This document shows, one piece after another, positions 1-64,000 of a stretch of 64,000 nt of DNA. The stretch is from Vitrella brassicaformis CCMP3155 (Eukaryota; Protista; Chromerida), in the NCBI GenBank assembly GCA_001179505.1, contig CDMY01000268.1, positions 1 to 64,000 on the forward strand. The letters are read 5' to 3'. Position numbers and translations under genes: made by a program. How positions within the stretch are numbered: position 1 is the first letter of the stretch; every line of letters starts with the position of its first letter. A model generated the notes under the pieces. That model saw only the letters and a list, made by a program, of their open reading frames with translations, was not told the DNA's origin and did no database searches.

Positions 1-46
1 ACAGACACTCAGCTGGTCGGCAGACGGACCATTCCACCCACTCAGA

Positions 47-298
47 GGCACAGAGCCATCCATCCATCCATCCAGGCCCATGGACCGATTGGCTGACGAT
101 AAGGTGACTGACCATCACACCACACTCATAAGGCAGAAAGGCACCACACAGTGAAGGAACACACAAAAGGAAGGCACAGAGCCATCCATCCATCCATCCA
201 GGCCCATGGACCGATTGACTGACGATAAGGTGACTGACCATCACACCACACTCATAAGGCAGAAAGGCACCACACAGTGAAGGAACACACAAAAGGAA
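47..298. repeat. 126-bp tandem duplication (2 copies)
   Basis: GGCACAGAGCCATCCATCC...CACACAAAAGGAA starts at 47 and again at 173, near-identical (ttggctg vs ttgactg). Confidence 0.9.
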
Positions 299-386
299 AA
301 GGCGGCCAATCGCAGGCACACAAGTCACACCAGCCCAACGCTCAAACACATCACACCGACTCAAATGTCGTCTCACATTTCCTCGA

Positions 387-1032
387 TTACTCCACGACTG
401 TAGGATCGGAATATATTTCAATTTGCTCACACTCCCCGCCACCATTGTAGCCCCCGTCACCATTGTAGCCCCCGCCGCCATTGTAGCCCCCGCCACCATT
501 GTAGCCGTTCCCACCTGCATGCCGGTGCACACACACACAAAGGCAAACAACAGCCGCTCGTTCGTCTGCCGTGACCACCGCACACCGCCACACTCACCGA
601 GGCTGTATTTCTTGTAGAGGACGGAATTGACCTTCATCATGCCCACGTGGTCATTGCCGTAGTGGGAGATGGTGGTGAGGTAGCCGCTGAGATAGTTGGC
701 CACGTACATCTGTGTGTGGACGGGGAGCGGAGGGGGCAGCCACACGCACACACACACACACACACAGAGGGGTCAGATATGTGTGTTGTGGGTGGGTGTG
801 TCGGTGTCGGGTGTGACATACATATTTGTGGAGGCTCTTCTCGATGTACGCGGTGCACATGGCGTCTTTGTGCTCTTTGGCTGCGTAATACAGCTGAACG
901 GACACACATCAACAACACATCCATCCCATCCCCAAGTGTGTCAGTCCGTCTGCCCCCCTCTGCCTCTCACCTTCTTTGTCGCCTCGTAGAGCTCGACATA
1001 TGAGTAGATCAAATCCTTGTAGGTCGAGAGAG

Positions 1033-1066
<34 letters not shown>

Positions 1067-1848
1067 CACTTGAAGCACACAGACACCGAAGTACGTTTGC
1101 AGACCTTGTAAGGATCGTCATTGTAGTAGAGCTTCTCGATGGCTTGGGGCACATAGGGATGACCACGGCTGACATCACACACAGGGAGAGAGGGAGAGGG
1201 TCAAGATGGTCGCAAACACAGACACCACGTACCTCTGCAAGTAGTTGATGATCTTATCAACCTTCGTCACAAGCATTCTAAAGTAGTAGAATGCGGCATG
1301 ACCAAATCCTTCCAGCCTGACAACCAGACAGACAGCACACACGACCTATGGTGCACTGATGTGTAGAGGGGTGTGCGTGAGGGTGGGGTGCTCACTCGAC
1401 TTTTTTTTGCCGGTAGTAGTAGCCGATGTTCTGGAGCTTGTATGCGTGCTCCAGCATGTGGTTGATGTAGTCATTGATCTCATGCCTCAGGTCGTCAGGG
1501 ATTCCCCACTTGTCGTCCCCATTCCACGCAGGCACATCCTTATCCTCCTTGTCCTCAGCTGCCGGCTTCTTGCCCTTGACGCTCACAGCGTCGTCCTCAG
1601 CCAGAGACCGCACGAGGGAGGGCGCCTGCTGCTGCTCCTCCTGCTGCTTCTCCTCGCACAGCGCCACAGACACTGAGACACAGAGACGGGGGAGACACAG
1701 CACACAGGCGGACAGCGGCACAGCAGACACACACAGGCAGACAGAGAGTGATGTCCCGTGCGGTGGTGCTCTGCCTTCGTCGTGCTGTGAGCGACGTACC
1801 TGAGGCGGCGAGCAGCAGCGTGACGGCGACGAGAGAACACACGCGCAT
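387..1848 (-). CDS. Multi-exon secreted protein, Tyr-rich, with C-terminal GGYNG repeats; function unknown
   Basis: ATG at 1848, signal peptide MRVCSLVAVTLLLAAS then a phase-1 GT intron. Phase-consistent exons: VSVALCEEKQQ..YYYRQKKV / ELEGFGHAAFYYFRMLV / RGHPYVPQAIEKLYYNDDPYK / PLSTYKDLIYSYVELYEATKK / LYYAAKEHKD / MYVANYLSGY / GGNGYNGGGGYNG..DPTVVE*. Confidence 0.75.
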
Positions 1849-2208
1849 CGTGACTGTCGGCGGCAGCACTAGTGTGGGAGGAAGAGAGCGAGGGAAAACC
1901 CGAGAAAAGCGAAAAGAAGCGACGGAAAGGGACAAAGACGGCCGAAGGAAAGGCAAACAGAGCGAAAACCCAAAAACGCAGCGGCGATTCGGAAAATGCC
2001 GTTGCCGGACAGTCAGTTAAGAAATGACAGAAACAATGGGAAACGGCGGCCATTATTCTCGCGACCCAGCGTTGCCGGACCACGGAAAGCTTTTTTTACT
2101 TTGCTTCTTTTTTGAGCCCTCTTTCGCCCTCCCGGCCGGTTTCTTTTGGAGAAAACCTCTTTCCCGGCCTTCTGCTTGGTTTCTTCTCCTCTCCTGTGCG
2201 CGAAAGAG

Positions 2209-3079
2209 ATGCGGTCCCTCCAGGCCTCCTCGCTCGTGCTGGCGCTGCTTGCCTCGGCGGCAGGTGAGCCACACACTCGCACACACACACGCCCTGCTGT
2301 TTTTCTGCCTCTTTTTTCTCCTCTCTACACCGCAGCACATCAGATCACTTCACACACGTGTCTCTCCGTGTCGGTGGTGTGTGTGGTCAGTGCTGCCCTT
2401 CGCCGAGGCGACGGACGCGTCCTCGTCAGTGGACGCCTTCTGGCGCTTCCTGCAGGGCACGACAAATCAAGGGAGAGGCGGCGGCCGCCCCGACCCCGAC
2501 AAGTGCTCGCCCTGTGACCCGTGTGACTGTGAGGACGAGAAGACGGACATGCCGACGTCGACGGAGGAGCCGACGACGACGTCTACCGAGAAACCGCCCG
2601 GGTACTGCGGCGATAAGGAGATTTACATGATGGGGCGGTGCTGGCCTTACGACCCGAAGATGGAGGTCAGCAAAGCAGGCAGGCAGTCGGTGTCCACCCA
2701 ATTACGCACGCACCCAGCCAGCCACTTTGTTTTGTGTGTTGTCACTGTGGTGTTGGGTGCAGCTGTCGGAGCCACAGAAGGAGGGTATTGACGCAATCAT
2801 TGGTGGAAACATTGTTGCGGGCCTCATCAACCTCGGAGACATTTTTGTTTTCAACATCGAAATCAGGGTGTGCCGTGGCGAACCGAACCGAGCGACTCTC
2901 TGTTCTCTTGTCATTTCGCGCGTCTGCCTGTACGTGTCGTGTGCGCAGGAGCCGGTTTTCAACCTTATCCTGAAGAACTCTTTCGAATACGCTGCCAAGC
3001 GCGGTCGGGGCGGCCGTGATGACGATCTTTGGGGAAACCGCAATGGAGGGAACAGCAGTACGTTGATGGTCACGGGGGT

Positions 3080-3115
<36 letters not shown>

Positions 3116-3650
3116 TGTGTGCAGGTCTGCCTAATGCTCCCCAGCTGCCCGCCGGCCAGGAGGACCCTCTTGATGGTGGCTACACCGATCCCAAGGAGGA
3201 GTGCTGTGCGTGTCCCGCCAATGAGACGTCGGGCGACTACGATGGGGTGTCTGAGGACGAGAACGATATCACCGACACCACAGTCAACAAGGGCGGGTCT
3301 GTCCCCAATGCGTACGCCACATCCACACTCAGATCCGTCTGTCAACACGTGCATCTCTGCGTGTGCGCTGTCTGGTGTTGGTGTGTCTTTCTGTGTGTGT
3401 TTGCGCAGCCCGGAAGAGCCGAAAGAGCCGAAAGGCAAGCGACACCACACACACTCCCACACACACGCGCCACACATTCATCCATCCACCCCCCTCCCTC
3501 CCCCTGTGTGTGTGTGCAGACGACTACGATGCCGATGACGACACAGGCGTGGTCGACTCGGGTGTGGTGATCATCAACGAAAAGGGCAACGCCATCATCA
3601 ACCGGAACTCTAGAAAGACCAAGACACTCAAGAAGGAAGACCGCGTGTGA
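2209..3650 (+). CDS. Multi-exon secreted Cys/acidic protein; function unknown
   Basis: Signal peptide MRSLQASSLVLALLASAA then a phase-1 intron. Exons: LPFAEATD..CSPCDPCDCEDE..CWPYDPKME / LSEPQKEGIDAIIGGNIVAGLINLGDIFVFNIEIR / EPVFNLILKNSF / GLPNAPQ..ECCACP / PEEPKEPK / DDYDADDD..KKEDRV*. One GC-AG intron (3435-3519) is needed to keep frame. Confidence 0.75.
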
Positions 3651-4880
3651 ATGCTCTGCTCTGATGAGATGAGACACAGAAGATGCAGAGAGGGGGGCAG
3701 ACAGGAGAACCTCACTTCACACGCACTTTTGTATTTGCGCCTTACACACTCACACGCAAAGAGAGAGGGCGGGAGTCATGGGAAAGAGGCGACACACACA
3801 GCACCATCACTACCACACCCACTTCTCACACGGTCAGCCAGGTGCCTTTCTAGCCCAAATATTTGTTTCTGTGTGAGCGCATCGCATCATCGTTTTTGTT
3901 TGGTGGGTGGGGTCGTTTTTCTTTTGTGTACACATTCGTCTAGAGACACGGTTCTGTACACACGTTTGTGAGTGGGTGGATGGTGGGTGGGTCGGTCCGG
4001 TCTGTACGCACATGTGTGTAAGTAATTCTATCTCTGTACTTCTTCACACGCATGTGTAGGGTGGTGGTGGTGGGCATGGAGGGTGAGTGGTGTAGCCACC
4101 GATCTGTCTGTCTGCTGTGAGGGCGAAAGCTGCCCTGCTCTCTGCCTGCCTGTCTTACTCGCCGTATTTGCCTTACTCGCCGCTGTTGATATTACCGCCC
4201 TTATTGCCATATGCCATTCATTCGATGAAGAGGATAGGAACTTGTGTGTGCCATGCACATGTGTGGATGTAACGTGAGGGCTGTACGGACCTATGACAGA
4301 TAGCGTTCTTTGCATTGGATTGATGTACCGCGCTGAGAGATAGGGATGGATTCGTAGCTCGTCTCTACTACTCTCGAGCTCGTCCAGCCACACGGACAGA
4401 CAGGAAGAGGAAATGGCGTTCGTCGCCCCACACCTAGTGCGATGGTTCGTGTGTGTGTGTTTGAGTGGGTGCTGTGCTGTGCGTGATGCGATGCTGTAGT
4501 GAAAAGTGGCAATCAAATGAATGAATGAGACAGATGGATGGATGGAACTACTACATACGAGACGCCCTGTATATGTCGTGTGTGTGTATGCGATGCAGTC
4601 TAATCGATTGAGAGTGCCAAATGGATATATATATGAGTCTGGCCACACACCACACCACACACGCACATGCACACATGTGCAACACAACCATCCATCCATC
4701 GTGTCGTGTGATGCAGCAGCAACAAACAGAAAAACACCCGCCCTCAGCCAGCCCGTCCGGCTCGAGCAAGTAACCATTTCCACATGTGCACTCGTGTGTG
4801 TCCATGCGTGTGTCAGAATAGGAGCACGATGCCGCGGCTGTTCATGCTTGCACAGCCACGGCGCCGTGCAGCTCGTCCGA

Positions 4881-6334
4881 CAGACGCACAGACTCACACA
4901 CGCGCACAGACGTCACAGGGGTCAACAACAACTTAGTGGGTCAATCTGCCTCTCTGCCTCTCTCTCTGTCAGAGTGTGTCGCTCTGCAAAAACGCTCTCT
5001 CATCTGATCAGATAGTACGCAGATGAGTGAGTGTCTGTGTGTGGGGATGAATTACACGCATCAATCAATCGGTCGATCAAGTGATGATACACACCCACAT
5101 CCATCCACCCACCCACAGAGAGAGAGAGAGAGATGAATACACACAGATACACACAAATACACATACACACACGCACAGATACACACAAATATGCCGTTAA
5201 CAGCACGGCACTTCCTCCCCCCCTCCCTCCCTCCGTCCCTCGCCACTGCCATCTACCCCCTCCCCCCACCCGCCCACCCATCCCAAAATCGCCGCTCGCG
5301 TCAGCAGCAGCGCAGCACCAGCAACACCAGACACGCAGCCAGGTATTGTGTCTTAACAGCTACCGATCGATCAGCCCATCCATGGGTGGATGGATGGATG
5401 GATCATGGGATGGATCATCCGTGTCGCGTCTTGTTGTGGTTGTACTGCTTGGGCTGCNNNNNNNNNNNNNNNNNNNNNNNNNNNNNNNNNNNNNNNNNNN
5501 NNNNNNNNNNNNNNNNNNNNNNNNNNNNNNNNNNNNNNNNNNNNNNNNNNNNNNNNNNNNNNNNNNNNNNNNNNNNNNNNNNNNNNNNNNNNNNNNNNNN
5601 NNNNNNNNNNNNNNNNNNNNNNNNNNNNNNNNNNNNNNNNNNNNNNNNNNNNNNNNNNNNNNNNNNNNNNNNNNNNNNNNNNNNNNNNNNNNNNNNNNNN
5701 NNNNNNNNNNNNNNNNNNNNNNNNNNNNNNNNNNNNNNNNNNNNNNNNNNNNNNNNNCAGACGCACAGACTCACACACGCGCACAGACGTCACAGGGGTC
5801 AACAACAACTTAGTGGGTCAATCTGCCTCTCTGCCTCTCTCTCTGTCAGAGTGTGTCGCTCTGCAAAAACGCTCTCTCATCTGATCAGATAGTACGCAGA
5901 TGAGTGAGTGTCTGTGTGTGGGGATGAATTACACGCATCAATCAATCGGTCGATCAAGTGATGATACACACCCACATCCATCCACCCACCCACAGAGAGA
6001 GAGAGAGAGATGAATACACACAGATACACACAAATACACATACACACACGCACAGATACACACAAATATGCCGTTAACAGCACGGCACTTCCTCCCCCCC
6101 TCCCTCCCTCCGTCCCTCGCCACTGCCATCTACCCCCTCCCCCCACCCGCCCACCCATCCCAAAATCGCCGCTCGCGTCAGCAGCAGCGCAGCACCAGCA
6201 ACACCAGACACGCAGCCAGGTATTGTGTCTTAACAGCTACCGATCGATCAGCCCATCCATGGGTGGATGGATGGATGGATCATGGGATGGATCATCCGTG
6301 TCGCGTCTTGTTGTGGTTGTACTGCTTGGGCTGC
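4881..6334. repeat. 577-bp exact duplication flanking an N gap (offset 877); probable assembly artefact
   Basis: 4881-5457 matches 5758-6334. The copies are separated by the 300-N gap at 5458-5757. Confidence 0.8.
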
Positions 6335-8743
6335 TTCTTCTTGCCGCGCTTCGGGCGGGTTGGCTGCACATACACACGACAGACAGACAAACACCGACAC
6401 AGAGAGAGAGATCCATTCAGGCCTGTACATCTCTTTCTCTCTCTGTGTGTGTTTGGGGGNNNNNNNNNNNNNNNNNNNNNNNNNNNNNNNNNNNNNNNNN
6501 NNNNNNNNNNNNNNNNNNNNNNNNNNNNNNNNNNNNNNNNNNNNNNNNNNNNNNNNNNNNNNNNNNNNNNNNNNNNNNNNNNNNNNNNNNNNNNNNNNNN
6601 NNNNNNNNNNNNNNNNNNNNNNNNNNNNNNNNNNNNNNNNNNNNNNNNNNNNNNNNNNNNNNNNNNNNNNNNNNNNNNNNNNNNNNNNNNNNNNNNNNNN
6701 NNNNNNNNNNNNNNNNNNNNNNNNNNNNNNNNNNNNNNNNNNNNNNNNNNNNNNNNNNNGGGGGGGGAGGGGAAGGTACCTGGTTGTGTGGCTTCTTGGC
6801 CGCTCCCTTGGGTCGCTGCTGCTGGCCGCCGTTGCTGCTGCTGTCCATCTCAAAACTCACGTCAAACGGGGGCGGCATGTTGTTCATGCGGGCGCCTATC
6901 ACACACAGACACACAGAGACGCGCACACACATGTGTCCATCTGTGTGTGTGTGTGTGTGTGTCGTTGGGGCGTACCAGAGGATGACGATCCACTGCGGGT
7001 GTTGGTGTTGGCGTTGGCGGTGGTGTTGGATGTGTGTGGGGCGGATGAGCGGCCCATCGACGACAGCAGACGGCGGACCTCCTCAACATCTACATGCACC
7101 ACACATCACACACACATTGACTGAGGCATTCATTCCTCTGCGTGTGTGTTGGTGCCCACCCATGTCAGAGAATTCGTCGTCGTCATCGTCATCGTCGTCG
7201 ATGTCGCTGTCCTCACTGTCGTCGTCAAACACGTCCTCATCCTCATCTACACATCAGCACAGAACACGCCAACACAGCCATCCATCCATCCATCCACGCG
7301 ATTCCATACTCACACGCACCATGCGCACACGCACACACGTACACACGTACCTTCCCACTCGTCGTCTCTGCGGTTGCGGGCGCCGGATGCCGTGGACGGC
7401 CGGGGGCGGCCGGCGAACTCACCTGCACACGCAGACACGACACGAACGCCATCCACACACACAGAGGAACACAGGTGGCCTGCTGTTCGTTCCTAACTCA
7501 CCGGGTGTGGGGGTGTGGCGACCAAACATCATCTCAAACAACACCTGACAGATCAACACACGAACGAACCTATCCTACATGTGTCTGCGGTAAATGCCTG
7601 CAGAGCTTACGTCTTCCTCTGAGGGTCCTGGTCCCCCCATGCCCATGCCGCCCATGCGACCTCCCGGCCCCGCCCCGCCACCACGACCGCCAGCGACACT
7701 GCCACCACCACCACGACGAGCCCGCTGCACAGAACGACATCCACAGACAGAGGCCCAGATGCACACGTGTGTGTGTATGGTGCACACGGCGTGTGTCGTC
7801 ATGTGTGCAGCAGATACCTCTGCGTTCCGTCTGCGGTTGCGCCGTGCCCGTCCGCCTCCCCCGCTGCCCCCGCCTCTGCCCCCGCCGCGAGAAGAGGATG
7901 AGGGCGCCACACCGACCAGACCGATGCCGGGGATGAAGAACATCATCTCCTGAACAACCACAACCACACACACAGAAAGAGAGAGAGGGAGAGAGGGAGA
8001 GATTCGTACATACATGGTTGTGTGTGTGGTGGGTGTTGTCTGTGTTGTGCGTCTGTGTGTTGTACGTCATCGTCGTCGTCCGGAAATGGGAAGGGGAACC
8101 CCCCTCTACCGCCCCCTCTCCCTCCCCCCCCACCTCTCCCGCCGCCGAACCCCATACCGCCCATACCCATACCCATAGGCCCCGGAGCAAACAGATGCAT
8201 AAACATCTCCTGTGAAAAAAGAAAGACAGACACACAGCCACGTGTGTGTGGGAGCTGTGGTGTGCTGTGGTGGATGGTGTGGTGGATTCGCACCATGAAC
8301 TCATCGATGTCGTGGTGGCAGTCGTCCTCGTCAATGGATCCGGTCTTGTCGTACCGCTCTCGCTTGGCCGCATCACTCAACACAGTGTACGCCTGCAAAC
8401 ATACACAACACACACCCAACACGCACACGCAAGGATGGTCACCAGACATGTGTGTGCAGACGCCCATGTGCTAATGCGGACAGCGTGGGCGCGTCTAGCG
8501 TACCTCTCCCAACTGCTGAAACTTTGCTGTGGCCTCCTCGTCACCAGGGTTCTTGTCCGGGTGACAGCGCTGACACACACATCACACATCACACAACACA
8601 CACATCCCTGTGGACAGTGTGGGTGTGCGTAAGGTGCTTACGAGTGCCGCCTTGCGATAGGCCTTCTTGATGTCGTCGTCAGAGGCGTCGACGGGCACGC
8701 CCAGCGTCTCGTACAGTCCCTTCGGATCGCTCCCGTCGGGCAT
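6292..8743 (-). CDS. DnaJ (Hsp40) protein with J domain, G/F/M-rich region, RGG-like and acidic tracts; model crosses gap 6460-6759
   Basis: Spliced J domain: MPDGSDPKGLYETLGVPVDASDDDIKKAYRKAAL / RCHPDKNPGDEEATAKFQQLGE / AYTVLSDAAKRERYD, with the HPD motif. Last exon PTRPKRGKKKQPKQYNHNKTRHG*. Confidence 0.9.
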
Positions 8744-9465
8744 GGTGACGCGCGACGATTCTCCAAACACACCACAACACCTCACACAGCCCAGCCTCAA
8801 TCAACAGCTCACCTGCACACGCACAGGTCACAAGAAGGCGCATATGTGCCTCCCCTGTGTGTATCATCATTCTCACCCTCGAGAGCTGCCGCGTGCAGAG
8901 AGGACGCACACCGGGATTACTGACGACACGGGGAGGGGAAGGAACGATGCGGGAGCGACGAGATGCCACTCCCACACTTATGACGGGCCTCTCTGTCGCG
9001 TCAAAGAAGGCCTTTTTTACTCTGCTCCTATGGCGAGCTTTTTGTCGCCGAGCTCGCACAGGGATTGAACCAATGCGGATGGCGGTGTGAGGTTGGCAGG
9101 CGCACGGAGGCCAGGAGCTGCGATTGACTCATTCGTTGTCAGACTGTCACCGATTTTCTTTTTTTCTATACATGTCGCATCCCGGCCGTGCCTAGCTGTG
9201 CCAAACAAAAGGCATCATGGCCTCACGACGAGAGGCTGGCTGGCAGTACACACACGTACAAAGGGGAAGCAGGCAGATGCACATGACACAGCACACATGT
9301 CTGGCTGAATACATAGCTGGGGCACAGACATGAGACGGAGGGCCAAAGAGAGAGAGGCATCATAGAGCTGGATAAAAGCCGAATGCACCCATACATTAGC
9401 CATCAAAACATACCATGGTGAGAAACCACGAGCATCACTCAATCAAGCTGACCTCTGCCTCACTC

Positions 9466-10874
9466 TCACACCACACTTAACACCTCCACTTCGTCAGCCA
9501 TAAATGCCGCACTGCCCCCAAGCAAAGCAATCCCATCCTCATTCATCACCCCCACATAGCCATCAGGCACATCATCTCTGAGGATGATCTGACGGCAGCT
9601 GCGCATATCATCAGCAGCGCCACCCTGATGGCCCAACCACAGCCACCTACCGATCGTCAGCTTCGCCTCGTCCACTGACCCCTCCCGCCCAGCCACCCAC
9701 ACCACCCGGCTGTATTCCATCATGATCTTGGGTGTGTGGAAATGGCTGGCCAGTGAGAAATCCCCCCCATCGCAGTCGTACATGTTCTCGCCGGTCGGGT
9801 CATCGGGCAGCTGGATCCCGGCACTGATGAAGACGCCGAAGAGATAGTCTCGCTTCTTGACGACGAACACGAGGCTCTTCGTGTCGCCCAAACACCGCAG
9901 CAGATCGCCATACGACGGCCCATTACGGGTGGCTCTGGGAATGCCACACACACAGAGGGAGAAAAACGAGTGCACTGCCGTGCATTCGTTTGGCGTTGCG
10001 CATTCTCACCGGTAGAGGGACCGCAGCGACTTCTTGTTGCCTCAGACCCACTTGGTGAGAAACACTCCCTGGCCTCTGGTCACCGTACTGCCCTCAACCG
10101 GTGACTGCACAGCAAACGGACTGATGTCATGACATGGCCACTGATCGTCTCCCCGTGACATTGACCTCACCGTCACGAGTGTGTGAAGCCGAGACTGCAT
10201 TGAAGGCAGGTCCGCCGCCATATCCACCTCATTCGCCAGCTGACACATCTCGATGACCCTCTGGGTCTCCGCTCGAGTCAGCGAATAGGCGGCGGTGCCA
10301 CACTTGAGCAAAGCAGCCATTCGGTCGCGCTCTGCACACATCGGAAAACACCTTTGTATGCATTGCGTGTCTGTGTGTCCTTGGCCGTATTCGGTTGTCA
10401 CCTTGCTTCTCTTTAGCCTCGACTGCGGCCGCCAGGGGGTAGTTCTTCGGGGCCTCCTCGGTGGCTGGTGTCGTGACCCTGCCAATCACACACACCACAC
10501 GCTGTTGTGCGGCCGTCCTCTCATGAGTCATCTTGAGTGTCTTACCCGCATCGTTTGGGCAAAGGATGACGTTGTTGGCGGCATGGAGGCGGAAGTCATC
10601 AACGCACTGAGGAACACACATCGGATCTGATCAGATGATGCCACAGCAGCAGCAGCGGCCTCTCTGCTTCTCACATCTGCGCAGAACGAATGGCCTGGTT
10701 AACACACACAGATCAAGCAGACCACATGAGCCAGTCAGCGCTCCTTGCCCTCCCCGCCCAGTGCTTCACTCACTCACCGCATCTGAGCTGCCGAGGTTCG
10801 TTCTGTCCGCTGCTTGTGAAGCCATTCGTGCAGATCCCGCACAGCAGATGCTGATCGTCACCCGTGGCAGCCAT
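9466..10874 (-). pseudogene. RING-finger-TLDc gene with a frameshift and a nonsense codon
   Basis: CGIC..LRC/GHSFCAD/CVDD..CPN RING, then TLDc exon ATRNGPSYGDLLRC..FMADEVEVLSVV*. One base is missing near 10550 (aaacgatgcgg vs aaacagatgcgg in paralogues). In-frame TGA at 10042-10044 where the 61-kb paralogue has GGA. Confidence 0.8.
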
Positions 10875-11495
10875 CACGCTTCCCGGCCGGCGAGCAGTTT
10901 CACGCAATGTCCTAGGCGGCCTGGCGGCCAGTCCCATGTCTCTTGGGCACAATCAAACTGACGGCCAAGCTCGCATCTCAAGGCAGATCTCGAGGCATCC
11001 TCAGCCTTGTTTTCTTTTGGCTGAGGATGCCATCGGCCTCCCCTCCCTCTGGGGGTCATGTTGGTCCTCGTCCGGTCCCCGTCCGTACCCATTTGGCTGT
11101 GGTTGGCGTCTCCGACCTTCCCGCATGATGCTGTCTGCCGCAGCTGTCATTATATCGCTCAGCCTTATTGGCTCTTCCTCTGGCGTCCTTCTCGCCCCCC
11201 CGGCACGCTCTCCCACATCCCCCGAGCCTCAATTGGGTCTTCATCGTGAAGATCTGCTTGACGACGCCGTCTCAGCGGACCGACGTGACGAGAACTGCAC
11301 TTGCTCCCGCCTGGGACATGCGGCTTCCCCCCCGTCCCCGGTCGTCAGAGTGTGCTGAACCGCTGGTGTTGCCGTGGTGAAGCTGCAATGATGCTTGCGT
11401 GGGGATGGGAGGGCATCTGCTTCATTGCATGGTTTGCTTGTTGCACTGGCACCGTGATCATGATGTGCTCTGTGTGGTGTGGGCGGAGGCGGTCT

Positions 11496-11935
11496 GTCAT
11501 GTCTTGTCATTTGGATGATCTCTCTGCCTGAGGTAGCCTATCACGTGAGGTCGCACGCCGCCATGTCTTTTCTTTTGCGTGTGCATGATTACGCGTGTGG
11601 TTATACTTCGGCGTGCCTCTATGTATCGAGACCAGACTCCTGTCATTCATGGTGCTGCCTCTGTCCGTCTGTGGGACCCTTCTTGCCTCTGTCTGTCTAG
11701 CTTGCTTCCCCCGCCTTCCCCCTGCCTTTCATGTCCTCGTGCTCATCGTCTTCGTTTGAGTGCTTGGTGGTGGGGGTGAAGCGGCTGGTGATGTCTTGTC
11801 ATTGGTGTGGTCTCTTCTCTGCGGTAGCCTATCACGTGTCGTTGCCCGCCATGTCTTTTCTTTTGCGTGTGCATGGTTGCGCGTGTGGTTAGACTTCGGC
11901 GTGCCTCTCTGTTGCGACCATACTCATGCCATTTC
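11496..11935. repeat. Diverged ~150-bp direct repeat
   Basis: ATGTCTTGTCATT..GGTAGCCTATCACGTG..GCCATGTCTTTTCTTTTGCGTGTGCATG..ACTTCGGCGTGCCTCT occurs at ~11496-11650 and ~11789-11935. Confidence 0.7.
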
Positions 11936-13129
11936 AGCCAGTGCCGCATGTCTGTCTGTTTGCTCATTACCGCGGCGGGGCNNNNNNNNNNNNNNNNNNN
12001 NNNNNNNNNNNNNNNNNNNNNNNNNNNNNNNNNNNNNNNNNNNNNNNNNNNNNNNNNNNNNNNNNNNNNNNNNNNNNNNNNNNNNNNNNNNNNNNNNNNN
12101 NNNNNNNNNNNNNNNNNNNNNNNNNNNNNNNNNNNNNNNNNNNNNNNNNNNNNNNNNNNNNNNNNNNNNNNNNNNNNNNNNNNNNNNNNNNNNNNNNNNN
12201 NNNNNNNNNNNNNNNNNNNNNNNNNNNNNNNNNNNNNNNNNNNNNNNNNNNNNNNNNNNNNNNNNNNNNNNNNNNNNNNNNCTGTGTCACGAAGAGAGCG
12301 ATACAATGGACAAGTAGTGACTCAGTGCTGTGTGAAGGGATGGAGTGCACCTTAGGTATTGTCTATCATATGTTGCAGGGCCTCATGGCCTGCCTGGCTA
12401 TTTCCTTCTCTCTCCCTCTGCTGTCTTCCTCTCTTCCTTCCCTATGGGTCCCGTGTGTATATGGTGGTGTATTCATGTGATTGGCTCATTGTTGCTTTGG
12501 TGGCTCAGAGGGCGCTCATTTTTCTACTTCTCCCTTCTGGCTTCTGTACACTTGCCATGGCTCTTGCTGGGCGACAGCGCTCGTTCTTATGTATGTAGCC
12601 GGAATCGGTGTTTGTCAACCTTCTACAAGGCAGCCGGTGCTCTCTGTTGCCATCTGTTTGTCCGCCGGTGCCAGTGCAGGGAGGGCTAGACAGGCCGTGT
12701 GCATGCTCTGCATGTACATGCTGCTAGTTTAGTGCGTGAGACAGCAGGATCCCTCCGGGGTTACAGACACGAGTCTCGTTAAACACAATAACCAACCAAC
12801 CAACCAAACAAACGACACGCAACAGGAATCACCCTTTCTCTCTCTGAGATCTGCGAGCTTGGCATCTGGAGCAGCTTGCAGCCAACGGCAGCTGTTACAG
12901 GTGGCAGATCTCGTATCAATGAATCCAATGTGCCCTCATCTCGCGAGTTTCTGCTGTCAATGTGTGCAGATGAGGTGAGACCGCTCCGGAGATCCGCCGC
13001 TTTGAGAACGAGATGAGCTTAGCTGCGGGAACGCGCGATCGCTGACTGTGGACTCATCCATCTGTCTTGGCGGGAATCTGAGCATCAGCTGGGGATCTGC
13101 AATCCAGATACAAGGGAGCCACAACGACG

Positions 13130-16100
13130 ATGAGTCCAAGACCCCTTAAGCCTCGGCTACCCATGCTCACATTGCTGGTGGCGTCTTTGTTGACGTTTAA
13201 CTTGGCAGCTGCCCAGATGAGAGTGACGACGCCACGTGCGTTGGCCGAACAGCTCACCCGCCGCTTCCCGGACGGCATAATCATCGGCACAACTGCAACA
13301 TTCGGAGCACCACACTATGGTAGGACAGCAAAGGGGCCTCTCGCTAACAATCCATCGTGTGCTATCGACGCATCAGGGACGAAACTGGTTGGCCGTCTTA
13401 TCTACAGAGAGGACGTCAGCTCGATGCACTGCAAGCCCGGCTACTTCAACGTTACGAAAGACCTGCCGGCTCTGGATGCCTTCGATGGCAACGTCGCCAG
13501 CCTGCCCACCGCATTCCACTATCTCATCATCGTGGTGGACAGGTCGTACACACATCAGAGTCGGCAAACACTCACGAAAACCCAATTTATGCCCGTGTCT
13601 GTGTGGTGCAGAGGCGTGTGTACGTTCGTGACGAAGGTCAAGGTAGCGCAGGAAGAGTATTCGGCGACGGCAGTGGTGGTGGTGGACAGCAAAGGGTCAA
13701 GCGCAACGTGGCAGGACATTCAGTATATCATCATGGCTGATGACCTCTACGGCAGGAACGTATACATCCCCTCCATCCTCATCGACCACGAGACGGGCCA
13801 GCTGCTCAAAGACTACATCAAGCAGGCAGACATGAGTAACGAGGAAGACGAGAAGACCGTCTACGGGACGCTGGAGTGGGGCGTCTCTGAGAAGGATGTG
13901 GTTATTGTGGACTTCTGGACTTACGCTTCATCACAAGAAGGTGAATACAGCAGGTCAGATCACCCGCCCAGCTTAGATGCATGTCTCGCCGGCTGAGGGT
14001 TACAAAAGTGTCATGGTGCGGATGTCCTCTCTCTGACAACGGTCAAACCCACACGCGAAGCATGCCAGCCACCCATACGCGCAGCCAAACACACCAGACG
14101 ACCAACTGATCTCAGCCAACCGAGAGAGAGAGAGGTAGCCAGCCACACATACACTTTCGTGCCGTCCGCTCTGAGAGAGAGTCCCGTGTTCCCCTGACTG
14201 ATGTGCGGGTCAAATGCATGTGCTGTCTGCCTCAGTATGTGATCGGCGAGGGGACGGACCTTGTGGCGGATACGTAGGCACACACTGGGAGGCTAGAGAG
14301 ACAACACAGACGGACAGACAGGCAGATCACAAGCAGATATGCGTGCATGTAATCCCGATGAGACATGACCCCAAAAGCATCCCAGGACATGCATCCGGCC
14401 AGTCGGGAAGAGGGGAGAGGAGTAGGTCAGCACAGGAGCGAGTCCTGGAAGGACGAGGAGGCACATGGACTCAGAGAGAGAGCAAGATCTGGCTGAGGGA
14501 AGATGATGCAAGAAGGGCAGCTAGCTGTCGTACGAGTACTCGTGCCGCCTCGCTGCGGACTCACCGGGAGGGTGACCGGCACCGAGAGGGTGATCCGCAG
14601 GACGACGTACTCGTTCTCCACCATCACTCACATGCGCACTCCACCATCACTCTGCGGCTCCAAAGGCGGCTTGGGAAGACGCCCTGCCAAAGGGAAGTGA
14701 TCGGAACGACCGAAGACCGTGCCGAAGCAACAGATCTCAAGAGAATGACGTCAAGTCATATCGGAGGGTCAACAACGAATCATGAAACGCAACGGCACTA
14801 ACTCGCTCGGCCAACTGCTGCTATCTCCCGTCTTACGCCCCCAAGCCCACGCATGCATGCAATGCGGGCTTATCTAGCGCTTCTGCCTTCCCAGGCTGCC
14901 TCTCCCTGTGCGTATCTACGGCCTGTCGTCATGCTTGCCTACACACAACTACTATCCTTCAGCCTGCCATCCATCAGCATCAGCACCAGCGCCATCCATT
15001 CATCCATTCATCCAGGCGGCATCCTCTCCATCAGCACACGGTCCACGGCATCCAATCCATCCGTCCATCACATCCCGACACACGTCCACACACGTCCACA
15101 CACGTCCACTTCTCTGAGCCGAGCGCCTTCATCAGGGTCACAGACAGGGGCGAAGGGCATCATGAGCACTTCGCAACACGACCCCGCCGGTCAAGCGCGA
15201 GGCACACGGCTTCGGCGATGGATTCGAGCGAGAAAGAGGAGGAGGCGGCCCACAACAGCTCGCAGATGGGCAAGGCAGCGAGGAGGGAGGAAAGGAAGGC
15301 AAAACCGTCGCCAATAGCAAGGCGTCATCGACAGCAGCACCAGGTAGAGAGGTAGCAGGTCCCTCGGGACTTCCAGTCGTCAGGCCAAGGGAGAAGGGCA
15401 CGACGCCATCGCGCAGAGAGGTGAGGGAGAAGGACCTCATTAAAACCGATATCGACAAGGCAAGTAGGCCATAACAGACAAGGCAGCAAGATCAGGATAG
15501 GCGTCCGAGTCGTCTGCAGCCGGTTGGGGTGTTGTGTGTCATTGGTCAGTCAGCGGACACCAGGGATGGGCAGGGAGAGCAGTCCTTCCGAGAGAAGACG
15601 AAAGATCGGCACGTCCAAGAGCCTTCAGTTGACCCATGGCACTTGTGAGTCCAGAGTGAGCCGCTCAGCACGGACAGGGGGCTTCACCATCAGGATCAGA
15701 GGTACGCACAGTGAGGAAGAAGGAAGGAAAGCCCTCTGCACCGACTTGAGCAAGGTCCTTGACTGGCATTCTTTCAGATGATATCCAGCTGCGTTATTGG
15801 TGACGACTGCAAGGCGGCAGGGGACATCGAGGACGACAGTAATGGCCTCCAGTCGGCCGACATGGGCAAAGTAGGCAAGTGACAGCAGCAGGGCAGCCAG
15901 CGGGGCGTGTGACGGCACACCAGACCGGTTCAGCAATGGTCAGCTGGGAGCCAGAGTGAGGAAGAACGACTGCAGATAGGGCATCAGGTGGACCAAGAAG
16001 ACGAGGGAAAGTCAAAACGGCTGGGCAGTGGTCAGCAGGGGGCCCGAGTGAGGAAGAACGACTTCACATAGGGCATCAGGTGGACCGAGAAGACGAGGGG

Positions 16101-19100
16101 AAGTCAAAACTGCAAGGGTAGACCACGGGCACACGCCGAGAGGGATGGCGCACACCCATGCGATGGCTCTTAAAACGACATGTGGTCTGTGCACTCCAGG
16201 TGTCGCGAGGAATGCTGGTGGCCATCGAGAACGAAGAGATACGCGTCCAGACATCAGAGCGGTGAGTATCAGATGGATACATCCAAGGAGACGAACATCC
16301 AAACATGTCCCTGTGTCCACCATGCCCCGCATCAGATAGGCATCGAACCGGCACTTCGAGGACGAAGGAGATCGAACATGACGGAGATTGAGCGCGACAG
16401 AGATCGAACAGGTCTTCACCAACAACATACCACGGTAACCCACTCGACACAAACTACCACAGGTGGCTTGATGACAGATAGTCGTATGGTGACCGTTCAG
16501 GTGGGTCGGCGTCCCTTGCGCGAGCGGAGCTGCATGTGTCGTGGAGCAGCTGTGATGGCCCGCTTTGCCCTCTTCTGACGCTTGTCATTGAAGGCCATCC
16601 CGGTCTCATACGCTCGGAGGGCATCTTGGTCTGACAGCTCGCTCTCATTCTCCCAAGCGGGCAAACGACCCTCACGACGCACGTAATACCGAGCATGAGA
16701 GGCGGGGTGGAGCAGCAGCATTCAAGTCAGGTGGCCCACGTGACGGCATGGACGAATGTTGCTGTGCACGTGACATGATGATGGATTCGAACGGGAATGA
16801 CGGGTTCGAGCGGGAAGATGGGTTCGAGCGGGAAGATGGATTTGAACAGGAAGGATGGGTTCGAACAGGAAGGATGGATTCGAACAGGAAGGATGGATTC
16901 GAACGGGAAGGATGGGATGAACCGCTTGTTCACGATATACACACGAGTTCCACAGGTCTCTCAGTTATCAACACCAGCTCACACGACGCAGCGCCAGACG
17001 AGTCCCTCAATACACGCACGATCAGCAGCGACACCGTCAGTCAGCAGCACCCCACGGGCAGCAGCGGCGATCAGCAGGAAAAAGGGTCGGGGAAGTGCTG
17101 CTCCCGCTCGGTCCCTGCTCTTCTTCTTCGGTGGCCTCGTGCTGCTGCTCGGGCGTGGCGTGTGGGGGTTGTGGTGTGGTCGTCTGTGGCTGTCTGGGGG
17201 GCTGCTTGTTCTCGGGTGGTTGCGACAGCTCAGCGCCCTCGCTTGGCTGCGCACGCGCCGTTTCCTCCGCTTGAACTACAGCGGCAGGCTTGAGCTCAAC
17301 ACCACCGTGAAACTGCGACCGACGATCAGGAGATCTCCTGTCCTTCTCCACAAGAGGGCGGAGAAGTCGTCATCTTGTTCGCACACCGAACCAAACTCAA
17401 CCTGCGACCACCAGCATGTTTCCCAATAGCAACGACAGCAAAGGACAGCAGAGATGACGCGATGTTGAATGACAGTCCGGTGCTCTCGTGGTAGATCTGG
17501 CTGAGGCTGGCTCGCCATGTGCGGCTGATCTGATCCTCCCCACAGCCACATCGACAGCATCGCGCTCCTATCCAGACCGATACACATCCATCCAAACCAA
17601 CACCAAACGCAATGACGACAGCACCCATGCGCAGACCACCCCCCTCGCAACCAAACGACAGACCCGCGAACGGAAAAAGAAGAACGGCAGATGCACCAGT
17701 GTTACGAAAGTGTCATGGTGCGGATGTCCTCTCTCTGGTAACGGTCAAACCCACACGCGAAGCATACCAGCCATCCATACGCGCAGCCAAACACACCAGA
17801 CAACCAACTGATCTCAGCCAACCGAGAGAGAGAGAGAGAGGTAGCCAGCCACACACATGCTTTCGTGCCGTCCGCTCTGAGTGAGAGTCCCGTGTTCCCC
17901 TGACTGATGTGCGGGTCAAATGCATGTGCTGTCTGCCTCAGTATGTGATCGGCGAGGGGACGGACCTTGTGGCGGATACGTAGGCACACACTGGGAGGCT
18001 AGAGAGACAACACAGATGGACAGACAGGCAGATCTCAAGCAGATATGCGTGCATGTAATCCCGATGAGACATGACCCCAAAAGCATCCCAAGACATGCAT
18101 CCGGCCAGTCGGGAAGAGGGGAGAGGAGTAGGTCAGCACAGGAGCGAGTCCTGGAAGGACGAGGAGGCACATGGACTCAGAGAGAGAGCAAGATCTGGCT
18201 GAGGGAAGATGATGCAAGAAGGGCAGCTAGCTGTCGTACGAGTACTCGTGCCGCCTCGCTGCGGACTCACCGGGAGGGTGACCNNNNNNNNNNNNNNNNN
18301 NNNNNNNNNNNNNNNNNNNNNNNNNNNNNNNNNNNNNNNNNNNNNNNNNNNNNNNNNNNNNNNNNNNNNNNNNNNNNNNNNNNNNNNNNNNNNNNNNNNN
18401 NNNNNNNNNNNNNNNNNNNNNNNNNNNNNNNNNNNNNNNNNNNNNNNNNNNNNNNNNNNNNNNNNNNNNNNNNNNNNNNNNNNNNNNNNNNNNNNNNNNN
18501 NNNNNNNNNNNNNNNNNNNNNNNNNNNNNNNNNNNNNNNNNNNNNNNNNNNNNNNNNNNNNNNNNNNNNNNNNNNNNNNNNNNCGTCCACTTCTCTGAGC
18601 CGAGCGCCTTCATCAGGGTCACAGACAGGGGCGAAGGGCATCATGAGCACTTCGCAACACGGCTGTTATGGTTGTTGGGCGCAGGCAGTCGTTTCCTGCA
18701 GGAGTATTCTCGCCATGCGGAGATGCTCAAGAACCACATGCGCTTCGTGCCACACTACCGCATCGTGTCCTTCCCTCTACAGTTCGAAGACCTCTGCTAC
18801 GACCCTACCTTCACGCCAGGCACAGCGAAGAAGACCCTCTTCTGCGTAGACGATCCCGACGCCCCAACCGGGCCCATCACTGGCGAACTGGTCACAGCCA
18901 ACACCACACACGGAGAGATAAAGCAACAACCATCCTCTTCTGTGTGTGTGTGTTTCTGTGTGGTTACAGGTGGTGAGGGAGACTCTGCGTCAGCTGTGTC
19001 TGTACAAGATGACAGCCACTCCAATGCCCGGCCACACTGGTTCGCTCTTTAGCGATGCATATTGGCGATATGTGGAGGCCTTCGCCGAGCGGTGCTCCAT

Positions 19101-19626
19101 CCAGGCACACACATCAGAGAACGGCCTCCCGCCCTTCTCTGATATGTGCGCCGACGCGATCATCGACGAGCTCTATCGTGACGCCATTATCGACAGTCGG
19201 CAGATGTCAAGGCAGGACATTCAGGACTGTATGGAGGGGCAGAAGGGGCACGAGATCCTCTCCAACGAGCTCTCCAGCATGGCATGGAGTGTGCACACAA
19301 TCAGAATCAATGGCTGGAGGTCGGTGAAAGGACAAAAACCCATGGGAGGCACACACAGTGTGTGTGTGTATTTGAGTGTTTAGGTATGCCGGCATGGTTG
19401 AGGCTGATGCGGTGACAAAGGCCGTATGCGAACAATTCGCCGACCAGCCGCCAGCATGCAAAATACTGCTCAAGTGAGCGAATTACCAGCACACACACAC
19501 ACACACACACATTGCCACGAGCTAGTAATGCTCACTGCTCGCTGCATGTTGTCATACGCACGCAGGAAGACAGAGTGCGAAGAGATGGCGGCAAAGAATG
19601 ACGCACCCTGTCCGCTGTATGGATAG
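13130..19626 (+). CDS. Vacuolar sorting receptor (BP-80/VSR)-like PA-domain protein, apparently without a TM tail; one intron hosts an LTR element
   Basis: Signal peptide; PA motifs GTTATFGAPHYG, DRGVCTFVTKVKVAQ, IPSILID..G. Continues after 18684 as GSRFLQEY..RFVPHY..C..FCVDDPD..VVRETLRQLCLY..YWRYVEAF..TIRINGWR/YAG, ending CPLYG* at 19626. Phase 1 matches across intron 13941-18684. Confidence 0.8.
16790..16915. repeat. ~18-bp tandem repeat (GGATTCGAACAGGAAGGA-like, ~7 units) inside the LTR element
   Basis: Repeated gg(a/g)tt(c/t)ga(a/g)c(a/g)ggaag(g)at units. Confidence 0.8.
17685..17698 (-). promoter_or_regulatory. Primer-binding site complementary to a tRNA 3' end (..CGGCAGATGCACCA), probably tRNA-Gly
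   Basis: The plus strand reads CGGCAGATGCACCA then G, then the LTR. The CCA end and TGCA-CCA resemble eukaryotic tRNA-Gly 3' ends (from memory). Confidence 0.65.
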
Positions 19627-19884
19627 GCAGCGATGGCATTCATTTAATTTGTGTCTTTGTTGAAATGAGTCTTTTCGCTGGCTGCTTCATATATGAAACG
19701 ATTTGCTCTGTCAGTGGCTTTGGGGTGGTCCTACTCTGGCCTTGGTGTGATAGTGCGCTGGTCTGTCGGGTATGTGTATGTTTTCATCAAACGACTGATC
19801 GAGCAACTTATACTGTTTTCTTCAATCAAACGACCTGAGCTTAGCTCGTGAAAGTGAATGATGATCACACTGTGCCTAATTACC

Positions 19885-20070
19885 CGTCGTCCCTGACCTG
19901 CAGCAGTGCATTTGCGAGCAGCGGGTCGCGCGAGCCGAGGGTCCTGAGATGGTGAGTGAAGCATTGGGGTGGGAAGAGGTAAGGCTTGCTGTGTATGTGT
20001 CTGGCAGGCCATTCGCTCTACGCACAGTGAGAGGCAGAGAAGAGGCTTTTCTGGGCAGATCTGATCTGGG
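19885..20070 (+). pseudogene. Decayed remnant of RING exons 1-2
   Basis: Reads SLTCSSAFASSGSREPRVLR|gtgagtgaagca..cag|GCCATTCGCTCTACGCACA|gtgaga, homologous to CGICTNGFTSSGQNEPRQLRC|gtgagt..|GCCATTCGTTCTGCGCAGAT|gtgaga of the RING-TLDc genes. Confidence 0.6.
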
Positions 20071-20278
20071 GAGATGGTCTGATGCATACACGCTTCGTGT
20101 GTTCATGTGCGGTGCGTCGCCGTGGTTGTATGCGTGTCTGAACGAATGAATGACTGGTTGGTGGGGAGAACTTTTTAAAGGGGATGGATGGATGGATGGA
20201 TGCACTGCACGGACGACAGATGGTCGCAGCATGCAGCACCTCAACAAACACGTCGTTTGCTCAGAGATGAATGAATAA

Positions 20279-20310
<32 letters not shown>

Positions 20311-20736
20311 GTGTATTCACCTGCCGGTATGCGTACTGCAAATTGTGTCCGTATACAGCAGAAACTTCCATAAGCTTTCGCGGCTGTTTGTCTGATCAGT
20401 GTTGTCAAGTCGGGAGGCACCCCTTATCTGACTCGTGCAACGCTCTACCACGCCAATGCGTCAATTGCCATTGCTAATGGGGGACACATCCACTCCAGAC
20501 CTGCGCCAGCTGCTTGAATCCTTTCCGTGCATGAGTTCAATCACCTCGAATCGTCAAAAAGCTCGCTGTCCCGAAACGGGACTTCCGTGAGTGGAGCATC
20601 ATGACACTCATTCCGGCATTCCTCAGCTGCCCAATCACACTGACACAAAGCGATGCCGCAGAGGATCTGAAAGCCGGTGACTGAGCTTCTCTGGTCGTTG
20701 CTTCTCTCGTCGTCCGCGCAGGGAGGCTTAGCGCTG

Positions 20737-23700
20737 ATGGAAGAGCACCAGGAAGAGCAGGAGGCTCCTCTCCTACCGGGTCAGCAGACAAGGAAAGATG
20801 CCTTTCGTCGTGTCCATCGTGCGGCGTTTGCAGGTGCTGAGGCAGCCCATCTTCTGACACTGCAGGAGCATGCTACGGTCGTCGCTCAGTCGCTGCACGC
20901 AGATGGGCAAATCGATGGACATGATCCGCCACAGGTGAGCATGCCAAATGAAGGAATGAATGCCTCAAGATGATCTGATCATCCTTCTGTTGCCCTTCTG
21001 TTGCTTCTGCGTCAGCCATCGGTCCATCATTTTTCACTTCAGCCAGCCGACGAATGGCCCTTTAGCCATCCACCGGCTCTCCCTCTATCTCCCCCATTTC
21101 TCCCCCCTGCCGAGCATCCCCACCTCTCATCGAACATGACGCCCCGTTCTTACGCCCTGGTCCCATTCTTCTCGTCGGACGAGCAGCAGCCGAGCGGTGC
21201 GAGTGAAGCACTGTGTGACTTTGACCATGTGACTGACGGCACTGCCCAGATGGTGACCACACAGACAAGCAGCGATGCTACTGCACAGAGGGATGCTACA
21301 AATAGACTGCCTCACCGATTGTCTGTGCTCTCTTCTTTTTGGTGCAGCAAGCAGCAGCGGACCAGCAGGGTGCACCTGCACAAGAGGCTCCTCCATCTGG
21401 TCAGCAGACAAGAATGCACGCACCCAGACATGCTGTTTCATCGCGTCCATCGTGCTGTCGTTTGCAGGTGGTCAGCCTCTGGCCTACAGCTGGAGCGAGG
21501 ACAATTCAGTGCAGCGAGCCGCTCCAGCCATCAGCGACTCGCTGCACCCAGATGGGCGCACCGATGGGCTTGGTCTACCACAGGTAAGCAGAGAAGATAA
21601 CGCGTGCATCCATTGATTTCATCCCTTTGTCGCGTGCCTGTCTGTTTCGTTCAGCCATCGGGCCATCATTTATCACCACCAGTGGAGGCTCACCCATCAG
21701 CAGTCCAATGGCCCTTCGGTCATCCCGCCGCTCTTCCCCCTTTCATCCCACACAACCACCTCGAACCATTCCCTCCTGCCGGCTACCAAGATCCCTCACT
21801 TCCCATGCCCCTCCCAGCTCACTCCTCTGACTCTCACTTCCAGCTCCCTCTCATTGACCCACTCATGGCTGGCGCACCTGGCGGTCTACCGCTCTCCACA
21901 GAGGGATCGCTGAGGCAGCGAGCGTCATCCCTCCCACCCCCACGGACACACAAGGCGGCGCCTGAAGTGACGCTCGCCGAGAGAGAGGCGCTGCTGGCCG
22001 ACTTCGAGAGGCGCAAGGAGCAGGGAGAGGAGCTGACCATGAGGGCATTTGCAGTCGAGAAGGGAATCACTCTCAGCCAGTTCAAGCACTGGTACTATCG
22101 GTCAAAAGGGGGGGCACATCATGAGGCGGCGGACAAGACAAAGAAGCGCACCAGGAAGTCGCCCTATCAGCCGATCGAAGACGAGATACGCCAATGGCTG
22201 GTTGGCCATGATGATCCGACTAGCATCTCCGTGGAGCACATGCGCCGCACGGCACTGGAGATTGCGCAGCGGCTGGGCATCAGTGGCTTCAAGGCGAGCG
22301 ATAGGTGGATCAGTGATGTGAAGAAAAGATACAAGCAGGTGGGACAGAGGGCACACAAGCGGGGGACGAGTGGACGATGGATTGCACGTCTGTCGCCTTT
22401 GCCTGTCGTCCAGACTGTTGCTTCCACCGATCAGACTTCCCCCGCTGCTGCTGCTGATGCTGCTGCCGCAAGTGCCGTCCCACCTCCCTCGATCTACACC
22501 AACGGCATGACGGGCGACCAAGACTGCGACGCGTTCCCGCAAGAAGGAACGCACAGACTGCGCGGAGCTGACGCATCGAAGTACACGCAAGGGGCATTGA
22601 ACCAGACCGATCAGGTGACAAGCAATCGACACATCACGCCCATCTTCTTATGTTCTAGCCACATCTTTTGTGCTGTTGGCAGAGCCGCGAAGGAGGGCAA
22701 TTTGTGTCGGCTGCCGCCGCGGCGTCTTCTCATCCCCCTCATTCCCTTCCCTCTACACTTACCCACCGGCCGGAGCTGCACATGCCAGCTGCAGCAGCTG
22801 CCGCGGCTCTCCCTGCACCTACCTACTCATCGGCAGGTGGACACATGGATGCTGCAGCGGCCGCGGCAGCGGCTCTCGCTTTCCAGATGCATCCACCCCA
22901 CACACCTTCCCTACCTATTCCCGTCCCTCACCAGTCACCACAGAGGGAGCTTTCCGACGTGAAGGGACTGAGCAGACCGGTTCGCAACACGCGCCCGTAT
23001 GGTGCTTCAGCGACATGTGTTTCTCTTCTCGCAGAGCACTGAGTCTGTTGCAGCCCCGCCATCAAGCCGCGAGGGACTGAGCGATCAGCAGGTACGACAT
23101 CAGACGATGCACCCAGCCCGTGAATGTATGTCGTGCGCTGTGTTGCAGGGCCAAGTGGCTGACGAGTCAGCTGCGGTGCGAATGGCGGATGGCTTCATCG
23201 GCCGTCGTCATAACGATTGGGTGACTCATCGGCGGTTGAGCGTGCAGAACCCACCGGCTGCTGACGGCGATCGAAGGCTGCACCAGCAATCGCAGTACTC
23301 GAGACAAGAGGCTCATGTGCCTGCCGCAGCTGCTGTCGCCAGTACCCATCCCCATTTTCCAGTGCAGCCGCCCCACTCCCATCCCTTACCCAGGCCCCTC
23401 ACCCACCCGTTGGAAGCAGCTCCGGCTGCCGCTGCTGCAAGTCGGGAGGCGGATGGGTTCATCGGACCGACGACCGACCTCAGCCGACAGGTAACACACT
23501 AATCCTGACACCACGGCGACAACTGAGGCCTTTTGTCTGCCTGTCTGTCTGTCTGTCTTGACTTGGCTGGCTTCAGACCACCACCTGCCCACCAGACGAC
23601 GATGCTGCTGTCAGCGATCGGCCGCTCGACGAGCAATCGCAGCATTCGGGGCAAAAAACCATGAGCGTAAGCCAACCAACAGGGCTCACTAATCTGTTCA

Positions 23701-25603
23701 ACAAAGCAGCATATTTCGGCTGTCTGTGTTGTCGTTCAGATTTTTCAGTCTGGGAGTCGACTGACCAACGAGAGGCCGCCAAACAAGATCCAAAAGGCTC
23801 CCACACGCAGCCACCGAGAGGGCCCGCCGTCTGTGGTGAGTGAAACGCCATGAAATAAACATCCACACAGACGGGGAGGCATCGTGCTGTTGTGTGTGCA
23901 GGTGCTGTCCCGTTCATCGGCCAAGTCTGTGTTGACAATGACTGCCGACGATCGCCTCAGTGACATACCAGAGGTCAGACACACACAAGGAGGCCAATTG
24001 AGAGCATTAGGACGCGTCTGGCTCTCTATGCTGTGCGATTAGGATGACGATGGTGACGCGATTAACGTGTCTGACGATGCGAGTAGTTATGTCACGGCCC
24101 TCTCAAGTCGCAGCACGACTGACGGGGACGACCGATCGCCCGACCGCCAGGTGAGAATGCCCATGGGGTGATTGCAGCATCACCACGATTGTCCTCACCT
24201 CCCTCTCTGTGTGTGCAGGTGGTCACTGGCAGCAGTCTGACTTCGACTGAGTGTGCGGCCCTCCGCCCCGTTTTGGCGCTCGGCATGTTGGACGAATGTG
24301 AATTGACTCTGCTGTACAGGTGCGACGCACAAACCACATCACAGACACTGCAGTCAATCATGTGCCCTTCGCTGTTGTCTCTGATGTTCTCAGGGCGTCG
24401 CGTGACGGCGCAGAGTATGGCGATTTGCTGCGCTGTGTGGGCGACGCGCAGCAGCTGGTGTTCGTCATCCGCAAGGACAAGTACGTCTTCGGCGCCTTCA
24501 TCAGTGCCAACATCCTAGTGCCCGATCACCCAAGAGGCATGAACCGCTACCTTTGTGATGGGTGGGATTTCTCGCTGGCCGGCCACTTCCCCAGACCGAC
24601 CAAGGTCGGGGAAGGCCTGGCCGGGCAGATGTGGGGGGACCGGCTGCCAGTGGGTGGGGCGAAGCTGTGGATCGGTGCGATCGGTGGGTGGCTGGAGTTG
24701 GGCTGTGAGGGTGGCGTTGCTGCTGATATGCGCAGCTGCCGTCATATCATCAGCAGCCATCGTGTGCTTGAGGGCTATGTGGGGGTGAGGGATGAGTATG
24801 GCCGTGCTCTGTTTGGGGGCAGTGAGGAGTTTATGGCCGATGAAGTGGAGGTCATTCGTGTCGACGGTCGGTCACTGCTCTCACTCAAGGTCACACACAC
24901 GTCAGCGAGAGAGAGCCGCATCGACGCCCTGTTGATTTGATTGCAGGTGATCGAGGGTGCGAATTTTGATCCGCTCCACTCTGCCGCACTCTATCGGTTC
25001 CTCGGACTGACAACTGGAAACACACTGAAGCTCATCTACAGGTGTCATAAATCGTCCATCGTTTGACTCTCTCTCTCTCGTCTTCCTTCTCTTTTCAGGG
25101 CTTCCCGTGACGGGCCATTATACGCCGATCTGCTGCGGTGTGTTGGCGATGCGAATAGCCTGGTGTTCGTTGTCAGCAAGGACAAGTACGTCTTCGGCGT
25201 CTTCATCAGTGAGGTCATCCGGCTGCCCGACTACAACGACTACGGCTGCGATGTGTGGCACTTCTCGCTGGCCGGCCACTTCCACAAGCCCACCAAGATA
25301 GAGGAGGGGAAAGGTAGAGTGTGGGTGGCAGGGCGGGGGGGGACACTTTTTCGGGCGAAGCTGGTGATCAGTGGGAATGGGTGGCTGGAGTTGGGCTCTG
25401 AGGATGGCTCTGCTGCTGACATGCGCAGCTGCCGTCAGTGGATCCACAGCTGGGATGTGCCTCAGGGCTATGTGGGGGTGAGGGATGAGGGTGGCCGTGC
25501 TCTGTTTGGGGGCAGCAGGGAGTTGTCATGGCTGATGAAGTGGAAGTGCTCACTGTGGTTTGAGAGGGAGAGAGAGGTCAGATTGACTGAGGACTGCATA
25601 TGA
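20737..25603 (+). CDS. CENP-B/pogo-type double HTH + low-complexity linker + two TLDc domains (copy 1, long N-terminus; frameshift in last ~12 codons)
   Basis: EREALLADFERRKEQGEELTMRAFAVEKGITLSQFKHW..RKSPYQPIEDEIRQW..RRTALEIAQRLGISGFKASDRWISDVKKRY at ~21980-22338. Phase-consistent exons lead to TLDc exons at 24393-24888 and 25098-25603. Confidence 0.75.
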
Positions 25604-26096
25604 TTACTCAATATGGTACGTTTTGATGGCTGTATGTGTGAAGGTAAACTGCTTTTATCCAGTGTGCTGCGAGACTTTTCACTTTGGCCCTCCGTGCTTG
25701 TGCTTTGCTTGTGTGATTGGTCTGGTGCGATGTGGTCTGTCCGCATAGAATACACAGCTGACAGACAGATAGAGTGTGAGACGTCCATCAGATGACAGCC
25801 AAATGGCGTTTTGTGTACGTATGTGTGCGTGTGTGTGTGTGTGCGCGTCCGTGTATGTGTAGTCATCCGATGTGACATCGGGGACGTTTAAGGACACGCA
25901 AGTCTCATCGAAAGCATCCATAGAATGAATGAATGGCTGGCTGCATCCAAAAATACTCGTTGTGGCGCTGTGCGGACGAAGTCACCACTGAATGACGACA
26001 TGGATGGATAAAGAGCACCACCTCACCCACACCAACACACACTCATCCGCCATGCATACACGCAAGAAAGTGAAGTTAAGTCCGCCCAGCAAAGCA

Positions 26097-29000
26097 TCAT
26101 GTGACATCAAAGAAAACCTCATTGCTATCTTCGGCTTTGTGCGGTTGTTGCCTATCGTCCTCACTGCCGCATGTGTCGTCACTGGGCGGTGCTGCCGCGG
26201 GCTCACTAGTGCCATCAGGCCGGCCGGAAGTCTCCCGCTCGAAGATCGTCGGCAGCACCGTCACGCGGCTGCCACTGCGGACCGCTGCACACACACAGGG
26301 AGAGAGAGAGGGATGACACCAGCCATGTGTATTTGTGTGTGTAGAGGGAGGGAGTACTCACTTCGGGAGCTTCTGGATGTCTTGGTCTGGTAGGTAAACA
26401 GCGACATAGCCCGACGGCGGCCGGGCATCCTGTCGGCCCGAGCACGGAACCGCGCCTCATACCACAAAGAGCCCTCCACCTCCCCCGATGAGCTCTCCCT
26501 CCCTCCATCGAGCAAGGGGCCACGTCGACCGAACAGCGGCACCAGCGGCACAGAGAGATCGCTGGCCGACAGCTGCAGCGGCCTTTGGTGGCGCACGGGT
26601 GATGACGATAGAGGTACAGTCGGCTGCATCATAGTCGACACTGGCCGGTCTCTCTCTCGGCCGTTGTCGGGGAGGCCGAGGGGCCCATGGGGCGAATGGT
26701 CATCGGTTTTGACACCAGCAGGCGGCATCAGAAAGGAGTCCCCCACCGAGCTCTTGTCCTCTCCACTCGTGTGCTGCTGCTGCTGCTGGATGAGGGCCGG
26801 GGCCGCCGGGCCAGCCACTGTCGCAGCACCAGCCACAGCGACGGCAGGCTCGGAAGCGGCCTTCTCGGTCAGCGATGCCGTGTCGTCGTCACCGAGCCCA
26901 CCAATCTCTGATGCAGTGGCTGTTGCACTGGCAGCAAGGCCGTGTGGTGGGTGCTGTGGCGGTGGTGCTGCCGATGGGACGTCTTCACAGAGATAAGGAT
27001 CTGCACCGTCACCAGCCGCAGCACCAGCAGCAGCAGGGGAGGGAGAGGGGGACGGCGTCATGGTGACCGTGACATCGACATTGACTCTTGGTGGCTGTTG
27101 TGGGGCTGCTGGTGGCTGTGGTGGTGGTGGTGCTGATTCTGCTGTCGTTGTGTTGCCGCTGTCGTTGTCGGTGTGCTGCTGTGATGACTGTGCTGGCGGC
27201 TGCGACGGGGCGATGAGGCTCTTGAAGGAGAGGAATGGGGGCTTGGTCGAATGCAGCTCGCTGAAGCCCAACACTGACATACCGACACGACACACACAAC
27301 AAACACGACACACACAACACATGCACTCGTGCGCCCCGTGTGTGTGCCCAGCCGCATACCGGCCACGCCGGGGTCCTCGTCATCGCCCGCAATAACGACC
27401 CTTCCCATCAGCTCGCAGCCATCACGCTGACGGAACAACCTACACACACAAAGACAGAGATATAGATCGGTGGATCGGATGGACTCCCTCACTCACCTGA
27501 TCGCTCGTGAGATGGGACTTTGCGCGCCGGTCGCCTTCAGCAGATCACGCACATCTGCACACATCCACAGACAGACAGACAGACAGACAGCACAGCCATC
27601 TCTCTCTCTCTCTCTATGTATGTGTGTGTGCGAATGTCAGACCGTCATGGTGAATCGCGGCGTGCATGGGCATCCCCTCAATGATGATGGGGTTCCACAG
27701 CCTCAGCGGCGTCGACACGCTGATCCACTGGCCCTCAACCAGATCCACCACCGCTGTCGCATCAAAATGCGCATCTGAATGGACACACAAACAAATGGAT
27801 TGTACTTCCCTCTCTCGCTATCCCTGTGTGTGGTGGGCGGGGGAGGATGTGGATGGCTGGACTGACCGACGAGTGTCTGCAGGCGGATTCTAACACGATC
27901 GGACTCCTCGACCTTTAGACGGTCCTCTGACACATCCTGAACACACACACGCATTGAGGTATGTTCGGGCTCTTTGGTGGGTGGCTGACCTTGATGTATC
28001 CCCGTACGACTCTGCTCTTGGCCGAGGTCTTCATGGCGCCCACCTGGAACCAACGGACCTCGCTGCACTCATGAAGGACAACACGCACACATGGATGGAT
28101 GTGTATGCAGCAGCCGTTCTGTCCATCGGCTAATGCTGACTGACCCGTCCGGCCTCTCGTAAAGCACCTGACACAGACACACAGAGAGATGGATGGAATG
28201 AAGATGTGCGCGCGTGTGTGCCTGTTTACTTACCAGTCTTTCGAAATGGTCGAGCTTCCCTGCACACGAATGGATGGACAACACACACGCGACACACACA
28301 CAAAGACGAAACACGGCATACGACCGCCATGTGTGTGCCTGCCAGTGGTTCAATCACCCACTCACCGTCAGCACACTGCAGTATCTGGTCCTCCAACTCT
28401 TTCCGCAGACTCTCAGGACGCACCTGAACACACACCGACCCAAACACCCACACATACAGGTGCATCCACCCTCTCTCCCTCGCTCTCTGCGGGCGTACGT
28501 GGCGCGTCCAGAACTGGTCAAGCGGGGCATTCCTGTCCATCTGTGTCTGTGTCGGTGCTGGCTGCTGTGCCGCTGTTGATGGATGGAGAGGCAGAGGGAG
28601 GGGGATTGTCTGCTGTGGATATGTCTGGGTATCAGAGGTGCCCGGGCTGCTGCTCGAGGCGGCCTCGTCCCAAGTCTTGAAGAGGAGGTCTGAGTGGCGG
28701 TCGCTGTCACTATCATGCACACACAGACACAGAGAGAGAAGAGATGGCCATACGCTCATTGTTGTGTGTGTCGTTGTGGGTGCACCTGCTGTCGCGGTCT
28801 TCATGGGTCATGAAGTACCTTCACACACATCACCACACACAGACAAACAGACGTCCCTCTCTCCCTCTGTGTCTTAGGGTACCGACCAGTAGTAGTGTTG
28901 CAGCTGTCTGTCGGCCTCCTCGTTGCTCTTTTCGGCTTCACGCAGAGTCGCCAGCCTACACACACACACACACACGCACACAGAGGGAGAGAGAAAGGCA

Positions 29001-31087
29001 TGCAGACACATGGATGGATGGATCGAACCCCCCAGACACACGTGACTAACCTCCGCTGCACTGTGTCCAAGTCTGCCCTCAGCCTCTCCAGGTCATCCGC
29101 ACCTTCACCACCGCCACCACCTTCATTCTCAACGCCGCTGCTGCTGCTGAAATAGTTGAACGACTCATTCAGCTCCCTCAGCAGCTCAGTGTTGCCAATG
29201 GGCAGGTCGTCATCCGTCGAGTCGGACCGTTTGTCGCGCAGCGCCACGGCAACACTCTTTGAGAGAGAGGGGGGCGGGAGGGGAGGGAGAGGCGGGAGGA
29301 GGTGCATCTCTCGGCTGCCTAACTGCTCCAATGCTGCACAGACACGCACAAAGAGAGATAGGGAGAGAGAGTGGCTGTGTGTCTGATTGACTTACGGACC
29401 TTCCCTGTGGATCATCGGGACGAAGGAAGCGGCACTCGGACTTGGACTGAGGCTCAGGCTGAGCGAGGCCTGTGAGGCCTGTGAAGGCTGTGCCCTCACA
29501 CCCACACCCACACCGCCACCCCCTGACACGCCTGAGACGCCTGATGTGCCGGTCCCCTCGTTGCTGCTGCTCCTGGTGTCGTCCACAACGTCCTGAAACA
29601 GCTCCTCGTCATCTCCGCCACCCCCACCTTCACCACCATTTGGCACTGGGGCCTCCAATACACCACTAGCAGCAGCAGCAGCAGCAAAGGGCGCCTCCTA
29701 CACGCACACACACACACAGAGAGAGGGGAGGGGGGGGGAATGAGCCTCCACACACCATGTGTGCCATCCACTTATCCATCATCACCTCTTGCTGCTGCTG
29801 TTGCTGCTGCTGCTTCTGCTGCTGTGGTTGGGGAGGCTGTCTCTCCCTCTCCCTGTCCCTCACTTTGTCTTCAGCGCCCGACGAGACCTTCCTCCCAGTG
29901 AGTGTCTCCACCACCTTTGTCTGGTAGGCTGACGAGACCGACATGCGTGTGTCCCACTCCCACGCCGAGATGCCCACCTGCACGCATATGGGGAAACGGA
30001 TGGATAGCGGGCCGCTCGCTGCACGGTTCTCTCCCTCTCTCTCCCTCTCTCTCTCTCTGTGTGTGTGTGTGTTTGCGTGAGGGTAAGGCTGACCATCTCG
30101 GCAAAGCGCTCGAGCAGCGTTCGTATCCTGTGCACCTGGATCACTGACACACGCACACACACGGAGAGGGAAATGGCAAGGACGGTGCATATGTGCGCAT
30201 GGGTGGCTGCACTTGCCTCGTCTCGAGTGGTCGTGTATGGTCAGTTTCCTGCGGAAATCGGCGAAAAGGGCGCGCTTCTCGGTCTCGCGCAGCAGCCTCT
30301 CCCTCTCCTACACACACGCAGCAGCATCGTTGAGAGGATACACACTCACACACGTGTGTGTGGTGTTGTTTGCTTAGTGTCCTACTCGCAGGCGTGAGAG
30401 CAGCATGAGCTCAGCTTCCAGCTGCCGGACGTCCCACTCCTACACACACACATCCACCAGACACAGAGATAGAGAGACGGCAGGCCCCCTTCCCCTGTCT
30501 CTCTCTCTCTCTCTGTGCTCGCGCACTGACCGAGACTTGCAGCGCGAAAAGGAAAGCCGCGTTTGTGCTCTTGACGAAGGAATCACCTGAACCACAGCAC
30601 ACCCACAGACAGAGAGAGAGGGGGCAGGAGCTCACACGCACTTTCCATCTCTCTCTCTCTCTCTGTGTGTGTGTGTATGCCGCCCGACCGAATGTGTAGA
30701 GCACTTGCTCGAGGAACGGGGAGCCGGTGTCGAGCAGCGCAAGAGTGAAGGGCACGCCGTACGCCATATTCAGGATCACATTGAACCTACGCACACAGAC
30801 ACACACAGAGAGAGATATGGGAGACCAGCTCCACTGTGTTGGTTTAATTACCACAGCAGGCAGTCCTTGACAGTGTCCAGAGAAGGGTCTCTGCAGGAGT
30901 GCAGCAAACAAAGCCCATCCCTCCGTGTGTGTGTGTGTTTTGTGTGCGTACTTTCCCCGCCATTTGTCGTAGTGTGGGAAGGCGAGGCACTGCAGCGACG
31001 ATATCGCCCAGCCAATCTGACGACACACAAACACACCCACGCAGCAAATAGAGGAAGACACAGAGAGAGAGGGTGCATTTGAGCCGG

Positions 31088-31126
<39 letters not shown>

Positions 31127-31576
31127 TGTTTGTTTGTTTTCTGACCCAGGTGATCCACCAATATATCCACCTCACGTAGAACGAGTCGCAAATGCTAACT
31201 CACACACACGCAGAGGGGGATGCATGTGCGTCCGTGTGTGTGCGTGTGCGGCTGTGATGTTACCCACCAGGCCCAGAAGGCCACAAGGCAATAAAAAGAG
31301 GTGATCATCGCTGGCAGCTGAGCACGCACACACAGAGGAGAGAGAGATTCACAAAAACAGTTCTGAGAGCAGTGCAACAATACCAAAGCAGTGCTCCTGG
31401 GAGTGTTGTAGAGCATCCTGCCTTCGATGTAGATCTGACACCAACCCGCCCACACACACATGCACGCACAGCCATCCATCCACACATCCATGTGGTGTGC
31501 ACGTACCAGTGCGGGCACAGCGATCACCCACTCCATTATCCTCTGCACACAAACACACAAAGAGTCACCCACGCAC

Positions 31577-31613
<37 letters not shown>

Positions 31614-32504
31614 TGTGTGATGGGGCGAGGGGGAAGGCTACGTACCATTGCTGGGATCGGTCTTGGGTGTGGGTTGAGGGACATCACAAACACAGGAGTG
31701 GCCTCCAGCCTTTGTATGGGTGGCAACGCAACACACACAACACAGACGAACACGTCAGAGAAAGGCCGGCCGTGTGTCCGTGTGTGAGAGATAGTCATTC
31801 TGCTTACCACATGGCTATATAGGTGACTGTCAGCACAAACAGGATAAACAGCATCACACCTGCTCACACATCCATCGAAAAACACACACACATATCCACC
31901 CCTGCCTCTCTCTGTGTGTGCGTGTGTGGGAGCAGATCACACATACCGGCGCTCTTAAGCTTCCAGTGCATCCTCGACACCCACAGCGGCGACCGGAACA
32001 GGCCCTCCTCATCCCGATCCCTGTCAGAGGTGCCCTCGCTGCCACCGCCTCCACCTCCCTCCTGCTGCTGGTGCAGCTGCTGCAGCCGCGCCTTGAGAGT
32101 CGAGGCCCTCTCGTGTCTGTGCAGCTGGTAGAAGGCTATCACCACGAGGCCCAGCTCTATGAACAGGAGGTTGAACACACCTGAAGCGACATACACACAC
32201 AGAGAGGGAGAGGCAGGAAGACGCCGTGAGTGCATTGCTTCTCTTTGCTATGCTGCTCACGCACCCCACGAGCCGACAGCAAAGATCTCGGTGAGCTCCT
32301 TGTCCTGCGCTTTGAACCGCGGATACTCATCCTGGTCGTAGAAAAAGAGATGAGCCGTCTGCACACACACACAGGCACAGAAAGAGAGAGAGAGAGAGTG
32401 AATCAAATCAATGAATGAATCAATGACTCATTCTCATCATTGCGTACGAGGAACAGGAAGAAAAGCGAGTACAGCAGGATCAGATCCAGGTCATTGCGGA
32501 GCAT
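26097..32504 (-). CDS. Microbial (type-1) rhodopsin-like 8-TM domain fused to coiled coil and PAS/PAC domains (>25 exons)
   Basis: Helix C RIMEWVIAVPAL (31507-31542), helix F VILNMAYGVPF, helix G LYTFGDSFVKSTNAAFLF (D 30582-84, K 30570-72), then ERERLLRETEKR, VGISAWEWDT, VRPESL..YERPDGEVRWFQV..RGYIKDVSE, a second PAS-like segment, and stop ..FFDVT* at 26097. A possible upstream start exists at 32575. Confidence 0.8.
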
Positions 32505-32648
32505 CGCTGCACCAATCATCTCACCACCATCACTCCACAAGGCTCACTGCGCCATTCTTGCGAGCTTGGGCACATCTCGCCAGCGAAGCTCAAGAAGGCT
32601 TCTGATTCTCTCTCTTCTTCCCGTGGTTATTGCTTGCTTGGCTTGGCG

Positions 32649-33882
32649 ATGGGCGCTCATCCACTACGGAGATCTGTTGTCTTTGTCTTCCTGCTGCTGC
32701 TGCACGCAATCACAATCACATGGGCGTTCCTGCCGTCCTCTTCGGTGCTCAGACACAGACACAGGAGGCCATTGATGCAGCAACGACGGCAGCTTCCGGC
32801 AGCGACGATGATGATGATTGACCTATCAGCGGCAGCATCGGCGGCGTCGGCTGCGGCGGAGCATCTGCCGTCGTTTCTGCAGGCCATCACCGTCACTGAC
32901 GAAGAGCAATTCCAAATACGGGTGAGCGTGTGAGTGAGAAGACACACACGTGCCTGGTGTGCATCTCCGTGTGTGTGTGTTGGGGTCATGCAGGCGATCG
33001 GCATCGCCTTCTCTGCCGTGACGGTCGGCGGCGGCACGGCCGCCTACTTCCTCAGACCCAAGAACACAGAGTGAGTCGCCAAGCGCCACACACACACAGA
33101 CGGGAGGGAGATGCCGTGTTGCGATGTGTGCTGTCAGGATGAAGTTCGTTCTGTCCGACAGCGAGGCCGCGGCCGTGTCGCTCGTCAACGGCATCTATGA
33201 CGCGTCGGAGGAGGACAAACGCATGACCGAACGGGTGCACACACAATGGATGGATGGATGGATGGATCGGCACGTACCTCTGGCTGGCTGGCTGGCTGGC
33301 TGTGTGTGTGTGTGTGTGTGCGCAGGGCTCGATAGGCCGGACGAGGCGTCAGTTGGAGGCCGACAGGATCGCCGAGGAATTCGCAGAGGGAAAGGACCCG
33401 AGGGAAGTCCGCGGCAAAACGGTATACATACATATCCCACCCACACACACACAGACAGACACACACACCTCTTGTTTCCTTCACTCTCCCCATTTCTATG
33501 TGGTATGGTGTGCAGATCACCTACAGCGAGGTTGACCTGAACTTCTTGGCTGTGCTTCTCAGGGCAGCCGAGCCGAAACAAGGTACAGCATCCACTGCCC
33601 CCCCCACCCCCCCACCTGCATCTGTCCGTGTGCAGGTGAGACCTTTGTCGACCTGGGAAGCGGCCTTGGGAGAGCCGTCCTGGTGAGGATGCATGGCACT
33701 CTCATCCACCCACCCACCCATCCATATATGTGTGTGTGTCTTGCATGTCTAAACAGGGTGCGGCAGCCCTCTATCCCTCGTTTCGCAAGTGCACGGGCAT
33801 CGAGTACCTGCAAGGCAGGACCGACCTTGCTAAGGCAAGCCACGACAAGCACCATTACCACAGATCGACTTCTCTCCTTCCA

Positions 33883-33918
<36 letters not shown>

Positions 33919-34354
33919 TGTGTGTGCAGACGTATGTGAGCCGATTTAGGTCATCTCCAGCTATCGAGCTCATGACCGACGATTTCGCGCTTCCAACGTC
34001 GGCGAAGACCGACCAGGCCATCCAGCAGGCCGACGTGCTGTTTGCGTACTCGCCCCGCTTCTCCGGCAAAGAGCTGCTATCGACTGTGGAAAAGGCCAAG
34101 AGTGGTGCGCGGATTCTCACTGTGGACAGGTACATAGGCAAATGGGTGCAGACACGCGCGCACACACATACAGAAGGAGACAGGCGCGAAGCCACATGTG
34201 ATGATGCCTCTGTGTGTGTCGTTGTGCGTGGGTTTGTGTGTCGTTGTGTGCCTGCAGGAAGCTTGCTTCCGACGGTTTTGAGCTGATCAAGACCTTGGAG
34301 GATCCCTCGGGCGACCTCAACAGATACAGAGGGTACGTCTTCCGGCGACTCTAG
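32649..34354 (+). CDS. Class I SAM-dependent methyltransferase, DOT1-like, with bipartite (signal + transit) leader and one TM segment; putative plastid protein
   Basis: Leader MGAHPLRRSVVFVFLLLLHAITITWAF-LPSSSVLRHRHRR; TM AIGIAFSAVTVGGGTAAYFL; motifs TYSEVD, FVDLGSGLGRAVL, CTGIEYL, DDF, ADVLFAYS; ends GYVFRRL*. GC-AG intron at 33835. Confidence 0.8.
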
Positions 34355-34662
34355 GGGACACAGAGAGATGGCCGGCTGCAACCGGGTGCGTGTCGATAAC
34401 TGGATGGCCAGACAGACAAGAGGGCTCATGTGGGTGGGGGGGCGGGCGGGCGGGTGTATTGTTCGTGTGCGACAATGGAGCGAATCAACGAAGCTCGTTG
34501 GTCAAGTGGATATGCACGATACGCAATATCCTAGGCAAGGCCCCTGTCGCCGTGAGTAGGAGTCGCAGTAGAGGTAATATGACTGGCAGGTCCACGCCAT
34601 CAAAGCTTGTCACGTTGAGGAAGCACATGCATGTCTCAATCAATCTGACCTCTGCCTCACGC

Positions 34663-37589
34663 TCACACCACAAAGACATCTACTTCATCGGCCATGAAAT
34701 CCCTGCTGCCCCCAAACAGAGCGTTGCCCTTACGTCTCACCCCAACATAGCCCTCAGGCACATCTTTCCTGTGGATGGACTGACGGCAGCGGCGCATGTC
34801 AGTACGAGCGCCACCCTCACAGCCCAACCACAGCCACCAGCCGACCCTCACCTTCGCCCCGCCCACTGTCCCCTCCCGCCCGGCCACACGCACTGGCAGC
34901 CAGCCCTCCCCCATTTTGGTAGGTCCCTTGGCGAAGTGGCCGGCGAGCGAGAAATACCAGACATCACACCAGTAGTACTTCTTCTTGTAGCCTGTTGGGT
35001 CGTCGGGCACTTGGATGTTGGCACTGATGAAGGCGCCGAAGACGTACTTGTCCTTGCGGATGAGGAACACCAGGTTCTTCGTGTCGCCCACACACCGCAG
35101 CAGATCGCCATACGACGGCCCATCATGCGAGGCCCTGAAAATAGGAGAAAGACGGGAGAGAGAGAGAGTCAAACGATGGACGATGTAGGACACCTGTAGA
35201 TGAGCTTCAGGCTGTTTTCACTTGTCGCTCCGAGGAACCGATAGAGTGCCGCCGACTGGAGCGGAGCGAAAGCTGCACCCTCGACCACCTGCAATCAAAT
35301 CAACAGAACACTGATGAGGCTCTCCCTCGCTGATGTGTGAGTGACCTTAAGTGAGAGCAGTGACCGGCCATCAAGACGAATGACTTCCACCTCGTCGGCC
35401 GTGAAGTACTCACCGCCCCCAAACACAGCCCGGCCACGCTTACTCCTCAGCCCCACATAGCCCTCAGGCACATCAAGGCTCCAGATGGAATGACCGCAGC
35501 TGCGCATATCATCAGCAGCGCCACACCCCAACCACAGGCACCCACCGAACCCACCGATCCCCAGCTTCGCCCCATCCACTGTCCCCCCCCGCCCCGCCAC
35601 CCACACGCACTGCCTGCATTCCCACAACTTGGTCGGTCCCTTGGCGAAGTGGCCGGCCAGCGAGAAATGCCACATATCACACTCGTACCCGTCGACGCCC
35701 GTTGGCTTAGCGGGCGGCTGGATGCCGGCGCTGATGTAGACGCCGAAGACATAGATGTCCTTCCGGATGATGAACAACAGGCCGGTATTGTCGCCGACAC
35801 AATGGAGGAGATCGGCATACGACGACCCATCACGTGAGGCCCTGAGAATACGACAAACACATGCTTGATCGATTGCACGGGCTTTCTGTGATGTGTGTCG
35901 TACCTGTACAGCAGAGTAAATCCCAACTCGTCAAACACGGATGGGACAAGCCAGGAGTGGAGGCCCGCACACTCAGCCTCACTCAAACTGCTGCCAACGA
36001 TCATCTGCACGTAAACGCAGACGCTAGTCTTGAAGATTGCATGCATTCTTGTTTCTTATCTGGACGCAATCATGCCATGTGCAGACTCTCACTTGCGGGT
36101 CATGCAGTTTGTCATCCTCGTCTGTTGTGCTGCGAATTGAAACGGCCATGACATGACCAACCGCACCATCAGACACACTTATCATATCATCACCATCCTG
36201 ATGGCACAGCACAGATGTGCAATAAGTGATGTGCTGCCGTCTTTGTCTGTGTCTGTCTGACCTCTGCTATGTCACTCAGGCTATCGTCGGCAGTCATTGT
36301 GAACACAGACTTGGCCGATGAACGGGACCACACCTGCACACACAAACTCACAATGCCTGACCGTCTGTGTGGGTGTCCATTTCACTGCCTTTTGCTGACC
36401 ACAGACGGCGGGCCCTCTCGGTGGCTGCGTGTGGGGGTCCTTTGGATTTTGTTTGGCGGCCTCTCGTTGGTCAGTCGACTCTCTGACGGCGCCATCTGAA
36501 CGACAACACATACAGCTCAAATAAGTTGCTGCTGCTGCTTTCGCCAACGTGTGAATGAGTCCTCTTGGTTTGGTTACGCTCATGGTGTTTTGCCCCGAGT
36601 GCTGCGACTGCTGGTCGAGCGGCCGATTGCGGGCAGCAGCAGCATCGTCGTCTAGTGGGCAGGTGGGGGTCTGCAGCCAGACAAGTCAAGACACGAAGGT
36701 GTTACTTGCTGCTGTGGTGTCAGCCCGCTGAGTGTCTTACCTGTCGGCTGAGGTCGGTCATCGGTCCGATGAAGCCATCTGCCACCTGGATGTCAGCAGC
36801 AGCAGCAGCAGCATCAGCTGAAGCTGCTTCCGACTGGTGAGTGAGGGGCCTGGGTAAGGGATGGGGATGCGGCGGACGCATTGGGAAAGGGGGATCGACA
36901 GCAGCAGCAGCTGCTGCAGCGGCAGGTGGCTCAGAGGACGGCAAAGGAATCTGAAAAAGGAGGCATAGACTGATGAAAAGTGGATCTCTCACTGCATTTG
37001 TTATCTTTGCCTGACCTGTTGGCATCGCTTCCTGAAGGTTTTGATCCACTTGTCGCTCGCCGAGAAGCCAGTGACGCCCAGCCGAATGGCGATCTCCATC
37101 GCCTTGGCTCTGATGGCCTTGGGGGGGACGCTCGTGGGGTCGTCATGGGTAGCCATCCACTGCCGCATGTCGTCCTCGATCTGCTGGTACTTGGGCGGCC
37201 TGTTGCGCTTCTTGTCTGAGTCGACGATTTGCTTGCCCTCCTCCCTCTGTTTTTTGGTGGCATAACACCACTGCCTGAAGCGCTTGGGTGGAATGCCTTT
37301 CTCCTTGGCGAACTGGGACATGTTGATGGACTCGCCGGATTGCTGTCGTCGAATGAACTCGTCCACCAGCTGCAGCCGCTCGCCGATTGCCACCTCGCCC
37401 GCCCTCTCTGTCGACATCTGGACAACCGTGAACAGCAGACATGTGAAGACATGTGAGTGAGCGCAGTTTCACCTGTTGTGAGGATCCTCCTGTCGTTCCT
37501 TTTGTTGATGTGGGCCGTGGTGGGAGCGACTCCGAGCGATCGTAATGGGAAGCAGCCGATGCACCCCCGCTTACCACCGGCTGACCCAT
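34663..37589 (-). CDS. CENP-B/pogo-type HTH-TLDc-TLDc (copy 2, apparently intact)
   Basis: ERLQLVDEFIRRQQSGESINMSQFAKEKGIP..RNRPPKYQQIEDDMRQW..IRAKAMEIAIRLGVTGFSASDKWIKTFRKR, phase-consistent exons, and two LLYR|ASxDG TLDc exons ending FMADEVDVFVV*. Confidence 0.85.
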
Positions 37590-39288
37590 AACCACCAGGC
37601 CATGATTCAAAAAGGGCCACTCAGCGTCATCTAATCGACAATCGGATCCTCGTCTGTGCGGTTCTCAGTGTGTCGTGTCGGTCCACTCACTGTGATGCGA
37701 GTCTGTCGTCAATCCACCACCGAGATCATTCGATTCCCATTCTGTCTGTGGCTGCACTGCGCACACAGACACACAGACACACAGCCAGGGAGGGTCAACA
37801 GACGTCAAACAGATGGCCGTGCAGCGACTGTGTTTGCGCACCTGATGATGAGCGTTTTCGTGATTCACCGTGACTGCAGCGGCGGCAGCCACCTGTGGGG
37901 AAAGGCCACCACGTGACATTGCTTGCCGGGTGTGCTCACCCCACTGACGCACGTACCTGTGTTTGACTGTAATGACGCTCATGATGCTCCTCGGCCGATG
38001 CGGTGGCCCACATCCAATCACCCTCAAGATCACCCTGCACACACATGAGAAGCAGACGAAAAATGAGCCAAAGCAGTGACGTGTTGCGGCACAGCACATT
38101 ACCTGTGCGTCAGATCTGCCCAAATCACTCATCAGAATGCCCTCTTTTCGCCGGACGATGAGTTTTTTCACTCTCTCTTTCAGATCGCTGCAGCTCGCAA
38201 AAAGCGGAAGGAAGGGGGGGAAGAGGGGTGCTGGACGATCTGGTGTGGCTGTTGTGTTGTCTGTAGGTCACCTCCTCCGAGCGACAGTGGAGATCTGGCT
38301 GTGGTGATCTGGCTGCTTCTCCTGGCAATCTTGTGACGTCACGTTTTGAGACCACCACCCGGAGGGCACACACGATGGGTCAAACACGTGGTGCCTTCGT
38401 CTTTCTCAGTTTCGTCGGCAGATGAGCGTACACGATCGTGCCGAATTAGAGGACTCATCGATACTCTCGCCTCCGCTACCCATGGGTCCGGGCTCGCTCG
38501 TCGAGCCCGGACATCCCGTCGCTGCTGATCCTGCCTGTCCTGCCTGTCCTGATCTGAGCCTGCCTGTACCGAGTCAAATGGGAGAGAGCCATCCGCCCTC
38601 ACGAGCCCGACAGCGCGACGTGCGCGCGGGGGAGACCGGTGGGCGGGTGTGTCACGAAGGACACGGGTGGGTGCGCGAAAAAGCGTCGCCCGTCGAACAG
38701 CGTCCGCGACGTGACTGTCGCGAGTCGCGACCGAAAACCGGCCAAGAAACATCGAGCTCGCAAGCGCGCCCGTGTGTCTGTGAGCGCGTCGCTGCGGCTG
38801 CGAGTACGTACGCCACCGCACGCAGGCGTGCTCAGGCTGCCATACTCTCGCCTCCGCTACCCATGGGTCCGGGCTCGCTCGTCGAGCCCGGACATCCCGT
38901 CGCTGCTGATCCTGCCTGTCCTGCCTGTCCTGATCTGAGCCTGCCTGTACCGAGTCAAATGGGAGAGAGCCATCCGGCCTCACGAGCCCGACAGCGCGAC
39001 GTGCGCGCTCCCAAATGCCAACAGTAAACCGGTACAGGGCAGGCGAAGGCTGCATCACGGTGACGAAGCGAGGGAGGAGAGCTGAGTCACCGTATGCCTC
39101 AGAATCATCCTCTGTCCGTCTGTCTGTCTGTCTGTCTGTCTTTCCGTCTATGTCTTCGATGTCTCGTGCTGCCGGCGCTTTGCTTGGCGCTTTATCGTTA
39201 CTGGTTCACCGGACCCGATCAGGCCGCCCCAGAGACATCACGTGATGGCCATGGCACGGGCGCCTGCGTGTGAACGGAGTAGTTTCTT

Positions 39289-41907
39289 AACACTCCGTTT
39301 CATCGTACATCGTTGCGGTAGGTAATGGGAACACGATGCTGGTGCTTTTATTCGCTCCTCTTTTCCGCGTCCCCTGTGATGTGGCTCGTGATCGATTTGC
39401 GCTTCTATGCTTGTCGACAGCTCTGTGTTTCGCTATGCGACGTGCGGTTCCCTGGTCTGATCGGCGGCGGTTGGTCTTTTTGATGAGTCCCTCGACAAGC
39501 GCTGTGACCGCTACATATGTCTCCTCTCTATCCGTCTCAACATCTCAATCTGGCCGTCTCATGTCGCCGGTCCGTTGATACTGGGCTCTGGTGAGCGTAT
39601 CGACAGGAAAAAGGAATGTGGTGTCTTGTGATGGTCGTAGGTGTGGAAAGCCGGACGCCCGCCATCGACAAACGCCTATATCCCTCTTCCCGAGGCCTCT
39701 GCGAGCCTTGTCGTGTGTCGTTGTTTGTCTGTCTTCTGTGTGCAGGCCGGTATCGCCCGTCCATCGTTTTCTCTATCATGTCTTCCGCCTCCTTATCGAA
39801 GGCCTCCTTCTGCGTTTTCTTCGCGCATCGCCGTGTCTCCGCGCGTTGAGCCGTTGCTGCCCGCCTTTGACCGCCTCNNNNNNNNNNNNNNNNNNNNNNN
39901 NNNNNNNNNNNNNNNNNNNNNNNNNNNNNNNNNNNNNNNNNNNNNNNNNNNNNNNNNNNNNNNNNNNNNNNNNNNNNNNNNNNNNNNNNNNNNNNNNNNN
40001 NNNNNNNNNNNNNNNNNNNNNNNNNNNNNNNNNNNNNNNNNNNNNNNNNNNNNNNNNNNNNNNNNNNNNNNNNNNNNNNNNNNNNNNNNNNNNNNNNNNN
40101 NNNNNNNNNNNNNNNNNNNNNNNNNNNNNNNNNNNNNNNNNNNNNNNNNNNNNNNNNNNNNNNNNNNNNNNNNNNNNACTCCGTTTCATCGTACATCGTT
40201 GCGGTAGGTAATGGGAACACGATGCTGGTGCTTTTATTCGCTCCTCTTTTCCGCGTCCCCTGTGATGTGGCTCGTGATCGATTTGCGCTTCTATGCTTGT
40301 CGACAGCTCTGTGTTTCGCTATGCGACGTGCGGTTCCCTGGTCTGATCGGCGGCGGTTGGTCTTTTTGATGAGTCCCTCGACAAGCGCTGTGACCGCTAC
40401 ATATGTCTCCTCTCTATCCGTCTCAACATCTCAATCTGGCCGTCTCATGTCGCCGGTCCGTTGATACTGGGCTCTGGTGAGCGTATCGACAGGAAAAAGG
40501 AATGTGGTGCCTTGTGATGGTCGTAGGTGTGGAAAGCCGGACGCCCGCCATCGACAAACGCCTATATCCCTCTTCCCGAGGCCTCTGCGAGCCTTGTCGT
40601 GTGTCGTTGTTTGTCTGTCTTCTGTGTGCAGGCCGGTATCGCCCGTCCATCGTTTTCTCTATCATGTCTTCCGCCTCCTTATCGAAGGCCTCCTTCTGCG
40701 TTTTCTTCGCGCATCGCCGTGTCTCCGCGCGTTGAGCCGTTGCTGCCCGCCTTTGACCGCCTCTTGTTCTTTCCAGCGCCTCAAAAAGGACACCTGACCG
40801 CCCGATGGGACGACTCGGTATGGAAGCGCTTTTGCATCTGATAATGCGCGAGTAGCGGGTATGTGTTGTGATCCAGAGTGAGCTGCCGAAGCCTTCTGAT
40901 CTCTTCACTGATGACGGTNNNNNNNNNNNNNNNNNNNNNNNNNNNNNNNNNNNNNNNNNNNNNNNNNNNNNNNNNNNNNNNNNNNNNNNNNNNNNNNNNN
41001 NNNNNNNNNNNNNNNNNNNNNNNNNNNNNNNNNNNNNNNNNNNNNNNNNNNNNNNNNNNNNNNNNNNNNNNNNNNNNNNNNNNNNNNNNNNNNNNNNNNN
41101 NNNNNNNNNNNNNNNNNNNNNNNNNNNNNNNNNNNNNNNNNNNNNNNNNNNNNNNNNNNNNNNNNNNNNNNNNNNNNNNNNNNNNNNNNNNNNNNNNNNN
41201 NNNNNNNNNNNNNNNNNNGCTTTTATTCGCTCCTCTTTTCCGCGTCCCCTGTGATGTGGCTCGTGATCGATTTGCGCTTCTATGCTTGTCGACAGCTCTG
41301 TGTTTCGCTATGCGACGTGCGGTTCCCTGGTCTGATCGGCGGCGGTTGGTCTTTTTGATGAGTCCCTCGACAAGCGCTGTGACCGCTACATATGTCTCCT
41401 CTCTATCCGTCTCAACATCTCAATCTGGCCGTCTCATGTCGCCGGTCCGTTGATACTGGGCTCTGGTGAGCGTATCGACAGGAAAAAGGAATGTGGTGCC
41501 TTGTGATGGTCGTAGGTGTGGAAAGCCGGACGCCCGCCATCGACAAACGCCTATATCCCTCTTCCCGAGGCCTCTGCGAGCCTTGTCGTGTGTCGTTGTT
41601 TGTCTGTCTTCTGTGTGCAGGCCGGTATCGCCCGTCCATCGTTTTCTCTATCATGTCTTCCGCCTCCTTGTCGAAGGCCTCCTTCTGCGTTTTCTTCGCG
41701 CATCGCCGTGTCTCCGCGCGTTGAGCCGTTGCTGCCCGCCTTTGACCGCCTCTTGTTCTTTCCAGCGCCTCAAAAAGGACACCTGACCGCCCGATGGGAC
41801 GACTCGGTATGGAAGCGCTTTTGCATCTGATAATGCGCGAGTAGCGGGTATGTGTTGTGATCCAGAGTGAGCTGCCGAAGCCTTCTGATCTCTTCACTGA
41901 TGACGGT
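39289..41907. repeat. Three near-identical copies of a ~0.6-0.7-kb segment separated by gaps
   Basis: The same sequence (GCTTTTATTCGCTCCTC..TTTGACCGCCTC) starts near 39344, 40230 and 41219. It may be a tandem array or redundant assembly. Confidence 0.75.
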
Positions 41908-42689
41908 AACACTGTCGGCTTGCTGCTGCTGTTGCTTCCTTGACCCAGGCGTGCTAAGCCTGTGACTGGTGTGTTTTCCTGACTCTTCGCAGACTACCGT
42001 GATGTGTCGGTAAGGGTAATTCGCTCTGCCTGGCTCTCTCTCGCCAACCCGATTTCGAAATTGAACTCTCCGGTAACCCTCGATCTATTCGGCTGAATAC
42101 TCTGTTTCCTTCTCTTGCTCCCCGCCGGGCTCCGCGTCGGTTTATTCTTCGTTTGGATCGGGCGCAGCCCTCTCTCGGCTTCCTCTGTGGTTGACTGTCT
42201 AACAGGCAAGGTCCTACGAGACCACCACGCCGTCGCGAAAAGGATTTTTATCACACCATTCTGCGATCGCTCGTCAGACATCTGCAGTTCGCGGTTTGCT
42301 ACGGAGCCACGGATGCTGCTCGTTTGGGGGCCTCGTTATGTAAGTTACTCGTCGCAATCCTAAATCGCTGGCGCCTTTCTTGTGAGGCCTTGTTCGTGGG
42401 GCGAGAATCTTCTTCGTGGGGCGAGAATCTTGTTTGGGACGATAACATGTGACCTCCGCTTGTGTCGAGGTGTATTGCCTCTCTGACCCATGCATACTCG
42501 AGATACGGCGCTCTACGTGACACGCAGTCATCGATTGCAGACGCTTCGAGGAGCCCTAGACGAAAACTTCATCGTCACTAAAACGAATCGTCCAAGGGGT
42601 GCGACGATAAGCTGACACTCTGATAGAGGCCTAGCCATACGCCAACGAACGCCCGCAGCGGCTGCGACTCGCGATGGGAGGACGAGGGA

Positions 42690-45600
42690 GGCCCGCTTGC
42701 GGCCACGAGTCGATAGAGACAGAGGCCTCACGCCAACGAAACGGTCGCTGCTCCGAATCGACGAAGACAAGCGATGAGAAGCTGACGAAGACCCGATCGC
42801 GGCCACGACTCGATAGAGACGCAGAGCTACAAGCCAACGACGGCCCGCAGCTATAATCGACGAAGAGAAGCGATGAGAGGCTAACGAAGGCCCGATCGCG
42901 GCCACGACTCGATAGAAACACAGAGCCACGAGCCAGCGACGGCCCGCAGCTATAATCGACGAAGAGAAGCGATGAGAGGCTAACGAAGTCCCGATCGCGG
43001 CCACGACTCGATAGAGACACGGAACCACGAGCCAGCGACGGCCCGCAGCTATAATCGAAGAAGAAAAGCGATGNNNNNNNNNNNNNNNNNNNNNNNNNNN
43101 NNNNNNNNNNNNNNNNNNNNNNNNNNNNNNNNNNNNNNNNNNNNNNNNNNNNNNNNNNNNNNNNNNNNNNNNNNNNNNNNNNNNNNNNNNNNNNNNNNNN
43201 NNNNNNNNNNNNNNNNNNNNNNNNNNNNNNNNNNNNNNNNNNNNNNNNNNNNNNNNNNNNNNNNNNNNNNNNNNNNNNNNNNNNNNNNNNNNNNNNNNNN
43301 NNNNNNNNNNNNNNNNNNNNNNNNNNNNNNNNNNNNNNNNNNNNNNNNNNNNNNNNNNNNNNNNNNNNNNNNNACTCATTTTTGCCGATGCGTTGCACTG
43401 CTGACCGCTTGGCGGTTTGAGTGTCGTCTGGCGTACGAGTCGCCGCTCGGCGGCTTCCGTGTCGTGTCGTGTGGATAGCTGGTTGCTCGGCCGCTCGGCG
43501 GCTTTCTTTCGTGTCGTGCGGATAGATGGCCGCTCGGCGGCCCGGATGTTGTTTGGCGTTGCGAGTCGTTGAATAGTATGTGTTGCGGCTTGGTTTAATT
43601 TAGCTGCTAGCGAGTCCCACACGGGGGGCCGACATCATGACGCCAACCGAGTCCTGCTGTGACTCGGTGGCTGTTACTGTCTGTCAGTTGTCGTTCTCCT
43701 CGTCCTTGGGTAGAGACGACTCGCTGTCGTCCTGGCTCCAGTAGCAGGGGCGTTGAAGTCGATGGATCCAGCAGCAGGGGCGTTGAAGTCGATGGATCCC
43801 GCAGCACACTCGCAGCAGCAGGGGGGTCGAAGTCGATGGATCCAGCAGCAGGGGCGTCGAAGTCAATGGATCCAGCAGCAGGGGGGTCGAAGTCGATGGA
43901 TCCAGCCGCAGGGGCTTTGAAGCCGTGGGTCCAGCAGCACACTCGCAGCAGCAGGGGGGTCGACGTCGATGGATCCGGCAGCAGGAGCGTCGAAGTCGAT
44001 GGATCCAGCAACAGGGGCGTCGATGGAGCCAGCAGCAGGGGCGTCGAAGTCGATGGATCCAGCAGCAGGGGCGTTGAAGTCGATGGACCGGCTCCCTGGC
44101 CGACGGAAGATCTCCCTGAGAAACTCGCATCGGGGAGGAGGACGAACCGCACCACCCTGCGCAAGCCTCGAGCAGCATTTGCACCACCCAGAGGGGCCGC
44201 CCCTGTTGCGAGGAGGTACACACCGGGGGGGGGCACCGCGGGGTTAGAGGATGGGAGCGGGGATGCTTGGGGGATGCACCACTATGGGCGGATCTCGCCT
44301 CGTGGTACCGACAAGTGCGCGAAAAAGCGTCGCCCGTCGAACAGCGTCCGCGACGTGACTGTCGCGAGTCGCGACCGAAAACCGGCCAAGAAACATCGAG
44401 CTCGCAAGCGCGCCCGTGTGTCTGTGAGCGCGTCGCTGCGGCTGCGAGTACGTACGCCACCGCACGCAGGCGTGCNNNNNNNNNNNNNNNNNNNNNNNNN
44501 NNNNNNNNNNNNNNNNNNNNNNNNNNNNNNNNNNNNNNNNNNNNNNNNNNNNNNNNNNNNNNNNNNNNNNNNNNNNNNNNNNNNNNNNNNNNNNNNNNNN
44601 NNNNNNNNNNNNNNNNNNNNNNNNNNNNNNNNNNNNNNNNNNNNNNNNNNNNNNNNNNNNNNNNNNNNNNNNNNNNNNNNNNNNNNNNNNNNNNNNNNNN
44701 NNNNNNNNNNNNNNNNNNNNNNNNNNNNNNNNNNNNNNNNNNNNNNNNNNNNNNNNNNNNNNNNNNNNNNNNNNNCCCGATCGCGGCCACGACTCGATAG
44801 AGACACGGAACCACGAGCCAGCGACGGCCCGCAGCTATAATCGAAGAAGAAAAGCGATGAGAGGCTGACGAAGGCCCGATCGCGGCCACGACTCGATAGA
44901 GACACGAAACCACGAGCCAGCGGCGGCCCGCAGCTATAATCGAAGAAGAAAAGCGATGAGAGGCTAACGAAGTCCCGCTTGCGGCCACGACTCGATAGAG
45001 ACACGGAACCACGAGCCAGCGGCGGCCCGCAGCTATAATCGAAGAAGAAAAGCGATGAGAGGCTAACGAAGTCCCGATCGCGGCCACGACTCGATAGAGA
45101 CACGGAACCACGAGCCAGCGACGGCCCGCAGCTATAATCGAAGAAGAGAGGCGATGAGAGGCTGACGAAGGCCCGATCGCGGCCACGACTCGATAGAGAC
45201 ACGGAACCACGAGCCAGCGACGGCCCGCAGCTATAATCGACGAAGAGAAGCGATGAGAGGCTAACGAAGGCCCGATCACGGCTACGACTCGATAGAGACA
45301 CGGAACCACGAGCCAGCGACGGCCCGCAGCTATAATCGACGAAGAGAAGCGATGAGAGGCTAACGAAGGCCCGATCGCGGCCACGATTCGATAGAGACAC
45401 GGAACCACGAGCCAGCGACGGCCCGCAGCTAGAATCGACGAAGAAAAGCGATGAGAGGCTGACGAAGGCCCGATTGCGGCCACGACTCGATAGAGACACG
45501 GAACCACGAGCCAGCGACGGCCCGCAGCTTGAATCGACGAAGACCTACGGTGAGAGACTGACAACGGCCCGTTCGCGGCCACGACTTGATGGAGACACGA

Positions 45601-45790
45601 CGAAGCCACAAGCCAGCGACGGTCCGCAGCCATAATCGACGAAGACAAACGATGGAAGGCTGAGAAAGGCCCGCTCGCGGCCACGACTCGATGGACACGA
45701 AGCCACAAGCCAGTGACGGCCCACAGCTACAATCGACGAAGACAAGCGATGAGAGGCTGACGAAAAGCCCGTTCGCGGTCACGACTCGGC
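42690..45790. repeat. 99-bp tandem arrays (~4 copies at 42690-43073, ~10 copies at 44776-45790)
   Basis: Unit CCCGATCGCGGCCACGACTCGATAGAGACACGGAACCACGAGCC..GACGAAGG starts at 44776 and 44875. It translates on the minus strand as a 33-aa repeat. Confidence 0.9.
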
Positions 45791-46680
45791 AGGGCACGCA
45801 ACTATTAGTCTGCGCACTTTGATCGACTTGTATTTGTCATAGATCGTCAGCTTGTTACACTGCCGCCATCGACTATGCACTCCTTCTATTAGTCTATCTA
45901 CCCGTTGCTTATCCGTTGTCGCCCGAGTGGCAGACAAGGAATGGCGCGGATTCAACTTCCTTGCGCTCGTGCGCGGCGGGATTTAGTGCGAAGACAAGTG
46001 ACTGTTAAACGTCTGGCTAGTGACGAGACGTCGCTCTGCTTCCTGAAGCGGGAAGAGAGAGGAGGGTCGGTGGAGAGAGAGAGGGAGAGAGAGAGGGAGA
46101 GAGAGAGGGAGAGACTAGTGAGAGTGAGAGAGAGAGATTCAGGTACGAGCGTACAAACTTATCGATCCCTCGAAATCGTTGTGCTGTCNNNNNNNNNNNN
46201 NNNNNNNNNNNNNNNNNNNNNNNNNNNNNNNNNNNNNNNNNNNNNNNNNNNNNNNNNNNNNNNNNNNNNNNNNNNNNNNNNNNNNNNNNNNNNNNNNNNN
46301 NNNNNNNNNNNNNNNNNNNNNNNNNNNNNNNNNNNNNNNNNNNNNNNNNNNNNNNNNNNNNNNNNNNNNNNNNNNNNNNNNNNNNNNNNNNNNNNNNNNN
46401 NNNNNNNNNNNNNNNNNNNNNNNNNNNNNNNNNNNNNNNNNNNNNNNNNNNNNNNNNNNNNNNNNNNNNNNNNNNNNNNNNNNNNNNNCAGCAGCAGGGG
46501 GGTCGAAGTCGATGGATCCAGCCGCAGGGGCTTTGAAGTCGTGGGTCCAGCAGCACACTCGCAGCAGCAGGGGGGTCGAAGTCGATGGATCCGGCAGCAG
46601 GGGCGTCGAAGTCGATGGATCCAGCAACAGGGGCGTCGAAGTCGATGGATCCAGCAGCAGGGGCGTTGAAGTCGATGGAC
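43740..46680. repeat. 30-bp tandem arrays (CAGCAGCAGGGGCGTCGAAGTCGATGGATC) at 43740-44090 and 46490-46680
   Basis: Repeated unit giving STSTPLLLDP on the minus strand. Each array is followed by the same ~230-bp segment and repeat B. Confidence 0.85.
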
Positions 46681-47349
46681 CGGCTCCCTGGCCGACGGAA
46701 GATCTCCCTGAGAAACTCGCATCGGGGAGGAGGACGAACCGCACCACCCTGCGCAAGCCTCGAGCAGCATTTGCACCACCCAGAGGGGCCGCCCCTGTTG
46801 CGAGGAGGTACACACCGGGGGGGGGCACCGCGGGGTTAGAGGATGGGAGCGGGGATGCTTGGGGGATGCACCACTATGGGCGGATCTCGCCTCGTGGTAC
46901 CGACAAGTGCGCGAAAAAGCGTCGCCCGTCGAACAGCGTCCGCGACGTGACTGTCGCGAGTCGCGACCGAAAACCGGCCAAGAAACATCGAGCTCGCAAG
47001 CGCGCCCGTGTGTCTGTGAGCGCGTCGCTGCGGCTGCGAGTACGTACGCCACCGCACGCAGGCGTGCTCAGGCTGCCATAATGAGGTTCAGTGATTCCGG
47101 AGCTATGCAGGATTACTCCCGCAGCGTGCTGCTGTCTGGCTGTTGTCGGCATAGTCGCAATGAATGGTGAGTTGTCCGTTTTTGCTTTCGCAGCAAGGGC
47201 GTCTGAGATTCAGGCTTCTGCCACCTTGTGCTTGCTCTGCAGGTGGTGTTCCTCTGTCACGGCCACACTTCCTGCATAGAGTTCACGAGCAATGGCGTTT
47301 CATCAAGCTCGATCGCCATCGGTCTCAGTCGCTGGCCGACCCCATCAAC

Positions 47350-48287
47350 ATGACCACCCCAGAGGAGCATCGGCAAGTGTGGCTCACCAAGGAGAGCACC
47401 CAGCTCATTATGGGTCAGCCAGGGTGGCAGCTGACCCTCCTGCCGGCCAAGATCGACGAGGACGCCCGGCCGCGGCCACTCCGCCATCTGTACCGCCTCC
47501 AGGATTTCCGCAAGCCGGCAATGGACATTGACGAGCAGGCGACCGACTACGACAGCCAGTGCGGCGTGCGCGTCTACTGGGGAGGTGAGCTGGTGGACGA
47601 GGTGCGCTATGTGCCGGTCAAGAAGAGCAAGGACGACAAGCTGTGCGCCACGTGTGTGGTGCCGGGTGCTGATGGCAATGGCAATGTGGGCATCTGCGGC
47701 AAGCAGAACACCTACCGCAACGTGGTCAATACTCACCTGCGCAAGACTCACAAACTGACAAACGAGGATGCACAGGTGGGTGAAGGGCCAAATGGCTGTG
47801 GGTGGGCCTTATCTACGAGTGTTTGACATTGTGCGTTGCCTGCAGCTGCTGCTTGTCGGCCCTCAGTCACTGGCGCCCTCAACCGCCGCCACACACACAC
47901 GTACGGTGCGTGTTTGCCTTCTGCTTGTCTGTCCATCATGACTGCTGCATGCTGTGTGTGTGTGTAAACAGCTGTCACGCCCTTCGTGTTTGCCGGCAGT
48001 GTGATCCACCCAAGTGGCAGCGGCGCAGATACGTGAGTGAGCACGTTCACACGTCGTGGTGTGGCTGTCTGTGGACACGTCCGCGCGTACGTGTGTGCAG
48101 GCCATCCCTCGGTGTTCTGCCGTTTGACGCCATACTCACCGACTTGCAAGCGCCGATGGCTGCTGCTGCTGAAGACAGCAGCGTGACGCGGGAGATCGGA
48201 CAGACAGACACGCTCACACGCGAGGAGACCGACCCTTGGGCTGACGGATGGGTCAACAGCGTCATCGGCGCTCATATGGGCCATTAG
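47350..48287 (+). CDS. Putative C2H2/BED-like zinc-finger protein with acidic C-terminus (copy 1)
   Basis: MTTPEEHRQVWLTKE..LCATCVVPGADGNGNVGICGKQNTYRNVVNTHLRKTHKL; four phase-consistent exons ending DPWADGWVNSVIGAHMGH*. Confidence 0.65.
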
Positions 48288-48760
48288 TGAGTGTGCTTGG
48301 CGTGCCTCTATATGACCGGTGTAATGATGTGGCTTGTCTCTGGGTGGGTGTCTCGCGTGTGTGTGTGTGTGTGTATGTGTCTCGTCCTTGTGTCTGGTCC
48401 TTTGTTCTACCTGCCTGGAATCTGCGCCGGTCATTTTTGACTCGTTTTGTGTCCGCATCAGCCACAGAGGGATGAGCGACGCAATGTGAAAGGGCCAAGA
48501 CTGTATCGTGATGCTATACGCAGACTGCCCTGATTGAAGTCATGATGTTGCAGACGGGCAGACAGACAGACAGACAGAGAGGGAGGCCCATGTGGGCGGG
48601 TGTCTGAGGGGGTTGCTCGTTGGCGAGCAACGCGTATGTGTGTGGGGGGCTGACACTGACAATGAAGCGAATCAACGAAGTTGGTTGATCAATTGAGTTT
48701 CCACGATATGTGTGTGTCACATTCGGTCAAAAATGCGGCGTTTTCAAACCGCATTCGCAC

Positions 48761-49606
48761 TCATTCGTCCCGCCACAGGGGCAAGGGAAGGCAGCAGCAG
48801 CAGGCGATCGCTTTGATGCATCCGTACAGGATGGGCGCTAAGCCGCAATGGTCTCGAGTGGCTGCACTGCCGCCGTCCTGCCGACGACAACTGCTGTGCA
48901 CCACGCCTAAGTAGACGACCAAAGCACCCAGCAAGACAGCCCATATGCGAAGCCTCGGACACCACCGCCCCACCCACAGGCACTCACTGATGCCCAAAGC
49001 CCGAAAGAGGCTCTTGAGTGACGCCCTGGTGGCCTCACTCCACCAGTCGAGAGAATGGTCATCGCCTGTATCGATGCGGCCCACATCGATGGGAGTATCA
49101 GGGATGCCGGCAGCCGTCGCGATCTCGCCAAGGATGTCGGTATCGACCATGCCGGCCATGCGATCGTGGGAGTAATGGCAGACGCACAGCATGTGGACGG
49201 AGGCGGGCGACAACCAGGGCGGGTGCTGCGAGGTGGCCACGCACCGACGGGCGTCTGCGGACAGGGATGCAACACACCAGAATGTGCGGCTGTCGTCTTG
49301 CGCACATGGATTCTCACCCCGTCTCACCTTGCAGTTCCCATATCCACCTCTCCTTGACCATCCTGCCACCTCCGAAAGGCACCAACATGATCCACACACT
49401 CGGGACGTGCATCGGCGCATGGGCTCCCTTGTAGACAGGCACGACGTTGACTCTGTGCCTTTCGAGGTTCCTCGTCAGCTCAGCAGCGTATCCGTGACCC
49501 TAAAAGCCGAAACGAGATTGGTGCAATCCTCTCATGAGGAGCCAACGTCGCTCACCAGCTGCTCTTGAGAGCCGATCAAAGCGACGTCCGAGCACCTCTG
49601 AGTCAT
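48761..49606 (-). CDS. Hypothetical protein with a C-terminal hydrophobic segment
   Basis: Three phase-consistent exons: MTQRCSDVALIGSQEQL / GHGYAAELTRNLERHRVNVVPVY..WELQ / DARRC..DWWSEATRASLKSLFRALG..IWAVLLGALVVYLGVV..WRDE*. Confidence 0.5.
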
Positions 49607-49767
49607 GGGGATGCAATGCGCACAGATCTCGCGAAGAGCTTCAGGATGGTCCTCTAATGCTGGTCGTTGCGAGCCGAAGTAGGAATCGGCAGGAATGGGA
49701 TCAGGAAAGGTTGGTCCATCGCTACGGCTGTTTCTCTTCAGCTCCCCATCTGCACATCGTTGCCACC

Positions 49768-51132
49768 ATGGACGAGCTCATTCCCTTTGTAATGGACATC
49801 GTTCCGGTCGCTGCACTCTACGCTGGAGTGGCGGCCGTGATCTTCGGCAGCTGGCCACGCAAGAATCGGACGACGCCCAAGGACTTTCAGAAGCCGCTCA
49901 GCCTGTCTGAGGCGCTGACCGACTTCGGCGAGGCGGCCAGGTACGCACACACAGGAGAAAATCTTCCATCACCTCCAGTGTTCGCTCTCCCATAGGGATC
50001 TCGACGGGGCCCTGGATTCCGTGTCGGACATCCTGACGCGGCTGCAGACCATCTTGGCACCTGGTGAGACCTTCAAACTACTGGTCGTGGGGATAACTGG
50101 ATAAGCGGCAAAGAGGAATGCACGACCGACGCCAAGAACACACAATCGTGCATGTCTCTTCGCGTCTCGCAGCCATGGCAAGACCTCGTTCCTCAATTCC
50201 CTCCGTTCAATCATGCGGTGCTTGGTGGACGACAAAACGAACGGCACGAGCGAGAGATACAACGGCAAATTCACGCAGGTATGGAAGGAAATTGGTATTT
50301 TCTTCATGTGATTGGTGTCATTTCTTGTCGACATCCTCGACTCTCCCTTCTCAGTTTGAAGCCCAAGGCAAGACGCGCAGCACCCACATCACCAAGCATT
50401 TCATGACCAAGTGGGCGGCACCTAACAACCATGACATCCCTCTCCAGTTCCAGGACACGCCTGGCATCGCCGTCCCTCACGAGATCACCGACATCATTAA
50501 AGCCGTCGAGGTGGGCACACACTGGGGGGGCTCACGCAGAGTCATCTTTCCCCCCGTGAGCATACAGGGTCGTCTCCCAGAGGACGGCTCTAACGTGGTC
50601 AAGCCAAATGCACCGCTGGTGGTGCTCAGCTGTGAAGTGGATACTGCCTCAGAGGAGTGCAACAACATCAAAGCCATCATCCGACACGGAATGGACGTCC
50701 AGAAAGGTAATCATCCACCCATACGAACATACAAGAGACTGTACATTTGTGTCTGCTGGCAGGTGGTGTGTATGTGGTGTGCACGAAGGCCGACAAGCTG
50801 CCCTTCGTCACCAGGCAGGGACTCACGACACGCAAACAGCGACTCGAGTTCTTCCAGTCCCCCAAATTTGAGAGGGAGATCGACATCCGCCGCGCGAAAG
50901 TGGCCGAAGACCTCGGGTGCGGACACACACATTGACACACACACACACCCCCCTACATCAAAACGCCAGGCCTGCTGTCTGTTATCTGTGTGTCCTTAGT
51001 GTTGACATGAGCCACGTGTATTGCGTGGTCAACTATGGCGAGGATGGCTATCTCAATCCGGTCATGAGCCTGCGACTTGTCCACGTTTTGAAGAGCATCG
51101 TCACCGACTGCTACCTTCGCTTCGAGCAGTAG
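49768..51132 (+). CDS. IFI44/IFI44L-like P-loop GTPase with N-terminal TM segment; one intron has a non-canonical AT donor
   Basis: GCCACCATGG start; TM VPVAALYAGVAAVIFG; G1 LLVVGITG/HGKTSFLNSLRSI; G3 DTPG; G4 TKAD; C-terminus VAEDLGVDMSHVYCVVNYGEDGYLNPVMSLRLVHVLKSIV..EQ*. Confidence 0.7.
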
Positions 51133-51854
51133 GTAAGAACGCAACTGCCAGACTCTCCAGCGTCTGTCCTTTTCCGTTTGCAGGACCAAGTATCATGTGT
51201 GCCAACGCCGCTGCTGTATGTCGTGACGTGACGTGTCGTGACGTGACGTGTTCCATGGCTGTGCGATTCTGTCTCGCCGCTGCGCTTGCGCAGACTTGCT
51301 GGTGTATCGGCACTTGCGGGTGTGGCATGCTTGCGCATGAGCGTTAAGCAGTTCGTATGATTTCAATCGTGTTGTCTCTGCTTGTCGGGACGGTGGGATA
51401 CATGGAGGGTACACAGAAGTACGTGCACACTCAGCCGATTTTTATGCCTTCTGTTTGTCTGATTTCATAAAGATCACACTCTTTGCGCTGCATCCAGAAA
51501 CACAACGTTTGTGTTAGTTTGATATTCTCAACGTGGCTGTGGCATCATATTAAAAATCAAAGTACGAAATCACGATGCAATTAATGTGTCCAAATCGTCA
51601 GCAGCAAAGTCCCTGCTGCCTCGTTCAATGAATCTGACCCCTCCCGCCCACTATCCTTCTGTCTGTCTGTCTGTCTGTCTATCACACAGCATCTGCCTGT
51701 CTGCTGTGTATGCGGACAGACCACATCGCACCAATCCAGCGAACACAACGAACACAGAGGGCCGAGAACAGAGAGGCCTCACAAATCTGAATAAAAGCAA
51801 TACGCATACAGCACAGCCATCAGAGACTTCCTCAAGTGATCTCGGGCCTCACAC

Positions 51855-54800
51855 TCACACCACCTCGAGCACCTCCACCTCATCTGCCATAAACTGACGA
51901 CTGCCCCCAAACATAGCAGAGCCATGCTCATCCCTCACCCCCACATAGCCATCAGGCACATACTCGCTGAGGATCCGCTGACGGCAGATGCGCATGTCAG
52001 CAGCAGCGCCACCCTCACAGCCCAACCACAGCCACCCAGTCCCACTGATCCACAGCTTCGCCCCATACATTGTCACCTCCCGCCCAGCCACCCCCACCAT
52101 CCGGCTGCCTTTTTTCATCATCTTCGGTGTGTCGAAGTGGCCGGCCAGAGAAAAATCACACCCATCACACTGGTAGACGTTCAGTGGTTTTGGGTCGTCG
52201 GGCAGTCGGATGCCACCACTGATGAAGGCGCCGAAGACGTACTCGCCCAATACATACATGTCCCGTCTGAATACATACATGTCCCGTCTGACGATGAACA
52301 CCAGGCCCTTCGTGTCACCCACACACCGCAGGAGATCATCATATGACGCCCCGTCACGCGAGGCCCTAAGAATAGAAGACAGACAGAGTCAAAGGATCGA
52401 CCTGTTCTAAGGTCAGGTGTACCTGTAGATCAGCTTCAGTTCATGGGTTCCCATTGCCGGCCCCAGAAACCGATAGAGTGCCGAAGATTGAAAGGGATCA
52501 AAAGTTGTGCCCTCGATCACCTGCAATATAACAACAACATCGCCGTCTGATTCGATCTCTCTTTGATGTGTGTATGACCTTGAGTGACAGCAGGCCGTCG
52601 ACACGAATGACTTCCATCTCATCAGCCATAAACTCCTCACTGCCCCCAAACAGAGCACGGCCAGCCTCATTCCTCACCCCCACATAGCCCTCAGGCACTT
52701 CCCAGCTCCACATGAAGCGACGGCAGCTGCGAATATCAGCAGCAGCAGCAGCGCCACCTCCATAGCCCAACCAACGGCCCAGCCAACCGAACCAGCCATC
52801 CCCATGGCCCCATCCCAACCAGTCGCATGGCCCGATCCTCACCCTTGCCCCTCGCACTGTAGCTCTGTCCCGCCCGGCCACACAAACTGGCCATTTGCCT
52901 TCCCACGTGATGGTGGGCTTTTCAAAGTGGCCGGCCAGCGAGAATTGCCACCCATCACAGTCGTACTCGTTTCTGCCTCTAGGGTCGTCGGGCAGCCGGA
53001 TGCCGGCACTGATCCAGGAGCCGAAGACGTACTTGTCCTTGCGGATGATGAACGCCAGGCCACTCGCATCGCCCACACACTGAAGCAGATCACCATAGGT
53101 TGCGCCATCGACAGAGGCCCTTAGGATACCAGAAAGACGACAGAGAATGACACATGATTGATTGCAGGCCCTGTGTGTGGTTTGTTTGTACCTGTACAGC
53201 AGAGTGAATTTACATTCGTCCAACATGGACGGCACGAAGAGGGAGCGGAGGGCCGTACGTTCAGACGAAGTCAGTCTGCTGCCAACGATCATCTGCACGC
53301 AGACAGACGCACGTGTTGGTGACTGCATTTTTGTTTCTGATCTGGACGCAATCATGCCATGTGCAGACTCTCACTTGCGGGTCATGCAGTTTGTCATCCT
53401 CGTGTGTTGTGCTGCGAATTGAAACGGCCATCACATGGCCAGCCGCACCGTCAGACACACTCAGCCTATCATTATCGTCCTGATGACAGTACAGCGAAGA
53501 TGTACAACAAGTGAGTTTCAGTCCTCTTTGTCTGCGTCAGTCTCACCTCTGGTATGTCACTGAGGCGATCGTCGGCAGTGACGGTGAAGACAGACTTGGC
53601 CGATGAACGGGACCACACCTGCATGCACACAAACTCACAATGCCTGACCGCCTGCCTGCCTCTCCGTGTCTGTGGGTGTCCACTTGATTGCGCTTCACTG
53701 ACCACAGACGGCGGCCCCTCTCTGTGGCTGCGTGTGGGGGTCCTGTGGATCTTGTTTGGAGGCCTCTCGTTGCTCAGTCGGCTCTCTCACGGCGTCAGCC
53801 AGCTGAAGAGCAACAGGAGTAGATGTATAGCAGAAACTTATTCCGCAACACATGAATGAGCCCTCTTGCTTTACTTACGCTCATGGTGTTGCGCTCTGAT
53901 GGCTGCGACTGTGTGTCGAGCGGCCGATCGCTGGCAGCAGCATCGTCGTCTGGTGGACATGTCGTAGCCTGCAATGACGACGGCAGACACATAAAGGCCT
54001 CATTTGCTGCCGTGGTGTGCGCAAGCTAGGTGTATCACTTGTCGGCTGAGGTCGGTGGTCGGTCCGATGAAGCCATCCGCCATTCGCACCGCAGCTGCCT
54101 CATCAACCTTTTGGCCCTGCAAGGCACCACAGGAGAAACATGCATGGGCTGGGTGCATTGTCTGACGTCGTATACCTGCTGATCGCTGACGCTGTCGCCT
54201 CTTGGTGGCGGTGCAGGGACAGACTCGGTGCTCTGGGAGAAGAGAAACACATGTCGCTGAAGGGGCATGTGGCTGTGCAGTGCGCACCTGCCTGGTCCAT
54301 CCGGTCTTGTCAGGGAGCTCCTCTTGTGGCGGCTGGCAGGTGAGGGGCATGGGTAGAGGGTGGGGGTGGGGCAAATGCATCGGCAGCGAAGAGATGGACG
54401 CTGAGCGAGCTACGGACGAAAAGCAGCCGTTTGTTGAGAAGAGGAGTGCTGATGAAGGGCATGGGCCAGGCAGAGGGGCTACTAAAGCTGCGGCGGCGGC
54501 AGGTGGGTCAGAGGACGGCAAAGGGATCTGGAGTAGGCATGGATCGACAAACGTGGATGATACTTTGTCCATCCTACTTGTAAGCATCGTTTTCTGAATG
54601 ACTTGATCCACTTGTCGCTCGCAGAAAAGTCCCCGACGCCCAGCCGACTGGCAATCTCGATTGCCTTGGCTCTGATGGCCCTTGGGGGGACGCTTGTGGG
54701 GTCGTCATGGGTGGCCATCCACTGCCGCATCTCGTCCTCAATCTGCCGGTACTTGGGCTGCCTGTTGCGCTTCTTGTCCGAGTCGGTGACCGGCATCCCG

Positions 54801-55145
54801 GCCTCCCTCTGCTTCTTGATGTCACTGCACCACTGTCTGAAGCGCTTGGGTGGAATGCCTTGCTCCTCCGCAAACTGGGACATGTTGATGGACTCGCCGG
54901 ATTGCTGCCGGCGAATGAACTCGTCGACCAGCTGCAGCCGCTCGCTGATGGCCACCTCGCCCGCCCTCTCTGTCGACATCTGGACAACCGTGGACAACAG
55001 ACATGTGAAGGCATGTGAGTGACCGGATTTTCACCTGTTGTGAGGATTGTCGGGTCGTGCTTCTTGATGTGGGCTGTGGCGGGAGCGACTCAGCTCGATC
55101 GTGGTGGGCAGCTGATGCACCCGCGGTGATCACCGGCTGACCCAT
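51855..55145 (-). CDS. CENP-B/pogo-type HTH-TLDc-TLDc (copy 3)
   Basis: ERLQLVDEF..RNRQPKYRQIEDEMRQW..GDFSASDKWIKSFRKR; same exon chain as copy 2; TLDc exons at ~53121-52580 and 52366-51855 with an in-frame RRDMYV duplication. Confidence 0.85.
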
Positions 55146-56302
55146 AACCACCAGGCCATGACTCGAAAAAGGCCAATCAGCTTCATCTAATCGACAATCG
55201 CATCCTTGTCTGCACGGCTCTCAGTGTGTCGTGTCTGTCCACTCACCGTGATGCGAGTCTGTCGTCAATCCACCGCCGAGATCATTCGATTCCCATTCTG
55301 TCTGTGGCTGCATCGCGCACAGACACACAGCCGGGGACGGTCAACAGACATCAAACAGATCGCCGTGCATCGACTGTGTGTGCGACTATGTGTTCGCACC
55401 TGATGATGAGCGTTGTCGTGATTCACTGTGACTGCAGCTGCGGCAGCCACCTGCTGGGGGAACGGACAGAGCCACCGCCGGGTGTGTTCATCTCACTGAT
55501 GCACGTACCTGTGTTTGGCTGTCATGATGCTCGTGATGCTCCTCGGCCGACGCCACGGCCCACACCCAATCACCCTGCACAAACATTAGAAGCAGACACT
55601 ATCGAATCAGCCAAAGCGGTGACGTATTGCGGCACAGCACACTACCTGTTCGTCAGATCTGCCCAAAGCACTCATCAGAATGCCTTCTTCTCGCCAAAAC
55701 GATGAGTTCTTGCCTCTCGTGCCGAGATCGCTGCAGCTCGCACCAAAGCGGAATGAAGGGGCAGGAACCGCAAGGGAGCCCGTTGGATGCTATCCGTGTG
55801 GCTGTTGTGTTGTCTGCAGGTCGCCTCCTCCGAGCGACAGTGGAGATCTGGCTATCGTGATGCGGGGGACGCTCCACGCTGCTGCTGCTCCTTGTGAAAG
55901 TCTTGTGACGTCACGTTGAGACCACCACGACGGCCCAAACACGGTGGGTCAAACATAAGAGCTTCCTCTTTCTCAGTTTCATCGGCAGATGAGCGTTCAT
56001 TTCGGCACGATCGTGCCGAATTACGGGATTGTGCCTCTGAATACGCTGGTGATCGGCGATGCAGGATTGATTACTTGTGCGGCGTGCTGCTGTCTGGCTC
56101 TTCTCGGCATAATTACAATGAACGGTGACTTGTGCATGTTCACCTCATGCACACCGGACCTGCCAAGCACACGGTGTTTGCTGTTTGCTCTGCAGGTGGT
56201 GTTCCTCTGTCACGTGCACACCTCCTGCATAGAGTTCACGAGCAATGGCCTTCCATCAAGCTCGATCGCCATCGGTCTCAGTCGCTGGCCGACCCCATCA
56301 AC

Positions 56303-57234
56303 ATGACCGCCCCAGAGGAGCATCGGCAAGTGTGGCTCACCAAGGAGAGCACCGAGCTCATTATGGGTCAGCCAGGCTGGCAGCTGGCCCTCCTGCCGGC
56401 CAAGATCGACGAGGACGCCCGGCCGCGGCCAGTCCGCCATCTGTATCGCCTCCAGGATTTCCGCAAGCCGGCAATGGACATTGACGAGCAGGCGACTGAC
56501 TTTGACAGCCAGTGCGGCGTGCGCGTCTACTGGGGAGGTGAGCTGGTGAACGAGGTGCGCTATGTGCCGGTGAAGAAGAGCAAGGACGACAGGCTGTGCG
56601 CCACGTGTGTGGTGCCGTGTGCTGATGGCGATGGCAATGTGGGCATCTGCGGCAAGCAGAACACCTACCGCAACGTGGTCAACTCTCACCTGCGCAAGAC
56701 ACACAAACTGACAAACGAGGATGCACAGGTGTTTGGACAGACGGCCACATGGTTGTTGCCTCGTAAACGTGTGGTGTGCATTGTGCGTTGCCTTCAGCTG
56801 CTGCTTGTCGGCCCTCAGTCACTGGCGCCCACAACCCCCGCCACACATACACGTAAGATGCGTGTTTGCCTTCTACTTGTCTGTTCATCATGACTGCTGC
56901 ATGCTGTCTGTGTGTAAACAGTTGCCACGACCTTCGTGTTTGCCGGCAGTGTGATCCACCCAAAAGGCAGCGGCGCAGATACGTGAGTGAGCACGTTCAC
57001 ACGTCGTCGTGTGGCTGTATGTGGACGCGTCCGCCCGTAGGTGTGTGCAGGCCATCCCTCGGTGTTCTGCCGCTTGACGCCATGCCGGCTGCTGCTGATG
57101 CCGATGCCGATGGTGCTGAAGACAGCAGCGTGACGCGGGAGATTGGACAGAGAGGCGCCTCCACACGCGAGGAGACCGACCCTTGGGCTGACGGATGGGT
57201 CGACAGCGTCATTGGCGCGCATATGGGCCATTAG
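56303..57234 (+). CDS. Putative zinc-finger protein (copy 2)
   Basis: MTAPEEHRQVWLTKE..CGKQNTYRNVVNSHLRKTHKL..DPWADGWVDSVIGAHMGH*, paralogous to 47350-48287. Confidence 0.65.
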
Positions 57235-58124
57235 TGAGTGTGCTTGGCGTGTCTCTATATCACCCGTGTAATGATGCGGCTTGTCTCGGGTGGGTGGGTA
57301 GTTGACACTACTAGTTGTCTTGTTCGTGTATGTGTGTGTGTCTGGTCCTTTGCTCTACCTGCATGGAATCTGCGCCGGTCATTTTTGACTCGTTTTATGT
57401 CCGCATTAGCCACAAGAGGGATGAGCGACGCAATGCGAAAGGGCCAAGACTGTATCGTGATGCCATACGCAGACTGCCCTGATTGAAGTCATGATGTTGT
57501 TGAAGGTATGGATTCCCAGCAAGTGTCAACAGACAGACAGACAGACAGAGAGACAGGGGGGTCGATGTGGGTGGGAGGGTGGGTGAGTTGATTAATCGAG
57601 CGACACGTGTGACAAAGAAGCGAATCAAAGCACCTTGCTATGGTACGATTCGCCAATATCCCTGAGCAAGGCGTCTCACGCTGACGCATTGCACCATCAG
57701 GCATACACAAAACACCTCACAAGACACGAAACACCAAAATCGAATCAAGAACCCCTCTCCCCATTCTCGCACAAGTGCACAGACCGATGAGTGTCGCTTG
57801 TGATACGCCAGGCACAAACAGACAGACAGACAGACAGACAGCTTTGTCAAACGGCTCGCCGCAACAAAAGCACACACACTTGGATGCATCAAGCCCTCGC
57901 CCAATGCAGAGACATGCACGTACGTCAACACATGAATCAAATGCAATTCAATCGACACGCATCGATACCCAGGCAGGCAGGAAGGTGAGCAGAAAACGAC
58001 CAACAACCCATCACCCTCGCCTCCCTCCCTCCGCCCCTCCGTGTCGGTCTGTCTGTAGGTCTCTCTCTTCCTGTCTTCCTCTCTCCTGCCGCATCTCTTG
58101 ACATTCAGCCCGCCGGTCAGGAGC

Positions 58125-58747
58125 CTACCGGCCATTGCCGCGCCCGACACTGCCAGGAACGACCTCCCACTGCTTGCCGGGCGCGCGCCCGACACTGCCA
58201 GGAATGACCTCCCACTGCTTGGCGGGCCCGACACTGCCAGGAATAACATCCCACTGCTTGGCGGGCCCGACACTGCCAGGAATAATCTCTAGCTGCTCGG
58301 CGGGCCTGACACTGCTAGGATCAATCTCCCACTGCCGAACACTGCCAGGAATCCTGGCTGGGCTGCCAATGACTGGGTTGCGAGAAACAACCGGTGCGCT
58401 GGGGGGCCTGCTCGCAAAGACTGGGTTGCTGGAAACCACCCCGGATCCACTGGCTGGGGTGCCACCAGTAGGCCCTGGTGCATTGGCCGGCTTATTATCT
58501 TCCCAGTTGGAAGAAGGCAGACGAAGAGGTTTCCGGATCACAGCTTGGGCATCTGCACCAGACAGACAGACAGACAGACGCAGAGAAGGACAGGCAATTA
58601 AGCAAAAAGGTCTCTGTGGATACAGTAGAGGCATCCTCTGCCCCCCTCTCTCCCGTCCCTTCGCCCACGTCGCAGGTTTGCTGTGTCTGGTGCGGCCATC
58701 GCAGAGGGCAGCAGCACGAGTAACGCTGTCAGCACCAGGGGACTCAT
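58125..58747 (-). CDS. Secreted Pro/Gly-rich protein with five QW(E/D)V(I/V)PGSVG-like repeats
   Basis: Signal peptide MSPLVLTALLVLLPSAMA, one phase-1 intron, ~39-bp repeats at 58140-58350 encoding ..PAKQWDVIPGSVGPAKQWEVIPGSVGRAPGKQWEVVPGSVGRGNGR*. Confidence 0.7.
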
Positions 58748-58921
58748 GACGGAGGAAGTGCGACGAGGAGAGAGCCTTATGTGTGCGATGTTGACGAAAT
58801 GCGGCTGCCTGACGATCGAGTGTCTGTCTCTCAAGGGAGAGGAGAAAAACGGTCCCCGCGCGCACTCTAAAATCGCATGTTTACAAAAGGCTGGAGAGTT
58901 TACAGCTGTACGGCCGGGGTG

Positions 58922-60319
58922 ATGGCTGCTGTGGAAGATGGCCATCTGCACGAATGGCTTCACAAGCAACGGAAAGAACGAACCTCGACAGCTCAGATGC
59001 GGTGAGTGAAACAGCAAGGAGTGACCGGAGTGGCTGATATGGTCTGCTTCCTCTGTGTGTGTCCTGCAGGCCATTCGTTCTGCGCAGATGTGAGAAGCAG
59101 GGAGGCGGCTCTTGCTGTGACAGCCACAGATCTGATGTGTGTGCTGTGTGTAGTGCATCGTTGACCTCCACCGTCACGCAGCCAACAACACCATCCCATG
59201 CCCCAACAGATGCGGGTTAGACACTCAAGATAACTCATGAAGGGACGGCCGCATGTGAGTGTGCCCTGTGTCTGATACGATAGGCTGGCGACGCCAGTAC
59301 TGGTCGACGTCGATGTACCTAAGAACTATGCCCTGGCGGCCGCAGTGGAGCGGAATGAGCAGCAAGGTACACAAAGGAATGCATACAAAGGCACACACAC
59401 ACAGAAACACACACACACACACTCTTGTCGACTGAAGGTTGATGTACCTCTTCTTCGTGCAGAGCTTCAGCAGCTGACTCTGCTGCACAAGTGCGCCACT
59501 GCCGCCCACTCATTGACACCGCCGGAGGTGGCGCAGGTCATGCAGATGTGCGGCCTCTCACACGCGACGGACACTCTGCCGAACATGCGCAGTCGTCTGC
59601 ACGGCCACCTGACGGTAAGTGTGACCGACCCACTCACACACGCTATCAATCAGCCGTGTCTCCCCGTCTGTGTTTGGTCTGCAGTCGTCGATTGAGGGCA
59701 GTAAGGTCACGAGGCTGCACGAAATGTTTATCACCAAGTGGGCCAATGCGGGCAACAAGTCACTCCGGCTGATCTACCAGTACAGCTGGTGTCAACAACG
59801 TGGCCAACAGACAGAGCCACTGCATCTCTGCGCGTGTGTGCCATTAGATCGACGCGCGACGGGCCATCGTACGGCGATTTCCTGCGCTGTGTCGGCGATG
59901 CGAGTGGCCTCGTGTTCGTCGTCATCAAGGACAAGTACGTATTTGGGGCCTTCATCAGCACCAGCATCCAGCTCCCCGACGACCTAGCAGGCGACAATCG
60001 CTACGAGTGTGATGTGTGGCATTTCTCACTGGCCGGCCACTTCCGCCAATTGACCAAGATTGCTGCAAAAGGCAGGGAGACAGTGAATGTGGCCGGGCGG
60101 GAGGGGCTTACAGCGGCTGGGGCGAAGCTGGAGATCGGTGGGTGTCTGGATTTGGGATGTGTTCCTGCTGCTGATGATATCCGCAGCTGCTATCAGTTCA
60201 TACACAGCGGTGATGTGCCTGAGGGCTATATGGGGGTGAGATATGGGTTTGCCAATGCCCTGTTTGGGGGCAGCAGAATGTTTATGGCTGACAATGTGGA
60301 GGTCCTGAGTGTGGCGTAA
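58922..60319 (+). pseudogene. RING-TLDc with a 14-bp frameshifting deletion in exon 1; downstream exons intact
   Basis: CATCTGCACGAAT vs CATCTG-CTGTGCGGGATCTG-CACGAAT in the 10.9-kb paralogue. Later exons GHSFCAD / CIVDL..CPNRCG / ..STRDGPSYGDFLRC..FMADNVEVLSVA* are open. Confidence 0.75.
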
Positions 60320-61195
60320 GCCGTCTAAGAAGGGACCGTATGCCAAGGCTCTGTTTGGGGGCAGCAGGCGCTTCATGGCTGATGAGGTGGAGGTACTCAC
60401 TGCGGTGTGACAATGAGGAAGGAGAGGTCAGATTGATTGAGGGTTGCATGCCACTCCTCGAGACATGACATGCTTTGGTGACTGTATGTATGTCTGTACA
60501 CTCATTTTATTCAGCTGCGAGGCCTTTCGTTATTGCTTTCTGCGTGTTTGTGGTGTGATGTCGTATATAATACCATTGCCGTACGTGTCCTGCTTTTAGC
60601 CAACTGTGTGGTCTGGCTACACAGCAGAAGGTGTCTGAATGAGACATCCGTCACAAGAGCCACATGATGCGTATCTGTTTGGACTATGATGGTGGCCTTT
60701 CTCCCATCGTTTGGTGCATCTTTTTGCGAAGGGGGTACTACATGTGTGCGTCCCTTCGCTGCCTGTCGCGTGTCTGCGTGTGGATGTGTGTGTGCGTGTG
60801 TATATACAACAATCCCTGATGTGGTCTCCCAAGCCACGCACCCAGACATACACACCAACGCATGAGTGCCGTCAAACGTGATTGTGACTCGTGACTGCGA
60901 TGCACGCAAAATCGACGATATGTGTACACGTATGCGTACACGATTTGTTGTATACAGTCAGTGCACTGTGTATGCTTCGCTTACAAAGCCATTCCCTCGG
61001 TCCTGTGGTCAATAGGGACCGTACATGCGACGTATCAGCCGGTCGTTGCTTGATAGAACTTTCCGCCCATCAGCTAGTCACTGCTTTAAACAGCCTCTCG
61101 TGCTTGCGCTACCGCTGACTCATGAATTCAATCGTCGCTCCACGATCCAAAATAATGAGCTCGCGGAGGGAGGAGGAAAAGAGGAGGAAGCCGCG

Positions 61196-62654
61196 ATGGC
61201 TGCCGCGCGTGGTTGTGGTGACGAGCAGCATCTGTCGTGTGAGATCTGCACGATTGCTTACACGAGCACTGGACGGCGGACGCCTCAAGTGCTCAGATGC
61301 GGTGAGGGCAGCAAGCAGTGGGAGGGGAGAAGGGGCAAGCAGACGTGGGCTGTCTGTCTGTCTGTCTGTCTGACTGTCAGGTCACTCGTATTGCGCAGAC
61401 GTAAGAAAGGCCGCTGCTGCTGTGACCTCATCTGAGCAGATCTGCCTTGTTGTGTGTTTTGTGCAGTGCGTCCGTGATCTCCAAAGACGTGCAGCCAACA
61501 ACACCATCAGCTGCCCAAACAGATGCGGGTAAGCGAGAGCCGACACGCCCGATGCACGCACCAGTGCTCATGTCGGACCTGGCAGGGTGACGACGCCAGC
61601 CGATGTGGATGTGCCGAAGAACTATCCCCTGGCGGCCGCAATCGAGGCGAAAGAGGCGCAAGGTACAAGGTCAAATAGACACTCACGCGTATGCTGCATC
61701 ATGTGGCGCTTTTCGATGTGTCCAGAGCGTCACCGTATGGCTACTCTATACAAGTGCGCCACCGCGGCCTATTCGCTGAGCCTGGCAGAGGTCACAACGG
61801 TCATCGAGGCGTGTCGTCTGGAGAATGAGGTTGACATGGAAGCGGGGCTGCCGGCGCGCGCTCGCGACTTCACACACTCATGACGGTGGGATGGCAAGTA
61901 GAGATAAGGACCGGCCCCATCTCGTGTGACAATCGGCTCGTCCTGCGATGTGGACGCATTGTTTGGTGCTGTTTGGTCTGTGTGGCTGCAGGCGCCGATT
62001 GAGAGCAGTACGTTGAATCGAATGCAGGGCATATTCATCAACAAGTGGGTCGGAGGCCACACCACATCTCTGCGGTCCCTCTACCGGTGAGCTAAACAAT
62101 GTGCACTGAGGCAGCTTTATAGATTCATCTCTCTCTCTCTCTCTGTGTGTATGTGTGTGTGCTGATATCTCAGGTCGTCGCGCGACGGGCCGTCATATGG
62201 CGATCTGCTGCGTTGTGTGGGCGACACGAGTGGCCTGGTGTTCGTCATCCGCAAGGACACGTACGTCTTCGGCGCCTTCATCCGTGCCGCCCTCGAGCTG
62301 CCACATTACCCAAGAGGCATGAACGAGTACGAGTGCGATGTGTGGTATTTCTCGCTGGCCGGTCACTTCGACACACCGACCAAGATGGAAGGCAGCCGGA
62401 TGGTGGGGGTGGCGGGGCGGGAGGGGACAGTGTATGGGGTGGCGAAGCTGGGGATCGGTAGGCGGTTCGATAGGTGGCTGTGGTTGGGCTATGAGGGCGG
62501 CGCTGCTGATGATATGCGCCGCTGCCGTCATGGCGTCCCCAGCGATGATGTGCCTGGGGTCTATGTGGGTGTGAGGGATGAATATGACCGTGCTCTGTTT
62601 GGGTGCAGCATTGACTTCATGGCCGACGAGGTGGAGGTGCTCACTGCGGTGTGA
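61196..62654 (+). CDS. RING-TLDc with a 1-bp deletion giving TGA at 61881-83 unless an upstream donor is used
   Basis: CEICTIAY..LRC/GHSYCAD/CVRD..CPNRCG RING intact. The exon ends 38 nt after the LP codon vs 39 in the paralogue. TLDc exon 62173-62654 is intact. Confidence 0.7.
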
Positions 62655-63346
62655 GAGTGAGGCAGAGGTCAGATTGACTGAGTGGTGCATCTGGTTTCTG
62701 GACGTCGCATGCTTTGATGGCTGTCTGCATATGTATGTACTCGGCTTTTCTTCAGCTTTATGACGCCTCGCTGTTTTTGGCCGTGGCGTGGCTGTCTGTC
62801 TGTCTGTCCGTCTGTCTGTCTGTCTTCAGAGGGAGAGACCACATTGATGACAGCTGCACGGTGCTTTTCTCATCATGGCACGCTTTGATGGCAAGTGAGT
62901 ATATGTATGTCGCCTTTATCCATCTGTGTGAGTCGTTTCTGGCCCCTCGTGTTTGTTTTGTTTGTCCGTGATGTCTATCTGTATGTGTATGCCATTTTTG
63001 GATGACTGTATGTTTGCGTGCATGTGCGTTCTATCATGGGAGGCGGGCGTCCGATCCCGTCCGATGCATATATATATATATATATCTCCTTTGAAGTATT
63101 GCGCGTGCGGTCGGTGTGCGTGTCAATGATCAATGTGCGATTGCGTGCTGTCGGCTTTTTATGATCAGACGACGAAGGATCATGTCTGTCTATCACGTGC
63201 GTGTCCGCATACCCCCGACAAAGCGACGATGGGCGGGTGCGGGATAACAGCTAGTCACTGCTTCCCCTGCCCCTGATTTATGAGTTCAATCTCGGAACCG
63301 ATTCCATCTTAGCTCGCAGGTTTCCCCCAAGAATTCTCCTTTTGCG

Positions 63347-64000
63347 ATGATGGCGCGTGGTGGTGGTGACGAGCAGCATCTGTCGTGTGAGATCTGCACG
63401 AATGCCTATACGAGCACCGGACTTCGGACTCCTCAAGTGCTCAGATGCGGTGAGGAGAGCAAGCAGTGGGACGGGAGAAGGGGCAAGCAGATGTGTGCTG
63501 TTGTCTGTCTGACTGTCTGACTGTCAGGTCACTCGTATTGCGCAGACGTAAGAAAGTTCGCTGCTGCTGTGACCTCATCTGAGCAGATCTGCCTTGTTTG
63601 TGTGTTTTGTGCAGTGCGTCAGAGATCTCCAAAGGCGTGCAGCCAACAACACCATCAGCTGCCCAAACAGATGCGGGTGAGGGGGGACCGACACGCTCGA
63701 TGCACGCACCGGTGAGCGCATGATGGGTTTGGGTGTTTTTCAATGTCCCTCAGGGTGATGACGCCCGCCGATGTGGATGTCCCAAAATGCTACCCCCTGG
63801 TGGCTGCAGTTGAGGCGAAAGAGCAGCAGGGTCCGCAAAGACCGCAAGTACACGCCCGCGTATGATGCAGGATGTGGCGTCTTCCGGTGTGTTCAGATCG
63901 TGATCGCATGGCTGTTTTGCTCAAGTGCTCCACTGCCGCCTATTCCCTGACTCGAGCGGAGACCCAGGTGGTCATCGAAACGTGTCAGCTGGCGAATGAG
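63347..64000 (+). CDS. RING-TLDc family gene, 5' part (runs off window)
   Basis: MMARGGGDEQHLSCEICTNAY..LRC/GHSYCAD/CVRDLQRRAANNTISCPNRCG/VMTPADVDVPKCYPL../DRDRMAVLLKC.., in frame to the window end. TLDc is inferred from paralogues. Confidence 0.75.

What the first reader, a model, noticed from the sequence alone, without database searches (positions are those of the whole stretch)
20737..55145. Family of CENP-B/pogo HTH-TLDc-TLDc fusion genes (three copies)
Seen: three genes (20737-25603 +, 34663-37589 -, 51855-55145 -) join a bipartite HTH (R..PKY..IED..RQW..IR.KA.EIA.RLG...F.ASD.WI..F.KR) through a Pro/His/Ala-rich linker to two TLDc domains. No DDE catalytic domain or terminal inverted repeats are visible. 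Established: this HTH (HTH_Tnp_Tc5) derives from pogo/Tigger transposases, and TLDc domains bind V-ATPase and are linked to oxidative-stress resistance. I do not know of this fusion. Inference: a domesticated transposase DNA-binding module coupled to TLDc sensors, i.e. a candidate stress- or V-ATPase-responsive transcription regulator.
Basis: partly seen in the sequence, partly recalled or inferred. Interest (0 to 1): 0.75.

Follow-up and report, generated by a model that had tools for sequence, protein, structure and literature searches.

The report
DNA-binding head fused to twin TLDc domains
Three neighbouring genes of the coral-associated alga Vitrella brassicaformis join a DNA-binding head borrowed from jumping genes to two copies of a TLDc domain; they are real members of a roughly 20-gene family seen so far only in this lineage, and their function is untested.

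Summary
The window is Vitrella brassicaformis CCMP3155 contig C268. All three loci match public gene models: CEL98330.1 (1139 aa), a 798-aa model (P0120) and CEL98338.1 (665 aa). Each has 9-17 exons with GT-AG introns. Each encodes a CENP-B/pogo-type bipartite HTH (PF03221 above cut-off; sequence and fold match to CENP-B 1HLV), a disordered but conserved linker, and two divergent TLDc domains (PF07534; fold matches OXR2, NCOA7, mEAK7). There is no DDE domain and no terminal inverted repeats. The assembly gaps lie between genes 2 and 3, not inside any gene.

The genes belong to a family: at least 31 HTH modules in the genome, 20 of them followed by TLDc exons, against one DDE_1 match genome-wide. 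A spliced transcript joins HTH and TLDc exons in one paralog. No transcript was found for the three window genes. The HTH is more constrained (dN/dS 0.19-0.48) than the TLDc exons (0.5-0.8).

The architecture is auto-annotated in UniProt, but I found no paper describing it. This scan noted the same family earlier on other DNA (s1-242836, s1-199310). The proposed role as a V-ATPase- or stress-responsive regulator is untested. Verdict: a new variant of known kinds, of moderate interest.

The parts
20737..25603 (+). Gene 1, public model CEL98330.1 (P0022, 1139 aa), 17 exons
   Evidence: Exact exon-by-exon mapping of P0022 with GT-AG introns. Organism and accession.
21955..22338 (+). Gene 1 bipartite CENP-B-type HTH (inside exon 21655-22338). 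The splice donor follows ...KKRYKQ.
   Evidence: PF03221 at 26.1 bits against a cut-off of 22.2. 47% identical to the gene 2 module.
24222..24892 (+). Gene 1 TLDc domain 1 (exons 24222-24320 and 24395-24892, split after LLYR)
   Evidence: PF07534 at 25.1 bits; family TLDc profile E=3.7e-78; exon mapping.
24950..25603 (+). Gene 1 TLDc domain 2 (exons 24950-25042 and 25100-25600). A 2-nt insertion near 25525-25535 replaces the conserved C-terminal FMADEVEV strand.
   Evidence: Three-way alignment. The shifted-out frame still reads MADEVEVLTVV followed by a stop. Protein alignments.
34663..38132 (-). Gene 2, public model P0120 (798 aa), 15 exons. The five short 5' exons upstream of 37408 are unverified.
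   Evidence: Exon mapping; same contig of 141,840 bases.
37016..37417 (-). Gene 2 HTH exon (an ATG at 37417 opens MSTERAGEV...)
   Evidence: PF03221 at 30.9 bits; 84% identical to the gene 3 module.
35343..36004 (-). Gene 2 TLDc domain 1 (exons 35903-36004 and 35343-35840)
   Evidence: Exon mapping; TLDc profile E=2.3e-77.
34666..35285 (-). Gene 2 TLDc domain 2 (exons 35193-35285 and 34666-35133)
   Evidence: PF07534 at 30.7 bits; TLDc profile E=1.9e-80.
51855..54979 (-). Gene 3, public model CEL98338.1 / A0A0G4ELN3 (P0001, 665 aa), 9 exons. The model skips two linker exons that remain open and conserved in the DNA.
   Evidence: Exon mapping; alignment; names.
54578..54979 (-). Gene 3 HTH exon
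   Evidence: PF03221 at 38.6 bits. Aligns to CENP-B 1HLV residues 20-129, E=1.2e-4. AF2 pLDDT above 90.
52573..53292 (-). Gene 3 TLDc domain 1, with a Gly/Trp-rich insertion of about 20 residues
   Evidence: AF2 model with pLDDT below 50 at residues 383-395; alignments; Foldseek hits to TLDc structures.
51858..52514 (-). Gene 3 TLDc domain 2, with a 12-codon tandem duplication (RRDMYVF/RRDMYVLGE) just before the conserved YVFG
   Evidence: Alignments; AF2.
36093..36950 (-). Gene 2 linker exons: PHPHPLP, ADGFIGP.TDLSRQ, TTCPPDDDAA, RESTDQREAAKQ, SRSSAKSV..TADD.LSDI.E and an acidic run. The homologous stretch of gene 3 is predicted disordered, yet the exons are conserved across paralogs.
   Evidence: Family consensus; AF2 pLDDT 29-39 in the homologous gene 3 stretch; the exons recur in paralogs and in transcript L003.

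Best explanation
The three loci are paralogous, intron-rich protein-coding genes of Vitrella brassicaformis. They belong to a family seen so far only in the Vitrella lineage.

Each protein has three parts:
- an N-terminal CENP-B/pogo-type bipartite helix-turn-helix DNA-binding head, with no transposase catalytic core;
- a disordered linker of about 100-400 residues, made of short conserved exons (Pro/His-rich and acidic motifs);
- two tandem, highly divergent TLDc domains.

Shown: the head is an exapted transposon module that multiplied by segmental duplication. It was shuffled onto several C-terminal partners, of which the linker-TLDc-TLDc cassette is the commonest.

Inferred: the head tethers the protein to specific DNA in the nucleus. 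The TLDc pair, a protein-protein interaction fold in all studied cases, recruits or senses a protein partner there. The proteins would then act as DNA-bound adaptors or transcription co-regulators. The partner is unknown, and V-ATPase is only one candidate.
For: Gene structure
- Public models map exon by exon with GT-AG introns.
- Splice positions are shared by all three loci.
- Exons are more conserved than introns: 73-79% against 62-67% identity. For genes 2 and 3, gap columns make up 7% of exons against 35% of introns.

Domains
- PF03221 and PF07534 score above their cut-offs.
- The AF2 model of P0001 has pLDDT above 90 over the HTH and both TLDc domains.
- The top 11 Foldseek hits are all TLDc structures (4acj, NCOA7, mEAK7; target TM about 0.7). 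CENP-B 1hlv is also hit at probability 1.0.
- phmmer aligns the head to CENP-B residues 20-129.

One mRNA
- A complete 711-aa HTH-TLDc ORF sits on two independent transcript assemblies (MMETSP/JGI, L001; Logan SRR646408, L002).
- Its DNA maps at 99-100% identity in about 20 exon pieces to C260:58155-63243.

Family
- 31 full-length HTH modules. 20 of them have TLDc exons within about 5 kb downstream on the same strand.
- All named members are Vitrella.

Not a transposon
- One DDE_1 match in 72.7 Mb, on another contig.
- No TIRs.

Selection
- HTH dN/dS is 0.19 for genes 2 and 3, and 0.48 across 11 paralogs.
- TLDc dN/dS is 0.5-0.8.

The head as a chromatin module
- One Vitrella model joins it to three AP2 DNA-binding domains.
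Against: - No transcript was found for any of the three window genes. Their clusters hold only the genome-derived model.
- Gene 1 has a frameshift that removes the last TLDc strand. Gene 3 has a tandem duplication and a large insertion inside its TLDc domains.
- TLDc dN/dS of 0.5-0.8 is weak constraint.
- DNA binding, nuclear location and any partner are inferred only.
- Some multi-domain models of the family could be merged annotations.
Confidence: 0.55

Rival explanations
1. The TLDc pair binds V-ATPase or senses oxidative stress as OXR1, NCOA7 and mEAK7 do, and the HTH converts that state into transcription. The protein would be a V-ATPase- or stress-responsive transcription regulator.
For: - The TLDc fold matches V-ATPase-bound NCOA7B, mEAK7, Oxr1p and Rtc5p structures.
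- The Gly of the RDG loop and the Gly of YVFG are invariant in all six window domains. These are my motif-level equivalents of NCOA7 G815 and G845, whose alanine mutants lose V-ATPase binding (PMC8608904).
- An acidic run lies upstream of TLDc 1. This recalls the poly-E motif of NCOA7 and TLDC2, which showed only a non-significant trend in that paper.
Against: - The domains are very divergent: 24-30 bits per exon, and neither the whole protein nor a profile of their main exons hits a solved TLDc chain by sequence.
- The NCOA7 S817-equivalent position varies (S/T/E/L).
- The genome has at least 156 such exons with many different heads. That number is hard to reconcile with one housekeeping partner.
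- Better-scoring TLD matches exist elsewhere in the genome and could serve the conserved V-ATPase role.
Confidence: 0.15
2. The genes are one arm of a diversified recognition repertoire. In Vitrella the TLDc pair would be a fast-evolving binding module placed behind many heads (BTB, LRR, signal peptide, HTH). The HTH-headed members would couple recognition of a variable ligand, such as a pathogen, symbiont or self marker, directly to DNA.
For: - Huge lineage-specific expansion: at least 156 matches among 407 candidates.
- An invariant scaffold is interleaved with hypervariable, indel-rich patches.
- The TLDc exons are less constrained than the HTH.
- The genes are clustered and mosaic: the gene 1 HTH has dS about 1.2 against genes 2 and 3, while its TLDc exons have dS of only 0.3-0.4.
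- Earlier notes of this scan report other TLDc heads and site-wise diversification. These are leads only.
- Structure-based Atlas neighbours include TLDc clusters with BTB, B-box or GTPase partners in other eukaryotes.
Against: My parsimony site counts on 21 TLDc exons found no site significant after any multiple-test correction (best raw p=0.019). Overall omega is below 1. No ligand is known and there are no expression data.
Confidence: 0.15
3. The three window copies are young duplicates drifting towards pseudogenes. The family may be functional, but these loci are not.
For: - Gene 1 frameshift at its 3' end.
- Gene 3 duplication and insertion in structural parts of TLDc.
- TLDc dN/dS up to 0.82.
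- No transcript evidence.
Against: - Apart from the frameshift in gene 1's last exon, which shifts its stop by only 37 bases, all reading frames stay open across 9-17 exons with intact GT-AG sites.
- Exons are clearly more conserved and far less gapped than introns.
- HTH dN/dS for genes 2 and 3 is 0.19.
- In gene 1 the old frame after the 2-nt insertion is still intact to the ancestral stop. The change is therefore very recent or an assembly error.
Confidence: 0.12
4. Annotation artefact: an HTH gene and a separate TLDc gene lie next to each other and were merged by the gene predictor.
For: The long linker is predicted disordered. The public models of the three loci differ in which linker exons they include.
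Against: - A de novo transcript carries the HTH and both TLDc domains in one uninterrupted ORF in a paralog.
- The same order and orientation recur at 20 loci.
- The linker exons are conserved and in phase.
Confidence: 0.03

Closest known systems
CENP-B and other pogo/Tigger-derived host proteins (S. pombe Abp1/Cbh1/Cbh2, JRK, TIGD, POGZ)
   Same: The same bipartite N-terminal HTH. It scores above the PF03221 cut-off and aligns to CENP-B residues 20-129 and to Abp1, with a fold match to 1hlv. It sits in an intron-bearing host gene with no TIRs.
   Different: Those proteins keep a DDE-derived central domain, and CENP-B has a dimerisation tail (my own knowledge). Here the core is absent and is replaced by a linker plus two TLDc domains. 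The nearest non-Vitrella-lineage relatives of the head are only 24-35% identical.
TLDc proteins OXR1, NCOA7, TBC1D24, mEAK7/TLDC1 and TLDC2 (yeast Oxr1p, Rtc5p)
   Same: The TLDc fold, PF07534, and the conserved LLYR-AS.DG and YVFG motifs.
   Different: - The domains are in tandem rather than single.
- They are extremely divergent and massively expanded.
- The N-terminal partner is a DNA-binding HTH rather than LysM/GRAM, TBC or a myristoylated EF-hand region.
- A 2026 review of TLDc proteins lists no DNA-binding member.
NCOA7 as a nuclear receptor coactivator, and the Drosophila TLDc protein mustard (my own knowledge, not tested here)
   Same: These are TLDc proteins reported to act in the nucleus on transcription. 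The HTH-TLDc proteins would be a version of this role tethered directly to DNA.
   Different: Those proteins have no DNA-binding domain of their own. No nuclear role has been shown for the Vitrella proteins.
Other Vitrella TLDc families noted by this scan (BTB-BTB-TLDc-TLDc, LRR-TLDc, signal-peptide-TLDc)
   Same: The same species-restricted tandem TLDc cassette, with the same clustered, mosaic mode of duplication (unchecked notes).
   Different: The head here is a DNA-binding HTH rather than a ubiquitin-adaptor, LRR or secretion signal. That implies a different cellular location.

Membership tests
CENP-B/pogo-type HTH DNA-binding domain | HTH_Tnp_Tc5 (PF03221) match above the gathering score | tested here: met
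   26.1, 30.9 and 38.6 bits against a cut-off of 22.2 for the three loci. Also found on the gene 3 model and on paralog models.
CENP-B/pogo-type HTH DNA-binding domain | Bipartite layout: a first psq/CENP-B_N-like three-helix HTH, then the Tc5 HTH | tested here: met
   phmmer aligns P0001 residues 25-131 to CENP-B residues 20-129. AF2 gives helices 11-26, 33-39, 44-59 and 78-88, 99-113, 122-147. Foldseek aligns 127 columns to 1hlv_A. Pfam CENP-B_N itself does not hit; there are only weak HTH_28 and HTH_Tnp_1 matches.
CENP-B/pogo-type HTH DNA-binding domain | Sequence-specific DNA binding | not testable with these tools
   Needs DAP-seq, EMSA or a protein-binding microarray.
pogo/Tigger DNA transposon | DDE_1 catalytic domain in the same ORF or element | tested here: not met
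   No DDE_1 hit in the ten family models scanned, gene 3's among them, or in the window ORFs scanned. The only DDE_1 match in the genome is at C458:4113-4610.
pogo/Tigger DNA transposon | Terminal inverted repeats flanking the unit | tested here: not met
   Only microsatellite-type inverted matches were found, and none flanks a gene.
Domesticated transposase-derived host gene | Host-gene features: conserved introns and purifying selection on the retained domain | tested here: met
   Shared GT-AG introns. HTH dN/dS of 0.19 for genes 2 and 3, and 0.48 over 11 paralogs.
Domesticated transposase-derived host gene | Phylogenetic nesting of the domain inside a transposase clade | tested here: inconclusive
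   Of 44 non-Vitrella relatives of the head, 38 carry PF03221 and only 6 carry DDE_1. Identity is 24-35%. No tree was built.
TLDc domain proteins | PF07534 match above the gathering score | tested here: met
   51.7 bits on P0001 and 50-70 bits on paralogs. Single exons score 25.1 and 30.7 bits against a cut-off of 24.5. The other TLDc exons fall below the cut-off when scanned alone.
TLDc domain proteins | TLDc fold | tested here: met
   AF2 pLDDT above 90 for both domains. Foldseek ranks 1-11 are all TLDc structures, E from 2.5e-6 to 7e-5, target TM 0.55-0.73 for the stand-alone domains.
TLDc domain proteins | Conserved residues needed for V-ATPase binding in NCOA7 (G815, S817, G845, G896, L926, E938; PMC8608904) | tested here: inconclusive
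   Motif-level mapping only. The G of AS.DG and the G of YVFG are invariant in all six domains, while the S817 position reads S/T/E/L. The C-terminal residues could not be mapped without a residue-level structural alignment. Gene 1's TLDc 2 lacks the final FMADEVEV strand.
TLDc domain proteins | Physical interaction with V-ATPase | not testable with these tools
   Needs a pull-down, AP-MS or complex modelling with Vitrella V1 subunits.

The most novel reading that the evidence does not exclude
Vitrella may have turned the TLDc pair into a diversified recognition module. It is present in hundreds of exons behind interchangeable heads. The HTH-headed branch, including these three genes, would then be a family of ligand- or partner-sensing transcription factors that wire recognition directly to DNA. 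That would be an innate-immunity-like or symbiosis-sensing system built from a fold so far known only as a V-ATPase partner.
Probability: 0.15. Interest if true: 0.8.

Novelty: new variant of a known kind. Interest (0 to 1): 0.5.

Why it matters
In every studied organism, TLDc domains are partners of the V-ATPase proton pump or stress factors, and they are not known to be joined to a DNA-binding domain. A family that tethers two of them to a CENP-B-type DNA-binding head would show one of two things. Either there is a direct route from TLDc signalling to chromatin, or the fold has been reused as a general binding module.

It is also a clear protist case of a transposase DNA-binding domain being exapted without its catalytic core and then shuffled onto many partners. 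Vitrella is the closest free-living relative of apicomplexan parasites, and one model joins the head to AP2 domains. The family may therefore add to the short list of DNA-binding protein families known in this lineage.

Tried and rejected
- **Active or relic transposon:** rejected. There is no DDE and no TIRs, the introns are shared, and the genome has one unrelated pogo-like DDE relic at C458.
- **Assembly-gap artefact:** rejected. All gaps lie outside the three genes.
- **Transcripts of the window genes:** none found. I tried exact look-ups of the three models and a peptide-pattern scan of metagenome and transcriptome contigs with gene 3's model.
- **The fusion outside Vitrella:**
  - The whole-library HMMER search with the head gave no TLDc-bearing hit outside the Vitrella lineage.
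  - The family-alignment scan of metagenomes found only distant TLDc loci with no HTH.
  - One environmental contig (L031) has a gene-1-like head and linker but ends before any TLDc.
- **Sequence link from the TLDc main exons to solved TLDc chains:** none by profile search. Only Pfam and the fold search connect them.
- **Site-wise positive selection in TLDc:** not significant with 21 sequences and parsimony counting.
- **Neighbouring ORFs:** Pfam gave nothing informative for them, including the ORF 50118-50999 noted elsewhere as IFI44-like and the gap-rich 38-47 kb stretch. The only hit was a PA domain at 13130-13996.
- **Literature:** no paper was found on TLDc in Vitrella, on HTH-TLDc, or on this family in the chromerid genome paper.
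- **Spliced models:** I sent no self-joined spliced model to any tool. Full-length work used the public model proteins returned by the searches. My own coding analyses were done exon by exon, by reference.

Full report
**What the window is.** The window is G000:C268:1-64000 of a 72.7-Mb genome in 1064 contigs. Proteins encoded here are held in NCBI and UniProt as Vitrella brassicaformis CCMP3155. Vitrella is an intron-bearing chromerid alga. Rfam finds no RNA family in the window.

**Checking the observation.**
- Pfam places HTH_Tnp_Tc5 above its gathering score in all three HTH ORFs. It places TLD above its score in one ORF each of genes 1 and 2.
- A whole-library HMMER search with the gene 3 head returned the public models: P0001 = CEL98338.1 (665 aa, gene 3) and P0022 = CEL98330.1 (1139 aa, gene 1).
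- The word search added P0120 (798 aa, gene 2).
- I mapped the three models back onto the window exon by exon. Gene 1 has 17 exons (20737-25603, +), gene 2 has 15 (34663-38132, -) and gene 3 has 9 (51855-54979, -). All introns are GT-AG.
- A three-way DNA alignment shows the same splice positions in all three loci: after the HTH (..KQ|GT), after ADGFIGP.TDLSRQ, inside each TLDc after LLYR, and so on.
- The N gaps named by the scan's program (39878-46488) lie between genes 2 and 3 and touch no exon. Continuity across them does not affect the finding.
- I handed no self-joined spliced sequence to any tool. Full-length analyses used the public model proteins, and my coding analyses were done exon by exon.

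**Domain identity.**
- On the full gene 3 model and on paralog models, Pfam gives PF03221 plus two TLD stretches.
- An AF2 model of P0001, built with a 33-member family alignment, has mean pLDDT 79.9. The HTH (residues 10-147) and both TLDc domains (250-465 and 470-665) are mostly above 90. The linker (147-242) is below 40.
- Foldseek ranks 1-11 against the PDB are all TLDc structures: zebrafish OXR2 4acj, NCOA7, V-ATPase-bound NCOA7B and mEAK7, and Skywalker. The stand-alone domains reach target TM 0.55-0.73. CENP-B bound to DNA (1hlv) ranks 12 at probability 1.0.
- By sequence, the head aligns to CENP-B residues 20-129, covering both HTH motifs (E=1.2e-4), and weakly to S. pombe Abp1.
- The TLDc domains are very divergent. 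A profile of the six main TLDc exons hits no solved TLDc chain by sequence.

**Not a transposon.**
- No DDE_1 appears in the ten family models scanned, gene 3's among them, or in any window ORF scanned.
- No TIRs flank any gene.
- The genome has a single DDE_1 match, at C458:4113-4610. That locus looks like one pogo-type HTH-HTH-DDE relic. The family search did not pick it up.
- The genome has at least 28 PF03221 matches.

**One gene or two?**
- A 711-aa ORF marked complete carries both families (P0014). It sits on an MMETSP/JGI transcript contig and, independently, on a Logan assembly of SRR646408.
- The Logan contig maps at 99-100% identity in about 20 exon pieces to C260:58155-63243. It joins the HTH exon (62550-63145) to the TLDc exons. 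The fusion is therefore a real spliced mRNA in at least one paralog.
- For the three window genes I found no transcript, and their 90% clusters hold only the genome model.
- Indirect support for coding function comes from exon-intron contrast. Exons are 73-79% identical between the loci against 62-67% for introns. For genes 2 and 3, gap columns make up 7% of exons against 35% of introns.

**The family.**
- The gene 2 head finds 45 matches in the genome, 31 of them full-length at E below 1e-30.
- Cross-tabulating by eye with the TLDc scans, 20 of the 31 have TLDc exons within about 5 kb downstream on the same strand. This is a lower bound, because only 150 of 407 TLDc candidates were scored.
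- Contig C268 alone holds six HTH-TLDc genes plus TLDc-only genes.
- Among the 50%-identity representatives of the head, 9 of 24 carry two TLDc domains.
- Other models join the head to an alpha-kinase, SH3, RING plus SH3, OHA/DUF7602, or three AP2 domains. Some of these may be merged annotations.
- All named members are Vitrella.
- One environmental contig (L031, GC 58%) carries a gene-1-like head at 48% identity. It has the same splice donor and the same PHPHPLP and ADGFIG linker motifs, but it ends before any TLDc.
- Outside this lineage the best relatives of the head drop to E about 1e-14 and 24-35% identity (bivalves, metagenomes). Six of 44 carry DDE_1 and none carries a detectable TLDc.
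- A family-alignment scan of metagenome contigs found only distant TLDc loci with no HTH.

**Evolution.**
- Nei-Gojobori dN/dS for the HTH exon is 0.19 between genes 2 and 3, and 0.38-0.44 against gene 1, where dS is about 1.2.
- For the TLDc main exons dN/dS is 0.50-0.82, with dS of only 0.31-0.53.
- Gene 1's head is thus far older than its TLDc exons relative to genes 2 and 3.
- A parsimony count on 11 heads and 21 TLDc exons gives omega 0.48 and 0.67. It shows an invariant TLDc scaffold (AS.DG, YVFG, FSLAGHF, DMRSC, EGYVGVR, FGGS, FMADEVEV) interleaved with hypervariable, indel-rich patches. No site is significant.

**State of the three copies.**
- Gene 2 looks canonical.
- Gene 1 has a 2-nt insertion near its 3' end that replaces the last conserved TLDc strand. 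The old frame still reads MADEVEVLTVV followed by a stop. The change is therefore very recent or an assembly error.
- Gene 3 has a 12-codon tandem duplication before YVFG in TLDc 2 and a Gly/Trp-rich insertion in TLDc 1.
- Gene 3's public model also skips two linker exons that remain open in the DNA.

**How it most likely works.**
- Shown: the architecture, the fold identities, the absence of a transposase core, the family structure, the fusion mRNA in a paralog, and stronger constraint on the head than on the TLDc pair.
- Inferred: the head binds DNA as CENP-B does, and the TLDc pair binds a protein partner. All studied TLDc domains are protein-interaction modules (PMC8608904 and the V-ATPase complexes). 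The proteins would then be DNA-tethered adaptors or co-regulators.
- The V-ATPase or stress version is possible. The Gly residues I map by motif to NCOA7 G815 and G845, which NCOA7 needs for binding, are invariant here.
- That version is weakened by the extreme divergence and by the sheer number of TLDc genes with other heads. The earlier notes report such heads, and I treat them as leads only.

**Novelty.**
- The models carry automatic names in UniProt ("HTH CENPB-type domain-containing protein", "Oxidation resistance protein 1"), so the architecture is publicly visible.
- I found no paper on it. There is nothing for TLDc with Vitrella, nothing relevant for "TLDc domain" with transposase, and nothing in the chromerid genome paper. 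A 2026 TLDc review lists no DNA-binding member.
- This scan had already flagged the same family on other contigs (s1-242836, s1-199310).
- I rate it a new variant of known kinds, of moderate interest.

Noticed in passing
window 9478-9942(-), 59819-60307(+), 62157-62642(+): Three further TLDc main exons of the same family lie outside the three genes, with no HTH nearby. The match at 62157-62642 contains a TGA. The window is part of a larger TLDc gene cluster that continues beyond 64 kb on the contig.
   Followed up: partly
window about 25525-25535 (+): Gene 1 has a 2-nt insertion relative to genes 2 and 3. It shifts the frame for the last 12 or so conserved residues, yet the old frame is still intact up to the ancestral stop. 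This is either a very recent frameshift or an assembly error.
   Followed up: partly
window 51858-52364(-) and 52573-53118(-): Gene 3 has a 12-codon tandem duplication just before the conserved YVFG of TLDc 2. It also has a Gly/Trp-rich insertion of about 20 residues in TLDc 1, modelled with pLDDT below 50.
   Followed up: partly
L022 (G000:C458) 4110-5684(-): This locus holds the only DDE_1 match in the genome. Upstream ORFs read like the two HTH motifs of a pogo-type transposase. It appears to be a single relic or domesticated copy, not close to the HTH-TLDc family.
   Followed up: partly
L031 (ENA ERZ893784, contig k147_3082792) 2667-4381: An environmental contig (GC 58%) carries a gene-1-like HTH at 48% identity. 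It has the same splice donor position and the same PHPHPLP and ADGFIG linker motifs, followed by a second half-HTH. This suggests a Vitrella-like organism in that sample.
   Followed up: partly
window 38300-47100: This stretch is broken by five N gaps. It has lower GC (42-51%) and strong, sign-changing AT skew. Its ORFs have no Pfam family above a cut-off. Another first-stage note reads it as a repeat element.
   Followed up: partly
window 50118-50999(+): This 293-aa ORF is noted elsewhere in the scan as an IFI44-like GTPase. It has no Pfam match at E of 0.01 or better in my scan.
   Followed up: partly
window 13130-13996(+): This ORF has a PA (protease-associated) domain (26.9 bits, cut-off 23.9). 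It is unrelated to the finding.
   Followed up: no
G000:C238:39217-40383(+): Two HTH modules lie in tandem in one 462-aa open frame, upstream of two TLDc exons. This is a double-headed member of the family.
   Followed up: no

Follow-up and report, generated by a model that had tools for sequence, protein, structure and literature searches.

A series of rhodopsin-like hydrophobic segments on the minus strand of a 64,000-nucleotide stretch of DNA (the window, that is, the whole stretch analyzed) raises the question of whether one gene encodes a membrane photoreceptor joined to PAS domains, to which rhodopsins it would be related and what its output might be. The host of the gene is most likely the chromerid alga Vitrella brassicaformis. 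A preliminary description had located eight such segments within 26097-32504. All eight are there on the minus strand, five contiguous and three split by introns exactly as they had been spliced by hand, and the presence of rhodopsin-type segments in this interval is confirmed.

Gene structure and transcript support

A gene model was assembled from GT-AG and GC-AG sites with a single open frame retained. It runs on the minus strand from 32519 to 26097 and contains 32 exons (3861 nt, 1286 residues). Its introns, 53-129 nt long, are GT-AG in 30 cases and GC-AG in one. The start proposed earlier, 32504, is an in-frame Met, but it is the second one, as an in-frame ATG lies further out at 32519. 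The features of the gene are as follows.

Whole coding span, 26097..32519, minus strand: 1286 aa; stop codon 26097-26099; alternative start ATG 32504
Exon 1, 32448..32519, minus strand: aa 1-24; start codon and first part of TM0; log-odds +12.2
Exon 2, 32265..32358, minus strand: aa 25-56; end of TM0 and TM0-A loop; log-odds +21.2
Exon 3, 31947..32180, minus strand: aa 56-134; helix A and A-B loop (58 residues, basic/acidic, Gly-rich); log-odds +38.9
Exon 4, 31808..31859, minus strand: aa 134-151; helix B (TVTYIAMW), aligned with helix B of 7PL9 R1, R2 and Rh-PDE; inside the PF01036 match
Exon 5, 31646..31709, minus strand: aa 151-172; B-C loop, with a PVF motif in common with bestrhodopsin in the alignment
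Exon 6, 31507..31542, minus strand: aa 173-184; start of helix C, RIMEWVIAVPAL, aligned with RYMEW of 7PL9 and RYAEW of Rh-PDE; codons of R173 at 31540-31542 and of E176 (counter-ion position) at 31531-31533
Exon 7, 31384..31434, minus strand: aa 185-201; end of helix C and C-D loop
Exon 8, 31268..31317, minus strand: aa 202-218; helix D; the sole frame-keeping donor/acceptor pair
Exon 9, 31146..31194, minus strand: aa 218-234; first half of helix E
Exon 10, 30952..31016, minus strand: aa 235-256; second half of helix E and E-F loop
Exon 11, 30852..30890, minus strand: aa 256-269; E-F loop and start of helix F, aligned with 7PL9
Exon 12, 30689..30786, minus strand: aa 269-302; helix F (NMAYGVPF), F-G loop and start of helix G, aligned with WWVLYGVLF...LEQ of 7PL9 R1 and R2; N275, at the Trp182 position, is codon 30768-30770
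Exon 13, 30531..30586, minus strand: aa 302-320; helix G; D303 at 30582-30584, K307 at 30570-30572
Exons 14-16, 30386-30439, 30217-30307 and 30094-30143 (30094..30439), minus strand: aa 321-385; amphipathic helical linker
Exon 17, 29786..29977, minus strand: aa 386-449; WEWD motif, then a Gln-rich stretch; 85% identity to the orthologue
Exons 18-22, 29400-29697, 29051-29333, 28887-28955, 28786-28818 and 28499-28709 (28499..29697), minus strand: aa 450-747; low-complexity region; exons 19-20 hold a conserved acidic/coiled-coil core
PAS_3-like stretch, 27867..28513, minus strand: aa 743-813+; end of exon 22 and exons 23-27
Exons 23-27, 28366-28423, 28234-28259, 28145-28167, 27990-28062 and 27867-27936, minus strand: 91-100% identity to the orthologue
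Exons 28-30, 27643-27774, 27497-27554 and 27360-27439 (27360..27774), minus strand: aa 831-921; conserved and globular, resembling PAS in pattern only; 88-92% identity to the orthologue
Exon 31, 26362..27273, minus strand: aa 921-1225; Pro/Ser/Ala-rich tail, probably disordered
Exon 32, 26097..26284, minus strand: aa 1225-1286 and stop; splice and C-terminus (...EVFFDVT) the same in P0005 and P0006

Codon usage of exons 1-13 scored +112.7 bits in the model frame, compared with -128 and -41 in the remaining frames; these exons showed a strong in-frame codon bias (GC3 = 0.76) and no stop, and log-odds were negative for all introns. A convergent TLDc gene is located directly downstream. Directly upstream of exon 1, plus-strand coding potential of a divergent gene begins, which makes additional 5' exons unlikely.

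RNA contigs from one RNA run covered 28590-26097, i.e., the 3' part of the gene only, and matched five 3' introns exactly. One contig joined 27989-28062 to 27867-27935 and 27643-27774; the introns of exons 28-30 and intron 27274-27359 before exon 31 were confirmed as well, the exon 22 donor coincided with the end of a contig, and coverage extended past 26600 toward exon 32. Exons 1-21 had no contig in this run, which holds the 3' third of the gene. Given that the contigs confirm 3' introns only, we infer the rhodopsin-PAS fusion and its single transcript from the reading frame, which stays open across the introns without RNA confirmation. In an environmental orthologue, all splice sites of exons 18-32 were conserved, with exons gap-free and introns full of indels; exons 19-20 showed 90-94% identity and zero gaps (113 of 127 residues identical). 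Elsewhere in the genome, partial copies of the 3' end alone are annotated as separate genes (P0005 and P0006 are such NCBI-annotated paralogue fragments), so the 3' part could in principle stand alone.

The membrane module and its relatives

The model places TM0 at residues 13-31 and helices A to G at 57-75, 134-152, 169-192, 201-219, 222-245, 266-288 and 295-320, respectively. The residues listed in the preliminary description were all found: R173, E176, W177 and P182 in helix C, D303 and K307 in helix G, and Ala180 and Ile187 at bacteriorhodopsin positions 89 and 96. E176 and K307 are separated by 131 residues, which is also the D85-K216 spacing of bacteriorhodopsin. Arg/Lys-rich loops lie on the side expected of type-1 topology with a cytoplasmic C-terminus, and the Arg/Lys-rich A-B loop fits the cytoplasmic side.

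Pfam and PDB searches were carried out with the spliced pieces separately, Pfam matches being obtained on pieces of at most 79 residues. For residues 134-210 (helices B-D), the Bac_rhodopsin search that had been proposed matched a single one of 24,736 Pfam families, PF01036, over profile positions 39-90, but with an E-value of 0.011, below the gathering cut-off. Against PDB, the same piece matched 7pl9_A with an E-value of 1.2e-8 and approximately 35% identity over helices B-C, both tandem rhodopsin domains being matched; the next matches were Rh-PDE (7cj3/7d7q, weak, E 0.16-0.22) and cruxrhodopsin-3, and no non-rhodopsin was matched. The piece covering residues 257-326 (helices F-G) also matched 7pl9_A (E 3.2e-5, approximately 31% identity), and the two matches were collinear, with offsets of 127 and 129 residues. 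In this alignment DSFVK (D303, K307) falls on DVVMK of 7PL9, which holds the retinal Lys, and EWDV at the start of exon 14 falls on QWEI/EWNV after helix G of 7PL9, across the exon 13/14 junction. The conserved Lys is K332 in PaR1, and the Lys of 7PL9 R1 is the retinal site (PMC10962995). By these comparisons, the membrane part is homologous to the rhodopsins of bestrhodopsin and Rh-PDE, with Lys and Asp aligned, and the Pfam and PDB matches support the proposed type-1 assignment, including the additional hydrophobic helix at the N-terminus, the Glu at the position of D85 and the alignment of the Schiff-base Lys.

Other helices gave no such signal. TM0, A, D and E had no match (D-E searched in PDB and Pfam), and a custom HMM from 85 prokaryotic rhodopsins gave domain scores at noise level. 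For helices E-G, no matching protein was found in 1.84 billion representatives or in a word search of 5.8 billion proteins, the latter limited to proteins of 144-458 residues. This null result includes the absence of any public annotation of the gene itself in those protein sets.

7PL9 is a bestrhodopsin, a rhodopsin-bestrophin fusion (Rozenberg et al. 2022, as cited in PMC10962995), and provided the best sequence match for helices B-C and F-G. Motifs in common include TY in helix B, PVF in the B-C loop, RxMEW in helix C, YGVxF in helix F, LEQ...DxxxK, and EW(D/E/N)(V/I) at the helix G exit. Both proteins have an extra helix before helix A (here by hydropathy), and in both, helix G leads into a connecting helix. 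The match and the common motifs argue for a bestrhodopsin-type 8-TM module, and the suggestion of an undescribed rhodopsin class is not supported. Likewise, YG in place of YP in helix F (Y278-G279) is present but is a bestrhodopsin trait rather than an oddity. Unlike bestrhodopsin, the Vitrella protein has a single rhodopsin module and no bestrophin channel domain, its C-terminal partner being a PAS-like region and a disordered tail. It also differs at two positions of the pocket, having Ala instead of Asp at position 89 and Asn where 7PL9 has the Trp182 equivalent; Pro91 is kept. Because of the Ala, the module lacks the three-carboxylate arrangement that is associated with far-red absorption, suggesting that the module would absorb in the ordinary visible range.

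The cytoplasmic region and comparable sensors

A coiled coil and PAS/PAC domains had been described after the rhodopsin. We found the helical linker and at least one PAS_3-like stretch: PF08447 (PAS_3) was the sole Pfam match of residues 743-813 (E 0.0039, 17.9 bits, profile positions 26-81), below the gathering cut-off. The second proposed PAS has no statistical support, as exons 28-30 had no Pfam or PDB match; the WEWD motif of exon 17 was not recognized as PAS by Pfam and had no statistical support. Compared with the environmental orthologue, the PAS region is under strong purifying selection (167 of 173 residues identical, dS 0.35, dN/dS 0.044).

The absence of an enzyme output, as originally described, was borne out: when all downstream read-through pieces, the tail among them, were searched against Pfam, no kinase, cyclase, PDE or channel domain and no other family was found. 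After residue 320, hydrophobicity is limited to one Ala-rich low-complexity stretch (residues 1064-1082) in the C-terminal tail. This tail of 360 residues is probably disordered and carries in exon 31 a basic RRxS-type motif, GRRRAMSLF (from 26422), conserved in P0004, P0005 and P0006.

Enzymerhodopsins (Rh-PDE 7CJ3/7D7Q, Rh-GC and histidine-kinase rhodopsins) likewise have eight TM segments, a Glu at the position of D85 and a helical (coiled-coil) linker that connects helix G with a cytoplasmic effector. Rh-PDE was the second-best PDB match for helices B-C, with similarity much weaker than that to bestrhodopsin. Unlike these proteins, the Vitrella protein has no catalytic domain of any kind in the Pfam search of the downstream pieces. 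Bacterial membrane sensors such as MASE1-PAS-GGDEF proteins also combine a polytopic (8-TM) N-terminal sensor, a helical linker and then PAS; however, GGDEF, EAL and kinase outputs are absent here and the membrane domain matches rhodopsins. A MASE1-type sensor was considered for this domain and rejected, as the matches are rhodopsin-specific.

For a dinoflagellate, an in silico study has already described a rhodopsin that ends in a PAS fold (PMC9601134). This Alt-rhodopsin, CAE7343182.1, belongs to the type-1 rhodopsins of alveolates; its C-terminal half lacks any Pfam domain and is a PAS fold by AlphaFold2 prediction (Bulzu et al. 2022, PMC9601134). It has 532 residues and TxxxK in helix 7, is placed beside heliorhodopsins in the published tree, and a sensory role was proposed for it instead of ion transport (PMC9601134). 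The plan is the same, a rhodopsin and PAS without an enzyme, but, going by the description of Alt-rhodopsin, the Vitrella protein is set apart by its 1286 residues, DxxxK and bestrhodopsin-like sequence.

Alternative readings and proposed function

We consider the gene product a candidate membrane photoreceptor of the bestrhodopsin/enzymerhodopsin 8-TM type, with a PAS-like region and tail and no catalytic or channel output (probability about 0.58). Three other explanations were weighed. The rhodopsin fold may be light-blind or regulatory, with a remodelled pocket and no normal pigment, acting as a scaffold or silent partner that brings PAS and tail to another 8-TM rhodopsin. Asn275 in place of the near-universal Trp182 favors such a reading. 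In nearly every type-1 rhodopsin Trp182 lies packed against retinal, so that Asn275 could weaken or abolish pigment formation. In addition, no rhodopsin was matched by helices D and E, whose place is at the ionone-ring end of the pocket, and fungi are known to have heterodimeric rhodopsin pairs (NeoR/RGC). However, the Schiff-base Lys, both counter-ion carboxylates and the equivalents of Arg82, Trp86 and Tyr185 are all retained, and residues of this kind are usually lost first in retinal-free opsin relatives. We regard this explanation as unlikely, though it deserves the most weight among the three.

Doubts about the gene model itself carry less weight. It is rather improbable that the locus consists of two genes, an 8-TM rhodopsin (exons 1-13/14) and a PAS protein from approximately exon 17, with the open frame an artefact of splice choice, even though RNA coverage is restricted to the 3' part, the 3' end alone is duplicated, coding log-odds of exons 15 and 16 are ambiguous and intron 15 needs a GC donor. 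Three in-frame exons that code for an amphipathic helix occupy the 554 nt between exons 13 and 17, so that a 3' UTR, an intergenic gap and a promoter would not fit there, and the similarity to 7PL9 continues over the exon 13/14 junction. The donor of intron 15, AG/GCAAGT, is the consensus donor of GC-AG introns, and the sole alternative GT donor leads to a stop in exon 17. Very improbable is a decaying or silent 5' part, with PAS and tail alone expressed and the rhodopsin exons a relic. The missing contigs and the lack of proteins matching helices E-G would fit such decay, but low expression together with the 3' bias of a poly-A library accounts equally well for the former, and the 13 short exons have kept one stop-free frame with strong codon bias (GC3 0.76), intact splice sites and every key residue of a rhodopsin.

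In the favored photoreceptor reading, residues ~1-320 would form TM0 and helices A-G, with retinal bound to K307 in helix G and a counter-ion pair formed by Glu176 and Asp303. Helix G would run on into the cytoplasmic amphipathic linker (residues 321-385), followed in the cytoplasm by the low-complexity region with its coiled-coil core, the conserved residues ~740-920 with at least one PAS_3-like fold, and the 360-residue tail. Light would isomerize retinal, and the resulting movement of helices F and G may be passed down the linker, as in Rh-PDE, Rh-GC and bestrhodopsin, altering the oligomeric state or partner binding of the PAS region and tail. The predicted output would be protein-protein interaction rather than catalysis or ion flux. 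If this is correct, the Vitrella protein would be a light sensor that signals through binding other proteins, with neither a channel nor an enzyme.

Gene structure and surroundings

The window belongs to a eukaryotic genome rich in introns, and those of the gene studied here (53-129 nt) are full of (CA)n/(GA)n runs. The gene was rebuilt by hand, with GT-AG sites picked to keep a single frame. The resulting model contains 32 exons, runs from 32519 to 26097 on the minus strand and encodes 1286 aa in 3861 nt; its sensor part is broken into exons of 23-98 nt. All eight hydrophobic segments listed in the preliminary description were found on this strand, five of them contiguous and three split by introns exactly at the joins proposed there. 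The start at 32504 in that description is the second Met, an in-frame ATG being located at 32519. Thirty introns are GT-AG. The other one (intron 15, 30144-30216) is GC-AG with the donor AG/GCAAGT, the known donor consensus of this intron class, and was kept because the only GT alternative reached a stop in exon 17.

The 3′ half of the gene model is solid. Only one RNA run (X12) contains the locus; its contigs join 27273/27360, 27554/27643, 27774/27867 and 27935/27989, all in agreement with the model, and one contig ends at the exon 22 donor, as the model predicts. The word share of the locus in this run is wholly accounted for by these 3′ contigs. In addition, an orthologue was detected in a 5 kb environmental metagenome contig (L125), which spans 29979-26173 of the window and comes from a close, uncultured relative. 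All splice sites of exons 18-32 are kept in the orthologue; the exons are gap-free or differ by indels in multiples of three, and the introns are full of indels. Two paralogue fragments annotated by NCBI (P0005 and P0006) share the final splice and end in the same C-terminus (...EVFFDVT).

Exons 1-16 had no match in the RNA contigs or in the orthologue contig, which ends before the rhodopsin exons. Using codon log-odds trained on exons 17-32 versus introns, exons 1-13 scored +112.7 bits in the model frame, compared to -128 and -41 bits in the other frames. Their GC3 is 0.76, and every intron of the gene scored negative. The gap between exon 13 and exon 17 is only 554 nt and is taken up by three exons that stay in frame and code for an amphipathic helix. 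Very probably, rhodopsin and PAS exons belong to one transcript. Looked up by exact match, window ORFs had no record in public annotation, and no public gene model was recovered for the locus.

Neighbouring features and related stretches

about 23363-25560 (+): TLDc gene, convergent, downstream of the stop codon
32650-34400 (+): coding potential immediately 5′ of the ATG, in head-to-head orientation to the rhodopsin gene
9400-10900, 23363-25816, 34605-38200, 51684-55000 and 58900-63800: TLDc gene segments, many diverged copies at 70-78% identity
21604-22962 (+): 452-aa ORF with a Tc5/pogo transposase DNA-binding domain (PF03221, E 8e-6)
13130-13996 (+): 288-aa ORF matching the PA (protease-associated) domain (PF02225, E 5e-6)
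26173-29979: aligned to the orthologue contig (L125; ENA ERZ893784 contig k147_2882043)
25714-27655: aligned to paralogue-carrying stretches of CDMY01000268.1 (L123:10001-11800 and L124:10207-11639)

The upstream region contains several stop-free stretches with a codon-usage signal of up to 56 bits, and no Pfam family matched it. With this plus-strand coding potential on one side and the convergent TLDc gene on the other, there is therefore no room for further exons with a catalytic domain. The TLDc segments of the window match TLD genes that flank the paralogue fragments on CDMY01000268.1, so they make up a large cluster of TLDc loci that has been duplicated repeatedly. A weak HTH_Tnp_Tc5 match was also detected in a TLD gene of the paralogous contig, so the transposase piece may have been fused into TLDc genes.

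Best protein matches of the tail of the rhodopsin gene product were two Vitrella brassicaformis CCMP3155 proteins recorded as unnamed products (CDMY01000268.1). The paralogues are partial copies of the last exons only, with ~82% identity, duplicated at least twice jointly with the adjacent TLDc gene. NCBI annotates these copies as separate proteins of 369 aa (P0005) and 300 aa (P0006), which may be expressed fragments or pseudogenes. Like the window gene, the orthologue adjoins TLD-like sequence.

The membrane module and its relatives

Profile and structure searches were carried out with spliced pieces of the membrane part.

Matches of spliced membrane pieces (70-79 aa, each searched alone)

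Helices B-C-D (aa 134-210), Pfam: Bac_rhodopsin (PF01036), E 0.011, 15.6 bits (below the curated cut-off of 24.6 bits), profile positions 39-90; sole match among 24,736 families, obtained with a piece of at most 79 aa
Helices B-C-D (aa 134-210), PDB: four sequences, all rhodopsins, namely 7pl9_A (E 1.2e-8, both tandem domains, 160-223 and 560-621), Rh-PDE 7cj3/7d7q (E about 0.2) and cruxrhodopsin-3
Helices F-G and linker start (aa 257-326): no Pfam match; PDB, 7pl9_A, E 3.2e-5, residues 287-350 and 689-753
TM0-A: no PDB match
Helices D-E-F: no Pfam match and no significant PDB match

The best structural match, 7PL9, is a bestrhodopsin with tandem rhodopsin domains (R1 and R2), and its R1 Lys, located in a DVVMK motif, is the retinal site (PMC10962995). 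The two 7PL9 matches fall collinearly, 127 residues apart in 7PL9 and 129 apart in the Vitrella protein, and D303 and K307 align with the Asp and Lys of DVVMK. Retinal would be expected on K307, forming a pigment. E176 and K307 are 131 residues apart, which is also the distance between D85 and K216 in bacteriorhodopsin. Hydropathy analysis revealed eight segments, with loop charges fitting the type-1 topology and a cytoplasmic C-terminus; TM0 (aa 13-31), ahead of helix A, was called by hydropathy alone. Helix G is followed by an amphipathic linker (aa 321-385). By homology over these pieces, the membrane module is truly related to the bestrhodopsin/enzymerhodopsin group of eight-helix rhodopsins. 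A MASE1-like or other non-rhodopsin 8-TM sensor was rejected on the PF01036 and 7PL9 matches.

Several other searches were uninformative or set aside. In Pfam and PDB, nothing matched read-through stretches of genomic sequence, in which exons run on into in-frame intron. With the helix E-G read-through, phmmer against 1.84 billion representatives returned low-complexity matches only, and word-based searches with the E-G and exon-3 stretches returned nothing. The F-G read-through yielded only meaningless globin matches in the ESM Atlas. A rhodopsin HMM of our own, built from 85 prokaryotic rhodopsins found by motif scan of genome contigs, aligned collinearly with the membrane domain at -0.7 bits; as this score was no better than those of 356/982 local shuffles or 43/72 unrelated multi-TM ORFs, it was not used as evidence, and neither was hhalign (P 0.002). 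No rhodopsin was present in two 50-kb chunks of Thermus plasmid NC_017588, considered as a source of a rhodopsin seed, and a JGI metagenome scan for helix F-G relatives gave 600 pattern matches, none of which was confirmed.

Two separate pieces of the module had 7PL9 as their best PDB match, aligning to both R1 and R2. Shared features include RxMEW, the PVF loop, TY in helix B, YGVxF, LEQ...DxxxK and the EW(D/E/N)(V/I) exit of helix G, the last of which crosses the exon 13/14 junction; Pro91 (bacteriorhodopsin numbering, as below) is also kept. However, position 89 is Ala in Vitrella and Asp in 7PL9. A three-carboxylate arrangement is linked to far-red absorption; with Ala at this position the arrangement is missing, and the Vitrella module would therefore be expected to absorb ordinary visible light. 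In addition, Asn275 replaces the Trp182-equivalent, a residue that 7PL9 and nearly all type-1 rhodopsins keep as Trp. Because of this replacement we retain, as an unlikely alternative, the reading that the module has a rhodopsin fold yet makes poor pigment or none.

Compared to bestrhodopsins, the Vitrella protein has no bestrophin ion-channel domain detectable by Pfam in the downstream pieces, and because of this it is not a bestrhodopsin itself. It resembles enzymerhodopsins (HKR, Rh-GC and Rh-PDE) in having TM0, as called by hydropathy, and a helical linker past helix G, but it cannot be classed as one, since Pfam detected no catalytic domain in its downstream pieces, whether His kinase, cyclase or phosphodiesterase. 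By sequence, the module groups with bestrhodopsins, enzymerhodopsins being more distant relatives.

The cytoplasmic part

The linker is followed by a WEWD motif and then by about 330 residues rich in Gln/Gly/Ser. Within this stretch, exons 19-20 encode a conserved acidic/coiled-coil core with 90-94% nucleotide identity to the orthologue (113/127 aa identical). Further downstream, PAS_3 (PF08447) was the only Pfam match of aa 743-813, with E 0.0039 and 17.9 bits, below the cut-off of 25.6 bits; it covers positions 26-81 of the 89-position profile, and the N-terminal third was not found for this piece. The best PDB alignments of the same residues, which were non-significant, involved a LOV histidine kinase, in its PAS domain. 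We considered that the WEWD motif of exon 17 might supply the missing N-terminal third of a split PAS, but Pfam did not recognise the motif as such, and an artificial join did not lengthen the match. A bridge from the PAS region to bacterial PAS proteins among the collected loci was also rejected, its top matches being cystathionine beta-synthases, i.e., chance matches. The PAS_3-like stretch is under purifying selection. Across exons 23-30, 167/173 residues are identical to those of the orthologue and dN/dS is 0.044 (dS 0.35); the encoded region clearly has a function. A second PAS domain, proposed earlier for aa ~836-912, found no support in Pfam or PDB.

The last 360 residues form a Pro/Ser/Ala-rich tail that matched no Pfam family. 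The only hydrophobic stretch past aa 320 lies in this tail and is of Ala-rich low complexity. The tail is probably disordered and also contains a basic motif, GRRRAMSLF (aa 1205-1213; 26396-26422, minus strand), which is identical in the orthologue protein (P0004) and P0005 and has one residue changed in P0006 (GRRRAMSLL). In form, the motif resembles an RRxS site for basophilic kinases. Pfam detected no domain of the kinase, cyclase, PDE, bestrophin or any other type in read-through pieces covering exons 17-32 or in spliced pieces.

Proposed function and implications

Taken as a whole, the data are best explained by a light-sensing bestrhodopsin-type module that signals via the fused PAS region, a reading to which we assign a probability of about 0.58. 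Light would isomerise retinal on K307, and the PAS region would receive the resulting movement of helices F and G through the helical linker, with changed oligomerisation or partner binding as the output, possibly modulated at the conserved basic motif. Considerably more tentative is the full version of this proposal, in which the protein is a pigment-forming eight-helix rhodopsin of the bestrhodopsin type, neither channel nor enzyme, and light alters association or partner binding of the fused PAS region and tail.

By computation, Bulzu et al. (2022, PMC9601134) described a dinoflagellate rhodopsin that carries a PAS fold at its C-terminus (CAE7343182.1); that protein has TxxxK and was placed beside heliorhodopsins. 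No further report of a rhodopsin-PAS protein was found in the literature searched. In the Vitrella gene model, a sensor module of the bestrhodopsin type is joined to a PAS-like output that is neither an enzyme nor a channel.

Known outputs of eight-helix eukaryotic rhodopsins are enzymes (cyclases, phosphodiesterases and kinases) or a fused bestrophin channel. If pigment forms and one chain is translated, the same eight-helix module would be wired to a PAS-type interaction domain. Should the full version of the proposal be true, the protein would be a natural single-chain, light-switched protein-interaction module and would represent a third output type for the bestrhodopsin-type clade. With pigment and a single chain, the protein would also be a compact, naturally occurring scaffold for controlling protein association by light. 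Because sensor exons are tiny and no public annotation was recovered, domain censuses of alveolate photoreceptors may undercount such genes. On the same conditions of pigment and a single chain, this wiring would help explain how "pore-less" bestrhodopsin relatives in chromerids and dinoflagellates relay their signal.

What the first reader, a model, noticed from the sequence alone, without database searches (positions are those of the whole stretch)
49768..51132. Stand-alone IFI44-like GTPase inside a TLDc gene cluster: a possible protist innate-immunity locus
Seen: G1/G3/G4 motifs plus GKTSFLNSLRSI, DIIKAVEGRLPED and VAEDLG....VYCVVNY......P...L..L..I. These match my recollection of animal IFI44/IFI44L (GKSSFFNSVRS; LG......VVSNY.....DP..D.LIL.AL). 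Established: IFI44 proteins are interferon-induced antiviral factors built as TLDc + this P-loop domain. Here the GTPase has a TM anchor instead of TLDc, while seven neighbouring genes supply TLDc fused to RING or HTH and show rapid birth and death. Inference: a modular 'split IFI44' defence or stress system with a membrane GTPase, TLDc-E3 ligases and TLDc-transcription factors.
Basis: partly seen in the sequence, partly recalled or inferred. Interest (0 to 1): 0.75.

Follow-up and report, generated by a model that had tools for sequence, protein, structure and literature searches.

The report
Membrane-anchored IFI44-like GTPase gene, possibly crippled
The alga Vitrella brassicaformis has a real, transcribed gene here for a small membrane-tethered GTP-binding protein that most resembles the GTPase half of the animal antiviral proteins IFI44/IFI44L, but its place among TLDc genes looks like coincidence and its GTP-binding loop may not be spliced together.

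Summary
Window 49768-51132 (+) is a seven-exon gene of Vitrella brassicaformis. Exons 3-7 match the public model CEL98337.1 and an MMETSP transcript ORF exactly.

The IFI44 label is partly supported. The whole protein's nearest neighbours in the ESM Atlas are IFI44/IFI44L clusters (features 0.93/0.90; structure TM 0.68-0.73). No E-value-based search finds any relative, inside or outside this genome, and the N-terminal half alone looks like a generic G domain.

The "split IFI44 + TLDc defence module" is not supported:
- TLDc is hugely expanded here (at least 130 six-frame hits).
- The GTPase sits in the unique spacer between two tandem HTH-TLDc-TLDc copies and was not duplicated with them.

One lead remains: an unrelated IRG-type GTPase lies beside another copy of the same TLDc subfamily on contig C908.

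New caveat: the P-loop is rebuilt only by an AT-AG intron with an in-frame TAA. Both the public model and the transcript ORF start after the P-loop, so this copy may be crippled.

The scan already noted IFI44-like GTPases at three other loci of this genome.

The parts
49768..49940 (+). Exon 1: start codon (caccATGg), acidic N-terminus, hydrophobic signal-anchor (residues 5-29 = 49780-49854), then basic patch PRKNR
   Evidence: Sequence reading. Kyte-Doolittle maximum 2.14. The frame continues into exon 2 through a GT-AG intron.
49996..50100 (+). Exon 2: linker, strand beta-1 and first half of the P-loop (..ETFKLLVVGITG)
   Evidence: Translation. It is not in the public model P0001.
50101..50172 (+). 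Intron 2, 72 nt, non-canonical AT..AG (equivalently GA..CA). The donor GG|ATAAGC looks like GTAAGC with A at +1. An in-frame TAA lies at 50102-50104.
   Evidence: Sequence. No canonical donor/acceptor pair restores G-x4-GKT. The public model and the transcript ORF start downstream.
50173..50278 (+). Exon 3: second half of the P-loop (HGKTSFLNSLRSI) and the Met at which the public model starts (MRCLVDD)
50355..50510 (+). Exon 4: switch region and G3 DTPGI (50454-50468), start of DIIKAVE
   Evidence: Identical in P0001.
50568..50706 (+). Exon 5: GRLPEDGSNVVKP...VVLSCEVDTAS...IKAIIRHGMDVQK
50763..50916 (+). Exon 6: G4 TKAD (50783-50794), helical stretch, VAEDLG
51000..51132 (+). Exon 7: VDMSHVYCVVNYGEDGYLNPVMSLRLVHVLKSIV..., stop TAG 51130-51132
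51855..55030 (-). Neighbour unit C: HTH_Tnp_Tc5 ORF (54485-55030), then TLDc (52501-53370), then TLDc (51858-52388). It is convergent with the GTPase; the two stop codons are 722 bp apart.
   Evidence: Pfam, alignment A1.
34596..38429 (-). Neighbour unit B: HTH_Tnp_Tc5 (37004-37468), then TLDc (35298-35930), then TLDc (34666-35217). Paralogue of unit C.
47226..48550 (.). Block D1, 90.7% identical to D2 (56178-57499). With unit B it forms one copy of a tandem duplication whose second copy is unit C + D2. The GTPase lies in the unique spacer between the copies.
   Evidence: Self-BLAST of the window. The ORFs in this block have no Pfam hit.

Best explanation
This is a lineage-restricted, single-copy, transcribed Vitrella gene.

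With all six introns removed it encodes about 300 residues, in this order:
- an acidic N-terminus;
- one signal-anchor helix followed by a basic patch, so the rest of the protein should face the cytosol (inferred from the positive-inside rule);
- a linker of about 45 residues;
- a TRAFAC-type G domain with G1 GITGHGKTS, G3 DTPGI, G4 TKAD and a helical C-terminal extension.

The most likely mode of action is a GTP-binding switch tethered to an endomembrane (inferred). Its nearest look-alikes are the G domains of animal IFI44/IFI44L. I therefore read it as a very divergent stand-alone member of an IFI44-like G-domain group that other scan notes report at three further loci of this genome.

Its position among TLDc genes is best explained by two things: the huge TLDc expansion in this alga, and residence in a duplication-rich region. 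It does not need a functional module to explain it.

The P-loop is reconstituted only by an AT-AG intron, and the only transcript-derived ORF on record starts after the P-loop. This copy may therefore make no complete GTPase.
For: Gene and splicing. P0001 equals exons 3-7, and an MMETSP transcript ORF is identical.

Membrane anchor.

G-domain fold: Atlas structural neighbours of residues 1-118 are HflX, EF-Tu, FeoB and septin G domains (TM 0.5-0.59).

IFI44-likeness: whole-protein Atlas features 0.93/0.90 with 177/189 shared features. Structural rows are dominated by IFI44/IFI44L at TM 0.68-0.73. G3 is followed by a hydrophobic residue, as described for IFI44 (paper 10.1101/2020.02.24.963900).

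Incidental linkage:
- TLDc has at least 130 hits on 54 contigs.
- 1.5-2.6% of the genome lies within 5 kb of a scored TLDc hit, and only 4 of the window's 9 TLDc ORFs were among the scored hits.
- The GTPase sits in the unique spacer between tandem copies.
- There is no GTPase remnant beside the other units and no paralogue.

Possible defect: TAA at 50102-50104. No 300-aa version exists in the 5.8-billion-cluster collection.
Against: - No E-value-based method links it to IFI44 or to any GTPase family.
- The IFI44 signal is absent from the N-terminal half taken alone (IFI44-like at 0.81, rank 13).
- The tool's own figures say shuffled proteins reach 0.9 in 4-10% of cases.
- The AlphaFold single-sequence model was useless (pLDDT 35), so I made no fold comparison of my own.
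- I could not bring any IFI44 sequence into the session for a direct alignment.
- A second GTPase (IRG-type, P0002) next to the same TLDc subfamily on C908 argues mildly against pure coincidence.
Confidence: 0.5

Rival explanations
1. It is a TRAFAC GTPase of another or an unclassified lineage (IRG-like, AIG1/septin-like, Era-like or a true orphan). On this reading the IFI44 resemblance is convergence in a few motifs plus a nearest-neighbour artefact of the language model.
For: - No significant sequence hit to anything.
- The N-terminal half returns only generic G domains.
- The C-terminal pattern 'hydrophobic-x-x-N-Y ... P ... L' is also seen, in my reading, in the Vitrella IRG-type genes (IYLTSRNY, YLISGWY).
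Against: - Whole-protein Atlas hits are overwhelmingly IFI44-like. Septin is only 0.81 at rank 30.
- Pfam IIGP, AIG1, Septin and MMR_HSR1 give nothing at E<=10 on P0001.
- BLASTP against the Vitrella AIG1-like protein and against P0002 finds nothing.
- hhalign against the IRG-like alignment gives probability 0.2%.
Confidence: 0.3
2. This is the first reader's model: a modular 'split IFI44' system in which the membrane GTPase works together with the neighbouring TLDc-RING and TLDc-HTH proteins in defence or stress.
For: - The gene is 722 bp from a TLDc gene and sits inside the densest cluster of the HTH-TLDc-TLDc subfamily. Six of about 35 units are on contig C268.
- On C908 another unit of the same subfamily lies head-to-head, about 1.2 kb from an IRG-type GTPase.
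- Animal IFI44 joins TLDc to this kind of G domain.
Against: - The two GTPases are unrelated in sequence.
- The TLDc units are 72-87% identical in DNA, while the GTPases were not copied with them.
- The three other IRG-like loci are on contigs without scored TLDc hits.
- The earlier scan notes on other IFI44-like loci do not mention TLDc.
- By a rough count, about 35 units x 2 neighbours x about 0.8% G-domain genes gives 0.56 expected cases against 2 seen (Poisson p about 0.1). The 0.8% share is my own estimate.
- The GTPase itself may be crippled.
Confidence: 0.08
3. This explanation does not compete with the family question. This copy is a recently disabled gene. A G-to-A change at position +1 of the intron-2 donor blocks splicing, so the mRNA yields a 94-residue anchor fragment ending GITG-stop and/or a 215-residue protein without a P-loop.
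For: - The donor GG|ATAAGC is the only non-GT donor of six.
- An in-frame TAA sits at the second codon of the intron.
- The genome annotation and an independent transcript-derived ORF both begin at the Met after the P-loop.
- No longer version exists in the collection.
- Introns 3-6 are spliced in that ORF, so the retention is specific to intron 2.
Against:
- ORF callers can trim to a downstream Met.
- Exons 1-2 are still open and still encode a perfect strand + P-loop half, and the rest of the gene has no defect. Any loss must therefore be very recent, or AT-AG splicing works at some level.
- An assembly error at base 50101 is not excluded.
Confidence: 0.4

Closest known systems
Animal IFI44 / IFI44L (interferon-induced protein 44 family), including the short stand-alone 'IFI44-like' G-domain proteins of fish
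   Same: - G1 of the type G-x4-GK[ST]-S-F.
- G3 DxxG followed by a hydrophobic residue.
- A G4 close to [TN]KxD.
- A C-terminal extension. The collinear motif match is from my memory of the human sequence and is a lead only.
- They are the nearest clusters by language-model features and by predicted structure.
   Different: - There is no TLDc domain; an N-terminal membrane anchor stands in its place.
- No significant sequence similarity by HMMER or BLAST.
- It comes from an alveolate alga, not an animal.
- G4 is complete (TKAD), whereas human IFI44 lacks a full G4.
IRG / p47 immunity-related GTPases (Pfam IIGP, PF05049) and the Vitrella 'IRG-type G domain' gene P0002 on C908
   Same: - Large stand-alone G domain with a helical C-terminal part.
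- A gene of this kind also lies next to an HTH-TLDc-TLDc unit.
   Different: - P0001 has no IIGP hit.
- No BLASTP or hhalign similarity to P0002 and its paralogues.
AIG1 / GIMAP GTPases, some of which are membrane-anchored
   Same: Small TRAFAC G domain tethered to membranes. AIG1-like genes exist in this genome (C666).
   Different: - GIMAP anchors are C-terminal.
- No sequence similarity.
- No AIG1 Pfam hit.
TLDc proteins (OXR1, NCOA7, TBC1D24, mEAK7, Rtc5p): V-ATPase-binding regulators
   Same: The neighbours carry TLDc domains.
   Different: - The neighbours here join TLDc pairs to a Tc5/CENP-B-type HTH, or single TLDc domains to RING-like exons.
- They belong to a species-specific expansion.
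- Nothing links them functionally to the GTPase.

Membership tests
TRAFAC-class GTPase (G domain) | G1 Walker A G-x4-GK[ST] | tested here: inconclusive
   GITG|HGKTS is perfect, but only if the AT-AG intron 50101-50172 is removed. The public model and the transcript ORF lack it.
TRAFAC-class GTPase (G domain) | G3 DxxG and G4 [NT]KxD in the right order and spacing, with a G-domain fold | tested here: met
   DTPG and TKAD are in P0001. Atlas structural neighbours of residues 1-118 are all G domains.
IFI44 / IFI44L | N-terminal TLDc domain fused to the G domain | tested here: not met
   Exons 1-2 encode a membrane anchor and a linker. There is no TLD hit in the gene.
IFI44 / IFI44L | Statistically significant sequence similarity to family members | tested here: not met
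   - Only a self hit in 1.84 billion representatives (exons 4-5).
- Only a self hit in the word searches of the whole protein and of residues 116-215.
- A direct alignment with IFI44 sequences was not possible, because no tool delivered one.
IFI44 / IFI44L | Closest fold and feature neighbours are IFI44-family G domains | tested here: met
   Features 0.93/0.90; 26 of 30 hits; structure TM 0.68-0.73 to IFI44/IFI44L clusters. This does not hold for the N-terminal half alone.
IFI44 / IFI44L | Induction by interferon, virus or an equivalent stimulus | not testable with these tools
   No expression data were reachable beyond the existence of one MMETSP transcript ORF.
IRG (IIGP, PF05049) | Match to the IIGP profile or to IRG-type relatives | tested here: not met
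   No Pfam hit at E<=10. hhalign against the Vitrella IRG-like alignment gives probability 0.2%.
AIG1 / GIMAP (PF04548) | Match to the AIG1 profile or to AIG1-type relatives | tested here: not met
   No Pfam hit. BLASTP against the Vitrella AIG1-like ORF gives E = 20.
TLDc (PF07534), for the neighbours | Match to the TLD profile | tested here: met
   Eight of nine ORFs hit TLD (E 2.8e-7 to 7e-3), three of them at or above the gathering score. All nine align as paralogues.
RING E3 ligase, for three neighbours | Complete C3HC4 RING recognised by a profile | tested here: inconclusive
   Only split motifs are seen (C-x2-C...RCG | HSFCADV). There is no Pfam hit on single exons.

The most novel reading that the evidence does not exclude
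In this alveolate, fast-evolving GTPases of the animal 'interferon-inducible' types (IFI44-like here, IRG-type on C908) are functionally paired with HTH-TLDc-TLDc genes. On this reading the gene neighbourhood is a free-living 'Rosetta stone' for the TLDc + G-domain fusion seen in animal IFI44, and it points to an ancient, pre-animal partnership of the two modules.
Probability: 0.06. Interest if true: 0.7.

Novelty: new variant of a known kind. Interest (0 to 1): 0.3.

Why it matters
IFI44 and IFI44L are among the most strongly interferon-induced human genes, yet their biochemical function is poorly understood. The predicted GTP-binding site was even dispensable for restricting RSV (paper 10.1101/2020.02.24.963900).

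Clear relatives outside animals would help date the G domain and show which partners it works with. This gene adds one more candidate in Vitrella, here with a membrane anchor in place of TLDc. It is a weak candidate on three counts: it has no detectable sequence relative, it may be crippled, and its linkage to TLDc genes is not above what this TLDc-rich genome gives by chance.

The practical gain is a corrected gene model, since the public one lacks the anchor and the P-loop, and a concrete splice junction to test.

Tried and rejected
- Exon-by-exon Pfam scans, and a scan of the open E4-intron-E5 piece: nothing.
- PDB sequence search: only noise.
- NCBIfam and PADLOC: nothing.
- Metagenome scan: no relative.
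- AlphaFold2 on P0001 without an alignment: pLDDT 35. It was unusable, so no fold search was run.
- Joining the seven exons into one protein for searches or folding was left out. All searches used single exons by reference or the public model P0001.
- Hunt for the other IFI44-like loci of this genome, to test co-clustering and to fetch IFI44 sequences:
  - PF01926 hits and two P-loop DNA patterns led only to unrelated genes. These were Obg (C576, C242), EngA (C507), ABC ATPases (C185, C415, C437, C888), a Ras-like gene (C791), a dynamin-like gene (C304) and AIG1-like genes (C666).
  - The hunt also led to the IRG-type family (C275, C961, C908).
- Pfam IIGP against the genome in six frames: no hit.
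- Alternative canonical splice choices for exons 2-3 (donors at 50061, 50083 and 50086; acceptor at 50113): all destroy the P-loop or the frame, judged from the sequence.
- A GA-AG dinoflagellate-type intron: it frameshifts.
- Literature: no paper links Vitrella with TLDc or describes IFI44 outside animals.

Full report
**1. What is in the sequence**

The window belongs to a 72.7-Mb, 1064-contig genome and is contig C268, bases 1-64000. The only database protein that matches the gene is from Vitrella brassicaformis CCMP3155.

On the + strand, an ATG at 49768 in the context caccATGg opens a gene of seven exons that ends at TAG 51130-51132:

| Exon | Coordinates |
|---|---|
| E1 | 49768-49940 |
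| E2 | 49996-50100 |
| E3 | 50173-50278 |
| E4 | 50355-50510 |
| E5 | 50568-50706 |
| E6 | 50763-50916 |
| E7 | 51000-51132 |

Introns 1, 3, 4, 5 and 6 are GT-AG and 55-83 nt long.

I searched an open stretch covering exon 4, intron 4 and exon 5 against 1.84 billion representative proteins. The search returned one protein, P0001 (215 aa, 98% identical in two stretches). Its sequence equals my splicing of the end of exon 3 through exon 7, residue for residue.

P0001 is CEL98337.1 / UniRef A0A0G4EMU4. The identical sequence is also held as an MMETSP transcript ORF, Transcript_31809. The gene is therefore real and transcribed, and introns 3-6 are placed correctly.

**2. The protein**

Exons were searched singly by reference, or through P0001.

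- Exon 1 encodes MDELIPFVMDIVPVAALYAGVAAVIFGSW followed by PRKNRTTPK. The 19-residue Kyte-Doolittle maximum is 2.14, which fits a transmembrane signal anchor.
- The N-terminus is acidic and the following flank is basic. By the positive-inside rule the G domain should therefore face the cytosol (inference).
- Exon 2 ends ..KLLVVGITG and exon 3 begins HGKTSFLNSLRSI, giving a perfect strand plus Walker A.
- G3 is DTPGI (50454-50468) and G4 is TKAD (50783-50794).

**3. A problem in the P-loop**

Only one splice restores GITGHGKTS: removal of 50101-50172. This intron begins AT and ends AG (or, equivalently, GA..CA). Its donor GG|ATAAGC looks like a consensus GG|GTAAGC with A at position +1. The second codon of the intron is an in-frame TAA (50102-50104).

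Every canonical alternative I could construct loses the P-loop or shifts the frame.

The genome annotation and the transcript-derived ORF both begin at the Met after the P-loop (MRCLVDD). No longer version exists in the 5.8-billion-cluster collection. For an ORF caller to report exactly this 215-aa ORF, the transcript most probably carries the TAA, that is, intron 2 is retained while introns 3-6 are removed (inference).

This copy may therefore be a freshly disabled gene, AT-AG splicing may work at a low level, or base 50101 may be an assembly error.

**4. Which family?**

Sequence methods are silent:
- no Pfam, NCBIfam, PADLOC or PDB match at E<=10;
- no relative in the exhaustive search;
- none in two word searches, of the whole protein and of residues 116-215;
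- none in metagenome contigs;
- no paralogue in its own genome.

AlphaFold2 without an alignment failed (pLDDT 35).

The one positive result comes from the ESM Atlas, which holds P0001 with its own model (pTM 0.71):

| Atlas query | By features | By structure |
|---|---|---|
| Whole protein | 26 of the 30 nearest clusters are chordate 'G domain-containing' or 'IFI44-like' clusters (0.93 and 0.90; 177 and 189 shared features); septin is 0.81 at rank 30 | Six of ten rows are IFI44/IFI44L clusters (TM 0.68-0.73); bacterial MMR_HSR1 GTPases reach 0.57-0.60 |
| Residues 1-118 alone | IFI44-like drops to 0.81 at rank 13 | Only generic G domains: HflX, EF-Tu, FeoB, septin |

The specific signal therefore lies in the C-terminal half or in the whole arrangement.

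From my memory of human IFI44L the motifs are collinear (GKSSFFNS; D-I-x-x-I-L-x-G; FDASS; IKxIR; TH-V-D; VVSNY...DP...L). That is a lead, not a test, because no tool could deliver an IFI44 sequence for alignment.

Rival families were tested and failed:
- the Vitrella AIG1-like ORF (BLASTP E = 20);
- the Vitrella IRG-type protein P0002;
- an alignment of P0002's paralogues (hhalign probability 0.2%).

I put IFI44-like affinity at roughly 60%. Formal membership is not shown, and the defining TLDc fusion is absent.

**5. The neighbourhood**

The window holds nine paralogous TLDc ORFs (53-64% identical).
- Six of them form three units, each an HTH_Tnp_Tc5 ORF followed by two TLDc domains: + strand 21601-25600, - strand 37468-34666 and - strand 55030-51858.
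- Three single TLDc ORFs (9469-10005, 59705-60316, 62166-62651) are preceded by exons with RING-like half-motifs. Pfam does not recognise these on single exons.

A self-comparison of the window shows this order:

unit B (34596-38429) | insertion (38461-47080) | block D1 (47226-48550) | GTPase | unit C (51848-55996) | block D2 (56178-57499)

D1 and D2 are 90.7% identical. The GTPase therefore lies in the unique spacer between two tandem copies and was not duplicated with them. No GTPase remnant lies beside any other unit.

**6. Is the linkage more than chance?**

- TLDc gives at least 130 six-frame matches on 54 contigs, from 235 candidates of which only 150 were scored. Only four of the window's nine TLDc ORFs were among them, so the true number is about twice as high.
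- 0.4-0.7% of the genome lies within 1 kb of a scored hit and 1.5-2.6% within 5 kb. These figures should be roughly doubled for the unscored copies.
- Earlier scan notes list 67 TLDc findings with many architectures. They also list three other IFI44-like loci, none of which mentions TLDc. I could not locate those loci to check them.
- One gene out of several such GTPases falling next to a TLDc gene is not remarkable.

**7. A lead that points the other way**

While looking for paralogues I found a unit on contig C908 (L015) that is 72-87% identical in DNA to units A-C. It lies head-to-head, about 1.2 kb from a different GTPase gene:
- the public model is P0002, 374 aa, named 'IRG-type G domain-containing protein' by UniRef;
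- Pfam IIGP matches only at E = 0.037;
- its P-loop is degenerate (GVNGTAKTT).

Its three paralogous loci (C961, C348, C275) are on contigs without scored TLDc hits.

The HTH-type subfamily has about 35 units (43 matches). With two neighbours per unit and G-domain genes at about 0.8% of all genes (my estimate), about 0.56 such adjacencies are expected against 2 seen (p about 0.1). This is suggestive at most.

Fast-evolving families also tend to share duplication-rich regions whether or not they are functionally linked.

**8. Verdict**

- The IFI44 resemblance is plausible but rests on one kind of evidence.
- The 'split IFI44 innate-immunity locus' is not supported.
- The gene may be crippled at its P-loop.
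- The scan has already noted IFI44-like GTPases elsewhere in this genome, so this is one more divergent and doubtful member, not a new kind of system.

Noticed in passing
L015 (G000:C908:149000-158999): 1294-4425 (-) and 5637-7097 (+): An HTH_Tnp_Tc5-TLDc-TLDc unit of the same subfamily lies head-to-head with an 'IRG-type G domain' gene (P0002, 374 aa). That gene has a coiled-coil N-terminus, a degenerate P-loop GVNGTAKTT and G4 TKMD. It is a second, unrelated GTPase beside this TLDc subfamily.
   Followed up: partly
window 34596-38429, 38461-47080, 47226-48550, 51848-55996, 56178-57499: A tandem duplication of [HTH-TLDc-TLDc unit + block D]. The first copy is split by an 8.6-kb repeat-rich insertion, which is the element another reader noted. 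Blocks D1 and D2 (90.7% identical) hold ORFs without Pfam hits that end in a Cys-rich CxxC...CRQC stretch.
   Followed up: partly
L003 (G000:C666:279000-288999): 3923-4525 (-) and 7934-8557 (-): Two tandem, nearly identical AIG1/GIMAP-like GTPase ORFs (GATGNGKSTLANIICG...VVDTVGF). This is another 'immune-type' GTPase family in the alga.
   Followed up: no
G000:C268 (whole contig, 141.8 kb): Six of about 35 genomic HTH(Tc5)-type units of this TLDc subfamily are on this one contig, near 21952, 36908, 54485, 102378, 113663 and 121760. It is the densest cluster of the subfamily.
   Followed up: no
window 42671-43073 and 44776-45788: An array of ~99-bp tandem repeats (82-95% identical) inside a 680-codon open frame (43687-45726, -) within the inserted element. 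There is only a faint P-loop-kinase hit.
   Followed up: no
window 13082-13993 (+): An open frame with a PA (protease-associated) domain and a hydrophobic N-terminus. It is unrelated to the finding.
   Followed up: no
L002 (G000:C576:8000-17999): An Obg-type GTPase gene appears two or three times within 5 kb, each copy interrupted by runs of N. This is probably an assembly artefact and not a gene family.
   Followed up: no
L013 (G000:C961) and L014 (G000:C275:1-4000): Nearly identical IRG-type GTPase copies sit at a contig start and on a 7.9-kb contig, where two copies face each other. This is likely assembly redundancy of one locus.
   Followed up: no
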